Shown here piece after piece: positions 1 through 64,000 of a stretch of DNA of 64,000 nt. The translations under genes and the position numbers were made by a program. Where the stretch lies: positions 5,181,994 to 5,245,993 of the forward strand of contig CAJINV010000001.1 in assembly GCA_905178155.1 (NCBI GenBank), read 5' to 3'. The stretch's first letter is position 1, and each line of letters starts with the position of its first letter. The notes under the pieces were generated by a model. The model made no database searches. It was not told the origin of the DNA and saw nothing but the letters and a program-made list of their open reading frames with translations. Source of the DNA: Amoebophrya sp. A120. Lineage: Eukaryota > Protista > Dinoflagellata.

Positions 1-437
1 CAATACTCCTTTCTTTCTAGGAAATTTTGAAGTTGTAGATGCTCGCTGAACTAAAAGAACCGGAGCAAAGTAGCTTCGAACAAGTGCAAGCTCAGTCGAG
101 TCATCTTTATTCATAACTAAGATTTGCGCTACGGTTTTCCTTTTCTATTTCTACGTAGTGTGGTCCTTCTACAACTGGAAGTAGATGTCTGTGCAAAGCG
201 AAGCGAGAAAATGAAAATCGCAACGAAGCAACTGCAGGTGTAGAGCTTGGACTTCTTCTTACTAAAGGCGCCTGTTGTCAAGTCTCCAATCCACACGCTT
301 TGGCTGTGATGCGTCATGTCTAGAATCAGTGTGGACAAGGAGGCCGACGACAAAAAAAAGCTCAGTCGAAAAACAAAAAGATAGCTCATAGTAGATCTAG
401 ATGTAGAAGCGGGGACTTTTCATACGATTCCCGTCTC

Positions 438-540
438 GGCGAACATACTTCATTCTACGTGCGGCTACGAAGCGAAAATCAAACCGAGGCGAACATACTT
501 CAGTACTACACGATAGAGGAAGCGAAAATCAAACTGAGGC
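438..540. repeat. Two-copy ~50-bp tandem repeat
   Basis: GGCGAACATACTTCA...GAAGCGAAAATCAAAC(C/T)GA starts at 438 and at 488. Confidence 0.75.
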
Positions 541-1739
541 AAAGAATACGGTATAAAAATAAATAATAGTGATGCTGCATACGAATTTTGATTCCAATAA
601 GTGAAAAGCGAAGTTGAAAAAGTAGATTCCGTTTCTAGAGAAGCAAAAATTGCACGACGGGTGAAACTATCAAAGGAAAACTGTGAAAATTTGGTAGCTT
701 GCAAATCGACTTCTAGCTCTGCCCACAGGCTAATCTTACATAAGAGAAGCTTTGATTGTTATTTTGTTTTTTTCATCTTCTTGTTCTTGGAAGCTAGATA
801 GCGAAAGCGAAACACAAATAAGAACAACGCTACTAGTAGTGCTAGCGTAACATTGACAAAATTACTACATCAAGTCTCTTTCCCGTTCTACAACAGATGC
901 TTCACGACAGAGGAGTTCTCATGCGGAGGCATCTTGTGCTTCACGACAGAGGAGGTCTCATTCGAAGCTGCGCGGTGGATGCAAAACCTGATTTTTTTTT
1001 TGGAGACATGCATAAGCACGAAATAGTGATAATGAAGATATCTTGGTCATGTGGAAAACGAAAATAGGATGCTTCAGCGTTTCACTTTTTTTCTCATGAT
1101 CAACTTCTGTATCTGTGGTGATGGAGTTGGTGTTTGCACCTGTGCCAAAAAAACAGTTCCAAAATTGCATGCCTACTACCTGGAGGAGCACCAAAAACAA
1201 AAATGCCTTTCTTCCTTTCCCCTTTTCTTCTCTGGGGGTCTTTTTTTTCTTCACTTTACTTTTTTCTTCTTCTTTACTTCTCTTTACACTTTCTTTCTTC
1301 TCTCCACTTCTAGCATCGCGTTTTCTGTTTCTTACTATTGCCGAGCGCCTTGACTCCTGTTTCCAGCGGGACTTGAAAGGATATCTTCACCATCGGGGCG
1401 TTCTTCTCCGCGGAAGATGGCATCTCCTCCGTAATGGTCCGCCAAAAAATAATTTTGGAGCGGTCACATTTGGAAGCATCACTGCACTTCCAAAAATATT
1501 TGATGTGACTGTAGTGTGATTTGGTTTTCAGTTTCAATTTCGTTTGCAAAAGATGAAGATCGAGCGAACATTGGAACTGCATCTACCTATCATGCAAGAA
1601 TCCGAAAACAAAAAGCGAAATCGAAATGCAAATAGTAACGGCACTTCTACTAGTACTTGGACACGTGCTCAAATTTGAACTTGGATTTGCAGTGCGAGTG
1701 CTAGTGCTAGTAGACGTTGACGTAGCATGAAGATGAACA

Positions 1740-2177
1740 TCAAAAAATAAATAACAGTAAATACCTGAGTCCCAAACTATGGGCCTGCGGACCACCCTTC
1801 GGGAACTGCCAGTTTCCTTGGAACCGCTTCTCGCTGGGGTTGAAGAAGAGCTTGTCGATGGAGAAGTCGACGCCGTCGCCGATTTTACCGATGTCGTACA
1901 TCGTGTTGTCCGGTTTCACTAATATCCGCAACTTGTGTAATAACTCATGATGCTTATCTAATTCCGGGTCGGTCAAGTGCGAAAACTCGGACGGGACACA
2001 CATGCACCAGCGCATCGCTTTCGGCTGTTTTCCGGAGAGGTATTCCAAAGAGCACTTCTTGGGGTCCTTTTCCAACCGCTGGCGATTGGCATCGCGGTTC
2101 AACTTCTCCTCCGCGGTCTCGTCCGGCAGACCCAGCTGGTTCTCGATCACCGGGGACGGCGGAGCATTGGGATCCTT
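1740..2177 (-). CDS. Hypothetical protein, probable internal exon of an orphan gene
   Basis: GC-rich, stop-free block (KDPNAPPSPVIENQLG...FQGNWQFPKGG). It follows a CAG acceptor near 2178 and ends at a GT donor near 1764. No recognisable domain. Confidence 0.4.
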   Translation of the reverse strand, partial: KDPNAPPSPVIENQLGLPDETAEEKLNRDANRQRLEKDPKKCSLEYLSGKQPKAMRWCMCVPSEFSHLTDPELDKHHELLHKLRILVKPDNTMYDIGKIGDGVDFSIDKLFFNPSEKRFQGNWQFPKGGPQAHSLGLRYLLLFIF

Positions 2178-2363
2178 CTGTGAGATTTTGTTTGTATTTT
2201 ATGTTTGGGATGTTGGTGTTGCAGCTGAGGATGCGCCACTGAAAATCAAAATCGCTGACAGTTTCTGTTAGATGAGTGTGGTGACTTCAGTGGCAATCTT
2301 TTGTTCCTGGTTTGGTATTAAAAGTCTGTGCCTGCAGCAACAAAAACGCAAGAACTTCATTTG

Positions 2364-2712
2364 TACGCGCACGCACCTGTTCGCAGACGCGGACAGGCGT
2401 ATGTGCGCGCACACATCCGTGCGCGCGGGTGCGTGCATGCGTACGTAGGTGCGCGCGCGTGTGCATGTGCGTACGCGCGCACCCACGCACGCGTGTGTGC
2501 GTACGCGTGCGCGGACGTACGCGCGCGTGCACGTACGCATGCGTGCACGTATGCGTGCGCGCACACATGCGCGCGTGCACGTATGCGCGCGTGCACGTAT
2601 GCGTGCGTGCACGTACGCGCGCGCGCCCATATGCGTGTACGCGCACGCGCGCACGCCCGTGTGCACGCACACGTACCCGCACGTACGCGGGTGTGCGCGC
2701 ACACACGCGGGC
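2364..2712. repeat. Alternating purine-pyrimidine (GC/AC/GT/AT) tract, ~350 bp, potential Z-DNA
   Basis: Near-continuous RY alternation (e.g. GCGTGCACGTATGCGTGCGCGCACACATGC). It produces spurious stop-free ORFs on both strands. Confidence 0.9.
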
Positions 2713-2920
2713 AGTTGCACTTGTTGATGTTATTCGCGCAGCGAATGCGCGCATAAAAACCGAGAGACACAAACTCAAATACAAAACCAGGAGCACAAGA
2801 CACCCACTCGACAAAAGCATCGCACTTCATCTGACAGATTTTTTCGCAAAGTTGCAAATAACTTCTCTTACACGACTTGTCGACTCTACCTTCTCGCTCT
2901 CTCAGGTTGAACTGAGTCTG

Positions 2921-3127
2921 ATTCTCAACTAGATTTCACACTTTGCTTTTTCATTTGAGTCTTTGTCTTTAACTTTATGATTTAGTTTTAGATTTAGTAA
3001 TCGAAATAGTATTTGTAATTGTATTCTCAACTAAATTTTACACTTTGCTTTTTCATTTGAGTCTTTGTCTTTAACTTTATGATTTAGTTTTAGATTTAGT
3101 AATCGAAATAGTATTTGTAATTGTATT
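2921..3127. repeat. 102-bp tandem duplication (2 copies)
   Basis: The unit ATTCTCAACTA...GTATTTGTAATTGT starts at 2921 and again at 3023, nearly identical. Confidence 0.95.
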
Positions 3128-3141
3128 GCTATTTAGATTTA

Positions 3142-4122
3142 CTATACCTTCTTCAACGCAGCTACCGCAGCTGCAGCTTTTGCCTCGGGCGGGGGGGAGG
3201 CAGCTTTTCCTTTTCCCGAAGCGGCCGCGGCTTTCGCGTTCGCGGGCTGGGCTTTGTCTTTCTTCGCTTTTCCGGCTGCGGGCGCTTTTCCGCTCTTCGC
3301 GGCTGCGGCGGCTTTTCCTTTCCAGTTCAAGGAGACGTCCACACTTTCGTCGATCTCGAAGCAGTCCACCTTTCCAGCGGGGTCGGCAGTGGTGGGGACG
3401 AGGGGGAGCAGCAGCGTCCCGTCCGTCACGCACTCCGTCAGCCGCTCGATGTGGTCGCTCGGGCAGGCGTCCTTCAACTTGTGGATGAACAAAGACTCCT
3501 TCTGGCTTCCGATCACGTACATGTGCCGCTCCAGGAGCGTGGCTTTCGGGATGTTCTTGTCGAACGGAACCACATGGCACTGGACGGACGAGCCCAGGTT
3601 CCCCGCACAGAACTTGTACTTGGTCTTGATCAGCTGGGCCACGTTGGTGAGCAGGAAGTCTTCGTCGGCCTTCTGCTGTTGGGTGCGCTTGAACTCCTTG
3701 GACAAAACCCAGTTCCCCTGGTAGTTCAAACCCCAGTACTGGGGGTTCGCTTTCTTTTCCAGATCACTGGCTTCTTTCAAGTCCGACTCTTCGGACAAAC
3801 CTGTCTCTTTCTTGCTGGAATAGAAGTCCTTCACCTTTTTCATCGCCTTGAAGAGGGACACGACGTTGGACTTGATGTTCCGCTCCTTGATGGGCAAGAT
3901 CAACTGCATCTCCTCGCTGGTCCTGCACTTCTTGGCCTCGTTGCTGCGGTCCGGAATTTTGGCCGGGGCCAGGTTGGTCTTGATCAACATGGTCAAAGTG
4001 TCCTCCTCGACGGTCCTATGAATCTTCACAAAAGCATCACGACTATACTCTGCTACAGTAGCACTAGCAGTGCCAGTAGCTGAGCCGCGATCTTGTGCAG
4101 CATGAGAATAGCAATCTGTCAC
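3142..4122 (-). CDS. Hypothetical protein with Lys/Ala/Pro-rich (histone H1-like) C-terminal tail; probably the last exon of a longer gene
   Basis: 326-aa ORF with GC3-rich codons, ending KGKAAAAAKSGKAPAAGKAKKDKAQPANAKAAAASGKGK...LKKV*. Confidence 0.65.
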   Translation of the reverse strand: MTDCYSHAAQDRGSATGTASATVAEYSRDAFVKIHRTVEEDTLTMLIKTNLAPAKIPDRSNEAKKCRTSEEMQLILPIKERNIKSNVVSLFKAMKKVKDFYSSKKETGLSEESDLKEASDLEKKANPQYWGLNYQGNWVLSKEFKRTQQQKADEDFLLTNVAQLIKTKYKFCAGNLGSSVQCHVVPFDKNIPKATLLERHMYVIGSQKESLFIHKLKDACPSDHIERLTECVTDGTLLLPLVPTTADPAGKVDCFEIDESVDVSLNWKGKAAAAAKSGKAPAAGKAKKDKAQPANAKAAAASGKGKAASPPPEAKAAAAVAALKKV

Positions 4123-4276
4123 GCAGTTTCAGGGCAAGATACACAAACTACTTGCAATGCAATTTGTAATGCGGAAATCCGCTCACTATGAGAAAGGACG
4201 TGATGCTTTTGCAAAGGATACTCAGACCACGGGACGACGTCGGCCTGGCAGCCGGCCGCGAACTGCAGGATGACTC

Positions 4277-6051
4277 TCACGGCGTAGTGCATGTCAAGCT
4301 GGACACTTCCACTCTCGATGATGGTGTCGGTGTACGGGTTGATCGAGGACAGGGCGTTCTGTTTTGATTTTTAAAATTTAAATTAAAGTTTGCAACTTTA
4401 CTTTGAAGCTTAAGCTCAAAGCTTGCGCTTGTTTTTGTATGCAAAAGTGAATGTGATCTACATGTAGGTGTAGCTACAAGAGAAAGAGAAACCTGAAGCC
4501 TGTCATGAGCATGCGCATGCACTTGCACATTAAAACTCTCATAATGATGCTCGAACGGAAGTGGAAAAAAAATCAGTACGTTGCTGTAAGCGAAGAATTT
4601 TAAGTGTCCATCGTTGTGCTTCGGGCGGGGGACCATCTGGCTGACGCTCAACCCAAAATGGGTGTATTCTTGGACCACGCCTCTATTAAACATGGTCACG
4701 GCATGCTTCCCATAACTCTTCAGCTGCCCGCGCCATTTGGGGCCCGCAAGTCGTTCGATCCACACATCGAACTCGTCCGGGGTTCTGCCCGCGCGGGCCT
4801 GCGTGTCGCGGTACTGGTTGTACTTGGGCCAGGACTGTATTTGTTTTAGATTTTCATTTTGTAGTTTGTGTAAAAGTAAAACTTCAATTTGTGATGCAAA
4901 ACGGTCACAATGCAAAAAGAAACACTACATCTATCATCTAAGATGTAAGATGAAGATGAGGATCATCTGGCTGAAAATTAAATCTAACAACAACAACTGC
5001 GAACCTTTCCGGCGAGCACGGTGGTTTCGATCCACCCGTTGCACATCCCTTCGGGGGTGTTATTCTTGAGCATGACGTACTTGGTCAAAAGCTCGGGATG
5101 GCGGTCCACGTCTGGACTTAGTAGCACCAGATCCACATTAAAGGGCTCCGGATCGCATCCCTCCAGCAGGAACGCTAAGCAGGTATGCCCGCCGTGCACG
5201 AACGCGAACTGGAAGTCGAAGCGACCAGTTCCCGTATAGTCGACTGCCACGAGTCCTGGAAGTTTATAATTTTTATTTTGCAATTGAGATTGAAACTGAA
5301 AGTGAAAATAAAAATGTAAATGGAAGAAATTTTTATTTTTTGCATATGACAATGACTACGACACGCAGTAGTTCGAACGTGCGCGTGGGCGTGCTTTTTG
5401 TATATGACACGCAGCTCATCGAACGTGCATTTTTTTGCTATGCAGTACCTCGAACGTGCTCTGTGTACGACTAACGATGTGGACGCGCATGAAATCAGAA
5501 AGCTGTAAAATGCTTGCACGAGGAGACTTTTTCTGACTTGTAACATTGTGCACGAAGACGCTTTGCCCTCCTCGCAAGGAGAAATGCGCGACAACATGCG
5601 ACATTTTCTGTGTAGTTATGCACAAAGTTTCTCACTACATATGAATGCGTGATGAACCCGAAACAAGCAAAACACTATGGAACTGCGCACGGTCTAATGG
5701 ATTATACATGAAGACTATAGGCATGAAAAACACAAAAATAATAGTACTCATCTTAGACCCGTCCAGGCCGTCGGCGCGGCCGCGCTCGCGCACGGCGTGG
5801 CGCAAAGACGCTAAGTTGTCCCCCACGATGGGACGGCTGCACTCGTGGCGGCCACTGTTGGTCACGTGGTGCTGTTTCAACTTCACCACGGTGCGGCTCA
5901 TGTTGTTCGGGTCGTAACCGTTTTTGCAGAAGCGGAGCAGAATATGATCTGCCTCTGGCACGCCTGCCTCGCCACAGTCTACGAGACTGCAAAACGTCCC
6001 CACTTCATCGTCCGAAGGACGATTAGTGTGACGTAACGTCGAAAGACTCAT
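4277..6051 (-). CDS. Multi-exon hypothetical gene (GC-rich exons ~4590-4835, ~5000-5260, ~5755-6050); may splice into the 3142-4122 ORF
   Basis: Three GC-rich coding-like blocks separated by AT-rich intron-like gaps. No recognisable domain. Confidence 0.35.
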
Positions 6052-7873
6052 CTTTTTTCAATATATTTTTCAAATATTCTCTCACAATTCCTATTGGTTT
6101 TGAGGTGAAAACGCGGTCAAAATGATGAAGATGCAACACATTATCAGAAGACTTTGAGCCGTCAGATGATGATGTTGAAAATGGTCATTTTCAATTTAAT
6201 TGGATTTCTACTGCTTTTTTCCACTAGAATAGGAGATCTGGTCAAATATGGTAGAAGACGTCCTTTGCTGTCATAGTGCTCCACGGCAGTAGAATTTCAA
6301 TTAAATTAAAAATGGCCATTTTGGCCATCACCGCTGACGACCATTTCATCACCTTGAATCTGACAAGAGATAGCTCTGTATCTGGCATTTTGGTGCTGAG
6401 AGCCACGTGATCATCGACCCCAACGAAGACAATTATTTTTCTTCCGACTGCTTCTGACGAGTAAAAATCGACGAACACAACAAGACGCATTACTCGGCTT
6501 CGCGCTGGTTTTACAGTGGAGCGCAGGCACTACTCATTTGATTTTCTACTTTCCTTACCTCATTCCGGATTAGAAACGCCAATCTTCTAACAATCGGAAT
6601 GCACAGCGTCTTTTGATTTATGTTTCAATTTGTTATGCGCAAAATCTATTGCACAGGAATACATGTATTAACAATGCAAGAAAAAGCGGCTGCTTTTCTG
6701 TTGTCCATGCAAGAGCTTTGCTCTTCAGCGTCACGCTTCACAGCGTCTTCATTAGCTGCGTGTAGTTTTTCAAATTGTCTGCTAAGTGGTGGGCTGTGCA
6801 CTAATTTCGGTGTCGGTTTTGCTTAATCCACTGCGCGTGGACTTCGATAATTCTGTCGCCATGCTCTTGAATATGATCGCACTTCGGTCGAAAGCGCTGA
6901 GATTCAAGATGCAAATCTGCATGATCTGCATGATCACATGGCTGTTTATGATATGAAAAGAGGTGCGCGCACATGTGAAAGGAACACTTTCACCACGCAA
7001 AAATATGCGTAATTCTAGTTACTAACTTCCTCGATCATGTAGTTGATACAGATAATAAACGAAACGAAACAGAGCAAGATCAATGATCAGAGTCGGTTTT
7101 TTTCTTCGTCTTCCAGTAACAAAAAGTCAAAACACAAAAGTGAAATAAGCCATGAGCACGAAGATAAAATCATAAACCTATTATCACGCTTTTTATTTTT
7201 CTTCATGATCATGACGTAGGCGCTCCTGCTGGCGCACTCATATTTATTTTTTTTACATTTTCAATTTCTATTGCGAATTGGAGTTACAATTAGATTTAGA
7301 GTTACCATTTCCATTACGATTACAAATACAAAGTCAAAAAGAAAGAGTAAGAGAGATAGATATAGAAGTAGAACTGGAAGCGCAACTGTTATTCTTTTTC
7401 ATTTTCTTATTCTTTTTCTTATTGATATTTATAAACCAGAACCAAAGACCAAAACGAATAGCTGGAGCAATACCAATAGACATAGCGGCTGAGTTTTACA
7501 TTTACTTTCATGCTAATCTGCATCGTGCACTTACTCTGATTCTGATACGATTATGAAACACAAATAGCGCAGAGCATCGCGGCAAAGAAGTGCGCCTCTT
7601 TCTGTAGTGGAAGTGGCGCCCTTGCCTGTAGCTGTGCCTGCACCTGTATTCAGTTACCATTACAATTACAAATACAATTTCAATTTCTATAACTAAAGCT
7701 AAAAGGTAAAGCCAAAGGAACAGGAAGTGGAAAACTATAACTAAAACAAAAACAAAAACTATTACTATTCTTATTATATTCATACTCACTTTCAATGCTA
7801 GTAGTTGTAGTGCTACTTTATCTGTGTCTTTAAGTCCTGATCTTTAGCTTTATGCGCTACATCCCCCGCACCA

Positions 7874-9226
7874 TTAGTCCGAGTCATCACTTGAAGATCC
7901 GAAGTTGGAAGAATCATCGGTCTCTTCGTATGTGCTTTCCATGTCGCTGTCTAGCTCGATGTCCTCGCCCTTCTGTTTCTTCTCCAGAACTTTGTTCTCC
8001 TTCTGGTATTGCGCCAGCGAGGCGCTCGCAGCTACTTCCTGTTCCGGTGTGGCACGCTCCACCTCACAGTTCTTCCCGTTTTCAAACTCTACCATCTTCC
8101 TGACGAATTCTTGCCGCGTTTTGGCGACGAAGTACTTCTTTCGGGCGGCACACGGTTTTTTGTTTTTCTGTTGCTGATCTTCCCCTTCATCTCCATTTTG
8201 CTGTTGTGCGCCTGCATTTCCGGAACCAGAAGGCTGCTGCTCGTCGCCCGGCTGCGCGGCATTGCGCGTGTCCGCACCCGCGCGTTGCTTGCCCACACGC
8301 TCGCGCGCGCCCGTATCTGCGTGCGCGCCCGTGTCTGCGCGCGCGGCCGCACCTGCGTGCGCGCCCGTACCTGCGTGTGCGCCCGTACCTGCGTGTGCGC
8401 CCGTACCTGCGTGTGCGCCCGTACCTGCGTGTGCGCCCGCAGGCGCGCTCGCCTGCGCCTGCCCGCCCGCGCCTGTACCCGCGGGTGCACGCCCGCGCCC
8501 GTCACCCGCGTGTGCATGTGTGTGCACGCGCACGTGCCCGCCTGCGCCTGCATGCGCACGCGCGCCTGCATGCGCGCCCGAGCCTGATGGTTGTGGTGGT
8601 TGGATCCCGACTGCGGCAGGTACTGCTCCTGCTGGTTGTGCGCCGTTAGGCCGGACCTCGTTTCTGCGGTCGAAGGGAACTGCTTTTTCAAGATTCCCCC
8701 GCCACTGTTTTTGTTCTATCTGCCAGATGCCGTAAACCCGGTCGCCGAGCCCATTGGCCGCGACTTCAGGCATCCTAATAGATTGCGGCACCTTCCCCCA
8801 CTTCTCGTCGCGGGATCGCCGGGTCGGTGAGTCGATGCGCGCGTTCCGCAGCAGCCGCTTCTCCTTCCTCAACTCCCTGTTCTCCTCTTCCGCGTTCTTC
8901 GACAAACAGATGTCGGTCCACGGCATGACAGTGTACTTGCCGACGATGCGATCATGATCCGGGAAGGTTTTGGCCGGCTTATAGCCAAGCCGCAGATTTT
9001 CAGTGTCGGGGACGCCGAGATCGTTCACCCGGTGCTGATAGTAGAACTCGGATTCATATTCGGTTGACGGTGCCATGTGCCAGAGCCTCTGCCTCTTCGA
9101 CGTGTCCATGTGGTAGAACTTCAGGTGCGTGGAACCGTTCTGGACGACGGGTCGAAGCTGCGGTTCTTTTTTTTCCCCCGCCTTCTTCGCATACTTTGCC
9201 GGCTGGTCCTCGTAGCGCGCGGACAT
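7874..9226 (-). CDS. Hypothetical protein (450 aa) with an internal Ala/Gly/His repeat region
   Basis: Uninterrupted ATG-to-stop ORF containing about four copies of an 18-bp repeat (GAHAGT) at ~8361-8438, and an acidic C-terminus. Confidence 0.7.
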   Translation of the reverse strand: MSARYEDQPAKYAKKAGEKKEPQLRPVVQNGSTHLKFYHMDTSKRQRLWHMAPSTEYESEFYYQHRVNDLGVPDTENLRLGYKPAKTFPDHDRIVGKYTVMPWTDICLSKNAEEENRELRKEKRLLRNARIDSPTRRSRDEKWGKVPQSIRMPEVAANGLGDRVYGIWQIEQKQWRGNLEKAVPFDRRNEVRPNGAQPAGAVPAAVGIQPPQPSGSGAHAGARAHAGAGGHVRVHTHAHAGDGRGRAPAGTGAGGQAQASAPAGAHAGTGAHAGTGAHAGTGAHAGTGAHAGAAARADTGAHADTGARERVGKQRAGADTRNAAQPGDEQQPSGSGNAGAQQQNGDEGEDQQQKNKKPCAARKKYFVAKTRQEFVRKMVEFENGKNCEVERATPEQEVAASASLAQYQKENKVLEKKQKGEDIELDSDMESTYEETDDSSNFGSSSDDSD

Positions 9227-9546
9227 TGCATCGGAAAACCAGCAGCACTATGCACGGAAAACCAAAAGTACGTCGTGGAGATAATAAAGGGCCGTCTGTG
9301 CTGCGTGGCTATTGATCTTGTATGACAAGAACCTGCCGTGCTTTCTAGTCCATAATTGTTGTTGTTTGAGTTGAAAAGCGCAGCCTAGTTGTACTAGTGC
9401 TAGTCCTATTGTTCCGCGCATGACAGATGCAAACTACCACCATTACTAGCATTACAGATCTACATTGTCGCGACCCGCTTCACAGACTGCCTTTATTGTG
9501 CCGAGCAGCTTGGCTCTGGATGCCCATGCTGCATCACAAATTCACT

Positions 9547-9779
9547 GAGATTAGTCTTTCTCATGCAGAATGAGAGCCAGCACTGTGATGCCCATGTACA
9601 TGATGATGCTGATGCTCGTGCTGAAGCCAATCTCATGCAGAATGAGACTAGTCATTCTCATGCAGATTAGTTCACGTTGAAGCTCTTCTCATGTTGAAGT
9701 CACAAATTGAGATTAGTCCTTCTCATGCAGAATGAGAGCCAGCATGGTGATGCTCATGTACATGTTAATGCTGATGCTC
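9547..9779. repeat. Degenerate direct repeats built on the hairpin motif TCTCATGCAGAATGAGA
   Basis: A ~70-bp unit occurs at ~9547 and ~9708. The core motif (TCTCAT/ATGAGA stem) also occurs at ~9632 and partially at ~9656. Confidence 0.8.
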
Positions 9780-9789
9780 AAATGCAAAA

Positions 9790-11150
9790 CTAGTAGCAGG
9801 TGCAGGCTTGTGATCCGGCCCTGCATGACAGAGAAGATTTGCATGACAAATCCAGCACCTGCACTTCCACTCCACGACGTATTTTGGTTTTTTCCGAAAC
9901 GGATACCGTGACACCAAAATCGACCGACATCCGGAGCTGATGCCCCGGCGGCGCATTCCCGTCCGTGTCTTCCACCACCTCGGCCAGAAGAGCGCCCTGC
10001 TTGGTTTTCTTCAGCACGAAGTAGTACTGCATCTTCTTCACGGGCGTTCCATCGCGGTTCCACAAAGGCATTCCCAGAATGTCACTAACCCGAAAGTCGA
10101 AGACCTTCATGTTCAGGGCCTGACCACCGTAGTTTGTGCGCGCGGCCCCACCCCTCGCCTTATCACCCCCGACGAGAGGCGCCGCCTCGGGACAGTCAGG
10201 CCGGGCAAGTACATCAAACAGCTCCGCAACCACACGATGCGGATTCTCTTCCGGCCGGACCTCGTTTCGCAGCAAGAAGTCGCTTCGGTCCGAAGTCAGC
10301 GGGTCGCCGTAGATCCCCTTCTCCTCCAGCAGCTTCCGAATTCTCATATTTGCACTGATCGACAGGCAGTGGTCGTTGATGAAGAGGAACTGCTCGAAGT
10401 CCAAATCTTTTCCCGCCCCCCGTCTGCAGAAGGTGCGGGCGGATCCCAGCAAAATGCCGATGAGACCGCCGGCCTCCCGCTTTACCCAGGAAGTAGTGCT
10501 GTTCAAACTTTCGGCGATCTGACTGCTAGCGAGGAAGCCCCTGACGACGGGACACAGATTTCTGCAGAGCTGTTTGCTCCACCCGACATCGACACGACCT
10601 TGCTCGAGAGCTTCGAGAACATGCTTCAACTCCAACCGGAACAACTTCCAAACCTCCAGTGCCTCGAGTGGCATCTGCGACCGCTTCGCCTCGGTGGCGC
10701 ACGCCGCCAGCAAGTCTCGAATAGTTGCCGCACGCTCCGCTTTGTCCTTCGAGAAGAGAAACGCCAATCGGTAAGTTGAGCTGGGCGCGCCTGGATGGTC
10801 GCCGAAATCCGGATTTCTCTGGATTTCTTTTGAAGACCTAAACCAAGCCAAGTAGCTGACCAAGCGCAGCGCCGGGTGGCGCGCGCGTGGCCGGCCGTCT
10901 GATCGCGGGTGCGCTGCTACGAACAAGCAGTGCGCACCGCGATAGCGTGGCGTCGCGGTGTATCTGTGAAGCACCCAAGCTCCTTGTTTATTGCAAACAA
11001 GCCAAAGAAAGTGCAAAGATCAGAGCGAGGTCATGCAGTCCAACATGCACAAGATCACGTTCTTTCCGCCTCGAAGTAGTTACATCATGCATTTTGAGGC
11101 ATTGAGTTGGTTGTGACATCGATACAGTGCGTGGCATGTGCAGCGCATGC
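9790..11150 (-). CDS. Protein resembling the C-terminal half of a hAT-type DDE transposase
   Basis: Long GC-rich ORF. LCPVVRGFLASSQIAESLNSTTSWVKR (~10480-10560) fits the hAT C-terminal L..PaSSa.sERxFS pattern with the catalytic E. No D/D/CxxH motifs seen upstream. Confidence 0.45.
10961..11124. mobile_element. Degenerate introner (TATC...GATA), 164 bp
   Basis: Imperfect TIRs; 5-bp flanks CGGTG/CAGTG. Removing element + 5 nt gives HMPRT-ATPRYRG in frame. Confidence 0.55.
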
Positions 11151-12238
11151 ACAATCAGTGTTCGATACAAATTAGACGCATCGAATAAAATAAATTGTAG
11201 CACTTCGCAAGAGTTTTGTTTCCAAATAAGATCTTTTTTTTCCAATCCGCGTCCGCCAAACCGCGTCGTCCGGATCTACAGCAGCTCTTCCGCTCCACGC
11301 GCTGCTATCTCGGAGCAGCTTCTCTCCGCTCCTCCTACTCAAAACTGCACTCCTGCAGTTCCACCTTCTCCATTCCGCATCTACAGCTGAGCCGCAGTGT
11401 GCGGTCTCGACATGTAGCGCGTGAACGTGCTACATCGTGTTCGCAGCGAAGGCATCATTATTGTTTTGTTTTTGCATACAAATAGCACGCGCTCTGACAG
11501 TAGAAAGTTTTTTCGCATGATTATAACACAGACGGTGCGCAAATGATGCGTTTGCGAACTTTTCAACACTCCAACACTATAACCGCTGTCTTCTTTCTTT
11601 CAAACGGGAACACTCCTTCAATTTGAGGCCCTGTTTCATTATGACGCTGTTAGTTTATTCATGTTTTTACCCATAAAAATGTGAATCAACATTGGTTCAC
11701 TTTCGCAAACTGTCCTCTACTTTCGATGTTGTCGCTGCAAATGGTGCATTTGCGTGCACTCTATGTTCTTCTTCGCTCTTACTGATTGTTCTGTGCATTT
11801 TCTCCAAATTTTGCATTTGATCGAACCAATGATGAATACAGTTGTAACTACAGAGAAACCTATTCTCCCGATCTATATTCCCGTATATGGTTGTCAACTT
11901 TACTTTGTAGTGCAATCGTACAGTCTGATCAGGACAAAAGTTTGACAACAAATAAAACGCGATACTGTGGTACTCCTCCTTGCACACAATCACTTCATGA
12001 ACTTGATATTTTTTCACTATAGATAAAACAAAAACGCAAGGAGGACACGCACAGCACGCCAAATGCTATATGGTCGCGGCGGAGTGACAGTGCGAAAAAT
12101 TTACGATTTAATCTCTGTATCTTCGGCAGCGATTGTTGTTTTTTCGAGTGCAATAATTGAAGCTATACCGATCTTCTCGAGTATACGCTATAACTATTTC
12201 GAACGAAGATACACGATTTTTACTCTTCGATAAGCAAC

Positions 12239-15200
12239 CTAGTCATCGTCCTCCTCAAACAACTGCTCACCCCCTTCCTGCATCTCAAAGTCGTCGTTCT
12301 GCGCCGCCTGGTCCGCCTCCGGCACGGCGGCCGGCGGGGCCACCGCCGCCACGACCGCGTCGCCCACCGTCAAGTTCAAACCGCCGGCGTTCTGGGGGCG
12401 GGCAATGTCCTGGTTGACCATCGTGTTCGCCTGCGCCGGGAATCGCTTCCGGATCGCGGAGAAGATCAAGCTCTTCGGGCCCGCACTGAGGAATTCCCAG
12501 GTGTCATCCAAGTTCTCATAGACGTCCCGGGCCGGCTGTTCCTGACCTGATAGAATTGTTATTGCGAAAATTGCACGCGCTTTTATATTCCGAACGTGAA
12601 GATTGGTACTTTTCAAATCGCTGAAAATAAAACAGCGAGCTTCGTGTCGTGTACCTACACAGACACAGTTTTTGCATCATGCGACGTGGCTATTTTGCAG
12701 ATCACCGAAAGCAATAGCAACCTATTGACCGACGCCTATTCTTATTCCTTTTCTCGCCTGTGACTCCACCTCTCAACTCTCAAAAAGAAAACAAACATCT
12801 TTACCGGCGGCCAACAAAGTCTTGCACTGTTCGTAGTCACCGACGAGGTCCTGCTGCCGGAACCCCGCCTTCATCTGCTCGTACTCCACGAGGATCGCGT
12901 CCAGGTTCCGGGTCGTCAGCGGCTGCTCCACCCGCTCCTCCGCGGCCAGAAACTCCTTTGCCTTCTCCTCGTCCTGGTCATTGGTGACGGCGATATGCTA
13001 TGCAAAATTGGTGTATGTGAGATATCTTTTGCCACTAGAATATAAATTGTGAGAGGTAAACTAGTGGCATTTCTGTGAAGACAGCTGCTATTTTGCACCC
13101 GCGTGTGTATTTTCGTTTTGTGTATACAAAGAAACTACGGGTGCAGGTGGTGCCTCAAAGCGAGAACCCCGCTTCCATCTGTGGTAGTAAATATGCATGA
13201 CAAAATGCCAGACTGTGGCTTTGATTCTCACATACACTTGTTTTTCGCGATGCATAGTAGCAGTCGCACAACAGCATGGTGTTCTCCACCAACGCGCGGT
13301 ACACGTTGTTGCCGGTCACGGACAAACCCTTCAAATCCGCCTTGATGGCCTCCACCTCCTGCTCGAAGCGGTGCTGTCCGGTGGTGCGGTCGTACACCTC
13401 GACCAAGGCCAGCAGCTTCTCCTGCAACAACTTGATGTCACCGCTCACCCGGTCGAGGTCGAGCTTCGTGATGAACGACTTCGATTTGGACTGCATGTCG
13501 GAAGTCCAGCTCAACGGCAGCTTCGTGGCAAAATGCATGCCGGTTCCGGGCGCGTGCAGCCGTTCGTGCAACTTCAACATGGTCGCGATGGCGGGATGGG
13601 GAAATTGGGCGCTGTGCATCATCTCATTCTTCAACCGCAAGAGCCGGGCGCGGAACCACGGCTCCAACTGACAGTGATTTTGTATGAAATCACGCATGCG
13701 AGGTATATGGCTCGTGATGATTGATGTTGGTTTCACACAATAAAAGTCTTATTTGCAAACACACACGCGACGTTCAAGTTTTTCCTTTCTCTCACCAGCA
13801 ATATCGCGACGCTGGGCCGCATAACTCTAAACCACAAAATTCCACATGTACAAACACAAATGTACCAGGTCCTTCATCTCGGGGGTGGCACCGACCTGGT
13901 AGCCGGCCGATTTGATCGCCGTCCACACAAATTCTTCAGCACTTTCACTGAAATTAAGTGTGAGGGACAAGTTTTCCGGTGTCAATCCGTGGCTCGCGTC
14001 ACCGCGGAGGAAATGCATGATCTGATCACTGCACAAGTCCAATCGCTCCTGCCCCGCGGCAGTCGCGATCGCCTGATATTACGTTTTTTCTTCGATCAGG
14101 TATTGCGCATGATTACGTTTATCACAACAGCATCACGTCTTCTTCACAAATCACTCATGTGTTTTGATATGCAAAGCATGAAAGTGTGAACAATACCGGC
14201 TGGATGCCGTGCCAGAAGCGGAACTGGGCCGTGTTCTGGAGGTTCTGGGTGATCACGAGGCTCACCTGGTCGAGCTATGAAACGGAAATTACCACACTCT
14301 CACGCTTTTTTGGATAGCGCGACCACGAGATGTGCATGTCAAATCTGTAATGCAAACTATTCTGAGGCTCCGCGCTATTCAAAAACTCAGACCGAATGTG
14401 GTGAATTTACACGACATATTTCCAACCGAGTCATCTTCTTCTGGGAGATGCTCTGGACCAGCAAGTTGCAGCTCCGCTTCAACTCGACCAACTTGGAGTT
14501 ATCGCCCATGCAAAACATGCGACCGACGCCCAAAGTCCTGTTTTGGCGTATTGCAACGTATACTAGAGCGCAATCCTGAAGTTCAAAACTGATGCTCTCC
14601 ATTGATTTGCATGCGTGTTCGTCCTGCTTACAAAATACGTCACGCATGGTCAACGTCTATCTACATGTTTATAAATACCAGTCACGCAACTTCTCGACCG
14701 AACGATTGTGCCCGACACCACCCCGCTGGCAATGATAGACACCGGTGACAAAGGCTTCAGCGGCCATCAACTCCACGGTCGGGTGGGTCTCCAGGGGCAT
14801 GATGGTCATGCAGTGGTTGCAGATGTGGAGCGCACGGCGGGCCGTATCGCTGTCACTGATGGACGTGAAGCGATCGTGGCAGTGGTCCTGATATAAAGGC
14901 ATTTTGTGATATTACATCTGCATGTGAGCTAGGTGATCTTCTTTTCGTGTGTGCGCAACGCATGCTTTGGAAGTCCACACGGTCAATCTCCTCTACTTTT
15001 CTCTCACTCACAAACCAAAACTCGAAACTCAGGTAACAAAAGCAGTACCAACACGATGTAGATGTCCTGGATCTCCATGCCCTGGATGTCGTTGGCGTTG
15101 AACCTGATGATCGCGACATGCAGGCGGTCGACGCGGATGATCGCGGTGCATTCGCGCACCAGAGCGGGCACCATCTGCAACGCCTTCGCGAGGACCTTCT

Positions 15201-15818
15201 CGTCGGCCAAGTATGCGATGCAAATTGACGTACTTTTTCACCACAGAGTCGTTTTTTTTTGCGTCATCTAATTCTCAGGAGTCGTTGGTGAAGACAACAC
15301 TGCAGCTCGAGCTCCTGCTTTCTAAAATCATCACTGCATGATAGCAGTGCTCCGCATGGCGACTAGTGTGCTGCGTCTGCATGATTGAAATACTTATCGC
15401 ACTAGCATCACATCCTGACACTCCACATGCATGCTCTACGCGACTCTGTGGTGACAAAATAGTACTAGATTTTCAAAGCGTATGTTTTGCAAGCGGTCGA
15501 TGCCGTGCTTCGGAAGACGAGACAAGACACCAATACGGGCAGCGATCTTGGTTTTGATCTTGTCGTTCACTTTGATGACGTTGCGGAGGGAGTTCACGGT
15601 GGTGGCCTTGTTCTGTGGTATTATTTGATTGTCATTTCATGATGTGAAAGTAGTTTTTTTCAGTAGAAGATTGGTTTCAGAATCTACACTCTCATCACAC
15701 TAAAAAATCACTACAAAAACAAAGCGCATACCTTGACCCGGGTCGTTTTCATGTACTCCTCACACAAGTCGTCCGTGTTCTGCTTGCGCAAAGCGGGCTG
15801 CTGGGTTTTCGGAGGCAT
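12239..15818 (-). CDS. Multi-exon (~10 exons) orphan protein with acidic C-terminus
   Basis: ATG at 15818 (MPPKTQQPALRKQ). GC-rich exons join in frame through GT-AG introns and two TIR introns, ending ...GGEQLFEEDDD*. Confidence 0.65.
12994..13256. mobile_element. Degenerate introner, 263 bp
   Basis: Left end TATGCTATGCAAAATTGGTGTATGTGAGA matches reverse complement of right end TATGCATCGCGAAAAACAAGTGTATGTGAGA. Element + 5 nt removal joins LLCDCY-VTNDQDEEK in frame. Confidence 0.75.
14276..14418. mobile_element. Degenerate introner, 143 bp
   Basis: Long imperfect TIR (TATG...AAATT.ACCACA...TTTTT.G.ATAGCGCG). Element + 5 nt removal joins TRLE-(D/N)QVSLVITQ in frame. Confidence 0.7.
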
Positions 15819-17510
15819 TATTGATTGAGAGTTGTTTGCTTTCCAAGAAGGAAAGTTGCTTTTTAGTTACTTACCACAGAGGGCAAGAAACACAGTTGCT
15901 GCTAAAGCATTTGGTGTGAAGGAAAAGTTTCAATATTGTCACACTGCCCAAGTCTTATGTCTCAACCGACGCGCGCCTGCATTGCAAGCGAAAAAAAACA
16001 CATGATGAAAGTTCTCTCTGAAACAACAAGCAGCTCAGCCAGCTCGCTTGATCTTTACACATCATGATGGAAACACACAGCAGAAGATAAGTTGTAAATC
16101 CAGAAGCGCACGGCTGTCATAAATCTCCTTTTCAACATTCAAAACAGGTAGTGCCGTTGACGTTGCTGTATTACGTGATCGCTGTGTGTGAAACTCGTGA
16201 ACAACCAAAAAAACGCAGAAACACACTCGAGAGCTCATCATGCCTCAGTGGTAGTAAGGTACTGCTCTTCATTTTCCCTTATGTACTTGTGATGCGTTTT
16301 AGAATTTTTGCAATCCCAGTGTACAAATGCTGCTTTTTCATCATACAAAAATGCTTCTTCATCATACACATGCTATTTTTACTTCTAATTCTTTCACTTT
16401 TATACTTGCGGTTCTGTTTCTACTATGCTGTGTGTGTGCCTTATCTACTTTGTGTTGTTTTCCTCTGTATTCTACTCTTCGCGCTATACATTATTTACTG
16501 TTGCGCTTTAGATTTACACTATCAACTCACAAAAGTTGCAATCTCAGGTTCGCCGTCTGGAAACCAGTTACGAAGATGCAGGTCGTGGTCTCCCCGCTGA
16601 CCAAAGCGTCCTGCCCAAGGCCCAAGCTGCGACGAAGGCGTGCATTTCGAACCTCCACCTGCAACGCGGCACACTCACACGCCACGTCGTTCCTACAGTG
16701 CAGGAGCAGATCCTGTCAGCGGGTAGGCGTATTGCGAGCATCCAAGCCAAAAACCGCAGGAAGCCTACCAACGGCCGTCGTCCCGCAGTGCGGATGTAGT
16801 CGCTCAGGATCACAGCGACATGCTCCTGATCACCAAGAAGCACGACAATCTTCGGGATCGCAGTCGCGGTCTGCGACGGAGGATCAGCTGATGGCGACGG
16901 CCGTATTTCCAATTTCGACGCAAATAGCGTCGTGGTAAAAGCCTCTAAAGGCGTATCTGCCAACGCGAATGCGTGGCCCAAATGCCGGCTTCGCCAACCA
17001 GCCCGCAGAAGTCCACAAAAGCACTTCCACGAGGCCCGCCTGCCAGCCGTTCGTCGCGGTTTCCAGTCCGTTCTCCACAGATTGCTCGACTTCCGTGAGT
17101 TGATCGCGTAGGTTTTTTGCTCTTGTGTAAAATATTGATAAAGTGTCACTTTTCTATGGAATTGTTTAAGTTCTATTTAATAATTCTGAACTTTCTGGAT
17201 TTCTATTTCCATCAAAGATGGACTTCTATTCTCCTACTTAGAAATATATGATTTCCGACCAGAGATGGATTTCTATTTTTGCGACTTTTCATGAAGCCAA
17301 GTCGGAGGCAATTGAGAGCCAAATATCAGACTTTTTTTCGCCCTTGTAGAAGGCGAAACATTGAGGTCGACGGACGATTTTGCATGTTATTACGAGTATC
17401 ATCTGCTACATTCAAAACTACTGCTTTTTCTTAATACTATGCAACTATGTAGGACTGCACGTCTTCCACCTGCAATACGCACTGCATTCCAGCGCAGTGC
17501 GTGTTGGTTT

Positions 17511-19200
17511 TTACGCCAGGAGCTGCGAGAGCTGCTGCTCGCTCGGTTCCTCCACAATGCCGTCTTTCGGTTTCTGCTTTCTGCTCCTCTGCTTCTTGTT
17601 ATCGATCAACAGCTGCTTGTGGTCCGGATCAAGCTTTTCATCTTCCTCCACAAAGTCCTCCCACTCGGTAAGCAGCGACACAGACGGATCGCAGCACCGC
17701 AAGGTGTTTTCGTCCATGTGCAACTCGGCATCCACCTGGGCGATCATGGTCTTCATCCCCGCAGCAAGACCGTACGCATGCTGCTGCACTTCCGCGATGT
17801 ACTTGTCGCACCGCGCCTTCACCAACTGCTCTTTACCTTTGCCGGGCAGAACGGTATTGTCGTCGCTGTGCTTCTTCGCTAGTTCGGTTATAAATCGCAA
17901 CCTCACACACCAGCACTGCAGCAGGGCTTCGCACCACAAAGCCCCCGCGCTCTCCGCGTAGCGCTTCGATCTTCCGGGATGTTTGGTAGCTTCCGTCTTC
18001 AGGTCCAAGACGCCACTTTGGAGCAGCTTCGCGGCCGTTTTCTTCACCGTTTTATCCGTCACCTTCGCCTTCAACCGCATAGAATCACGACCGGTCGCGA
18101 TCTTGTCGCTTTTGCTGGTGTTCTCCTCTACCCTGAACCCATCGACGCGGGTAGGATGGAGCTGTGCTTTCACGTACTGCCTCTTCTTCACGAAGAGGTC
18201 GTACTCCAGCTGCGTAAGCTGACGATCGTCAGCTACATTTGTCTTTGCGTGCTCCACTTGCGACTCCACCGCCTGCGTCTGTGTGGTAGCAACGGAAGCT
18301 GCAGTCTGCTGCCCGTAATCATCATCCTCCTCGATGTCTTTTCCCACCGGCACCGCCACGTTGTCTGCTCCTTTCAACACGTAGATCTTGTCAGTGGCTT
18401 TCGGGTTGACGGCGGTGGAAAACTTCTCTTTCAGCGACTTCTCCACGTTCTCCTTCGCCACCGCCTTGTCCCACTTTGACAGTGTGGACCAGTTCTCCTC
18501 GATCTCCTTCGATTTTGCTTCTGTGGACTTGACTTTCTGGCTGCCCTTCAGCAGCTTCAGCTCCCCGCCCCGCTTCACCCGCAGTGCCGCCTGGTTCTGT
18601 CCACCGCGCTATCGTTCTCAAACGCGCAGCGATCAGTCGCGAGCAACAAACATGTTTTTGTCATGCAAGGTCTGTGCCTCAAGCTCTTGGGATGGCCCAA
18701 GAGTGGTCGCAAGCACAACAAATGTGCAAGATATAAACTAAATCTGTCATGCGCTTTTGCTCTGCAGAGCTTCTGCTAGGTGGAAAGCAGTTCTTCCGTG
18801 GTATGCCAAGAGCCTGTATTTGCAACAGCTCTAGTTTGTTGCTCGCGCCTGATCGCCGCATGTTTTCCGTCTTCGTACGACGACTTTCACCTTGTAGAAA
18901 GGGTGCAACTCGCTTAGGTCGTAGTCGTTTGGTGTGTCGGAGTACAGTTCTTTAATCCGCACGGAGAACTGCTGATCGGCGTCAGCGTTGTTTGCTTCTT
19001 TCCCACCGTCCAAGCCTTGTATCGGCAGCGCCTTGAAAGCAGCCGGCGCCAAGGCGACGTCGATCACCAGGAAGTCGTGCAGCTCATCATCGATTTTGTT
19101 GCGAAAAGATGTAATGAGCATCGGACACAGCAGGTTGCCGATCTCCCTGCCTTCTTCCTCTATCACCGCGTCGATATTGTCCTCCCCCAGTCAGTATCCG
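17511..19200 (-). CDS. Hypothetical charged/coiled-coil protein, at least two exons
   Basis: ORFs 18831-19166 and 17511-18578 join in frame (FYKVKVV-GGQNQAALRVKRGG) after removing the TIR intron at 18610-18877. Confidence 0.6.
18610..18877. mobile_element. Degenerate introner, 268 bp
   Basis: 23-bp subterminal inverted repeat GCGATCAG(T/G)CGCGAGCAACAAAC; TATC left end; frame restored by removing element + 5 nt. Confidence 0.7.
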
Positions 19201-19430
19201 CTGTAAAGTGAGCCACAATCTGTAATGCAAAAGCGCGCTTTCATCTGCGCCGGACATGCAGCCTAGTTGGCTACAGAAAGAAAAAACTCAACATCTTTTA
19301 GAGCTGTTGTCGTGTTAGTTTTTGCATGACAAACTCCTACTCATGCGGAAAGTATTTTCATCGCTCTACCGGGCGGAAGTTTGGTACGCCGTACCAATGC
19401 ACAGGCTGTACTGTCGCTGCAACTTTTGCA

Positions 19431-22400
19431 TTACAAAGTAGCTCTTTTTACATTGGATAAGTCGCCGTCCTCATGCAGCTGCAGCTCTTCTTCTTCCTCC
19501 ACGTCTTCATCAAGCCCACCCAGCCCGAGGTGCGCGATGTCCGCCAGATCCTTGGGAACAGCAGCCTGCTTTCGCAGGGCTTTCACTTTCTCCTTCTGCT
19601 TTCTTACCCACCGGGCTATTACGACGGCAGAAGCTGGCTGCGGGCGAGACCACACGGTGATTTTCCCCGGAGCCGAATGCTGCATCTCGCTGGTGGTGCG
19701 GTTCAAACGCGCCGGCAGGATCTTTCGCCAGTCCTGCTTATCATCGTTGTACCGCATGGCAACAGCAGCTTTTGTCTTCTCGTAGTAGTCCTTCTCCACT
19801 TCGACAACTGCTTTGTGCCGCGGCTCGTCATCATCCTCCGCCGGAGCCTCGTCTTCGTCAGACACCTCCTGGTCGATGAGAACGTTGTCTTTTCCCATCC
19901 TCCGGGCGAGGCACTCGTACTTCTTTCGCTCCGCGCTGTTTTCCCACTTGTTGTTGCGGTACGTGCGGCTCAGATGCGGGTACTGCGCATCCGGAACGGC
20001 CTCCGTGCATCCTGCTTTGTCCTTTTTCTTGAGGTCAATAGCGCGCGGAAACGCGTACTGCCGCTTTGCTTTTGGTTCTCCTTCCTGTGCTGTTTCCTCT
20101 GCGCCCTTTTCTTCTTCGAGGATGGTGCTCCACTCTTCCTCCACAGCCTGGTAGGCACAATTGAAATCGCGCCTGTTGCAGTGGCAGTCCGCGCCCGTGG
20201 TTGACTTCAAGCCGAACCTGCTCGCCTTCGCACCATTTTTCCACCGCCCTATTTTTCGTTCGATGTTTTTATTCGTGCGATTCCGCTTTTGCAGGTACAA
20301 GCAAATCCGCTTCAACCGGCTTTTTCTTTTTTTTTGGGGTTGGTGCAAGTACCACTTTTTCAACGACACTAGTGCCATGGTGCCCGGATCATTGACGACG
20401 TACCTCCGCATATGCATTGCAAAGTGCACATCTTCACATAAGTTGCGTCATGAGGTGCGTCTCGTTTTGCCATGTCATGCATGACAAATATGAAAAAAGA
20501 AGTCACAAGATGTGATGCAGAGTTGCAACTTATGTGAGTATGTGCATTTTTCAAGTGATAATCTTCGGCGTTTTCCAGCCTGGTAATTGCGCCTTCTTCG
20601 TCGTTTTGGTAATCAGTTAGCCACTGATCATGCGCCGACATGCATCCATCGCGGTACCGTCCAATCGAGTAGGAAGCCACGAGGCACAGCTGTGCCACAT
20701 GCCGGAAATGGTGTATCTGTTTAGTATTCCAAAAACAATTTTCAATGCGCATACTTTGCATGACAAATCAACTTATCACGCAGCCTAAAAAGATAGATGC
20801 TTTGTATTGCATGACAAAACAGAACCAGTACCAGTTCTAGCTGCTTCGGGGAAAACGCCACTTCGTCCGTCCCTATTCCGCACAGCATGAATCGCACATC
20901 CTTCTCGACCTGTTCCGGGTTATGAAGGTGCTGCAGTGTCGCCTTCACTGCTTTTATTAAATCCCCCATCCGTTCCGATCGGCCTCTGTCCCCGTTCCGA
21001 AGCAGGTCCGCATTGTATCCATCGATTGGTGCGCATATGAGCATGATGAAATAGGTGCAAAGCAGAAAGACGAACTGCAAACCTGAAAATTATTTATGTA
21101 TCATTTTCGTGGCTGCGAGCCATGTGATGCATCAGCTGTTGATCGTGCATGATAGATGTTCTTTTGCATTAGAATTGCGTTTCGTTTTTGAGTGCCAAAT
21201 TGCGGAACTGCTTACCTTCTTTGTGCGACATCGACACCTCGAATTCGTGGGTTAATACGTAATCAGCGCCGAATTTGATGGCTCGACCTAAGCCTACCAT
21301 CAACCGACCCAGGAACCACGCCGACGCCAAAACGTAAAGCCCGCAGGTTCCTATCACCGTCAACCATCTTGTCCAGATGGGCTTTTTCCAGCCTTTGTAG
21401 ATCCGGTGTACTGCTTGGAGAGTCTGCTTTTTCCCGTTTGCTTTTACCACCATTCGTTGCATCCTGATGCTCATTTCGCGGAGCTGCTTCTTCTTGCCGT
21501 CTGGCACTTGCACTCGATCTAGAAATCCACTCAGATCGGGATCGGGTTGCGCTTGTTCGTGCTCATGTCGGGAAACAATAAACGCCGGAATTTGTGTTGC
21601 GATCTGCTCGTGTATTTTCTCCTGGAGCAGAGACACCGACAAAGCCTGTAAATTGTATTAATTAAATTAATACAGTTCCCCATTTGTCATGCATTATTTC
21701 TGCATTACAAAAAAAAAAACGTAGTACCTGGCACCACAGTCTTTTCTGAAACGCCACCGGACACAAGCCGACGAGCGACAGGAAGAGGTCCGCGGTGGTG
21801 TGGGCCGTAATAGCAGCTTGGTGGCTCATGCACCGGTCGGGCCAAAACACCACCTTTCCTACCGCGGCCGAATTCAAGAACCAATATCCCAACCAGAACA
21901 ATGTATTTATTGTACTGCCGCCCGAGTCGCTGCACGGCGACCATATGCAGCAGGTCGTTTCTGGAATGGCCTTGAACATCTCCGTGGGATCCCTCAGAGA
22001 CCAAATTTGGTCTGCCACCTCGTAAGCTTCCGGGGTTATCGCTTGCAAATGATTGCAAGCTCAGCAATACAATTTTGATCAAGGTGCTACGCATCACAGT
22101 TTTGTCATGCTATGTCTACCTATTCCAAATCTGTCATGCAAAAACAAATTGTATTGCTTAGGATGCAATCACTTTCAAGTCATAAAATATCCCCTAAAAC
22201 ATGACTTCCGGTCGATTCGCTTCACGCCGTAGTTGGCCGAGTTCGGGTAAAGTATCGTGTGCGCCGGAATGAAGAGCGATCCGACGTCTTGTGTCCCCGC
22301 AACACAGAAGACGATGCAAGCGCACGTGAATATCAGGTGGCCGAAAATCCTGATTTTCCCTTCCGTCGCGTTCCGCCAGCTAAGCACTTGCGAAGTGCTG

Positions 22401-22700
22401 CCGTCCGTTTCGATTCGGGCGTGCGCGACGGTTATTTTTTGCTTCGCGGCGGCGCTCAAAGCAGCTTTTTTTGATTCTTCTCCCAGCAACCCAGCACATC
22501 TCCATAGTTTCCGCTGCTGCATCTTGTTTTTCGTTTCGAAGAAGGTTGCACATTCTTCCGGCTGGTACAGTTGCTGCGTCGACGCGGCACAGGTCGATTG
22601 GGTGCCGCTCAACATTTGAAGCGAAGACTGCGCGGCGTCAATTATACAAGTGTCTCGCTGCCCTTCACCGCCGAAGAAGATGCTTACTTTTGTACTTGCA
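19431..22700 (-). CDS. hAT-like DDE transposase B (multi-exon; 5' end uncertain)
   Basis: Ordered motifs IETDGST (~22400), PCSDSGGS (~21925), RCMSHQ = CxxH (~21830), KPIWTRWLTV (~21365). Exons joined by one GT-AG intron and TIR introns. No clear C-terminal E motif found. Confidence 0.6.
20411..20560. mobile_element. Degenerate introner, 150 bp
   Basis: 36-bp imperfect TIR ending ...TGCACAT..TCACATAAGTTGC. The direct repeat is lost, but element + 5 nt removal joins LENAE(D/E)-RYVVNDPG in frame. Confidence 0.75.
22037..22184. mobile_element. Degenerate introner, 148 bp
   Basis: 39-bp imperfect TIR (TATCGCTTGCAAATGATTGCAAGCTCAGCAATACAATTT vs TATGACTTGAAAGTGATTGCATCCTAAGCAATACAATTT). Removing 153 nt keeps the frame. 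Confidence 0.75.
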
Positions 22701-23438
22701 GGTGGAAGACGCGCGTCACGTCGTCATTTCGTTTTCCAACAATAAATTATACATGTACAATTATACAGGTCGTTCTTGTACGAAACAAAACTAAAAAGGG
22801 CAGGAATGCGCACAGTGTGAAAGTGGGGTCACTGCTTTTTGCATTTCGTATGTATGCAACACTCACGACCAAAACACAGAGGACTTCTCCGCAATAGAAA
22901 GCTAAAACATAAGAAAAAAACCCAGCAAATGCCCCTCGAAGAAAGTAACTCGATGTTCTTTCAGCTGAGATTCTGCACTCTATATTGATTGAACACAAAA
23001 AACAAACCGATGCGATGGTGCGTGCACCATCGCAAAAAAAAAAAGCTTTGCATTCATTTCGAACATGGTTTTTGTATCATCAAAACAAACAACTTGCATG
23101 CGTTTCAGGTAGTCTTCTTTGACATCTACGACGTCAATCATCATCTTCATCCACTTGCATAAACGTCGACACTGTGGCCGTCGCAGCTGCTCGTCCCCGT
23201 TCTCGCCGATGATAAAACTTCTCCCCGCATCGCAGCTTCGAGGTGTTCGCGTCCCATGGCTCCACCGTCGCCGCGTCGGTGGGGGAAAAGGAAAACAAAA
23301 CTCTTGCGAAATGCATAATCATATTTTATTTGATACACCCGTCGCTGCGTCCGCCGTCGTTAACTGCAAGTCGTGTCCGTCACTTCTCGACGTCGCGCTG
23401 CCGAAACTCAACACATACGCAGGTCAGGGGATGTAGTG

Positions 23439-25520
23439 TCAATCTGCAAGACGATGGAGCTCTTGCGGATTGAAATGAACACTGGAAAGGCGATAACGCA
23501 GTCCATCGAACACAAACAAAGAAAGACGATGGCCACGCGTATGCCTCTCACGACGATCGAAAACGACGAAACAGCCCAAAACGAAACCAAAAGGGATGAC
23601 AAAACCAAACAAAAAAAAATTTTTTTTAAACAAAAAAATCCAATAGAAATCCGGACGAAATCCTTCATCCAGCGCGCCGAGCTCAAGGTAAGGCCATGCA
23701 CGAAGGGGAGAATGTCGTAGGTCCATCTCCTGTATCATGGTCCAGAACATTATCGCGGCGACCGGCGCCAGCCCCTCTGTGGCGAGACCGCGGACCGTCA
23801 TGCCGCCGATGGTGACGAGGAAATCCGTAACCCGCTGAAACAAGTCGACCTTGTGACACCGCGGCAAACTGTCAACAAAATCCGGTATGCTGGCACCGTC
23901 CAATTCTTTGGAGCAACTGTGCATCACGACGCCCGCAACGCGGTCTATCTCAATCAGGACGAGACTCAACACGCGGAGCCCGCCCCACCACAGAGGCTTC
24001 CCGAAGGCAGCTTTGGCCCGGTTAAGAAACTTCCGGCTCTTCTTCTGCAGCTTGTCATCACTTTTATCCAGAACTTTTTGGACGATGCTCTCCTGCTGCC
24101 TCCACAGCCCCGTGATACACTTTCCCACCGAAAGCCAGCGCGTCCGAACGAAACCGGTGACACGCTTCACGACCGACTCCGAAGAGCGAAGCTTGGTCTC
24201 CAGCAGCCTCTTCTTCGCGAGCAATTTGGGGTCGCTCGCGATGCGCTCCTTGTGGAATTTCTCCTGCTCCACCGAGGTCATGTGGTGCAAGCGTCTCTTC
24301 GATTCTTCGTCGTCGACGGTGTACAGCTCGACCAGCAATTCATCAGTAGTTTTTTGCCCCCGGACTGTCCCTTTCCTGTCGTTCGCTACCCGTCGCGGGG
24401 CGATCCACAAATTGACCGTCTTGGAGACCGCAGTTAACGTTCGGCGAAAATCCAGCCGCAGCAACGATCGCTATGCTGAGCAAAAGCTAAAGTAAGTATC
24501 GCTCTCGCAGCAAAAGCAAATGCAAAACGAAACTCAAACTCAAAGTCAAAAGCAGTCGCAAGAAAAATAATGCATCACAAGTTCCGCTGCTGATGTTGAT
24601 GCTGATGCTGATCAGCATGACAAACTAACTTTTAGTTGGTACGCAGCATGAGAAATCTAATCTCGCCATCATTGCTGGCGAGTTTCAATTTTGATTTTCT
24701 CATGCGATTTCTACTAGTGCTACTACTACTAGTGCGACTGCGATACTTTACTTATACTTTTGCAAAGCATAATCCACACAAGGTGACCATTGTGCTCGCG
24801 ACAATGTGGGCCAGATGCAACTGGCACTGGAGCCAGCTCACATTCCAGTGCGGCTCCTCCAACCGTTGGTCCGGGTCGTAGAAGCGTTGCGCGGTGGCAT
24901 ACTCGACCCAGCACTTGACTGCTTTTTTCACGTCGGACGCGGAGTCGGATGTGCAGATGAGCGACGGCCGCATTTTCAGCAGCTTGTTACCGACGCGACA
25001 CACCTTCGACCACATGCCGGGTAGCGGGAATCCGATGCTCCACGCGGATTCGTACAAATCCTGTAAAAAAACTTCATGGCCGGAGCCGGTGGATATGGTG
25101 GGCAAAACGGTATCGTGGGAGTAAACGATCATGGGGTCGCACCAGTCGCTTTTGTAGAGTGTGGCCCAGCAATTGAGGGCCTTGATTTCATCGCACGGGG
25201 TCGCGTCCGGGGAGATTCGTATCCCCACCTTCGGCCGGTTTTCTGCCTGACCCAGATCCCCCTTCACCCCCGTTCCATAGAGGTAGCCGGACTGCAGCAG
25301 ACGATGCGAATTTTCATCACCAAATGATCCCAGGTCCGGGGCGGACGGTGGAAGGAAAGTTGTTTTGACCGAGCGACCCGAGCGGCTGGCTATTCTGTTC
25401 ATCGTTGCCGAAGCCAAAGTTCAAAAAGGCGTCGAAGCCATCCCCACTGTCTCCGCAAGCCGAACTCGCCGGCTGCGTGTCCACCTGGGCAGCAGGCTCC
25501 TCCTCCTCCTCTGGTGGTAT
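23439..25520 (-). pseudogene. hAT-like DDE transposase A, probably decaying
   Basis: Motifs ISPDATP (~25205), CTSDSASDVKKA (~24945), QCQLHLAH = CxxH (~24820), VRTRWLS (~24140). Two ORFs join via the introner at 24472-24771. In-frame TGA at 25421-25423; ragged 3' end. Confidence 0.65.
24472..24771. mobile_element. Degenerate introner inside transposase A, 300 bp
   Basis: TIR TATGCTGAGCAAAAGCTAAAGTAAGTATCGC vs TATGCTTTGCAAAAGTATAAGTAAAGTATCGC; flanks ATCGC/ATCCA. Removing 305 nt gives VTLCG-SLLRLDF. Confidence 0.8.
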
Positions 25521-25902
25521 TCGTATTACATGACTGCTTCAGCTTTTTTTTTCGTTTTCTTTTTCAATAGTTCCGCTTTCGACTACAAGCACAGGTCGAT
25601 TTATGTTTAGCATTACAAACACAACTACTACTGCAGTCAGAACTACTAGAAATAGAGTATGAATCTCGATCGAAACTAGTTCTACATTTGCAACTCGGCT
25701 TCACAATAGGACTACGAGTAGTGCCTCGAGTTTGAAACTGACAATGAACGCGAAGAAGATGAAGCTCGGCACCAAGATCCAGATGAAGTTGAAGAACAAG
25801 AACTGCTACTGGTAGTCGTAGTGGTACTGCGTGGCAAAGTAAAAGTATAAGTAAAGTAACACGGTATAATAGTAAATGTAAAAGTAAAACTAAAAATGAA
25901 AA

Positions 25903-27639
25903 TCAGGCACCACTCAAGGATGGGAGCAGGGTTTCCACCTTCTTCTTTACCGCCTTGCTGCTTTTGCCCGCCACCGGTTGAGACTGTTTTTTCTCCGCCT
26001 GCTTCAAGACGGATTTACTCGGCAACTGCTTCAACAAGGTAGACTTGGACGCGCGCACGCCACGTGCTGCTGAACTGCCGACGGCTGCGCTTCCCGAACT
26101 ACTACTGGAGCTGCTGCTCGACCCCGCGGTCGGTGGATCCGGGGGAAGATACTCCGCTTCGAAGTCGAAGTCGTCGAACGTATTCATATCACTATCCGCA
26201 GGCGAGATGGATGGCGCCGCTTGATTTCGCAGAAACTCGTGGTCAGTAGCACGAATGCTTTGCTCTCCCGATACCAAGTCACCGGACCCGAGAGAACTTG
26301 CTGGCAGCAGATGGCGCACAGCCGCCCCTAACTGTGCCAAGGCGCCAGAAGATGAGAAGCCGCCCACGTTCACGTTCTGGCTGCTGTTGATTTTGGAAGC
26401 GGTGCTGTTATTGTTCTTGTTCTTCGACGTACCAGGGGCAGCACCATTACACTTCGCATCACCGGCGGTGGAGATGCCGCTTGACAATAAGAACGAAACC
26501 AACCGGTTGCGGGCAGCAATCCGTCCGGCGTCGAAATACTTCAGCTCCGACCGAACTGCCTCCTTTCGCTCCTGGTCCGCTTCTTTGTTCCTGTCCTTCT
26601 CATCTTTCTGGGCGATAATTTTTGCTGCTTTCCTCGATATGCCGCCGGCTGCTACCTTCACATCATCACCGAACAGCTGGCTGCGATGATGATGGAACTG
26701 GTCGTCGTCCAGGTTGTAGTCGCCACCGTCGGGCAGCACCAAAGGAGCGTCATCTTCGGAAAGTCCCGCGTCGGTTATCTCAACCTCTTCGGCAATTTCC
26801 CGCATGACCCGCACCCGCCCGTTGCCCTGTTTCTTCACGATCGTTTCGTCGGCAAGAATATCGTCCTCCTCGTCCTCTGCCTCAGACTCGGAAACCTCAG
26901 CGTGGCGGTGGATGACGACTTTTTTCTTCCGGCGCGGGAGATTGAAGCAGGACTTGGAACTGCTCCGCTGCGCGTGATCAACGCGTAGCTCCGCCTGCCC
27001 TTGGGTAATCTTTTTGAACCGGGAGAAGAGGCCGGCACTGCTGGCGATTTTGAAGGTCTTGTTCCGCGCCTTTGCGGTTCCGCCTAAACTTTTCCCCAGT
27101 GCGAACCACTTGTACTCCTTCTTCCGGGTCGACTTTAGGTGCTCGAAGTTGTTGTCCTTCTTCTCGGGGTTGTTGAAGTACTTTTCTGGGTTCAGCGCCA
27201 AGTCCTGCGCAGCATCCAGCGAACCAGACGCACTACTACCTCCTGTCTCACTTTCCGCAGCTGGTGCTGCGTTCGGATTGGGTTTTGCGACGATCTTCCG
27301 CGTAGCAGCGTCGCCGCGGTCGATCGGCGCATTGAACCGGTCACACTGGTCTCGCACAAACTGTTCCCAAGCTGCCTCGCCTTCGACCACGCGGTCGGCC
27401 TTGAACGCGGAGAACCGCTTCCGCAAAGTATCCGACGTTGGCACGAGGGAAACGTTCTTGCTCTTCCTATTGCGTTTCAGAAACGCGCCGGAAGTAGTGT
27501 TGCTGTTCTTGTCATTCGGGTCGAAATAAGCTTCAAGAAGCCTCTGCAAGTTGGAGTATTGTTTGCCCGAAGCGCCAACTTGTTCACCAAAAAACCCGGC
27601 GTCTGCCCCGTCGCCCTTCTCGGCTGCACGTCGTGGCAT
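25903..27639 (-). CDS. Hypothetical basic, low-complexity protein (~578 aa from ATG MPRRAAEK)
   Basis: Long uninterrupted ORF with NLS-like stretches (PRRKKK, KRNRKSK) and acidic tracts; lies directly upstream of transposase A. Confidence 0.65.
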   Translation of the reverse strand: MPRRAAEKGDGADAGFFGEQVGASGKQYSNLQRLLEAYFDPNDKNSNTTSGAFLKRNRKSKNVSLVPTSDTLRKRFSAFKADRVVEGEAAWEQFVRDQCDRFNAPIDRGDAATRKIVAKPNPNAAPAAESETGGSSASGSLDAAQDLALNPEKYFNNPEKKDNNFEHLKSTRKKEYKWFALGKSLGGTAKARNKTFKIASSAGLFSRFKKITQGQAELRVDHAQRSSSKSCFNLPRRKKKVVIHRHAEVSESEAEDEEDDILADETIVKKQGNGRVRVMREIAEEVEITDAGLSEDDAPLVLPDGGDYNLDDDQFHHHRSQLFGDDVKVAAGGISRKAAKIIAQKDEKDRNKEADQERKEAVRSELKYFDAGRIAARNRLVSFLLSSGISTAGDAKCNGAAPGTSKNKNNNSTASKINSSQNVNVGGFSSSGALAQLGAAVRHLLPASSLGSGDLVSGEQSIRATDHEFLRNQAAPSISPADSDMNTFDDFDFEAEYLPPDPPTAGSSSSSSSSSGSAAVGSSAARGVRASKSTLLKQLPSKSVLKQAEKKQSQPVAGKSSKAVKKKVETLLPSLSGA

Positions 27640-29162
27640 CCTGGACCAACACGTGTGGAAAATTTGAACAAGAGCTGCTATTCCGCCGACAGTTGCAGCA
27701 ATGACGAAAGAGACCACGCAACCCCCCACCTAAGCGGGTGCCAGCTCATCACAACCTCGGAAGGACATCACGACCATTGATTGTTGCATTTGATGCTCTG
27801 GCAGTTCTATCCGAGAAAGAAAAGAAAAGCAGTAGTAGACGGAGGAAAACTAGGAAGGTGTTTTTACTTTTTGTTTTTCTTCGGCTCATCAAAAAGATCA
27901 AGATGTGTACTAATTTTACTGCTTGTCAAAGATGAGAGCTTCGCTTCTTAGTTTCCTTCTTTTCAGCGTGAGAATGCTTCTGAAATACTAATACAAATAT
28001 TGCAGTCTGATGCCCCTTGACATCTCTGATAAACTTCTGGCTACATATGAGAAAACCACGTCAGAGTCAAAATCTAAACCACTAACACAGGGCCCACGTC
28101 TCACGATGCCCAACAGCTGCGCAACGATAGCTTCCCCCCAACGACACGATGCTGAGATTTGTCGCTACTTGTACGCGCACGGCTACACGGATGCTTTCAC
28201 ACACACGTCGAAATCGACTCCGAGGACCACGACAGCTGAGCTTCAACTTAGTCTTTATTTGAAAGTCTGGCATTGCGGAACGACGACCCAGTAGATGAGC
28301 TTGCGACTTTGACGCACACATTTACGACGACGCCCCACGATCAAAACGATACGAACGAAATTGGTCACAATGCTGCTCGTTCCCCTCCAATCAACACACG
28401 AAAAGCAGCCGCTTCACAAAAATCATAAGAACTACGTCGAGATGTGGATCACACACGAGCTCGAGACTCGCGCTGTGGTTGTGGCTTTAAGATTTTTTCA
28501 TAGTGGTCTGCTTTTCAGCGTTCCGTAAGCGAACACCGGCAAAATAAAAAACATAAAGGCCCACGAAGCACGGCTCAGAGCTACTCACTACTTGCTGTAA
28601 TTTTTGTAATGCATGTGAAAGGGGGTCGAGCTGTGCACTTTCAAAAACATTCTGTCATTGTAGAAGCTCAGAATAGCTTCAAACTCTCGATATGTTTTTC
28701 TCGGCTGCTGGCAATGAAGATCTTGTTTTTTGCCATCCACGAAAATCAACTTTCGCCACCGCAATGTAGTACGTGAAGCGACATCATGTGCGAGACCACA
28801 CAAATGATCGCTTGCTTTAACACATGTAGCGCGATCTAGATCAACAAAACCACGTCGCCAGGATCATGCGCCTCAAGATCTTTCTGCGGCGAACACATCG
28901 AAAACGCGACGATCAAATAGCAGCTTCTTCTCTTGCTATCGAGACCGCAACTGACCGAACCAATGAGGAGACGGAAGGAAAAGAAACAGAAACGAAACGA
29001 AGACGAAGGGATGGAGCTGCCAAACGGAAACCGACCTTAAAAAATGCATAGTTAAATCTAGCTATTTTTATAGCTATAAAATCCGGAATTAATAAGGTTT
29101 TGTCCGTCCATAACCAATCATGAAGACAAGAGACAAGAGTATAATACGCTACTAGAGAAATA

Positions 29163-30406
29163 ATCCTAGTACCTTGGAAACCCGGGGATGTAGGCTGTGT
29201 TGGATTGCGGGGGTGCGGGAGGGGGGGGGCAAGGGCCCCCCGCTCATAAACATGACTGCCCCGGGTAGCCTAAAAACAAGGGAAGGGCATGCCACTTCGT
29301 AATGTGGGGCGGGGGGGTGCGGGGGGGGCAAGGGCCCCCCGCTCATAAACGTGCCGCTTCCTATTGAAAGTCCCACTGTTTGGATTTTGCTACAACGTCG
29401 GCTGATCGCGCGCGCCCGCGGGCAACGCGGTCAACCAACGGAGACAGAAAGCGGCGATAGTAACCACGAGCGCTGCACGGGGAAGGCGTGCCACGATGAC
29501 ACAGATGGAAACCTTCTACAATACCTTCCGACCATCCTCCTAGAAAATCCCTGCCCCCGGGTAGCCAGAATAGGAATAGCTGTGCGAAACGCAGCAACTC
29601 GGAAAAAAAAGCCAAGCTCTGCCATTCCTTCCCAATACCTTGGGAACCACCTCCTGGCTTGCCTATTTACGAAAGTGCTGCGCCCCGGCATTTTTTCCCT
29701 CCTAGCCGAGGCCCGGGGCCGCCTCGCCCTCGCTGCTTGGCCCGGCGGGCGTTTCTTTTAGGCACAGCCATTGATTGGCGCGCTAGCGCTTCCCCTGGAG
29801 CACCGTGCTCGCCCCTTGGCCCTGTAGCTGCCCTCCGGTGGCCTGACCCATCCTGCCCTCATGCGGGGAAGGGCGGCGGCCGCCTTCTTCCAAAAGATAG
29901 AAAGATTGGCTCCAGGAGTGCGTCGCCGCGGTCTCCTGGGCGGGCGGCGGACAGCAGCGGGCCTCGGCATAGTCGCCGCAAAATAGCGGCAGCATGCCCT
30001 GAGTAGATAACTACGGCCGCGATTTTGGCAGCTACCTCCTTGCACTTGCGCGGCCGCCTGCGTGTCTGTTTATAGTTAGCCCGCGGACCCTTACTTCACC
30101 GCCTTGGCACACAGTCAGAAGAAAAAAAAAGCGCTTCCAAAATGTCGCGCTTTTCGTGGTTTTTGATCGTTCCCTACAGCTCGACCCCAATCTTTTGGGC
30201 CGACTGCAGTGGGTATTCGCAAATAGGAAAGAAGGCCACTCTGAAAGCCCTAGGGGCTTGCTCCAGGTTGAGCCGCAATTTTTGATGCTGTTTAAGGGTC
30301 TCAGAACTTTCCTCTACAGCCTTTGAGTCAAGTTCGTATCATTCTATAGTCTATAAAACTATCCTAATACCTTGGAAACCCGGGGATGTAGGCTGTGTTG
30401 GATTGC
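29163..30406. mobile_element. ~1.15-kb GC-rich insertion flanked by a 46-bp direct repeat
   Basis: ATCCTA(G/A)TACCTTGGAAACCCGGGGATGTAGGCTGTGTTGGATTGC at 29163-29208 and 30361-30406 (45/46 identical). Confidence 0.75.
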
Positions 30407-33400
30407 ACGGCGAACATCATACCGATGAGCAAGCCAACGGAGGAGAAGATCTTCGAGGCCATCCTGACCTGGAAGCGCACGAAGATTTCGCGCTGCCAGA
30501 ACTCCAACACCGGCATGACCGCCTCCATATCCTGCTCGCTGCAGGAAAACAGGGATCGCTCGCTGACAAAGTTAACGGTCTGGTCGAGTTTGGTCAGCAC
30601 TGGCACGTTGTCCGCGATCATGCGCGTGTTGGCAAACGTCAGTGCTCGCTTGTACTTGATGTCTTCGCGGCTGCCGGCTCGGTCCAGTTTCTGGCTCATC
30701 GTCGTCCCGAGCATCTGGCTCATCGACACGCTGGCCCGGCGCGTGCTGCCGCCCCCGGGGGAGCTGCCGGTCGCGGGGGAATGCATGGCCTGCGAGGCGG
30801 CGATGTTTTGCAGAGGCTGCTCCGCGGGGGTGGCTTGCTGCAGGCTGGTTGACCCGAGGTGCGTCGAGGCGCGGTCGCCCTTGCCCCGCACGCTCACGCG
30901 ACTGGCGTGAATCTGTCGTCCCTCCAGGACAGCTTCGCAATCGATCTGCACCCACCAGCATATGATGCTGTCGAAGCCCAGTCGGTTCAACTGCAGGGTT
31001 GAACGGAAAATTGAAATTTTCTTTTTCGACATCTTTGACAAAACTTTTTTAATACCGATTCCTCCGGTGGGAAGCTGCACTTCGTCAAGTTTCTGTTTCT
31101 TTGTTCCAGTGTCAATGTCAAACCCAAGTGTGCATTAAACTATTCTTTTCAGATAACCAGAAAGAGATGAAACACCTAGAAATAAAACAGAAAAACATAG
31201 TACAGCGCTCCAGAATCGGTTGGCGGTAACCACTAGTTTTTCCTTGCTCGAGATCTCCATGTCATCAACCGCAACGTCACTACTCTGGTCCAGACGCATG
31301 AGGAATACCTGCAGGCTCTCCTGGTACTTGAACCCGAAGTGGAAGAAGTCGGTGCTGTTGTATATCGTGCAATGTCTCTTGATGCATACAGATACAGATC
31401 CTAGATAAAACATCATTGCAAAATTGGTATCGGGTATTCAAGCAAGAGCTGCAAAAAGAACAACTATACTGCTTGGGCTCAAGCTCAACGTCAACCAGTG
31501 AAAAAATGAATACAAGACATCCCTGATGAGGCACAGGAAGAAGGCGATCGGACTCATTCGGAGCAGGAGCGCGCGGCCGTAGCAGAAGCGGCACTATCAA
31601 ATGCAAAAGTGTCTGGGTCTGGAAGAGTGCAAGTTTGTCATGCTTGTCTGGCATGACTCGAGAATCTGTGTTGCATAGGCACGAAAAAGCCCTCTTACCT
31701 GTCATGCAAAAACGCAGCTTGCAATGCGGAAGACGTAAGACATGGCAGCCAAAAAATGTGTCATGCATAGCTGCGTCTCGCAGTGCGTCCATCATTCACT
31801 TTTAGCATTACAAGTTTCCAGACCCAGACATATTTACAATCCATAGGTACATGTCCAAGACGACGTTGAAACAGGCTCGTGCGCAGGCGAGAAAGGCCAC
31901 TCGCGCGCGGCGAGTCCGGATGTCGGAGCGCACATCGTCCACGAGCCGCATGTACTGTCTGGCAATGACGCGTATCAAATGTAAAAATGTCTGGGTCTGG
32001 AAGATTCTGAGATTTGTCATGCATGTTTTGCATGACCCAGGATGTCTGTAATGCACGACCGCGCATCACAGATTTTGAGCGGGCTTCCTGATGCCTACTC
32101 CGCATGACAAACGCCCTCCCCGCGTAGCACAAACTAGACTCCTCGTCTTGCTGGTCATGCAATACAGATTTTTGTTTTTCTAGAGTCCAAAGTTAGCATC
32201 ACAAGTTCCAATCTTCCAGACCCAGACACTTTTACATTTGATAACGCGGGCACCGATGGGGATGTAGAGGGAAAACAGCACCGTGGCTGCGACCAGGTCT
32301 AGCACCGTGTTGTACATCAAGCCTTTCTGTGGTGTCGTTTTGATACAGAGTGAATGAAACAAGTTTTCTAACTTGCCGAGTTTGAAGTACTTCTTTAGAA
32401 AATGCAAAAAATGCAAATAAGACGAATCAATAAACAAAAAGATGCTTTACGTCTTCCTTTTCTGCGTCTCTGCTCATTGGCAGCCATACACTCTCAACCA
32501 TGTAGACTCCGAAGAGAAAGTAGATGCCGAAGAGCAGAATGTAAAAGCTGGCACGAAAAATCCTTTTCCACATGCCAGGCGGCGGTCGGCACCCCCAGGA
32601 GCAGCCAGCGACGGCGGAAAAGGCCAATGGAAGTGCGGCTGTGCAGGCTGCTCGGAAGGACACCTATTTGTAGTTTCATACATCATCTTCGAGTCTAGGT
32701 TACTGTCGCGGCAATAGCTTCCATCTCAACTAGAAGGCCTCCTTGCCGAAGGAATGGGCCCAAGACCCAAAAAAACAGAAGAGCGATCTTAGTCTTTGTC
32801 ATTGTCTTTACTTACACAACAACTTCATGAAAAATTAGTACCTGCTCATCGTATTTGTCGTTGGTCCAGAACGTGTAGAAACCCATGGAGAAAGCGATGG
32901 GCTGAATCAGGAGGAAGAGCGCGCGCCACACCCAGAAGGTCTCCCGGGGCATGACACGCCAAATCTTCAAGAGGATCCAGATTCCGGCGTAGTTCAGAAA
33001 GAAGAGCATCAACCCACTCTCCCACACCGTGGCGGACAAAACGCTCGCAAAGACGAACCGGAACTCCTCAATCGTCTCCAACTCCTTCACGTCGCAACGG
33101 CCGTCCGTCCGTATGAACCCACTTCTTGCCTCGTGCCACCCGCAGGTTGGGTCCGCCTTGCACTGGCTCGCAGCGTTCGGTAGGTTGTTTTTCAGTCGGC
33201 ATGCTGTTGTCGTGGAGGAGTTCAGTCTGGGAGAATTCGCAATAAACTGAAGTACAGGAGGTCGTAAACGTGAAACTGAAACAACGGTGGAGACGACTAA
33301 AGCTAACCCCGGACTCAGCTCTTGCATCGCATCAAAACACATGCTCCTGCCTATGTGCGTGGAGCGAAGTACGTTGACCGAAGGATTTACTCCATAGCAA

Positions 33401-35511
33401 GGAAAAACACGCTGACGCTGAGCGTCATTCGTTACCATCTGATTTTGCCAACATGGCCGGGTCGTTTTCTCTGTAGGCATAAATCATATCGGCGGTATCA
33501 TAGAAGCATCCGCCAGTTGCCCGAAAGCTCATCCAAGCAATGAAAATCAACAGCGGTGGCACCTTTTTGTATACGTTGTTTTTGTTTTTCAATGCTGCTC
33601 ATTCTTCAAGTATGTCCACAGCTGCCAGCGCTACGGCAGCTATGCAATCTATCACCATTACCATAATTACAGACCGCCAGCTGACCAAGTAGAAGTGCTC
33701 AATACCAGCAACCGGATAATGTGTTGGACGAATTCTGCACGGGGATCTTGCCATGTTTTCTGCTTACAACATGGCGAGGCAATTCCCACGAAATCCATCC
33801 GATTCCCACGAACAAATACCCACCTCTTCGGGACGTAGCTCCTAGGTCGCTACTGCAAGAAAAAGCAGACTCGCTGTCCGTCCTCCATTCCAGGCCAACG
33901 AAATGTATGCCCACAGGCCCAACTACCATGCCTGTTCTAATTCCTAGCCCAGCCTCTGCGACATAGCTACTCAGTGTCTCCCTTACCTTGCGGGCCCAAT
34001 CCTCCGCTGATATCGATCCAAGTGGCCCCAAACGACCACACAGATTAACATTAAACTCTGCTCTGATCCCTGTTAAGCCACCGGAGCGGACAAGATCAAA
34101 GCCTACCTGAGGCACCTCTCCTGGCAATTCACTGAGGATGGGTCAAGACCACTAGCCCACCTGCGAAGCCCTTGCTTTACTCGTGTGTGCGCCCGGCACT
34201 GCAAGACGAGAAATATCAGCACCCACTGTGTCCGTGCCTCCATCCTAGTGGGGGGAAGATAAAAGGAAAAGAAGTAATAAAGTAAAAGCGTCACGCTTTC
34301 CTCCTAGCCATGCCATGCCAGACCTCCGTGATCCTGTCTCCTTGACCTTGTCCTAGCCGTACCAGTATCCATAAGCAACAAAATGATAAAAGCCCCGCGC
34401 AGGCGCCTACGAGCCATACCATGCCCCTGGGCTCTGATGCCCTGCTCCTCGAAACCGAGCTGCCTACTGCGTTTTCTCAAGCAAACTTTAGCGATCCCGA
34501 CCCCCAGTCTCCTCCTCAGGACCGGGTCCAATCGTCGCCCCACGCGCCAGCTATTACCGTAGCCATGCCTACTTCGGCCCCCAGTCAACCTAGACTGGGT
34601 CCAGCCAATCGAAAGAAAATTACCATGGCACGACCCCCGCCTCGAATGCGGGTCCAGTCGTGCTGCCGTGCATTGGCTCACCAGGGATCTGCATCTGCCA
34701 GCCCTTTCTACATAATTCTAGCACTTTCCGTCACTTACTCGAAAATGATGCACCGAGGTGCATCCGTACTTATTACTTAATACCAGCAACCGGATAATGT
34801 GTTGGACGAATTCTGCACGGGGGTCTTGCCATGTTTTCTGCTTCATGAAGAAACTTTGCGTCTTTGCAACTTTCCCCGTCGATAGAGCGTGGCCGCCGGT
34901 AAATATTGCGGAGCTACGCCCCCCGGTGGAGGCCTCCGACAGTACCCTGTTGACGCTGGCTATCGTAAGAAAAAACTGTTTGTTCACTGTAAAGATTTTG
35001 CAAGTTTTGCATTACAAATCCGCTACACATTACACAGAAAACTTGCCATGCGAGGATCCTAAGGGAAAACACCGATAAGAATCACTTGTCTTGCATGTGT
35101 AGCAAGACACACACTTCAGTGATGAATTTTTTGCATCACAAGTTCACAGTGAAACAGTTTTTTCTTGCGATACTGGCCGGCTGCATGGGGAGAGAAGACT
35201 CGATGTCTTTCAGATCCTGTTCTAGATCCGGATCATCCTCCTCGCTGGTGAGCAGGACCGGCCCTGCGTCCACCGGCTGTGGCGCCACCATACTATTGTA
35301 ACTTGAAATTTTCGACGTTCCACGGGGTAAAAATCACAGACTTCAGATAATACGACCAAACATTTATGCTCACTGCGCTACCCTGTATATGAAAGTGGGG
35401 CGTATGTTGGGGAGGCGGCCGTTTCAAAATTGGCTTAAGTTCTACTGTGCTGCAAGTGCAACTTGAAGTAAAAAACACAAAGAACCCCAACCACAAACGT
35501 GCCATTGGCAT
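30364..35511 (-). CDS. Multi-exon, multi-pass membrane protein with N-terminal signal peptide, function unknown
   Basis: Hydrophobic N-terminus (MPMARLWLGFFVFF), Cys-rich extracellular segment, several TM-like exons. Three introners splice out in frame. Ends NTAYIPGFPRY*. Confidence 0.65.
31595..31845. mobile_element. Introner, family 1 (GTCTGGGTCTGGAA TIR), 251 bp
   Basis: TATCAAATGCAAAAGTGTCTGGGTCTGGAA...TTCCAGACCCAGACATATTTACAATCCATA; flanks GGCAC/GGTAC. Splices to DMY-RFCYGRALLL. Confidence 0.9.
31973..32243. mobile_element. Introner, family 1, 271 bp
   Basis: 33-bp TIR with one mismatch; perfect 5-bp duplication ACGCG. Splices to IGARV-IARQY. Confidence 0.95.
33701..34843. mobile_element. 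~1.0-kb insertion flanked by a 65-bp direct repeat
   Basis: 33701-33765 and 34779-34843 are 64/65 identical. The repeat covers an exon end (KQKTWQDPRAEFVQHIIRLL) plus a putative GTATT donor. Confidence 0.75.
34961..35172. mobile_element. Introner, family 2 (TATCG(T/C)AAGAAAAAACTG TIR), 212 bp
   Basis: ~27-bp TIR; perfect duplication CTGGC. Splices to MQPAS-VNRVLSE. Confidence 0.92.
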
Positions 35512-36055
35512 TGCGGAGCCAAAAAAAAGCCAGGTATTAGAGAAACGTGAAAAAAAGAGGACAACGCGCCATTGCTTGGCGAATCTCTAGCCGCCCGGGG
35601 CGCTCGCAACAAAAAAAAATCACGGAATCTCTCTGACTTGCTTCACGCAGCAACCTCTCTCGATCTCACTGCGAAGTCAGTGGATTACTCCCCCAACCCG
35701 GAACTACCCACATGCCCTGCCCTGCAAGTGCAACCGGCACCGTGAAAAAAACTCTCTCGAGAAAACTGTTTTACAATGAGAATGAAGAATGTAGAACAAC
35801 AAAGTGTAGGTTGATCAACCTCAGAAAGTAGCACGCTTCTCGTAGCGTACAAAAAATTGCCATTCCTTCTAAGGGTAGAGTTCTTGGAGATGCGCGTTTG
35901 TGTCAAGGAAAAGGATGTTGACAACCATTCAGATTCCATTTCAGAGCCAAAGAACTTCTTATCTGGCAGGCTAATGTATGATGGGTAGAAGCATCATTTG
36001 TGCAAAAAAAGTTCAGCGATATCGTATCACGTGCGAGGACGATTTATCATGTGCA

Positions 36056-39000
36056 TCACGTCGCCCGCTCCATTCCGAAGTTTAACTTTGGTGGCTTCTT
36101 CGGATTGGGCATGGCTCCGGGAGCACGCCAGCTGTTTCGCCGAACCGGGCTGTTGCTGGTAAACTTTCCCTCTGACGGCGACACGTCAGAAAACTCGCTG
36201 TTCCGCCTCGACGGTACTTGCAGCATGGGGTTTTTCTTCTTCACCATGAACGGCAGGTTGTTCCCCTCCGGGTCTACTCCCGATTCACTTGCAAGCACTT
36301 TGGCCGTCGCCTTCAACCCACCGGAAGTCGAAGCAGAACTACTGCTTTTGGGATTTGCGAAACCTATCTTCGACGCAGCTCCTCCTGCGTTTATTGTTCT
36401 ACCAGAAGTTGAAGTTTTTGTCCCTTGCCTACTGGTATCATTGTCGTCGCTCGACGCGGACGAGCTCGTGAAGTCAACGCGCACGATCTGGGGCTTGTTC
36501 ATCTTCGCCTTCGTTTTCGTATTTCCTGAGTACGCGGAGGTGGAGTAGTTGCTATCCTTCAGACTTCTCGCTATCCCTAAAGAAGATTCTCCCGGCGGCT
36601 TGCTGACACTGGCTGGTGGCGGCTCCGCGTCGGAATCCACTTGCTCGATGTAGTTCGTCGGCACCATCATCGCCTTCGGGATCATCGCCACCGTGCGCGG
36701 CAGCATCAACCCGCTGCCCGGCTCGCCGCGACCCGGCGTCGTTCCGGCGCTCATCAAAACGGGCAGCACGAGGTGCGCGTACACCACCATCACCATGCTG
36801 GAGGTAAAGGAGTGCGCCACGTCGTCCGGCTGCACTACCGCGCCGCCCTTTTTCAAGTCGATGTCGCTGGACATCAGTACCAGCAAGCAAACAATCACGA
36901 ACCCAAAGTCCTCCACTAAACTCAAGAAATTCCGGAAGAACCGCTTGCCGTAAAACATGCGCCACATGGTCTCCTCGGTTGTCTCCTCGCCGTCTTTTCC
37001 GCCACCCGAAGTAGATGAGCCGGGATTGACGCCCGTCGCGTTGTCCGCTGCGCCCGACAGGCCGCTGCCCATCGCCAAGGGCGCGAAAACAGACGCTGGG
37101 AAGACGAACAGCAAGTACGCCCCGCACTCCGGCCGTTTGCTCCGCCGGCTGTTGTAGTTCCAATACCGGCGACTGCCGTAATTGTCCACAAACATGGGGT
37201 ACAATCCTAAGCGGAACACGCTCCACCCGAAGACGCAGCTGGTCCAGATGATCAGCACGGCGGAAAAGTGCTGCACGTTGTTGACAAACTCCGTGACGTC
37301 GTCGCCGCTGATGCGGCAGATGTTTTTTGTCAAAACCGCGTCGCTGATGAAATCGTAGTACTGGAGAAACTCAAACACGCTCATGGCGACGCGCTGGCGC
37401 ATGGTCAGGGTGGACGGAAACGCCAGCTCGTCGTATTGCCCGCGGCAGCCGGCCGACGCGAACCAGCCCGCCGCGACGAACAGAACCCCGAGCGCCAGCA
37501 TCCCGGCGATAAAACCGCCGGCCACCCGCTCGCTGTCGCTGGGCGCGGACCGCGGCCGACGGACGATTTGCGGTGTGGCTGTGGCCGCCGGGGCGGTCGT
37601 CATTTGGTCGGCCATGATGTTAGCGTCTTTGTACCAGTCCTTCAGTTCGTACCTCTTCGGCTGGAACGCCACCCCCGGTCCCTGGCCCGGCGCAATCTTG
37701 GCCCGCATCGTCCCCGACTGCACCTCGCAGAACAGATCGTACGTGCGCCCGTGCTCCAGATCGTTGATCCGCGCCACACAGTCTTGCGTGTACGGGCAGA
37801 ACGCACGGTCGGACCCGCGCACCCCGCTCGTGTCGGTTGAGCTCAAGCTCCCGCTGCTGGTGTCCCCGTCCTGTGGCTGCAAAAAGCACTGGTACTGGAT
37901 CGCGCGCCAGTCGAGGTTGCGGATGGATATGGTCGCGAACGCCTCCGTGGTGGACAGAATCCCGAAAGAGGGTTCGAAAGCCATGGCGATCTGATTCGTG
38001 GTGGTCGTGTGGTACCGGATATGGCGGGGCTCGTGCCGAAAGTCCGAGTCCTCCTCCTGACAAGCAAAGTTGTATTCCGTGTTTGGCTGCACAATCTGCT
38101 GGTCAAACTCCAGTTCACACGGCTTGCCCAGGTCGAAGCACTGCACGGACCGCGTGCGGATGGGCAGCGTGGCGGGGGACAGATCGAGGACCTGCGACCC
38201 AGTCAAAACGTTTTTCGCGGAGGTGACCACGCAGTGGACGTTGGGGCGCCCGCCGGCGTTGATAAATTCCTGTTGGTGCAGCGCCATGGCGAGCCGGATT
38301 TTGCTCGCCCACGTCCGTCCCTCGCCGGCATCAAACCGCTCGATCAACGGCGGAATCTGTTCCCACACACACTGCACGTTGTAGCCGTAGATCGGCCCGT
38401 CGCAGTCACACCCACCACTCATGGCGCCGACATACCTGGAACAAGAAGGGATCATGTTGACTCGAGTTGCAAATGGAAAAAGCTCGGTTTTTGAATCGTA
38501 TATTATGCAGATGAATCGGATCTGCTGCTTCCGGATTTCCAAAACCAAAACTTCTAATGCGAAATCGACATACCTTCCTTTCCCGTATTTCCTCTGTGTG
38601 TTGTTGCCGCACCGGCACTCGCCCATCATCTGCAGGCCGAAGTAGTGAAAGTCCTCACAGAGCATGGCGCACTCGCCCTCGGTGTGCCTCAGGCCGTCCG
38701 GCTTGTCTGTTGCGTTCCGCCGGTGCGGAAGGTCCCTCCGCACTAGATGTTCGCGGTAGCAACCGGTCCCCCCGTCCGGCTGTTTCTGCAGGACCGGGCC
38801 GCGCAACGTCTTCTCCTCGTGCTCGTACTGGATGTGCAGGGTGCCAGCAATGTCCTCCACTCCGCAGAAGATGCGCTGCGTACGGTTCTGCGGGAGCTCC
38901 GGGAGGTCGAGCAGGCAGTTTGGCGGGACGCAGCTCTGCGACACGCGCTGCTTCCGCAACAAGTTGCTGCTCATGTCCGCGGCGGCACTGGTTTGCGAAG

Positions 39001-41252
39001 CTGCCTCGGTGGGAAAACTGACCAGATTCTCGTCCTGGCTGTAGGCTGCGCAAACCAGCGTGCCGCCGGGATTTCCGATGCTTACCTTCAATGAGAGAAC
39101 GTCGTACCGCGTTTTCCCCTGGATCTCGACCTGGGCGATCTGCCCCGGCTGAGGACAGGCTGCTGTGTTGCAAGCTTGTTCCGGATTGTGCAGCGCTGGC
39201 TGGTAATCGGGACAACGGCGACTGATTTTTTTTTCCACCGATAAGTACTCATCTCTGGATTTCTTTCAACAGCGCTCCAGAAACACGAGGAATGTGACAA
39301 CTTCAATGGATCTTCTGATGTATAATGAGCGTGAACGTGAAAAACCACGAAAACATTTTTACGATTAAGTAGCAATAGCAAGTTACTAAGCGTATTCGCC
39401 TCCTTCTCTGCCCAGACACCGCACGGTCCGCGTTTGAATACCGCCGCCACAAAACTTGCTGCAGGTAGACCACGAGCCGAGACTGATTGCGAAGGTTGAT
39501 CCCCGTAAAAAAGTGTCAAACTCGGAGAGAGCAACCTGTCAAATCCATGAATTTCAACAAATGGCTCGTTGTGCATAATGCATGCATAAGTCAGCAGTCA
39601 AGAATTCTCTGGCAGCTGTAGTAGCAACTCACTTCTCCTTCGTTCACTCACTTGTGCATCTGTATACGCCAAAAAGTAGGTGTTGATGTACATACCTGCA
39701 CAGGATACGAATTTGGCTGCAGCTTCTGCGATGCGGCGTATGTGACGTCTCCGGCCGACAAAAACTCAATCCGGTAGTAACCCCACCGGTTTGCGTTGGT
39801 TATGTCTGCGGTAGCGGGGACCACGAGTCCTGCCGGCGCCGCATTTCCTGCCGGGTAGGCGGTCGACAAAAGCGCCTCTAGCTTCTCCTTTGTGTCCCTC
39901 GCGCTGCCAATATCGAAAATGGCATACTCCGCCGTGTGCGACGTTAGCCTCCGCCGGGCCCTGCTGGTGCCACTAGACCCGTAACTCGGTGCGTCCCCGA
40001 GCTCCACCGTGTTCCATTTCCCCGAATTCGGACCGGAATTGGAGACCAGGTCGACGAGCGTCAAGCCAGCGTAGCTGGTGTCCCCCGCACTGAAATCGGG
40101 GGGACCTGCGAACAGCCGCCAGGCGCTTGGCGTGAACGCGGTGTCGGCTCCGGTGCGCAGGGCCAGACTGTAGCTACCAATCAAGGCCGACGGATAGTAG
40201 GGCTTCACACTCACGGAGTCCAGTACCCCCTCGGCATTGATCGTGCCCGCATTCGCGTGGATCCGCCCGTACCACGTCATGGCGGTTTTGCTGGCCGAGC
40301 CCTTGAAAAAAACCATTTGACACCCCAAGGCCGGCGTGGACGCGTAGGACGCCGTGCACGTCTTCGCATGCTCCAAGCAGGTCCCGCGGCAGTAGCACGG
40401 CTGCTCGTTGCACGCCTGGGACCGGAAGGGATCCAGATCCGCTTCACCGTTCTGAAAGCCACAGAACTGCGCCGCCCGCTCCTGCCCGGTAAACACGTGT
40501 CCGCAGTAGGCCGTCCGCGTTTGCGTCCCCCCCGCGCAGGCGGCGGAGCACTCGCCCCACGGGCCGGTCGACACCCCGAAGTATTTGTCCACATCGATAG
40601 CAATATGGGTGAGCTGCAGTACGTGAGAGACGGGTGGACTCGGTAAATTCAAACTCACGGCCACTTTCGTGACTTCGAGGTAGTACACCAGAGACTGGGC
40701 ATGGCTTTCCCCGTTCGTAATCGTGTACGTTTTCTGCGGATCACAAACCGCATCGGCCGTGCGCTCGTCGATTTTTGCGCCAGTGTCGTCGTAGATCGCC
40801 CACTCTTTTGGAAAGCCATCGGACACACAGCCGAGCCGGTAGCCAAGGAGCCGTGTCCTCCCCTGGAGCACGATCTGGATCTGCGCTTGCCGCTTTGTCG
40901 AGCCCTTCGCCCCCTCCGTGTTTTCGAAGAACCGGCCATAGTAGCGGTTGGTGTTGGCGGTGTCCCCGAGAAAATTACAGTCGGAAACCACCGGCGCACC
41001 CGCACTGTGGGTGGTGTTGGAGTTGCATACGAACCCGGGAGCGTTGTTGGTGGTGCTTTGCGCGGTTGCAAATAGCTGGCGCAAATTAGAGGTCGTCGTG
41101 ATGGTAGCTGCTAGAAGCACGAGGAGCCATGCGAGAACAAAGTTCTGGTAGACGACGCGCTTTACAGGTGTTGTAAACTTCAAACATTTTGTGGCTGGCG
41201 AGGCTCTAGCCGAAGTTGAGAGAGAAGGCAAAACAAAGTTACACTGCTGCAT
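36056..41252 (-). CDS. Large surface adhesin/receptor: discoidin/F5-8-like regions, two TSP1 repeats, WSC domain, C-terminal TM helices and Ser-rich tail
   Basis: TSP1 motifs GPWGECSAACAGGTQTRTAYC and GSWSTCSKFCGGGIQTRTVRC (~39410-39490); WSC motif GCY...ECAMLCEDFHYFGLQMMGECRCGN; several hydrophobic helices in 36760-37530. Start codon uncertain. Confidence 0.75.
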
Positions 41253-41874
41253 CGGAGCTCGTGGATGGAACGAAAACAAAAAAATAGGCTACATTTACAC
41301 GCATGCAACAGCAGTAGAAAAAAACCTCTAAAGGACTAAAATGGTGCGACTGCGAGCATTAGCTCTGAAAAAAGCTCTGTATGCTTTCTTGATACTTACG
41401 AGGGGGCCTGAAAAAAAGTCCGTTTGCGATGGTGGTCTCTCACGCTACTTGACGATGTGAAATGGTGCGGCACACGCTCCTCTCAGTAGACGCACCGAAT
41501 TTGCAACTTGTCTTTGTCACTCAAAGAGGCACTGAATCTCTATACGGAGCAGAGCTCCAGTTTGCTGGCTTTCTGGTGATCTCTCTCGTCTGTAACTGTA
41601 TCCGCATTCGCTCCCATTGCGAAAAAAAAACAAATCGAAAATCGAATTAGAAGGCAGCATCGAACCTATCAACCGGAAGCAGGATATAGACATCCCTGCA
41701 CAAGTCTTTGCTTGCTATCACGAGTAAGAATTGATTCTTCTTGGAAGTGGGTTGGGGCAGAAACAAATATCCATTGAAACCACATTCGCGTAAATACACG
41801 CGCCTGTTCGGATTTACCCTGAGTGCCGCAATGAAGCACTTATACTCAGTTCAATTCACAAAGGGCTGCTCTCG

Positions 41875-44800
41875 TCACGGTCCACTACTCGCAGTAGCCA
41901 CCTTCAAGCCTCCGACCAGGCGGATGGCCGCCAAGTCCGGGCCCGGCGGCAGCACCCCCGGCGCAGCACCACCCTGCGAAGAGGACGACGCGCCGCCCGC
42001 CGTCGACGCACCCGTCCCCTCCTCGCCGTGCCACATGTCCGCCAGCTTCTGCTGCAGCTTGCGGTGCCGCGTCCACGCCCGCAGAAAGTTCGGCGGCGAC
42101 AGTTCCATCATCTGGCGCTGGATGAAGCTTTCGATCCAGTCGAAGAATTCCAGTTGCCGTTTTGTGTTCAAATTGTCCGAAAGCAACTGCTGCACGTGGT
42201 GCTCCGTGTGCGTCTGGAACTTCTGCAAACTCTCCTGCACGATGGCATACACCCGATCTTCCGCCTGTTGGCCGCCCCGCTGGACCTTCGCAATGAGGGA
42301 TTCCAGCTCCACGAGCGTGTGCTTGATCTCCTCGCGGCGCTGGTTCACGGCAGTGTTGAACTGCCCCCCGGCCTCCGCCGCCGTGCGGATTTCGCCGCGG
42401 TAGGCCTCCTGGATCGGAAGCAATTTGTGGGTGGCGAGAATGGCCCCGGACGCGTGGTTGCCCGCGGTCAGACACGCCGGACAGAGAAACTCGTGGCACG
42501 TGGCGCAGTACTGCGTGATCTGCATCCCGGGGTGGAGCGGGCAGTCCCCGACCGCGCGCGGCATTTCGAAAATCGGCACCCGAACATGGCGAGCGACAAT
42601 CTGGGATTCGGATTTTATTTCAGACCGTTCATTTCTTGATTTTCGAGCTCTATGGTTTCTCCAATTGCAAATGCCTGCGCCTGCAGCTGCGGTAGACTAT
42701 CGGTTTACCAGAGGTCAGACTGACAAAAATCAGAGTTTTGCAGATGAAACACTCAGAAGTACAACATTCATACAACGTCAAATAAACGAACCGCACCTTA
42801 TTCAGGGAATGTAGTTCCAAATCGCACTCTTCGCAGAGCTTGGCCTGGTCGGCCTCGCACCAGACGGCCGCCGGCTCCTTTTGACAGGAGTCGCACAGTA
42901 TCAAATGCAAATATGTCTGGGTCTGGAAGAATGCGAGGTTTGTCATGCTTGTCTGGCATGACTGAAGAACTTGTGATGCGCCTCCAAGAAGAGACCCTCT
43001 TCCTTGTCATGCAAAAACGCAGCCTGCCATGCGGAATCTGCAACACTAAGCAGCGCAGATACCTCTCATGCTTCGCTGTGCATTACAGAGCATTCACCAT
43101 TCCCAACCCAGCATTACAAGTTTCCAGACCCAGATATATTTGCAATGCATACACAGGCTGAGTGCGAACTTCTCCGGCTCGCTCGGGTCGAGTTCGAAGT
43201 GGACCAGGTACTTGGGCAGCAGCTGGCTCTGTATCAAGTGTAAAAATGTCTGGGTCTGGAAGAGTCATGCTGTTTTTGCATGACACAGAAGGTCTGGCAT
43301 GGGAACTCTAGCGTCACAGGTTTCGAGAAGCTTTCGCAATGCCGAATCCGCATGACAAATCCCTGACTTTGGTGACAGAAAATGGGCAACTTTTGCTATC
43401 CATGCATGAGAGATTTTTCTGTGTTCTGAAATGCGAATCACAAGTTTCAACCTTCCAGACCCAGACATTTTTGCAATTGATACTCTGGTCCTTCAAGAGG
43501 TACTCGTGCTGAAACGTGTGCTGGTCGGCGGAGGCGGCGCGGAGGGGGTCAACACTGTCGAGCTTCGTTCGCTATCAAATGTAAAAATGTCTGGGTCTGG
43601 AAGAATGCGAGATTTGTCATGCATATTTCTCATGACACATGATGCCTGTAATGCTTGAACTAGCATCGCAGACTTTTAGAGGGCTTCCTGATGCACCTTC
43701 CGCATGAGAACTGGCCTGTCTGTGTAGCAAAAACTGTACCCATTTTGCTGGTCATGCAATACAATTTTTTTTAGAGTCCAAAAACAGCATGACAACTTGC
43801 AATCTTCCAGACCCAGACATTTTTGCATTTGATATTCGCCGGTTCTTGCGGTGAATGTACACGGAGTCAAAATCTCGGTCGCAGTTCTGCAGCAGCTTCT
43901 CCGCGTCCAGCACCAGTTCTTCCGACGTGACGAGCTGGCTACGCCCCACCTATGAGAGTGCACAACTCCCGCTCTCCCTCATTTGTATTGCATGAACAGC
44001 AACAAAGGATACCCAGACGCCACAAAGCCCGCAGGGAACCATCCACAACCAAGAACCTTGGAAAAGTGGGGTCCCCGAAGACCTGGAGGTGAGATGCGAG
44101 GGGGACGCCTATAAGCTAAAGCGCCAAAAATAGCACTAAAGCAGAGGCACAAGGAAGCGAAGTAGTCAGAAATTAACTTGGAGTGTCCTTACGGAAAACT
44201 CCAGCAACCTCAGTCCACCACTGCCCTCGCATTCACAAATGCAACAACACAAGAGTGTCGAAGCAACACCGGACGTCCATCCCACCGAAAGCACCACGGA
44301 AACCAAGAGCTGTCACACAGTAGCACCAACGATGAGGCAATGCCCTGGGGGGAAACAAGGACAAGCATCCTCCCCATAATGTCTAAGAGCAGACAACACG
44401 CGTCATATAGTTTCAGCTCTTAGAAACAGACTGACGCCGTGAAAACGCTCCCAATCCGCCCAGTGGCAGGCATCAAGGGGCAGGGGCATAGAGAGACACG
44501 ACCAGACAACCAACCCGACCAGGTAACCCGACCTGCCTTGCCACAGAGCAGACGGGGACCAGACAGAGGTGGCGGCAAAATTTCCGACGCCACACAAACC
44601 GCCAGAAACCCACCGACAGCAACCAAGGAGAGGGGGACAGCAGAAACAGCAATACAAACACCAGCACACGTGGAACCTGTGCGTGACAAATTCATGCGCC
44701 TAGTGTAGTACTGTTTGGGCTTCCGGAATTTGTCATGCAAACCGTGCCACAAGTAAGCGACTGGATGTGGATTTGGGGTTTTGCATGACGAATGAGGGGG

Positions 44801-45274
44801 AGGAGGAATTGCGCACTCTCATACCACCCCCGCGTGGCACAGAAACGCCTCGAAGACCCGCTTGCCCAGCGCCTTCGCGCTGCTGCTGCTTCCGCCCGCC
44901 TGCAGCAAGTGATTGCCTTCTGCTGCTCCATTTGCAGCAAAATTGATGTCGGCAGGATCGCCGAGACCAGGAATGGAAAAGTTGCCGCACTGGACGAGCA
45001 TGCCGCTGTTGCGCTCGTGAAACCGGAAGCCGCGCCGACACACATCCTGCACTGCGTTTTGCTGCGGGTCCAGCTGACTCACCGGCAGCCAGCAGGGCAG
45101 AACCAGTTTTGTCGCGGTCCGCTGGGAGAAACCCGCCTCGACCTCGGGTAGGGTGAGGCTCCACACATTCTTCACCTTCACCTGACTCGAACGGCAGGAC
45201 ACCTGCAAGAAGTACTCGAGAAAATCCCAATCCTCGGTCGCCGCGCTCAGCGGAACAGCAAGGGCGGAGGACAT
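41875..45274 (-). CDS. PARP/ART-like domain + two B-box zinc fingers + coiled-coil protein
   Basis: After removing four introners and one GT-AG intron: FLCHAGVGRS...FDSVYI...HEYLLKDQSQLLPKYLVHF (PARP catalytic-like), CDSCQKEPAAVWCEADQAKLCEECDLELHSLNKIVARH (B-box), CPLH...YCATCHEFLCPAC...H..H (B-box), then coiled coil. Confidence 0.85.
42899..43151. mobile_element. Introner, family 1, 253 bp (close relative of 31595-31845)
   Basis: Family-1 TIR; perfect duplication CACAG. Splices to FALSL-CDSCQK. Confidence 0.95.
43232..43482. mobile_element. Introner, family 1, 251 bp
   Basis: Family-1 TIR; perfect duplication CTCTG. Splices to LKDQS-QLLPKY. Confidence 0.95.
43573..43834. mobile_element. 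Introner, family 1, 262 bp (close relative of 31973-32243)
   Basis: Family-1 TIR; perfect duplication TTCGC. Splices to KNRR-TKLDSV. Confidence 0.95.
43951..44823. mobile_element. Introner, family 3 (TATGAGAGTGC TIR), 873 bp, with probable nested insert
   Basis: TATGAGAGTGCACAACTCCC...CCCTCATT vs TATGAGAGTGCGCAATTCCT...CCCTCATT; perfect duplication CCACC. Splices to CHAGV-GRSQL. Confidence 0.9.
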
Positions 45275-46214
45275 TCTCTGGTGGTTTTATTGTTCGCTGC
45301 TTCTCAGATGAAAACTAACGAGATGCTGATCGACAACAAGTCCGATTGCGCAGAATAAATCAATACAGAATATACATAGCAAGCCTAAACCAATGTTGGT
45401 ATGCCTGCCAGCCTACCAAAAGCAACGCGACAGATCACACATTGGCTTCTCGATCTAGATTTTCAATCCCTAAAGACGAAAAAACCAGGATTGACCATGA
45501 AACGATCGCAACATCAAAGGGACGAGCGATACGATGGCGATAAGACAAAACGATGCATGCGAAAAACCGAGACTTGGTAGTGCCCAAGTTCCGTTTACGA
45601 AACTCGACTTCTACAAAACAGACCACGAAACTGGCTTCGATCATGGGACAGTCGATCAGAAACGATCACGACAACGACATTGCGATAATCAAGGAAAAAT
45701 AAGCTAGTGCAACCTGCTATCCTTTTACCATTACATTGCGATCAGTCGGAGCGACCGTGGAAGAGCACTGCCCTCCCACGGGCCGGTCGGCCTAGTAAGT
45801 ACCTCCCGCACGTTGGGGCGGATACAGCTGCCTCCTTCGTCCGATTCAACAACGACCTCTTCCTCTGGCGCATTTTCTTGAGAATCTGAGCCAAGAATCA
45901 TGCAAAATCATAAAGCAACTTACCTATCATTTTCTATGATTTGTGCTGAAAATGAAAGTCAAAAACACCAATTCCGTTCTCTTGATTCGTTCTCTGATAT
46001 GAACTTCTACAAGCAACTATCCCTCGATCGCGCATCGGCGGGTTTTGTTGAAGAAACGAAACGAACTCCTAGCAAGACCGATTCGTTCCGCACGGAGACA
46101 CTCAACCTCGCCCTTCGAAGCGGTCGCGTTATGCGTCGCGTCACCCACTTCTAGGGAGAGCCCTCTACTGTTGGAAATCGGCAGCATCTGACGGCACTGC
46201 CTTGCTACAAGATT

Positions 46215-48141
46215 TCAGTCGGTTCTCCTCACCCCTGCGCGCTGTTGTGCAACTTTCTCCCCGAGATCTCTGCCCTGGCGGCTAATCTCCGTCGCTTCCA
46301 CGTAGTTGTAGTCGAAGTTCCCATCGTCGAAGTTCCCATCGTCGAAGTTCCTCTAAGGCGACGACATAGCGTCTATGTCGTGGAAGCTCCTGTATTTGAA
46401 GATATGTAGAAGAGGATTGTAGAGCTCATGCACCACCAACTCGCAGTAGGCCCAAGATGAATTACACCTATGTGACTCTTACTTTTTCCGATGCCCGCTA
46501 GGACCTCCTTCTACTACCTGCAGCTAGAGATACACCACCTGCGTTGAAAACTCCTTATGGTTGTGCAACAAAAATAAATGCCGGTCACCTGAATACAGCT
46601 TGATGCTCCTGTGCATTTACATACGACAATCAGATAGAGGAAGCAAGTATGCGAAGTACACCATCACGGGGGCGAGTTTTCCTTGGCTTTGCCACTTCTC
46701 CACCACTCGCGACAGCCCCGGGTGTGAGTTCATGTGGCTTTGGATCGTGCGGCTCAAGTCGGTCCTAATGCTGGAAAACTTCCCAGTCTGATGATCGAGT
46801 AAAAAATCCTGGCCCGCGATCGAAGCCCTGCGTAGTTGCAAAAATATTTATATATTGCCATTTCTGTACCATCAGAAAAGTACAACAAGACACTCGCTAC
46901 TGGCTGAAAATAGATCACGAGCCCAAAAAACGATGAAAGCAACACTCATGCTGTCAACGAAGATACTCAGATACTGAATTTTTATCCACGGCACACAGCC
47001 ACAGTCAGTGCTCAGCAAAACTTTTGCTGAGGGCTGATGCGTGATGGTGGCTGTTCCGAGAAATAAACGGTACCGCATGTAGTAGCTCGTCCGCTTCGTG
47101 TTACTGCCCATTGCTTTGTCCGCTTCTTCGCACAACCAGTTGTACACCTTTTGCATCGTGTCGGATTCGAAGTTGAAGCTTCTCTGGGACGCAAAATATC
47201 CACCTGCTTGGAAGGTAATCTCTCGAGCGTTGTCGAAGTTCCTGTATTTGAAGATAGGTAGAAGAGGATTGTAGAGCTGATGCACCACCACCCCGCAGTC
47301 GGCCCAAGATGAAAACCTGTGCGACTCTGACTTTTTCCGATGCCTGGGACCTCCTTGTACTACCTGCAGCTAGAGACACACCACTTTCGTTGAAAACTCC
47401 TTGAATTGTGCAACAGAAAATGCCGGTCACCTGAATACAGCTTGATGCTCCTGTGCATTTACATACGACGATCAAATATCGGAAGTAAGTATGTGAAGTA
47501 CACAACGACGCGCACGAGTTCTCCTTCCCTTTGCCACTTCTCCACCACTCGCGACAGCCCCAGGTGTGAGCTCATGTGGCTTTGGATCGTGCGGCTCAAG
47601 TCGGTCCTAATGCTGTAAAACTTCCCAGTCTGATGATCGAATAAAAACGGCTGGCCCCTGATCGAAGCCCTGCGTTGCAAAGATATGTATCATTTCTGTA
47701 CCATCAGAAAAGTAGAATACAACAAACGCTACTGGCTGAAAATAGATCACGAGCCCGAAAAACGAAAGCAACACTCATACTGTAATCGAAGATACTCAGA
47801 TACTGAATTGTCATCCACGGTACACAGCCACGATCAGTGCTCAGCAAAACTTTTGCTGAGCAATGATGGGTGATGGTGGCTGTTCCGAGAAATAAACGGT
47901 ACCGCATGTAGTAGCTCTTCCGCTTCGTACTGCCTATCCGTTTGTCATTGTCCGCTTCTTCGCACAACCAGTCGTATACTTCTTGCATCGTTCCGGATTC
48001 AAAGTTGAAGCTCTTCTGGGACGACGCAACAGCCCCACCTGCTTCGAAGGTAATCGTGGTCGCGCTTGCGAGTGCACCGTACTGCAGGAGCACCAATAAC
48101 ATGCGCAAGAGCGCCCCGCAGCGTGGACTGTGCATCGTCAT
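46215..48141 (-). CDS. Secreted protein made of two tandem copies of a multi-exon module
   Basis: Signal peptide (ALLRMLLVLLQYGALA). A ~850-bp exon+intron unit is duplicated, and copy 1 reads in frame into copy 2 (KYRNFDNAR-EITFQAGG). 3' end uncertain. Confidence 0.6.
46380..48055. repeat. ~850-bp tandem duplication including introns
   Basis: ~46380-47220 and ~47235-48055 align along their length (e.g. TGCCGGTCACCTGAATACAGCTTGATGCTCCTGTGCATTTACATACGAC is in both). Confidence 0.92.
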
Positions 48142-49008
48142 CGTGTTCCGGTCGGCCTTCGTAAATTGAAAGTCAAAATTTGCCTTGTGAACCGAAGTCA
48201 AGTGTTGCCCCGTGGGGTGTCGGTAAACGTAGAGTAAACAAAAGCCGATTTTGATGTAGAAACTTTTTCAACTTCTGGTGGCGGCCTCTACAGCCAGAAG
48301 AATCTTTGGCTTTTTGTAGCGTCCTTGTAGCAGTAGACGGGGCGACTCTACTTCCTGTAGTGGTCGCAGCTGCTTGGATTACTTGTTTATCTGTTTAAGC
48401 TACTAGTTTTTGAATCCGTGTCTCAGGTCGCGGTCCTGCTTATACTAAATATCACAGTAATACTCCATGGAAAAACACTGACGAAACCGTCTAAGTCGAT
48501 AAACAGCATCCAACAAGCCGCCCCAAGGCGTCACAAAAATCACCCTAGAAAAAGAACATAGATCTGGCTCTATGATCAAGTTGATCCAAGAACTATTAAA
48601 GCTCTCTCAAGTCCGGCCTGAACGTCGATCGCCAACAGATCTTTTTGTTTTTCGTATTCGTACACATGATAAAGAGGATCCGGCGAACCGGGGCGGGAGC
48701 AGTATTTGTATTCATATCAATCAATCAGAAGAAGCTATACGAAACGATGACGATCAGAAACGATCACGACATTGCGATGCTTAGCCTGCTATTCTTCCAC
48801 GATGACATTGATTCCAGTCCGAGCGACCCTGGGACGACACCGACAAATTACTCTAACAGCAACCGAAGATGAAGTCAACAGATTTACCACCCTGCGCAAA
48901 CAATTACATAGGGTCTCAGCGCAACACGCCATGACAAGGTGAAGGTGGTATGTTTTTCATGTGCTTGTTGTCGTCAAGAAGGAAGATGAACCAACACTCA
49001 GTCCGCAA

Positions 49009-50802
49009 TCAGTGAAGGACGGCACACGTTTTGTTAAAGGTTTTCATGCCTCGCAAAGCGATGTCTCGGTCGTTGCTGCCCATCTCCACGCCGCTGTTGT
49101 TACGAACGTCCAGGAGGTGCAGGTTCGGCCCTGCTTTTGCAATGGCCGCCACGAGCGTGCTGAAGCCGGCATCGGTAATCTGAATAGCCTGCGCCGAGAC
49201 TGATTCGAGAGTGGGACAGATCGCAGTTGCCGCGTCCATTTTCCGGGCATGTTTTCGCCCCAACTGCGTCACGCGCTTGGCCTGTTGCATTGGTCAAATT
49301 TGGCTATTGGAAGGGCGTCGTCAGAATTGTACTTCAGCCGGAATCATGACACGAAAGGTTTCCATACTTCAGCAGAGCTGCAGACATAAGTTTTAGAAAG
49401 ACGAGTTCTAGTTCAACCTTCTCTGCTTTAGCGTTGTTGGTGTGCGGCTCTGAAGTGTGGCAGAGCATCTGAGCAAGCACGCGGCTCCCGTCGTCCTGAA
49501 TCGGATTGGCATCTAGGCATATTGCGTGAAGAGGTATCTCTTGTTGCAGAATCGCTGCGAACAAAGCGTCGAGCGCCGTTCCACCGAGATTGCAGTTTCG
49601 GAAGTTCAGTATCCGCACGTCCCGTAGCTGTAGTGTCTGCCCACTGGTCACTTGGAATCCTGCGGCCTGTGACAATGCTCCAGGAGGCTCGCTCTCCGAA
49701 GGTTCTATGTTTATTTTTGTATTGCTATAGGGCAGAATGTAGTACGGACGGTAACAGAATCTACCAATGCGATGAAACAGAAACACCAACGAGACTCCGA
49801 AAATGCGAATGGTGAATGAAACGAAGTCTACTTCTATACCGTATACCAATTTGCTCTTTTTCCTTGTCCGCCCATACTCGAGAAGTATCTCCGGGAGCCG
49901 CTGCTCGCTGAAGCGCAGCCATGGCGCTAGCCGTTGTAGAACCGCTCGTCGCACGTGCCTCTGGTTCAATCTCTTCGATCAAAATATCGTCCGTTTCGCT
50001 CGTAGTCGCCGCAGCACCACTTCCAGCCGATTCACTGGCAGTGCCATCCCGCTTTGCTGCAGCACTGGAAGGAGATGAAGAGGCTCCAGCCGTTCCGTCT
50101 GCCTCTTTCCTGTTTTCCCAAGTGTAGATGAGCTTTTGCCACCCTAGGCGCTGCATGTTTTCAATGTGCTCCTCCATTTCGGTCCTCAGTTCCACCTTTC
50201 GTTCATCCGCCTCCGTCTCCATCTCCTTGGCCTTCTTGCGCTTTGAGGTCGCAGTGGCAAAGTCCTTTTCCTGTGTTCAGATTCAACATGATTTATCATT
50301 GCGCGACGTAGCTCTATGGGGAAAAAACAAACCGCATATTCGAAATTATGAAAAACGCAAGCTTTCCTTGCGTCTTCTGCCGATTCATTGCATCTTCTAT
50401 TGCCCAAATTTACAACCGCATCATTGTCTAGTACTTGTTGAACAAGACAATTATATCCCCGACTACCTTCCCGGCTTTCTTTCGCAGCTCCTGCGCGGCG
50501 GCGTACTTGCGGACCTGTGCTTCGAACTCTCGCTTGTTGTTTTCCACGGCGATCTCCAGCTTTCGGTCACTGAGATCCACGTGGGACAGGTCCAGTTTCT
50601 GCGGCGAATCAGCAGTGCTTGTTTTCAGTGCCGCAGCTATTCGGTCTTCCACTACAGAAATTGGCGTCGTCCAACACGATTCCGACAGTCCAAGCTTTTG
50701 CAGCACCGCCTCGCGAGACCCCGCAACTTCCGAGGGGAAGCGCAGGACGCAGACGCTCCCGCCATCGGCGTCGTGGTCACCGCCTTTATTCAAGGCACCC
50801 AT
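49009..50802 (-). CDS. Leucine-rich repeat (RNI-like) protein, multi-exon
   Basis: LRR motifs LDLSHVDLSD, LNFRNCNLGG, ICLDANPIQDDGSRVLA, IQITDAGFSTL, LLDVRNN. Confidence 0.75.
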
Positions 50803-51509
50803 GATCAACACGGCAGAGCAAAACGATCAGACGAAAAGCTAAAGCAACAACTCGTCTCTGCGAGAAGATAAACAAGGGAGTAGATTGTATAGTATTTCTC
50901 TCAAAAATGGTTCCTCTGCTGGGCCGCGGGTTTTTATTGTACTTGCCGAGATCAAGGAGAAAGAATGTTGACCCTCCTCTCGTCGCACTTCTTCAGATCT
51001 TTTTCTCCAGCACCTCCACCACAAAGGAAAACAGAAAATGTTGAAACCCCGCTCGCCCACAATCAATCTCTCTCATGCACCACTGGGTAAAAAAATGGAA
51101 ATGGATGGCGACATGTAACAACAAGGCCGCAGTCAAGGCTGAAAACAAACGCCGAGGCTTCTTTGAGGCGGCAGTTGGGACCACAGCACAGCAGCTCGTG
51201 GTCGAGTGTGGTCGTAAAGGATTTCATTTTCAGTACGTGTCGCTTGTAAATTTTTTCTGAATATATGTACACTGCGCCCAAGGCGATACATGGGAGTTCC
51301 GCCGTCCCTCTGGGATAAAAATATCACCAGTTCGCCTTGATCTTATCCTGCGTTGCCACTGCAAAAACGCGACCACCGCCGCCCGCTGCTTGGAAGCTGC
51401 AGGGCACTTGCGGTTCTTGCGGCACGAGAGGATTAGGCATTTTCACGCAGCCTGCGGGGCGTTTAGTGCAGCAGGTGGACCCGCGTACTAAGCCTTTGAC
51501 ACTTTCATC

Positions 51510-54295
51510 TTACCATCTGCCTCCGCCCTTTCCACCGCCGCCTTTTCCCTTGCCACCTTTTCCGCCGCCCTTGTTCTTTCCCCCCGAGGCCATGTGCTCG
51601 AAACTCACACCCGCTTTTGCGATTTCGCGTGCCGCAGACTGCGCTTTGTTGGCATCGCCTTCCCCGTACGCATTCTGGTCGAACTATCGTAAGGAAAAAT
51701 CCCCCCTCCCCATATCAAACGGAAGTTTCTGATGCTGGATTTGCGTATACAAATCGCGTTTGTCTTGCAGTAGAGGACTGCAGGCTTCTTCCATGCCTGA
51801 GTAGAGAAGTTTTGGCCTACGCGCTTAGCATGAGGAACGTCTATGCTGTAGGCCCAACAGCATCACAAACCGCCTGCATAATGCGGCAGAGCCTTTGGAG
51901 TTCTCTTCTTGCAGGACAGACGTGATTTGTGGTCTCAAATCAGCAAGACAAATTTTCGGAAACATACCTTTTCGATATGGGGAGGGGGGATTTTTCCTCT
52001 CAATACGAACGCCGCGAACTTTTTCGCGTCTTCACGCTCCTGCGCGGTGCGGAACCCGCCGGTGGTGTGTTTTCTGTTGAAATTGAGTTCTTATTTCACA
52101 GATACATTGACAGATTGATTCAAAGGCATTCGCAAAAAATTCGTCTGCAATTCGGAAATCGCAAACAGAAACATCACATCTCGGAGGGGGCCCCTAAATA
52201 CTTATTTCCTAAGGGACGAGTACAGCACTTCTACTTACCGAAAGTCCTGGCCGCCGTAGGTGTTGCCCCCGGCGTTTCCTTGCCCGGAAGCAGCGTTGCC
52301 GCCAAAATTTCCAGTGGAGATGGCCATGCCCTTCAGCCAGTTCGGTACGGCATTTCCGCTTTTCTCCAATTTCTCCAGAATTTCGTGTGCGTTACCCTTG
52401 TTCCGATTGTTCATGAAAGTTATTGCCATGCCCTTGTTCCCAATGCGCCCGGTTCGGCCGATGCGGTGCACGAAATCGTCGGAGCTCATCGCACAATCGT
52501 ACTGCACCACGAGGGCCACGTCGGGAATGTCCAGCCCCCGGGCGGCCACATCGGTCGCGATCATCACGGCTGTTGTGTTGATTGTGAAGTTGCAGCGAGT
52601 TGCCGCGCACCAGAAACAAGCAACCGAAAAAATGAATGTGATGGACGAAATCGAAGTGAACTAGGTGAAGTAAAGAAAAAAATTGCCTTCATCAATACGT
52701 GATATTTTGTTTTTGAAGTCTGCGAGCGAAGCCTCCCTCTGTGGCTGGGTCTTGTCTCCGTGAATGGATACAGTGCGGATTCCCATTTTTCCCAGAAATC
52801 TTTCCAAATCAGTTGCTGTCACCTTGGTATTGACGAAGACGAGGGCCGACCCTATCTGCCTGAGGTGGAGAAGGATTCCGTACCTGTTTTCAAGCGATAG
52901 TGATCATGTGTCTGAATTTACAAAAATGATAATGATATTTAATTCACTTTCTCGTTCATTTTCATCTGTTCGAGCGAATCATGCCAACCAGACCACGCAG
53001 CGCTTTTTGTTTTTTTCGTAACCTTTGGTCCAAAACAAAGTTGAACATGATGCAGCAAGACAAATGAGTACAAGAAGCTATCCTTGTCGTCGTCGTCCAC
53101 CCAGACCACTTTTTGCTTGATCGTCGTTGCCGCCGCCCCGACTTGGCCGACGGCGATGAAGATGTAGTCTTTCAAAAAGTCCTGCGCGAGAAACTGCACG
53201 CCCTCGGGGAAGGTGGCGCTGGTCATCACCGTCTGCCGGTTGCGGTTCATGCCCGACTTCTGCACGATTTTGCGAATCTGGGGCTCGAACCCGACGTCCA
53301 GCATGCGGTCCGCCTCGTCCAGAATCAAAGTATTGATCTTTGCCATCGTCAAGTGCTTGCGCTCGATCATGTCGTCGAGCCGCCCCGGCGTACCGATAAT
53401 GATGTCGGACCCGTTCCGCACTGCTGCGGTGGACTCACGGTACTCGACACCACCGTAAACGCACTGTGATTTTGGGAAATAAGTTTATCGTATACGTTTT
53501 TACCTTCGAACGGAAACAAACGTCTGGGAGTCTACAACACGATCCGTATCTACTGACTCAAACCACGTAAGTGAAGAGGGGAAGTAGTGAAAAAACTATA
53601 ATAGATGGGTGGTCGTCCCGGCGCTGCATCCTCGTATAATCATAATGTATGTTGACCTTGCTGCAAGAAATGAACAAGTAGACACGACGACATCAATAAA
53701 GTCGCAAACTTACCGCAAGGCATATGCCGGTGTTGCGGCAAAACTTCTGCGCCTCCTCGTGGATTTGCTGGCAAAGCTCACGTGTAGGGGCCATGACGAG
53801 CACCTTTGGCGCCGGCATGTTGTTGAACATGGAATCTCGGTAGCCCGCCTGCCCGCTGAGCACAAAGTGTATGCTTGGAAAGAGGAAAGCGCACGTTTTG
53901 CCGCTGCCCGTTTGCGCACTCGCCACGACATCCTTGTGCTTCAGGATGAGTGGTATGGCGTATTTTTGGACCGGGGTGGGCTTCCGGTACTCGCGCGGAA
54001 TGTTGCCCACCAGCTTGGGATTCAGGTTCCAGGATCGGGGCAGGTTCTGAAAATCCGAGAGCAACTCCAGGTCGGCCTGCGGCGGGGACACTTCGACCGG
54101 AATTTCATCCTGCTTTCGGAAAAATTCGTCTTTACTCAGATTGGTGCCCTGATAAGTCGAACTCGTTGCCGGCTGATGGTTCTGCGGCAGTGCACCTTGT
54201 CTAAGAGGAGGGTACTGTTGGCCCCCTCGATTGTAGGGGCCACTGTTCCCGCCACCTGCTCCGCGCATTCTACTTCGCTTGTTGTTCCTTCTCAC
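51510..54295 (-). CDS. DEAD-box RNA helicase, DDX3/Ded1-like
   Basis: Q motif PTPVQKYAIP, AQTGSGKT, PTREL, TPGRL, DEAD, SAT, ARGLD, HRIGRTGR; LDEADRMLDVGFEPQIRKIV and DYIFIAVGQVG typical of the DDX3/Ded1 clade; GK-rich tail ending GGRW*. 5' end uncertain. Confidence 0.92.
51685..52005. mobile_element. Introner related to family 2, 321 bp
   Basis: TIR TAT(CGTA/TGAG)AGGAAAAATCCCCCCTCCCCATATC; perfect duplication CGAAC. Splices to KFAAF-DQNAYG. Confidence 0.92.
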
Positions 54296-55178
54296 TAATT
54301 GTCGTAAAAATGAAAGGTAAAAACGTACTAGCTTATGTTCTTACTAATTTATGTTCTTCGGACACACATACGCATAGTTGTCGTCATTCTTTCGAGTGGT
54401 AATACAGGATGTAAAAATTCATCTCGTAAAAGCTTCTCTTGCGTGTTTGTCATAGGTCAAGGTCAACTTCGGCAGAAGCGACTCGACAATTTGGTTCTGA
54501 ATGCTCGTGCCGCTGCATGAAATTAATAAATTGTATGTCTTAAGAACGAAGTCTTGTTCGAAGTTTCAACTTCTTCTATTCATTTCCAACACCTGCTGCA
54601 CTAATCTTGAGCGTTTACGTAAGTATATTTCTTCTAAGCTTTTCAAGATCCTCTGCCGTTTCAGATTCGAAGTTGCTGCACGCAGCCCCGTATCTTCTTT
54701 TTCGGGAGATTGGCGACGAAATAGACAAGCAAGGCTGATCTTGCAACTGAGAATCTTGCACTGAACGACTATCACACGAACCACACACGCAATCGCAACG
54801 CAAGCAGAGAGTAGAGCAGCAGCAAGCACGAGTGGAGAAACCTGATCCTCTTCAAAGTATCTTTCTACCAAAATCAGGCGATAATTAGTTGGTTACTTAG
54901 AAGAACCCGGGTCTATTCAAGAAACCGATAGGAGATGCACTTACGAGAACGACTCCTTTTGACGTGACCCGAAAACACCACTAGGAGTAGGAACGAAGAC
55001 GAACACAGGGAAAAGTAAAGCCGGCGTGGTCGCAGGCTACTCACGGTGCCTTCTTATTCCCTCCAGAAAGAGAACCCGATGTTGATCATGATTTCGCGTT
55101 TGCGTTATGGTTATGTGCATAAAAGTTTTAGCAGGATTCAGTGCACGTTGGAAGTCGCCTTCTTTTATCGAGGATCAT

Positions 55179-56931
55179 TCATGCCGTGGCGCGACACCGT
55201 TTTCGTCCTCGCGCGAACCAGCGACAGAGCCGGCCTGATTCGTCGCCGGTCCACAACTCGCGAGTGGAACTTTTGCTGTCCGCCGCCCGTAGGACTGCGC
55301 AACACCTCACCAGCTCCTCGTGCTTTTGTGCTGTGGACACACCGCCCGCCAGGTCGTGGTCACCGGCCATCCTCTGCGCGGCCACGACGTCTTTATTTTC
55401 CTTTACCCCGACATCCTCCTCCTCGTCCGCACTCTTTAGCCGACTCTTTAGCCGCTTGGCGACCGCAACACCGTCGGAAGTCGTTGCGTCGCTGCCCGAC
55501 GTGGCGCCGTCCTCCTGCCCGCTTCTCTCGGGTACGAAGTACTCGCCCTCCAGATGCGCGGACCCGATTTCCTGCACGGGCACGCACTGGGTCAAGTTCA
55601 GGTGAAATAGCATCATCGCGCCGTCGCAACTGCCCCCGAGCACGAAGATCTTGCCCTGCTCGAACCACATGCTGAGGACGCAGCCCAGGGTGTGGAAGCC
55701 GTCGCGCTCGCCGGACAAAAGCTGCTCGCACGACCGGATTTCGTCTGTGAACTGCACCAATCGGCGCAGCTGCCCGAACTCCTCCTTCCCGCCGAAACTC
55801 CAGACGCTGACCGTCTCGTTTGTGGAGGCACAGAGAACCACGGCGAACTCCTCGACGATGAGGAAGGACCGGACGTTTTCGTCGTTGTTGATCGTGAACA
55901 GAAAGCCCTCGTCCACATCCTGTTGCGCCAAAGTACCAGAGTCAACCTCGACCTCGCCGGCAGTAGTACTTCTACCGCCTTGATGTTCTGCGGCACCAGC
56001 TGCGCTGGACGAGGGGTTCGATATAGTTGTTGTCATGTCCACGTCGTCGACTGAGGAATTTCTGGAAACCCGTCGCGGATTCAGCACGGCCTGCTCCCAG
56101 ACGCGCATGTCCGTAAAGTTGACCAGCCCGTCGTCGCCGCCGGAAACCAGGATGTGCTCGCGCAAAAACGAAAGCTGGTTGATCACTTCCACGTGCAGGT
56201 GCTCGATGGGCGTGCCGATCCGCTGCAAACTGCTTTTCGAACCGTCAGCCGTGGTAATCACACGAAAAACCTCGATCACTTCGCGGCACGCCGCGACGAT
56301 CCGCAGCTGCGCGACCGACTCCGGCGTCAACACTATGTTCAAGCCTTTCGTTGTGTCGGCACTGGCTTTACTGTTCTTTCCGTTTGCCAATTTCGGTCCC
56401 GTGGAGCTGGAGGATGTGGAGGAAGAGTGTCCGTCTCCCGCACGGTAGACGGCACAGGCGTAGCACAGCGTACGGTCGTCCGCATCGATGCCCGTGTCCT
56501 GCCCCAACTCGGTTTCGGCCAGCACCTCGATCTTTCGCTTCTTTGCCGGTCCGGCAGCCCGCAGCAGGCGCAGACGGCCGTCCAGGCACGTGGTCACGAA
56601 CGTGTCGTCATTCACAAAAGAGATGTCAGTCACCATCGCAGGGTGCTCGAAACTACTTTCGGAAACCAGGTCGGAGCTGCGGAGAAGGTCGACAGAAAAA
56701 CTTCCGCCTGTCGTGATAAATTTTTGTGGAATCGGTGCGGTTTTGGAAAATGAAAATTCGGATTCGCAGATTATCAATACTACATGAATATTCTCACTAG
56801 AGATGTATGATCACGCGGCGCAGTACTAGATTTTATTTCCTACCTGTTCTACTGACGGCTGCAGCGACAGTGGCGCCGGTAGGACTAACCGTTAGTCGGA
56901 AGTACCCATCGGTACTCGTTGTAGTCGTCAT
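55179..56931 (-). CDS. WD40-repeat protein, WDR89-like
   Basis: HPAMVTDISF...TTCLDGRLRL; HVEVINQLSF...LVSGGDDGLVNFTD; LWTGDESGRLCRW. Short first exon from the ATG at 56931. Confidence 0.75.
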
Positions 56932-58298
56932 TTCCGCTGGTTCCGTTTCTTGTCGCCCGTTCGCACACTCGCTAGAGGATGGCGGTAAATGAGAATGACG
57001 TTGAAACTCACGACGACCAAATACTAATGCAGTTTTTATTTGAAGGGAATAAAAAGAGAATCCAACGGATACCTTCGATTACGACTCGACACTAAAGAGG
57101 AAAGCGCTTTTGAGTGTCTTCTTGTCTCTGTAAGTATGATCTATGTGTCTGTAACAAACGTCTCTCTAGGAAGCGCACACATCCAAATGTCCTGAAAATA
57201 ATTAAATTGGAATTTTGCATTGAGATTGAGGAGAGATCAACCACAGGAACAAACCCATCTCCAAATACTACTCCCTTGATCTTGGAGGAGAGCGGTTGTG
57301 TTTGCATTTGTTAATTCAGGATCATACGTTGATTCAAATCAGAAGCCAAGTACTTAATATGTATGTGTTGAGCCGAGATTGCTTGATCTCCTCGCAAAAA
57401 TTTTGTGTCCTCGTGTTTCTGATCATTACCGGAACTGAATGTAGAATCTACAACGCACTTGCAGTTCCAAATTCATTTGACTTGATCTTCTTTTACTTTC
57501 AGACGGAACGTGTGAGCCGCAATCTTCTCATGATCCTGGAGTAGAAAACCGACTAGCTCTACAGAACTCGCACGCCTGCAGTACTATAGATACAGAACTC
57601 GCACGCCACCTTTTGTCGTGATCATGTTATCCGACGATGCCGGAACTGCAGGTGGGAGTAATATCTGGGCTAGCAGTACCATCGAAACAACTACGAAAGA
57701 ACACTTCCGCGGCTCGAGCACAAGCGAACGAATGCCGAAGGTATCATGGACATCTCCGTTGGTTCGAGATAGCATGTTTTTGTTTGTTTTCGTGATTGTA
57801 AAAAACTCGCCCTCTCGCTTTTGTGTAGCCATGTGCGTGTCGGTCCATTGAGTTTTGTCGATTCTGATATTCTCGTCATCTCGTATGTAGTAAGTACGTA
57901 CACGCACAGCTTCTCCTTCGGCATAGAAGACGTAGAAATGAATGGTACTAAATAGCATTTACTTAATATGAAGGTGCTGGGCAGAAATTGCGTCCTTCTG
58001 CGGCTGCCTCTCCGTTCTATCATAAGACAAGGTTACAACATTTATTCGCTTTGATCTGTAATGGACCGCCGCTTTTTGACTAAAGGCCTCCGCAATCGCA
58101 CACGTTGAACAATAAACGCAAACGATTTGTCATGCTTGCCAAAGCGTTTATTCCAGGAAAAAACCTGCGCGCCGGCAACTGCAATAAGCTCTGCAACTGG
58201 CCCTCCTCATCTCCGTTTGTCTTTATTCCGCATGACCAGCCCATTCGTCCATGCCTTGCGAGCTGAATGCAGTCCGCCTCGCTGTCCCACAGAGGCAA

Positions 58299-60275
58299 CT
58301 AGCAATTCGGATCATTGACTGACTCCCAGTTCATCGAGAGAAAACGTAGATACTTGATGGAGTCCTCGATGTGCTCACCGAAATCATATTCCTCGTCAGG
58401 TTGAGGAGGCTCGCGCCGATGCCTCGCAGATCGCAGCGCATGAGGTACCGCTGTGGAGTTTTTCAATTATTTCGATTTTTCATAACTCAAGCAACGCAGC
58501 ACTACTTCAGTCATGCTATCTGCTAAGGCCTGCCTCGTGCTGACTAAGTACTCCTTAACGCCGTGCACATTCTCTGCTTGGTTGCGCTTGCGGTCGCATG
58601 CGGCAACGCAACTAGAATCAATTCTGTGCAGCCAGATATGAAACCGGAGCTTCGTACTTCGGGTTCTGTGCACCATCGTGTGTACTAACTACTTCCGATC
58701 TCGGACGCACCGAAAAACTTTTGTATCAGTATCTGTACGTGGAAAGCGGATCAACCCGATATCTTTCGGCGACCGCTTCGTGCAGGTCTCGGGACGCAGG
58801 TGCTCCCGCATCATCCGCGGCAGCAAGCTCTGCCATTTGGTAGCCTCTTCCTGGTCTCGAAAGCCTTTGCGTGGTAACCCAAACCACCATTGGCTCCCTT
58901 TGGGCACGCATTCAAAGTTGTCCTCGTACTGAGCATACTCAAGGTCGTCTTCGTTGCCAGCCTTAATCAGGTCCCTGTGAAGATGATCGAAGAGATAAAC
59001 AGAGGGTCGGTGCTTGCGTACGAGCCGCGCATTCACTCATGCATCGTCCAATGGGAGCGGATGCCCAACTACTACTTCAGGCGAAGCAAAGCATCTATAT
59101 CTATGTATCAAACATCCACACTCACAGTAAAAAAAGTAAGTACCAAACGACCAGGGTGACGAAGTACGCAAACGAATCTGCATTGGCAAATGCCTGATCG
59201 TGTGGCAGATCTATCAGACCTTGGTAACCACCGTTCAGGCCGTGCCCATACACATGGTCAGTGCATTCGAGCACGCAGTGCGCCGCCTCATGGATGATGA
59301 TGAGCGTCTGAGACTCCTTCCCCTTGTTCCATACAGCTTTGTCGTACCCATATCAACTGTAAATATGTCTACCTAGGTCACAAAAGGCTGCACCTGTAAT
59401 GCTTGTCTTGATCTTTGATGTTCCCGGTTCCTGCTTGGGCAAGTTGTCTTCTTGCACAGTCCTCCATCAAAATCTGACAAGCAGGACCGCAGCTTTGTTT
59501 TTTTAGAAAGAACTTCGAAAGCGTGGTAAGAACTTGTCATGCAGAGCCGCAATCGGGAGTGAATCCAATCATTCGCAATCGAGCATAACAAATTTATGTT
59601 GAAGTTCTCGGACTCAGACATATTTGCATTTGATAGCACGGACCCTGACACCAAGATGTTTGCCATATTTTTCATAACCCAGACACTAAAAGGCCCATTT
59701 GAATCCTTGAATTGCGTTTTGCACGTGTACTTGTACGTGTAGGCGAGAGCCCCGTCATTTACCCCGGGGCGCAACTTGATTCCGTTTCTGTTTGCCAACA
59801 CGCTGCCGAGCCGCGCCAACATGCGCGCCAGTCTTTCCCAGTCCTCCTGGCCCTGCATTTTGAAGAGGCGATTCGCGTGATACTCTGCGCTGTCCAACAA
59901 AACCTCCGCGTACCGCGGCGCCACACCGGGAATAGTGCGGCCATTCCGCGCTCGCGCCAAGACGACATCGGCCAGCAGTTCCGTCTGGAGACCGGCATGC
60001 TTCTTGATCACGTTCCACAAGTCCTCGGTGCCCCGAGCAAACATCGTCTTCTCTGCGTCCCTTTGACCGTCCAAGGTCAGCGCGGAAAAGAACTTCGGTC
60101 CGTCGTGGTGGCGACACATACAGGAATACTCAGCTTCCTCCAGCCGCACATCGTCAGGCTGGGTACTGACAAGATCCAGGTATGATCCAGCTGCCCGCAC
60201 GGCCGTCGGGCCGAAGCCCCACGCAAAGCAGGCCGCCAAACACGTCCCGGCTGCCCGCATCGTCATTCTTCGCAT
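58299..60275 (-). CDS. Secreted M35/aspzincin-type zinc metallopeptidase, paralog 1
   Basis: Signal peptide. After introner removal: TLIIIHEAAHCVLECTDHVYG...FANADSFAYF (HExxH + D, NAD motif). C-terminal exons are homologous to paralog 2 (...LRPETCTKR; MNWESVNDPNC*). Confidence 0.8.
59351..59635. mobile_element. Introner, diverged family-1-like, 285 bp
   Basis: TATCAACTGTAAATATGTCT...AGACATATTTGCATTTGATA; decayed flanks ACCCA/GCACG. Element + 5 nt removal restores colinearity with the intron-less paralog. Confidence 0.88.
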
Positions 60276-61399
60276 CGGCGTATGCAGCTACCCCGAAAAA
60301 CTTGAGGTCAACAAACCTCGAGCACTTCGTAAATATGTATATGTTATTTTACACGTGGCGTGTAGAGCGAACTACAAACACTGTCTGTATCCGATGCCGA
60401 TAGTAAATCCTTACTTTGTTAAACAAAAATGTTTGGTCGTTCGAGTTTTATTTTTACACGAATGGAGGTACTACAACTGCTAGCAACGTTTAGCGGATTT
60501 GCACAACGGCGCGCGTGATCCCCTGACTTTGTTCCGAATGATGTCGATGTGTCTTTGCATTTATGTACTGGCACGCTGGCGAAGACCACGAAAAGACGGC
60601 TCAGGGAAGTTCGAAGAGGAGTAAGAATCTTCAATGCTGATCTCTAGAATCTATGTGACCGCCTTCACTAGAAGGGTCTCTTTCTGCACTCCCACTGCAG
60701 GAGCAGCAGGTTGGGCTTAACAATGACCTGATGATCCTTGGAAGATCTAGAAGAGGGCTCTGCATCCTTGCGAAAATGACTCAGAGCAGGGTTATATTGG
60801 TCCAAATCGGAACGGAATCAGAGAATACAGCCACGAGTTGATCAAAAATGCAAAAACACCGGTTTTTGCTCTTTGAGCAATCCCAATGTCGGAATTGGAA
60901 AATCAACATGTGTGCGCTTTATTTCATAAGTACATCCGCCGCGCATTCCTAGCGCACAGCAACTTGATCATTCGAGGACGTGGATGGGCGCCATAACCAC
61001 AGCCAGATTCCTCCGGAAAACGCCATCAGAAGGGTCTGGCCCATGGCATCATCGCAGTCTGTCATGACAACCCAACCCGACAAATTTGTGTGTTGACCAT
61101 AGAGATTTGCAATACTTCCATGATGACAAAAAGTTCTTTCGTGTGATGGTGAGATTGGAAAGTGCCAGTGTCATTCAGAAATGATTCGTTTTTGATCTTG
61201 TTCAACGGAAGCTCTAAATGAGCATTGCGACGCCCCGCTTTCTCTGACTCTTCAGCCCAAGGCCCTGGCAAGAGTAACTACAGCTGGACAACCTCAACCA
61301 TCTCTATCTATAAACATGGGTGAGTATTCTTCTACTAGAGGTAGAGAAAAAGTGTATCCATTATATCAACTTACGTCGCCCAGAATTGCTGCCTCGAGC

Positions 61400-62982
61400 T
61401 CAAGCACAGGACGGATCGGCTGTAGACTCAAAATTCATGCAGAGAAGCCGCATCATTTTGATTGCGTCTGTTACGTGCTCTATCACATCAAAAGGCCCGG
61501 GCTCCGAATTCTGCCGCATCCGCTTGTGCCGAAGGGCGTAGGGTACAGCTGTGGAATTGATTTTTTTTTTCAGTTGGTTCTTGTATCCATCTACATACGC
61601 TCACCTATGCCACATCGAGTAACATGCATCTCTCATTGCTGCGCCCAAAAATGAAAATGAATAGATGAAAGATCCGAGGAAATTATAAATATTGGTCGAG
61701 AGTATAACTTTTTACGCGGAAAATTCATATCGCCGATGTCTTTGGCGCAGCGTCTCGTGCAGGTGTCCGGGCGCAGGTGGGTTCTGACGAGTTCCACGAT
61801 GGCGCGTTCGTATCGCTGCTTGTCCTCCTGGTTGCTCCATCCTTGGTGCGGCATGTCGAGCATGAACTTCCCCGTTTCTTGAACAGTGAAGACGGCGAGC
61901 AGGTCATCCGTGTCCGCGAACGCTTTGGCGAGGTGTTCCGGAGCCTCGCTACCGGCTTTCACGAGGTCCCTGTATTTTCGGGAGCAAACAGTTTCTGCAT
62001 TCGTCTTTCACTTTTCTTTCAGAAAAGGTTGGTAAAGATCAAAACCTAAAAATTGCTACCACTCAGCAGGTCGAAGAAAAGCAATATAGTGTCCATACCA
62101 AATCACCATCGTGACGAAGTAAGCGTAGTTGTCTGCATTAGCGAACTGCTCCCGCCGTGTCAGTGTCTCGATGGGGCGCTGGTTCATCAAACCGTCCGCA
62201 TACTCGATGTCATCCGTTCCCAGCACCGCGTGGGTCCCCTCGTGGATCAGAATCAGCGTCTGCGGCTGCTTGGCCAGGTTCCAGACGTCTGGGTCGTAGA
62301 CAACCCCGGATACTGGCATTTCGGCCATGTTTTTCATGACCCACACACTGAACGGGCCCTTGTGCCACGCAAACTGCGGCCGCATCGTGTAGGTGTAGGT
62401 GTAAGCCAGCGCCTGCGCGTTTTCCGGGTTGTAGCCCGGGCGCAGCTTCAACCCAACCGAGGGAGTTTCCCTGTCCCCGGAAGGGCGGAGCACTTCGGCC
62501 AGACGCTGCAGATTCTGAGACAGCTCGTGCCAATGTGAGTCGGCATCTATGGAGAACAGTCGGTAGGCATGCCGTTCCACGCTCGCAAGCACCTGGGCGG
62601 CGAAATGTTCGTGAACACCGAGAATGGTGCGTCGCTGGTGCGCCCGCGCTTCCACCGCGTCCGCCACCAGCGAGGTCTGCAATCCAGCGTGCTTCAGAAC
62701 CACGTTCCACAAGTCGGCAGTGTCGTGCGCAAACATCTTCTTTTCGTGCTCCTGCTGCCCGTTCAAGGTGAGGTCGTTCGCATCCTTTCGCATGCGCCCG
62801 TCCGGGCTCGGTGGCGTCCAGTGGTCCTCGTTTCTGCGCATGTCCACGTTGTCCGTTTGGCTGCTCACCAGGTCCAGGTAGCTGCGGGCCGCAACGTCGT
62901 GCACCAGCAGAACCACTGTGGTCAGCGTCCACACTGGTGCTGACCACCAGCCACTGCGCAAGCCGGTGAAAAAAGCTCTCAT
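61400..62982 (-). CDS. Secreted M35/aspzincin-type zinc metallopeptidase, paralog 2
   Basis: Signal peptide; TLILIHEGTHAVLGTDDIEY (HExxH + GTxD), FANADNYAYF; later exons ...LRPDTCTRR and MNFESTADPSCA*. Confidence 0.85.
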
Positions 62983-63150
62983 CCCTCTGTCTCAGCCCGG
63001 CGAGTGAGGCTGTCAATCTTTTTTCCGTCCGTGCCAGCAGCAACTTCTCCACCTTTCTCGGGTATTTACAAAAAATGTTGAGCTTTGTTATTTTGTAACT
63101 TTGGAATGCGAAAGTGAAGAAAATGCTGCTCCTATGCAAAGCTCTTCTAA

Positions 63151-63199
63151 TCGTTGACAACTGTTTCCGGTTTTAAATAGTCGTTGACAACTGTTTCCG
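63151..63199. repeat. 19-bp direct repeat with 30-bp period upstream of peptidase paralog 2
   Basis: TCGTTGACAACTGTTTCCG at 63151 and 63181. Confidence 0.8.
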
Positions 63200-64000
63200 A
63201 AAGGATGAAATCAAAACCCGAAGTAGAAGACAGCAACACAAACCGTAAAAGGCTGCGGCTTTCATTCCATAGATATTTATACACTTACACAAGCGCTGTT
63301 GCATTAAGAGTAAAGCCAACAGGCCTGCTTGCAATTTCTGGGGCTCATTCTAATTGCTGTTCAGCATTCGGAACCACCTAGAGTCGCGTATATACGCACC
63401 AACTCGAACGGGGCGCGCTCGTCGTGTTTCACAGCAAGGATCACAGCAGAACATGCAAAGAGGATCTGCTTGCAACACACGAGAGGTTCGAGATTCCTCG
63501 GAAAAGAAGATCTGTGGACCAGACGAGGAAATAATGCTTACACCGAGCACGGTCTTCGATGCTGATCTTTCCTTTCCGCCAGCGTCTGCGACCGCAACGT
63601 CTGCGAGCGTCACTTAATGCGAATGAAAGATGAAGACTCCGACAACGAAACATCGTGAAACAGGATCAGTGATCGCCTCTTCGCAAAGTTCTCGTGATCA
63701 TCTCGATGGAGATCTGTTGGTACCGTCATCACGAAGGATCAGCATTCTGTTTCGACCCTTGGTCGGCAGAAGTACTAGGAAGAAGCTGATCGAAATCATG
63801 CAAGCCGCAAGCGTGCGGTGGCGAAAATTCCAGCAACGCGACTACGCAAGTCTCGTCCTTTTGGAAAATGCGACGGCTGCATCGTGATGCTTCCCGCCCC
63901 TGCCGCTAGCTGCAAAAACGCGGGACATTGGTTTTTAGTCTAGTGCTTTATATACGAGAACCACAGTCGCTATCAGGGAACGTTGACCTAGCGCTGACCA

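Follow-up and report, generated by a model that had tools for sequence, protein, structure and literature searches.

The question raised by this locus is what occupies the left 29 kb of the window, i.e., of the 64,000-nucleotide stretch of Amoebophrya sp. A120 DNA analyzed here. An earlier note had described this island as about 10 genes, three of them with transposase motifs, and had proposed either one large element or a nest of elements. According to our analysis, the island consists of two nested cut-and-paste elements and not of ten orphan genes. We hold it highly probable that a 12.9-kb element with terminal inverted repeats (TIRs) lies in the transposase gene of a larger element of predicted hAT fold and that the nest is likely contained in one host intron. 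The single element is thereby dropped, while the nest of transposases and accessory open reading frames (ORFs) is retained, on the basis of a pair of large TIR elements that each have a target duplication, a transposase family of predicted hAT fold, and an accessory gene order kept in another species. The gene count falls to about 5 to 7 altogether, with two transposase-like genes instead of three.

The earlier impression of an island without recognizable domains is borne out by our Pfam scans, in which none of 25 left-island ORFs or exons reached the cut-off and a second scan with 22 trimmed island exons again returned no family match; right of 30 kb, 5 of 26 ORFs reached the cut-off and 8 of 26 had E values of ≤2e-5. 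An Rfam search of positions 1 to 32000 gave no match. The island introns are indeed more decayed, with no fresh TAT..ATA intron (TIR of ≥15/20, direct repeat of ≥4/5) in the left 29.1 kb versus seven in the right 33 kb. The co-orientation of the island genes, mentioned in the earlier note, is uninformative because, in the available text of PMC7789003, about 98% of Amoebophrya genes sit in co-oriented blocks. Scanning for TIRs plus duplications alone performed at chance level (7 observed versus 0 to 5 in 20 shuffles). Contig alignments to the window covered positions 12001 to 32000 and 9400 to 29399; run X1 comprises DNA contigs and is possibly the source of the assembly, while runs X3, X4, and X6, from samples other than X1, are presumed to be RNA.

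The inner element comprises the following features.
10776 to 23686, minus strand: inner TIR element of 12,911 bp (DNA joint, other flanks at both ends, TIR alignment).
10770 to 10775, plus strand: left copy of the 6-bp target duplication GGTAAG, with the right copy at 23687 to 23692.
20551 to 22723, minus strand: putative inner hAT-like transposase gene of at least 562 amino acids (aa) in five exons (open model, motif order).
17514 to 20420, minus strand: three long, basic and acidic exons with mutual in-frame joins; none was found linking them to the exon upstream.
12239 to 15818, minus strand: putative inner cargo gene E, about 640 aa, 10 exons, GC3 of about 0.76 (stop-free model).
17196 to 17277, plus strand: three copies of the inner subterminal motif TGGA(T/C)TTCTATT, at the midpoint 17231.

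Whereas the earlier note had found no termini, we located ends at 29112, 23686, and 10776. The latter two delimit the inner element, which carries the TIR TTGAGCT(G/C)GGCGCGC and the subterminal motif CCGGATTTCT. Its empty site is present in a separate DNA contig, where the joint from 10769 to 23687 omits 12,917 bases, with six letters fitting both sides, and reads as a single open frame of 587 codons. Both insertion junctions are present in contigs (10746 to 22247 and 22218 to 23716), each crossed by 30 bases, the minimum overlap, and other flanks were found adjoining 10775 and 23686, so both inner ends are used at other insertion sites. The inner element splits one outer transposase gene, and therefore the "gene" with the E motif and one of the "genes" with D..D..CxxH are two halves of the same gene. 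The D..D..CxxH..TRW order reported for two genes is present, at about 25.5 to 23.7 kb and 22.7 to 20.5 kb, and so is the E motif at about 10.5 kb, which belongs not to a third gene but to the 3' half of the first transposase. Three separate transposase genes are rejected, since the empty-site frame and the alignment of the homologue P0001 join two of them as one.

Inside the inner element, the predicted transposase shows the motifs SD, CxxH, TRW, and ExxFS in order, and three of the four introns in its gene model have GT-AG borders. The strict motif pattern, composed after seeing both proteins, occurred in 0 of 20,000 shuffles and a loose one in 267 of 20,000. The protein does not resemble the outer family significantly (an equally high score was reached by 34 of 300 shuffles; HMM, −0.9 bits; hhalign, 0.2%), and no homologue was found, a metagenome scan with an inner exon included. 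The exons at 17514 to 20420 may be either the tail of this transposase or a separate gene. Gene E, in whose model the frame of one exon is ambiguous, had no family match in library searches, and for a tyrosine recombinase there was neither a Pfam match in the inner element nor a convincing plus-strand ORF. Judging from motifs and open reading frames, the element would have its own transposase and appears to carry at least one intact-looking cargo gene; it may be autonomous and would likely move by its own, separately diverged hAT-like enzyme with the cargo aboard. The inner duplication is of 6 bp, and so is not the 8-bp duplication of hAT elements. The available text of PMC12730594 describes 6-bp duplications for hAT6 families, which the inner element resembles in this respect, a comparison by description with an enzyme known from motifs.

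Three further copies of the inner end motif lie no more than 46 bp from the exact center of the element, and the cluster is centered within 5.5 bp (P of about 0.007 if uniformly placed). We consider this array a candidate binding hub that may aid the pairing of far-apart ends. Another history of the inner element, quite possible but on balance doubtful, is that it is nonautonomous or composite, an old element of ~6.5 kb (17.2 to 23.7 kb) joined to a captured block of 6.4 kb, the central motifs being a decayed former left end and their centering a coincidence. The motifs are oriented like the present left end and follow directly after the genes on the transposase side, a second copy has no more than the right 1.47 kb in common with this inner element, and the lack of a homologue for the inner protein points the same way; against this, no remnant of a TTGAGCT terminus is found at the center, the centering itself would be improbable under uniform placement, and both present ends serve at other sites. 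This alternative concerns the history of the inner element and not the nesting.

The outer element, into which the inner one is inserted, has the following features.
1 to 29112, minus strand: hAT-type outer element whose length, the insert excluded, is at least 16.2 kb (right end, second copy, gene P linkage).
7874 to 27639, minus strand: outer transposase gene, modeled at 1,826 aa, with exons 27639-25911, 25510-24772, 24466-23687 / 10769-9907, and 9247-7874 (frame across the empty site, homologues, homologue-core fold).
6170 to 6330, unstranded: 161-bp palindrome lying between the transposase gene and gene P, with arms of 45 bp that are 84% complementary; it holds one copy of the end motif of the inner element (6201).
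3142 to 6051, minus strand: accessory gene P, five exons, about 615 aa (homology to long AT5 transposase gene models).
1743 to 2198, minus strand: one exon (GC3 of 0.74) of another orphan gene, Q.
29054 to 29112, unstranded: imperfect outer right TIR of about 59 bp, TATGG..CCATA (a DNA contig ends at 29112).
29113 to 29120, plus strand: right copy of the putative 8-bp target-site duplication ACCAATCA (flank of the twin-terminus contig).

The right boundary, formerly placed at 29160, is moved to 29112. A contig aligning in inverted orientation to 29054 to 29092 then runs into a near-identical terminus, followed by the exact reverse complement of 29113 to 29120; a loose end at 29092 occurs in runs X3 and X4. 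From this twin terminus we infer the 8-bp duplication and the outer left junction. As had been anticipated, the left end lies beyond the window start, and no outer left TIR is found within the window; positions 1 to 9399 are probably part of the outer element. A second outer copy is seen over 9400 to 10775 and 23687 to 29112, and contig depth, which does not equal copy number, is 31 to 47 in the outer segments versus 21 to 26 in the inner unique part and the host exons. Over 6,767 bp, 19 substitutions and a single 4-nt indel separate the two copies (about 0.3% diverged), and all 12 coding differences change an amino acid, so selection has left no trace since the copies split. The inner element and an insertion of 4 nt at 25342 disrupt the present copy, and the second copy is without the 4 nt. 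In the proposed sequence of events, the outer element (>16.2 kb, with transposase and gene P) would have been cut and pasted into the intron with an 8-bp duplication; this copy would then have acquired the 4-nt frameshift and the inner insertion, its sister being free of both, and would therefore now be dead.

The outer ends are TAT..ATA, as in the introners of Amoebophrya, and we deem it very improbable that these introners are mobilized by the outer element as their autonomous master. Its enzyme escapes domain searches, and the case against transposase-driven introners drew, in the available text of PMC7789003, on the absence of a transposase in one strain; still, the outer duplication is of 8 bp versus 5-bp repeats and differing TATC/TATG-type ends in fresh introners, and no 11-mer of the outer end recurs in the island. 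As introners are described in that text, the two elements are 50 to 100 times longer, protein coding, and flanked by 8 or 6 bp versus 3- to 5-nt repeats; the outer element would share intron-borne removal from mRNA but lies inside a GT-donor intron and is not itself the intron. The outer ends also match those of IS3EU as given in the accessible part of PMC12730594 (termini TAYGG..CCRTA, TIRs over 30 bp), from which the element differs by an 8-bp versus a 6-bp duplication and by its best structural match, Hermes.

The outer transposase model includes as exons a 608-aa ORF (27.7 to 25.9 kb) and a 457-aa ORF (9.2 to 7.9 kb), and its motif residues are D677, D764, C804-H807, R931-W932, and E1168. 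The first catalytic D had been placed at HDT, a candidate that we rejected since the conserved residue is D677 (PDAT). A full HMMER protein scan gave three homologues and a profile search one more (P0001 to P0004); P0001 aligns across the insertion break over 582 columns (E = 2e-53). D, D, and CxLH are invariant in the four aligned proteins, and RW and E are present in three of four. Two single exons used as queries in word-indexed protein searches gave no match, a metagenome scan with an outer exon gave no relatives, and PDB sequence and profile searches gave no hAT match. A typical hAT transposase has an N-terminal BED finger and a C-terminal dimerization domain; Pfam detected neither a hAT domain nor a BED finger in the window exons or P0001 to P0003, where divergence may hide them.

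The P0001 core model, built on an alignment of six rows and of low confidence (mean pLDDT, 51; pTM, 0.41), shows an RNase H-like strand/helix order. Foldseek placed Hermes at ranks 1 to 4 (best E = 2.7e-3; none at E ≤ 0.001), and in a structural comparison with 48,161 chains Hermes was the sole match with Z ≥ 8 (Z of 10.9, root mean square deviation of 5.9, 256 aligned; next, 7.3). The E region of the model has pLDDT <50 and lies outside the Hermes-aligned range, the E itself being conserved in three of four proteins; a single-sequence fold of 9793 to 11019 reached a pLDDT of 37. The predicted fold of the outer family is thus that of hAT transposases (Hermes), and hAT catalysis may be supposed. 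As in Hermes (PDB 8edg, 6dww, and 4d1q), an RNase H core, here predicted, that contains a helical insertion, the ordered D, D, CxxH, RW, and E, TIRs, and an inferred 8-bp duplication are combined. Unlike Hermes, the enzyme is modeled at 1,826 aa, is 12 to 13% identical, and has no Pfam hAT or BED match, and the element exceeds 16 kb with a second conserved gene. The D-to-CxxH and CxxH-to-RW spacings are shorter in Hermes.

That second gene, P, matches the C-terminal halves of the AT5 models P0002 and P0004 collinearly (E = 4.3e-25 with a profile of these two only; best of 500 shuffles, 7.4 bits), so that two gene models of Amoebophrya AT5 likewise have the transposase followed by gene P. For gene P, nothing was returned by Pfam, NCBIfam, PHROGs, or PDB-profile searches, and library searches gave no family match to the gene Q exon; a GxH motif of gene P, conserved in three proteins, may be ParB/Srx-like. 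We regard it as very unlikely that the outer transposase is a host gene domesticated together with gene P, as a pair or a fusion, and that the doubled depth reflects a segmental duplication and not transposition. The named homologues are all Amoebophrya gene models in one-member clusters, GC3 is host-like, the introns are old, and only about two copies are seen; yet the doubled segment stops exactly at an inverted terminus with the 8-bp duplication, lies within the intron of another gene, and keeps its catalytic motifs, and AT5 has at least three divergent paralogues. For the outer element, neither of two features that the earlier note held to count against a transposon, single-copy genes and lack of an RNase H-like fold, was found.

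The surroundings of the nest are as follows.
30371 to 31972, minus strand: host gene exons (spliced contigs in X3, X6, and X4; open frame).
29209 to 30355, unstranded: distinct 1.15-kb piece, also within the intron of the nest; on either side of it stands a direct copy of 51 bp from the host exon/intron border (29158 to 29208 and 30356 to 30406).

A GT donor at 30370 opens the intron holding the nest, and the outer element lies 1.26 kb downstream. The host exons are spliced in contigs of three runs (X3, X6, and X4), and the next host exon had no match within the window. The nest therefore likely sits in one intron of >30 kb in a transcribed host gene (published Amoebophrya introns: median, 208 to 247 bp; longest, 35 to 90 kb); splicing across >30 kb would occur in the same cells and would likely remove the whole nest from host mRNA. 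In the aligned ranges, the X3, X4, and X6 contigs miss the transposase and cargo exons except for low-depth stretches at 22218 to 22323 and 23068 to 23686, and the raw-read run X8 gave five aligned reads, none on host exons; both are uninformative on expression. The end of the 1.15-kb piece at 30264 to 30361 is repeated elsewhere. We rejected the 29.2-kb hairpin as a sign of a Helitron for want of support. That collapsed repeats were wrongly joined and the nesting and/or the giant intron are unreal is hardly credible, for although no single contig spans the island and X1 contigs break at repeats, contigs carry both insertion junctions, duplication and TIRs match, and a separate contig carries the empty form.

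In size, the two nested elements belong with the larger hAT-type transposons, and a partner gene is conserved. As described in the available text of PMC9594970, ToxhAT is a 14-kb fungal hAT nested in a Starship, which the island resembles as a large cargo-bearing hAT nested in another element and from which it differs by a hAT-like element within the transposase gene of another hAT, inside an intron, and by orphan-gene cargo. Fungal hAT7 families carry a second gene, TET/JBP, according to the accessible part of PMC12730594; the cargo here is not recognizable as such. Our literature searches found no report of hAT transposons in Amoebophrya, although supplements of PMC7789003 and PMC12130899 may list such families, or of giant cargo-carrying hAT transposons in dinoflagellates, and none of the matches listed paired ParB with a hAT transposase in eukaryotes by title or abstract start.

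The elements likely persist because the >30-kb host intron removes them from mRNA. The centered motif array suggests a concrete mechanism, open to experiment, by which the ends of long cut-and-paste elements could be paired. It resembles the central strong gyrase site of phage Mu, as far as the available Mu literature describes it, in being a special site at the exact center of a long transposon, and differs in being an array of the element's own end motif with a candidate function. For the Mu site, a mechanism is known. By analogy, Amoebophrya may harbor a class of giant (12- to 20-kb) multigene hAT elements that pair their ends via an exact-center site, composed of end-motif copies, to which the transposase or a ParB-like partner would bind, a speculative and rather unlikely proposal. 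If true, this would be a eukaryotic analogue of the central site of Mu, the palindrome at 6170 to 6330 would also be central in the outer element, and the outer left end would lie about 3.7 kb before the window start, giving about 19.9 kb without the insert.

A published survey reported, in its available text, two putative transposases in one Amoebophrya strain and none in the other, and this scarcity is part of the case against transposase-driven spread of the noncanonical introns (PMC7789003). Here, instead, the locus is predicted to hold a recently duplicated, hAT-fold family present in more than one Amoebophrya lineage and missed by Pfam, NCBIfam, PHROGs, and PDB sequence searches; therefore, the argument from transposase scarcity needs redoing with structure-aware searches.

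According to our analysis, which compared the window with contigs from public sequencing runs and with protein libraries, two large transposons with terminal inverted repeats (TIRs), one nested in the other, genuinely make up the left ~29 kb of the window, and the nest is well bounded. The earlier note had proposed one large hAT-like element or a nest of elements, and it is the nest that stands and the single element that falls, since a DNA contig of the public sequencing run X1 represents an empty site, connecting position 10769 to 23687, omitting 12,917 bases, with 6 letters fitting both sides. In the window, GGTAAG occurs at 10770 to 10775 and again at 23687 to 23692, with 12,911 bp between. 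The inverted ends of this inner element agree at 13 of their first 14 bases and have the subterminal CCGGATTTCT in common; together with an outer end at 29112, they supply the termini that the note had not found. A scan for TIRs plus duplications gave 7 matches versus 0 to 5 in 20 shuffles, which is chance level, so that the evidence for the inner element is the DNA joint and not the scan. Its termini were also seen with other flanks as contig loose ends (two at the right end, one at the left), and a second version of the right 1.5 kb exists with 4 substitutions, while the remainder is a single contig identical to the window. RNA-like contigs (label guessed by the tool) cover 23068 to 23686 with one base difference and another flank and therefore derive from a different copy of the inner end, inside which lies a short ORF ending DEDDD. 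A 43-bp inverted pair (11180 to 11221 and 23293 to 23334, 86%) sits some 400 and 350 bp in from the ends of the inner element. One copy begins like the end of an introner (the TAT..ATA inverted-repeat introns of Amoebophrya); the pair has no flanking direct repeat and possibly represents older termini or recombination sites.

The empty site forms one continuous 587-codon frame. Joining the 608-aa ORF, two motif exons, the "E-motif" ORF, and the 457-aa ORF yields a 1,826-aa outer transposase model with GT-AG or introner-type borders, where 4 bases at 25342, absent from a second copy, were left out. The D..D..CxxH..TRW motifs noted earlier in two genes are present, but the E motif assigned to a third belongs to the outer transposase. 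Three relatives (E 1e-21 to 1e-14) emerged from HMMER over 1.84 billion representatives and one more from a profile search; those with a name are all Amoebophrya sp. AT5.2 gene models. The alignment of one homologue, P0001, crosses the insertion point (582 columns, E=2e-53). When the four proteins are aligned, D677, D764, and C804/H807 do not vary, and RW and E1168 occur in three of the four. Against Pfam and NCBIfam, the homologues gave no relevant match (P0001 to P0003 in one scan, P0001 to P0004 in another). Purine-pyrimidine alternating (GC/GT-rich) arrays lie at 8290 to 8590, encoding a GAHAGT repeat in the transposase tail, and at 2297 to 2800, within an inverted-repeat-bounded piece.

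For the P0001 core, AlphaFold2 with a 6-row alignment (pLDDT 51, pTM 0.41) predicts three strands followed by a helix, then a strand that ends at the second D, another helix, a strand ahead of CxxH, and finally helices. Foldseek placed Hermes at ranks 1 to 4 (best E=2.7e-3, none ≤0.001), and in a structural comparison with 48,161 chains Hermes alone reached Z≥8 (Z 10.9, rmsd 5.9, 256 residues; next 7.3), the E region lying outside the alignment. On the points tested, namely predicted fold, motifs, and an inferred 8-bp duplication, the modeled outer element fits a hAT transposon. A profile from the C-terminal halves of the homologues P0002 and P0004 only matches the accessory gene P (6051 to 3142) collinearly (E=4.3e-25; best of 500 shuffles, 7.4 bits) and, in addition, the final transposase exon in the window, so that the transposase-then-P order is kept between species. 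The two are fused in two AT5 gene models and apparently split in the window around a 161-bp palindrome. Gene P harbors a conserved GxH motif which we take to resemble ParB/Srx domains, a label that library searches did not support.

X1 contig depth is 31 to 47 at 9400 to 10775 and 23687 to 29112 versus 21 to 26 for the unique inner part and host exons. Over 6,767 bp, 19 substitutions and the 4-nt indel separate the second outer copy from the window, and since host and inner-unique depths are alike, we take the doubled stretch to be a second locus and not an allele. Of the coding differences, 12 of 12 change an amino acid, which is what drift of the outer copies since insertion would give. Doubling stops at 29112 (..GTCCATA). 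A contig in X1 and the RNA-like runs X3 and X4 aligns to 29054 to 29092; its X3/X4 loose end passes through an almost identical terminus into TGATTGGT, which reverse-complements the 8 bases following 29112. Most simply, this is the outer element's left junction, where an 8-bp duplication reads ACCAATCA (about 1 in 65,000 by chance); X3 and X4 carry the same junction though they are other samples. The twin end was not found within the window, in line with the note's suggestion that the left end may lie outside, and hence the outer element would exceed 16.2 kb without its insert; from the missing left end and gene linkage, we infer that bases 1 to 9399 belong to it. In two RNA-like runs, the presumed junction contig has depth 32 to 42 and the spliced host contig 6 to 7; the junction contig may stem from transcription that runs outward from the outer element, although contig depth cannot rank expression.

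In the inner transposase-like gene, five exons join without a stop into a model of at least 562 aa, with SD, CxxH, TRW, and ExxFS in order. The motif pattern from the outer family, written with both proteins in view, matches this protein and 0 of 20,000 shuffles; a loose version matches 267 of 20,000. The inner protein showed no detectable homology to the outer family, and a database search found no relative. Motifs and the 6-bp duplication suggest that the element works like the hAT6 type, as described in PMC12730594, with membership putative. Its cargo gene E (about 640 aa, 10 exons, host-like GC3) looks intact. Large cargo-carrying hATs are already known, such as the 14-kb ToxhAT (PMC9594970); the portion of the giant-transposon review PMC6431247 consulted has no match to the term hAT, and our search of papers found none on hAT elements in Amoebophrya.

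The subterminal motif TGGATTTCTATT (≤1 mismatch) occurs 6 times in the 64 kb:

Inner element ends: one copy at each end
17196 to 17277: three copies
Outer palindrome: one copy

11-mers common to the terminal 80 bp and the interior of the inner element lie at its centre only. The cluster is 5.5 bp off the midpoint (17231), with p about 0.007 under uniform placement and somewhat higher if restricted to non-coding DNA; the main alternative is that these motifs are a decayed former left end. AAATCCGGA is common to the ends of both elements (10805, 23647, and about 29080), whose transposases are not detectably related, and is possibly a host-factor site.

The note's description of the island's genes as lacking any recognizable housekeeping motif is borne out, with 0 of 25 island ORFs reaching the Pfam cut-off versus 5 of 26 on the right. 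The window contains TAT..ATA inverted-repeat introns with 5-bp direct repeats, and those of the island are indeed more decayed (fresh introners, 0 in the left 29.1 kb versus 7 in the right 33 kb). From such introns and from the AT5.2 relatives of the transposase, we take the genome to be of Amoebophrya type. The ~10 co-oriented genes are not distinctive, since co-orientation is normal for Amoebophrya (PMC7789003). Among the domains encoded by host genes at 36059 to 63172, right of the island, are WSC, thrombospondin, B-box, DEAD-box helicase, WD40, and M35 metalloprotease. An introner family of very high copy number (31595 to 32243 and 42899 to 43834; summed X1 depth about 2x10^5), which has near-perfect TIRs and repeats of 5 bp, has no member in the island.

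Between 51-bp direct duplications of a host exon end and splice donor, which give a second potential donor at 29171, lies a 1.15-kb piece (29158 to 30406 with the duplications). Its left end has two GC-rich hairpin repeats, its right end is repeated elsewhere in the genome, and it may be a retroelement that made a long target duplication. In X3 and X6 (also RNA-like), contigs hold four host exons spliced together and depart from the window at 30370, a GT donor, beyond which X4 gives the next 27 bases, continuing the frame by inspection. These have no match anywhere in the window, and the host intron would therefore be >30.3 kb; Amoebophrya introns have a median of 208 to 247 bp and a longest of 35 to 90 kb (PMC7789003, Table 1). 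On the RNA-like runs, which come from other samples, this host intron likely contains both the nest and the separate 1.15-kb piece.

Follow-up and report, generated by a model that had tools for sequence, protein, structure and literature searches.

Which enzyme, if any, moves the introners of the marine parasite Amoebophrya sp. A120, a published class of elements starting with TAT (Farhat et al. 2021, PMC7789003; Gozashti et al. 2025, PMC12130899)? Farhat et al. (PMC7789003) reported no transposase in A120, and transposase-driven spread of introners was therefore ruled out. MITEs have terminal inverted repeats (TIRs) and a target site duplication in common with their autonomous partner (PMC6004678). 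A sequence-only reading of the 64,000-nucleotide stretch analyzed here (the window; contig CAJINV010000001.1, positions 5,181,994 to 5,245,993) had proposed such a partner for the introners with TAT...ATA ends and 5-bp duplications, in the form of two tandem hAT-like transposases, A and B, of one divergent family. All eight motifs that it named for A and B were recovered at their places in minus-strand frames. The locus, however, holds an element inserted in A. We consider it probable that B is its transposase and A that of a second element, and that neither moves 5-bp introners, since the ends and duplication of the insert are unlike those of introners.

A 12.9-kb insertion in gene A

Rather than standing in tandem, A and B are nested: a 12.9-kb insertion that holds B cuts A at 23687/10775. 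The inserted element (10776..23686; 12,911 bp; no strand assigned) carries genes B and C, and its limits are set by an empty site. In DNA of run X1, an exact joint leads from 10769 to 23687, skipping 12,917 letters with 6 letters ambiguous between the sides; its short side consists of 24 letters only. In the DNA contigs, a diverged paralog joins 10709 to 23688 with exactly 61 letters, as expected. The element is flanked by a perfect 6-bp target duplication, GGTAAG (10770..10775 on the left and 23687..23692 on the right, plus strand). One DNA contig shows 0 differences from window positions 10746-22247. The element was inserted recently, and its empty site persists in culture DNA.

The termini read TTGAGCT...AGCTCAA and belong to imperfect TIRs of about 57 bp, which begin TTGAGCTGGGCGCGCCTGGAT... 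on the left (10776..10832, plus strand) and TTGAGCTCGGCGCGCTGGAT... on the right (23631..23686, minus strand). Their alignment score of 57 was reached by none of 5000 random window pairs (random maximum 47). A 42-bp site approximately 400 bp inside the left end (11180..11221, plus strand) has an inverted partner approximately 350 bp inside the right end (23293..23334, minus strand), and the two are 81% complementary (blastn E = 1.6e-4). Positions 11180 and 23334 were rejected as ends of the element, being without a duplication, and the sites are regarded as subterminal. A 15-base end pattern was found at 120 loci in viral contigs; the best of these scored 48, versus 57 for the real ends, and they were taken as chance.

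Gene C (12239..15815, minus strand) is a predicted multi-exon cargo gene, outlined from its frames, with TIR introns at 12994-13256 and 15231-15464. No family was found for it, Pfam and PHROGs being blank for its single exons. Polinton/Maverick elements exceed 10 kb and have inverted ends and a 6-bp duplication, all of which apply to the inserted element. Its ends, however, are not AG...CT, its predicted catalytic motifs are of hAT type, and its single exon frames gave no match to an integrase, polymerase B, ATPase, or capsid. A weak test, on single exons only, likewise gave no match to a tyrosine recombinase.

Gene B and its introns

In silico splicing predicts gene B (17511..22723, minus strand; 5' end not fixed) to be a hAT-like transposase gene of 1343 codons in 8 exons (22185-22723, 21728-22031, 21216-21645, 20832-21082, 20561-20716, 19460-20405, 18878-19189, and 17511-18604). 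The sequence-only reading had placed B correctly but ended it two exons early, since the gene continues past 19431 to 17511. Three of its seven introns are ordinary GT-AG introns. The other four are old TIR elements without assigned strand, with TAT...ATA ends in introns 1 (22037..22184), 5 (20411..20560), and 6 (19195..19459) and TAT...GTA ends in intron 7 (18610..18877). The 1343-codon frame opens only if the extra length equals 5 nt modulo 3 at all four TIR introns, and it is intact despite the decayed flanks of its introns. Counting one in A, there are five such TAT/TAC...ATA/GTA inverted-repeat introns, with only 0-3 of 5 flanking bases matching, and excising the element plus 5 nt opens the frame at all of them. 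The claim that the genes become visible only after TIR introns are removed is thus borne out at these five places but does not extend to the three GT-AG introns.

These splicing patterns are read from frames and, for A, also from homologs. In four sets of presumed-RNA contigs and in two runs of raw RNA reads, A and B had neither covered exons nor splice joints, apart from a single 187-nt piece (22637-22823). The same sets and runs were just as empty for the host genes at 30364-31134 and 32812-33483, so that the blank is uninformative on expression.

The predicted B protein carries D107, D215, CMSH at 247, TRW at 373, and E609. Spacing along the D-D-CxxH-RW-E chain is 108/32/127/235, versus 87/40/127/237 in A, with CxxH to RW identical (127) and RW to E nearly so (235 versus 237). 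The chain was matched by 1 of 5000 shuffles, a figure that overstates the case for B because the motif pattern was composed after the A and B proteins had been seen. Read with this post hoc pattern, B appears to have the full D-D-E, CxxH, and RW set of hAT transposases, and its motif order, spacing, and context, the whole basis of the assignment, make it likely hAT-like.

B is likely the gene for the hAT-like cut-and-paste transposase of the element itself. It could instead be a passenger rather than a working transposase, the 12.9-kb element having been moved in trans by another enzyme, which we regard as quite unlikely. Such a passenger would be consistent with the blank searches: no homolog in a word-based search with B exon 3 (longer proteins only), no match of single exon frames in Pfam or PHROGs, and no similarity detected to the A-family profile. 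It would also be consistent with a second copy of the element that seems, in the DNA contigs, limited to the right 1.47 kb. However, a passenger would not be expected to retain the complete motif chain with A-like spacing or an intact 1343-codon frame among introns whose flanks have decayed, and inspection of frames recognized no further DDE-like frame inside the element.

With B as the likely transposase, its pre-mRNA would be spliced at the three GT-AG introns and at the four old introners, the latter leaving as element plus 5 nt. The protein would bind GGATTTCT-type repeats within the ends of its own element, cut through a D-D-E RNase H-like site aided by CxxH and RW, as in Hermes, and join the ends into target DNA with a 6-base stagger. 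Roles of CxxH and W in hAT transposases are described in PMC4763223. The introners in A and B would be old passengers that landed in transposase genes, tolerated, we propose, because the cell splices them out.

Gene A, its family, and a candidate outer element

The 5' part of gene A (23693..27639, minus strand) comprises three exons with open frames. These are a long, low-complexity N-terminal exon (25914-27639; start probably about 27639), an exon with D-D-CxxH (24772-25510) in which 4 extra bases near 25342 shift the frame, and an exon with TRW (23693-24466). An old TAT...ATA TIR intron (24472..24771; no strand assigned) precedes the last of these, and its removal leaves an open frame. The motifs of A had been described as separated by TIR introns, but the first three share one exon. 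Beyond the inserted element, 13 kb away, A continues at 9790..10775 (minus strand) with its last catalytic motif, AESLNS, which holds the catalytic glutamate. A reads in frame across the empty site, and the alignments of homologs P0001 and P0003 cross the insertion junction. A probable last exon (7874..9247, minus strand) is reached by an in-frame GT-AG option, and homolog P0002 matches 8690-8812 within it (E = 2.7e-5). The earlier placement of A therefore stands, but its extent did not include the continuation from 10775 to 9790 or the probable start. PTDAATVE at 23290 was rejected as the glutamate of A, as homologs indicate AESLNS, and 29112 was rejected as its end, having no partner.

Given the insertion and the frameshift, the copy of A in the window reads as dead. 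Elsewhere there are a paralog at about 83% and a near-identical copy with neither insertion nor frameshift, the latter lacking the 4 extra bases near 25342 in run X1. All 13 listed coding differences between window A and the near-identical copy change the amino acid, and the two copies thus give no hint of selection.

Three homologs of A were identified (E = 1e-21 to 1e-14), two of them from Amoebophrya AT5.2. Both aspartates and CxxH are kept in all four sequences, and TRW and the E motif in three each; every motif is present in A and P0001, while the aligned AT5.2 models P0003 and P0002 are without TRW and the E motif, respectively. On this alignment, the A family appears to have the hAT combination of D-D-E, CxxH, and RW. 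Word-based searches with A exon 2 and the A 3' part (longer proteins only) found nothing, PDB sequence searches were blank, and a metagenome scan with A exon 1 gave 43 candidates, none of them relatives. Pfam was blank for the exon frames and three full homologs, showing neither a BED finger nor PF05699, though divergence may hide both. A and B had been taken for one divergent family, but no similarity between them was detectable (blastp E = 0.18; hmmsearch E = 0.03; hhalign probability 0.3%), and they are not detectably one family.

The fold was modeled for P0001, a homolog and not A itself (mean pLDDT 53.9; E region below 50). The model follows the RNase H order (three strands, helix, strand, helix, strand) and then has a helical insertion. 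Hermes was the sole chain with Z of at least 8 among 48,161 (Z 11.4, rmsd 3.8, 168 aligned; next Z 7.3), a value to be read with the tool's caution that helical matches with Z below 13 may be generic. The alignment opens by pairing the cysteine of CxxH with Hermes residue 265, and Hermes occupied ranks 1-5 in a second structural comparison. Foldseek returned nothing at E ≤ 0.001, with Hermes at rank 3 (E = 0.099), Transib low (rank 38), and Mutator chains absent among the matches listed, which does not exclude Mutator. A single-sequence fold of A exon 1 had a pLDDT of 38. The P0001 model is consistent with an RNase H-like core and a Hermes-type helical insertion in the A family.

A candidate outer element surrounds A (3134..29060, no strand assigned; 13,010 bp without the insertion; ends unproven). 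Its ends, at 3134 and 29060, read TAGATTT(A)ACTAT (TAG...CTA) and are flanked by the 6-bp repeat GCTATT (3128-3133 and 29061-29066). This was the best pairing of a TIR with a 6-bp repeat, scoring 12 versus 5 for the next and reached by 1 of 200 shuffles. It rests on a 14-bp repeat for which another parse gives AG...CT ends and an 8-bp repeat containing one mismatch, 6 bp being the mismatch-free parse of the flanking repeat. A likely represents the disrupted transposase of a second element, similar in size to the inner one. Alternatively, A could be a domesticated, transposase-derived host gene within a recent segmental duplication, the outer ends being due to chance. The shortness of these ends, with no empty site seen, would fit this explanation, as would the homologs in a distant strain, two of whose models are incomplete in their motifs. 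It nevertheless appears unlikely, given the near-identical copy and the 83% paralog and the intact catalytic motifs of both A and P0001. Moreover, the candidate ends enclose A and one second multi-exon gene (about 3142-6057), in parallel to B and C.

Relation to introners and to known hAT groups

As likely transposases of large elements, A and B resemble Hermes (PDB 8edg, 4d1q, and 6dww) in the predicted D-D-CxxH-RW-E order, in the modeled RNase H-like core and helical insertion for which Hermes is the A family's best match, and in a TIR-bounded element with subterminal repeats. They differ in several respects. The duplication is 6 bp, versus 8 bp for Hermes and for canonical hATs (Ac, Buster, and Tip). 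The proteins, at 1300 to about 1800 aa, carry long extensions and have no BED or PF05699 match, and the genes are interrupted by non-GT-AG introns. The elements measure about 13 kb and each contain a second gene, and the inner one has TTG ends. hATs making 5-, 6-, and 7-bp duplications are each named as a group of their own (PMC12730594). hAT6 (Kapitonov and Jurka 2007) likewise combines a hAT-type transposase with a 6-bp duplication, but PMC12730594 places it in the Blackjack/animal lineage. The analysis turned up no sequence link to hAT6, and the shared 6-bp length may therefore have an independent origin.

The five TIR introns of A and B are old members of the A120 introners, with the published TAT start. 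Introners here are 150-900 bp and non-coding with 5-bp duplications (perfect in seven of the nine elements scored outside both large elements), whereas the element of B and the candidate element of A end differently and are flanked by 6-bp duplications. Against nine young introners, the ends of the inner element scored 8-18, within background (median 13; 95th percentile 19), and its end motif occurred in none of the nine. The published TAT-N7-AAA introner pattern fits neither A's candidate end nor the end of B's element, and none of the TAT...ATA pairs with 5-bp repeats that span A in the window has a convincing TIR (best 7 among 285 pairs, versus 13.5 for the inner element). Members of the A family are likewise present in AT5.2, for which 99.98% of introns are reported to be GT-AG, a figure from gene prediction. 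The proposed bounding of these transposases by TAT...ATA TIRs and 5-bp duplications therefore gives way to unrelated termini for B and probably for A. With introners making 5-bp duplications and having no end motif in common with B's element, the proposal of an autonomous partner is not supported, being contradicted in the case of B and probably also in that of A.

A, B, or a close relative might still move TAT...ATA introners in trans by recognizing the TA tip. Both are predicted hAT-like DDE enzymes in an introner-rich genome, A's candidate ends start with TA as introners do, the true ends of A and its 83% paralog are unproven, and a hAT5 group makes 5-bp duplications (PMC12730594). Set against the end, duplication, and AT5.2 evidence above, this seems very unlikely.

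The locus thus does not identify the introner mobilizer, and a hidden divergent hAT elsewhere may be the wider answer. It is conceivable, though rather doubtful, that A120 has a clade of giant, Pfam-invisible hATs, their genes legible only once non-canonical splicing is taken into account, with a member elsewhere that has TAT...ATA ends and a 5-bp stagger and moves the roughly 30,000 introners; the spread of introners would then depend on splicing them from their own transposase gene. The A120 genome is predicted to hold large hAT-like transposases that escape Pfam and are interrupted by introners. Two such divergent genes in one window weaken the published argument from the absence of transposases in A120 and make it unsafe. 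The A-family profile and B as seeds, with removal of element plus 5 nt and inspection of the ends of each match as the recipe, offer a way of finding the true mobilizer, and the locus suggests a mobile element that needs unexplained non-GT-AG splicing for its own enzyme.

Nested arrangement of genes A and B

The predicted hAT-like transposase genes A and B, both on the minus strand, are nested, not tandem as the sequence-only reading had them. A contig from the DNA run X1 (depth 14.9, short side 24 letters) has a joint that skips 10770-23686, with six letters fitting either side, and GGTAAG flanks the inner element (10776-23686, 12,911 bp, carrying B) on both sides in the window, a 6-bp duplication. 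A second X1 contig, from a diverged paralog of A (6369 nt, ~83% alike, depth 19.3), links 10709 to 23688 through 61 intervening letters, as many as an empty site would require. The empty site is in frame (WPY-RLAF), and thus A carries on at 10775-9790. The inner-element ends, TTGAGCT...AGCTCAA, form an imperfect inverted repeat of ~57 bp, equalled by none of 5000 random pairs.

The stretch 10746-22247 lies in a single contig that has zero differences at depth 21.4, and depth reaches 31-42 over the flanks and the rightmost 1.47 kb of the inner element, although contig depth is not copy number. Together with 2-9 differences per contig, these depths fit two copies of A, one filled and one empty, plus a second partial copy of the inner element's right end. 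However, a contig that runs over this right end without a break at the expected branch of the second flank counts against such a reading and is not fully explained. Contigs presumed to be RNA give unspliced cover of the right end (23047-23686, depth 7-14); they differ from the window in one letter and the flank, and therefore derive from another copy of it.

Sequence look-up found no look-alike of the locus, and single-exon searches of the inner element, a weak test, gave no recombinase. The end motif TGGA(T/C)TTCT, with nine sites window-wide, occurs three times in 17196-17275, around the exact midpoint of the inner element (17231), and this cluster is possibly a central binding site. Inverted 42-bp sites, each an imperfect palindrome, lie 350-400 bp inside each end (11180-11221 and 23293-23334).

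Gene structure and predicted identity of A and B

All motifs named for A and B in the sequence-only reading were found in minus-strand frames. The location given for B is real, but the gene extends further, to 17511, and comprises 8 predicted exons and 1343 codons when spliced in silico, with a provisional 5' end. The idea that non-canonical inverted-repeat introns hide the genes holds for one intron in A (24472-24771) and four in B (22037-22184, 20411-20560, 19195-19459, and 18610-18877), but three further introns of B are GT-AG. For each of the five, the element plus 0-8 bases was removed in silico and the frame checked. Removing 5 or 8 additional bases left all five frames open, which no other length did (2 bases worked in three); by our own arithmetic, five of five introns in the right frame has a chance of ~0.4%. 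Cutting one base ahead of the element and four beyond it likewise leaves both frames open. Pfam gave no significant match for the 11 frames searched from the A/B region.

A near-identical copy of A in an X1 contig lacks four bases at 25342, thereby joining an upstream 608-codon frame to A. All 13 coding differences between the window and this copy, among the 40 of 258 rows listed, are non-synonymous, which gives no sign of selection on these copies. The ~83% paralog has 442 extra letters at 10338-10418 and skips A's intron at 24461-24871, suggesting that intron positions may differ between paralogs. Each large element also has a second multi-exon gene (12239-15815 in the inner, 3142-6057 in the outer candidate); a family search on single exons of these gave no match.

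The hAT-like assignment of A is backed by homologs and fold. A search of 1.84 billion proteins with exon 1 gave three relatives (E 1e-21 to 1e-14, 33-41% identity), two of them from Amoebophrya strain AT5.2. Rebuilt A aligns to one homolog, P0001, over 582 columns (30%, E 1e-53), spanning the insertion point. D1, D2, and CxxH are conserved in all four sequences; the TRW stretch is absent from P0003 and the E motif from P0002. The P0001 core model (6-row alignment, mean pLDDT 53.9, E region <50) has RNase H order followed by helices. Hermes was the sole chain with Z >= 8 among 48,161 (Z 11.4, rmsd 3.8, 168 aligned; next Z 7.3), while Foldseek alone was not significant for this model (Hermes E 0.099). 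Hermes carries D180, D248, and E572. The structural alignment begins by placing the cysteine of CxxH on Hermes residue 265; the motif's histidine in Hermes is H268 (PMC4763223).

For B, no homolog was found with exon 3 among longer proteins, and comparison with the A profile gave no match (15 of 60 shuffles scored equally well). Its motif chain, a pattern defined after the fact, arose in 1 of 5000 shuffles. Its spacings are 108/32/127/235; the corresponding values are 87/40/127/237 for A and 84/47/139/234 for P0001. B sits in an element with terminal inverted repeats where no second DDE frame was recognised, and motif chain and context make the case for B as a predicted hAT-like transposase. 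A and B are predicted large hAT-like transposase genes, not detectably related to each other.

Relation to the introners

Amoebophrya A120 introners begin with TAT, according to Farhat et al. (PMC7789003). In the window, 7 of 30 non-redundant short TAT...ATA candidates have a perfect 5-bp repeat. These elements and the two AT5.2 homologs of A point to an A120-type Amoebophrya. Flanks are decayed in all seven introners inside the two large elements (0-3 of 5 matching) and perfect in seven of nine outside, which argues that those inside are old passengers.

The length of a target duplication is determined by the stagger of the enzyme. MITEs are classed by likeness of terminal repeats and duplication to their partner (PMC6004678). 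B's element, with 6 bp and TTG ends, differs from the introners in both respects, against the autonomous-partner role proposed earlier. Compared with the nine young introners, its ends score 8-18 (background median 13), and its GGATTTCT motif occurs in none of them. Of 285 TA[TC]...[AG]TA pairs around A that have a repeat of 4-5 bases, the best scores 7. The best enclosing pair is instead 3134-29060, with TAGATTT(A)ACTAT ends and GCTATT repeated (score 12, next 5; 1 of 200 shuffles), a candidate outer element of 13,010 bp without the insertion; it is unproven, and an alternative 8-bp parse has one mismatch. AT5, which carries the A family, reportedly has 99.98% GT-AG introns, weak evidence since the figure comes from prediction. 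A and B are likely not the introner mobilisers.

PMC7789003 reports two putative transposases in strain A25 and none in A120, an absence said to rule out general mobilisation by a transposase; A and B remove this ground for excluding one. In the supplements of PMC12130899, the four-copy A120 family fam135 has hAT6/hAT5 terminus matches yet is classed otherwise, and no Amoebophrya row among those listed is classed hAT. The literature listings covered contain no description of these elements, and a whole-word search brought up no paper on an Amoebophrya hAT transposase; novelty may also depend on Roy et al. 2023, Repbase reports, and supplements on bioRxiv.

TGTCATGC has 30 sites (8923-59542), occurs in seven of nine young introners in either orientation and in GT-AG introns of B, and is absent from the outermost 500 bp of both large elements. 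One young introner family has five copies (43573-43834, 31973-32243, 42899-43151, 43232-43482, and 31595-31845) that are 67-80% alike inside, and a related end is present at another locus in run X8. Elsewhere in the window, a 46-bp direct repeat (29163-29208 and 30361-30406, 98% alike) encloses a 1.15-kb GC-rich insert at a host-gene end, and a 68-bp direct repeat (33698-33765 and 34776-34843, 97% alike) recurs ~1 kb apart. There is also a tandem duplication of ~850 bp (46377-48055, 86% alike), and two paralogous frames lie at 59373-60287 and 62056-62991, the latter with a weak match to M35 metallopeptidases (E 9e-7).
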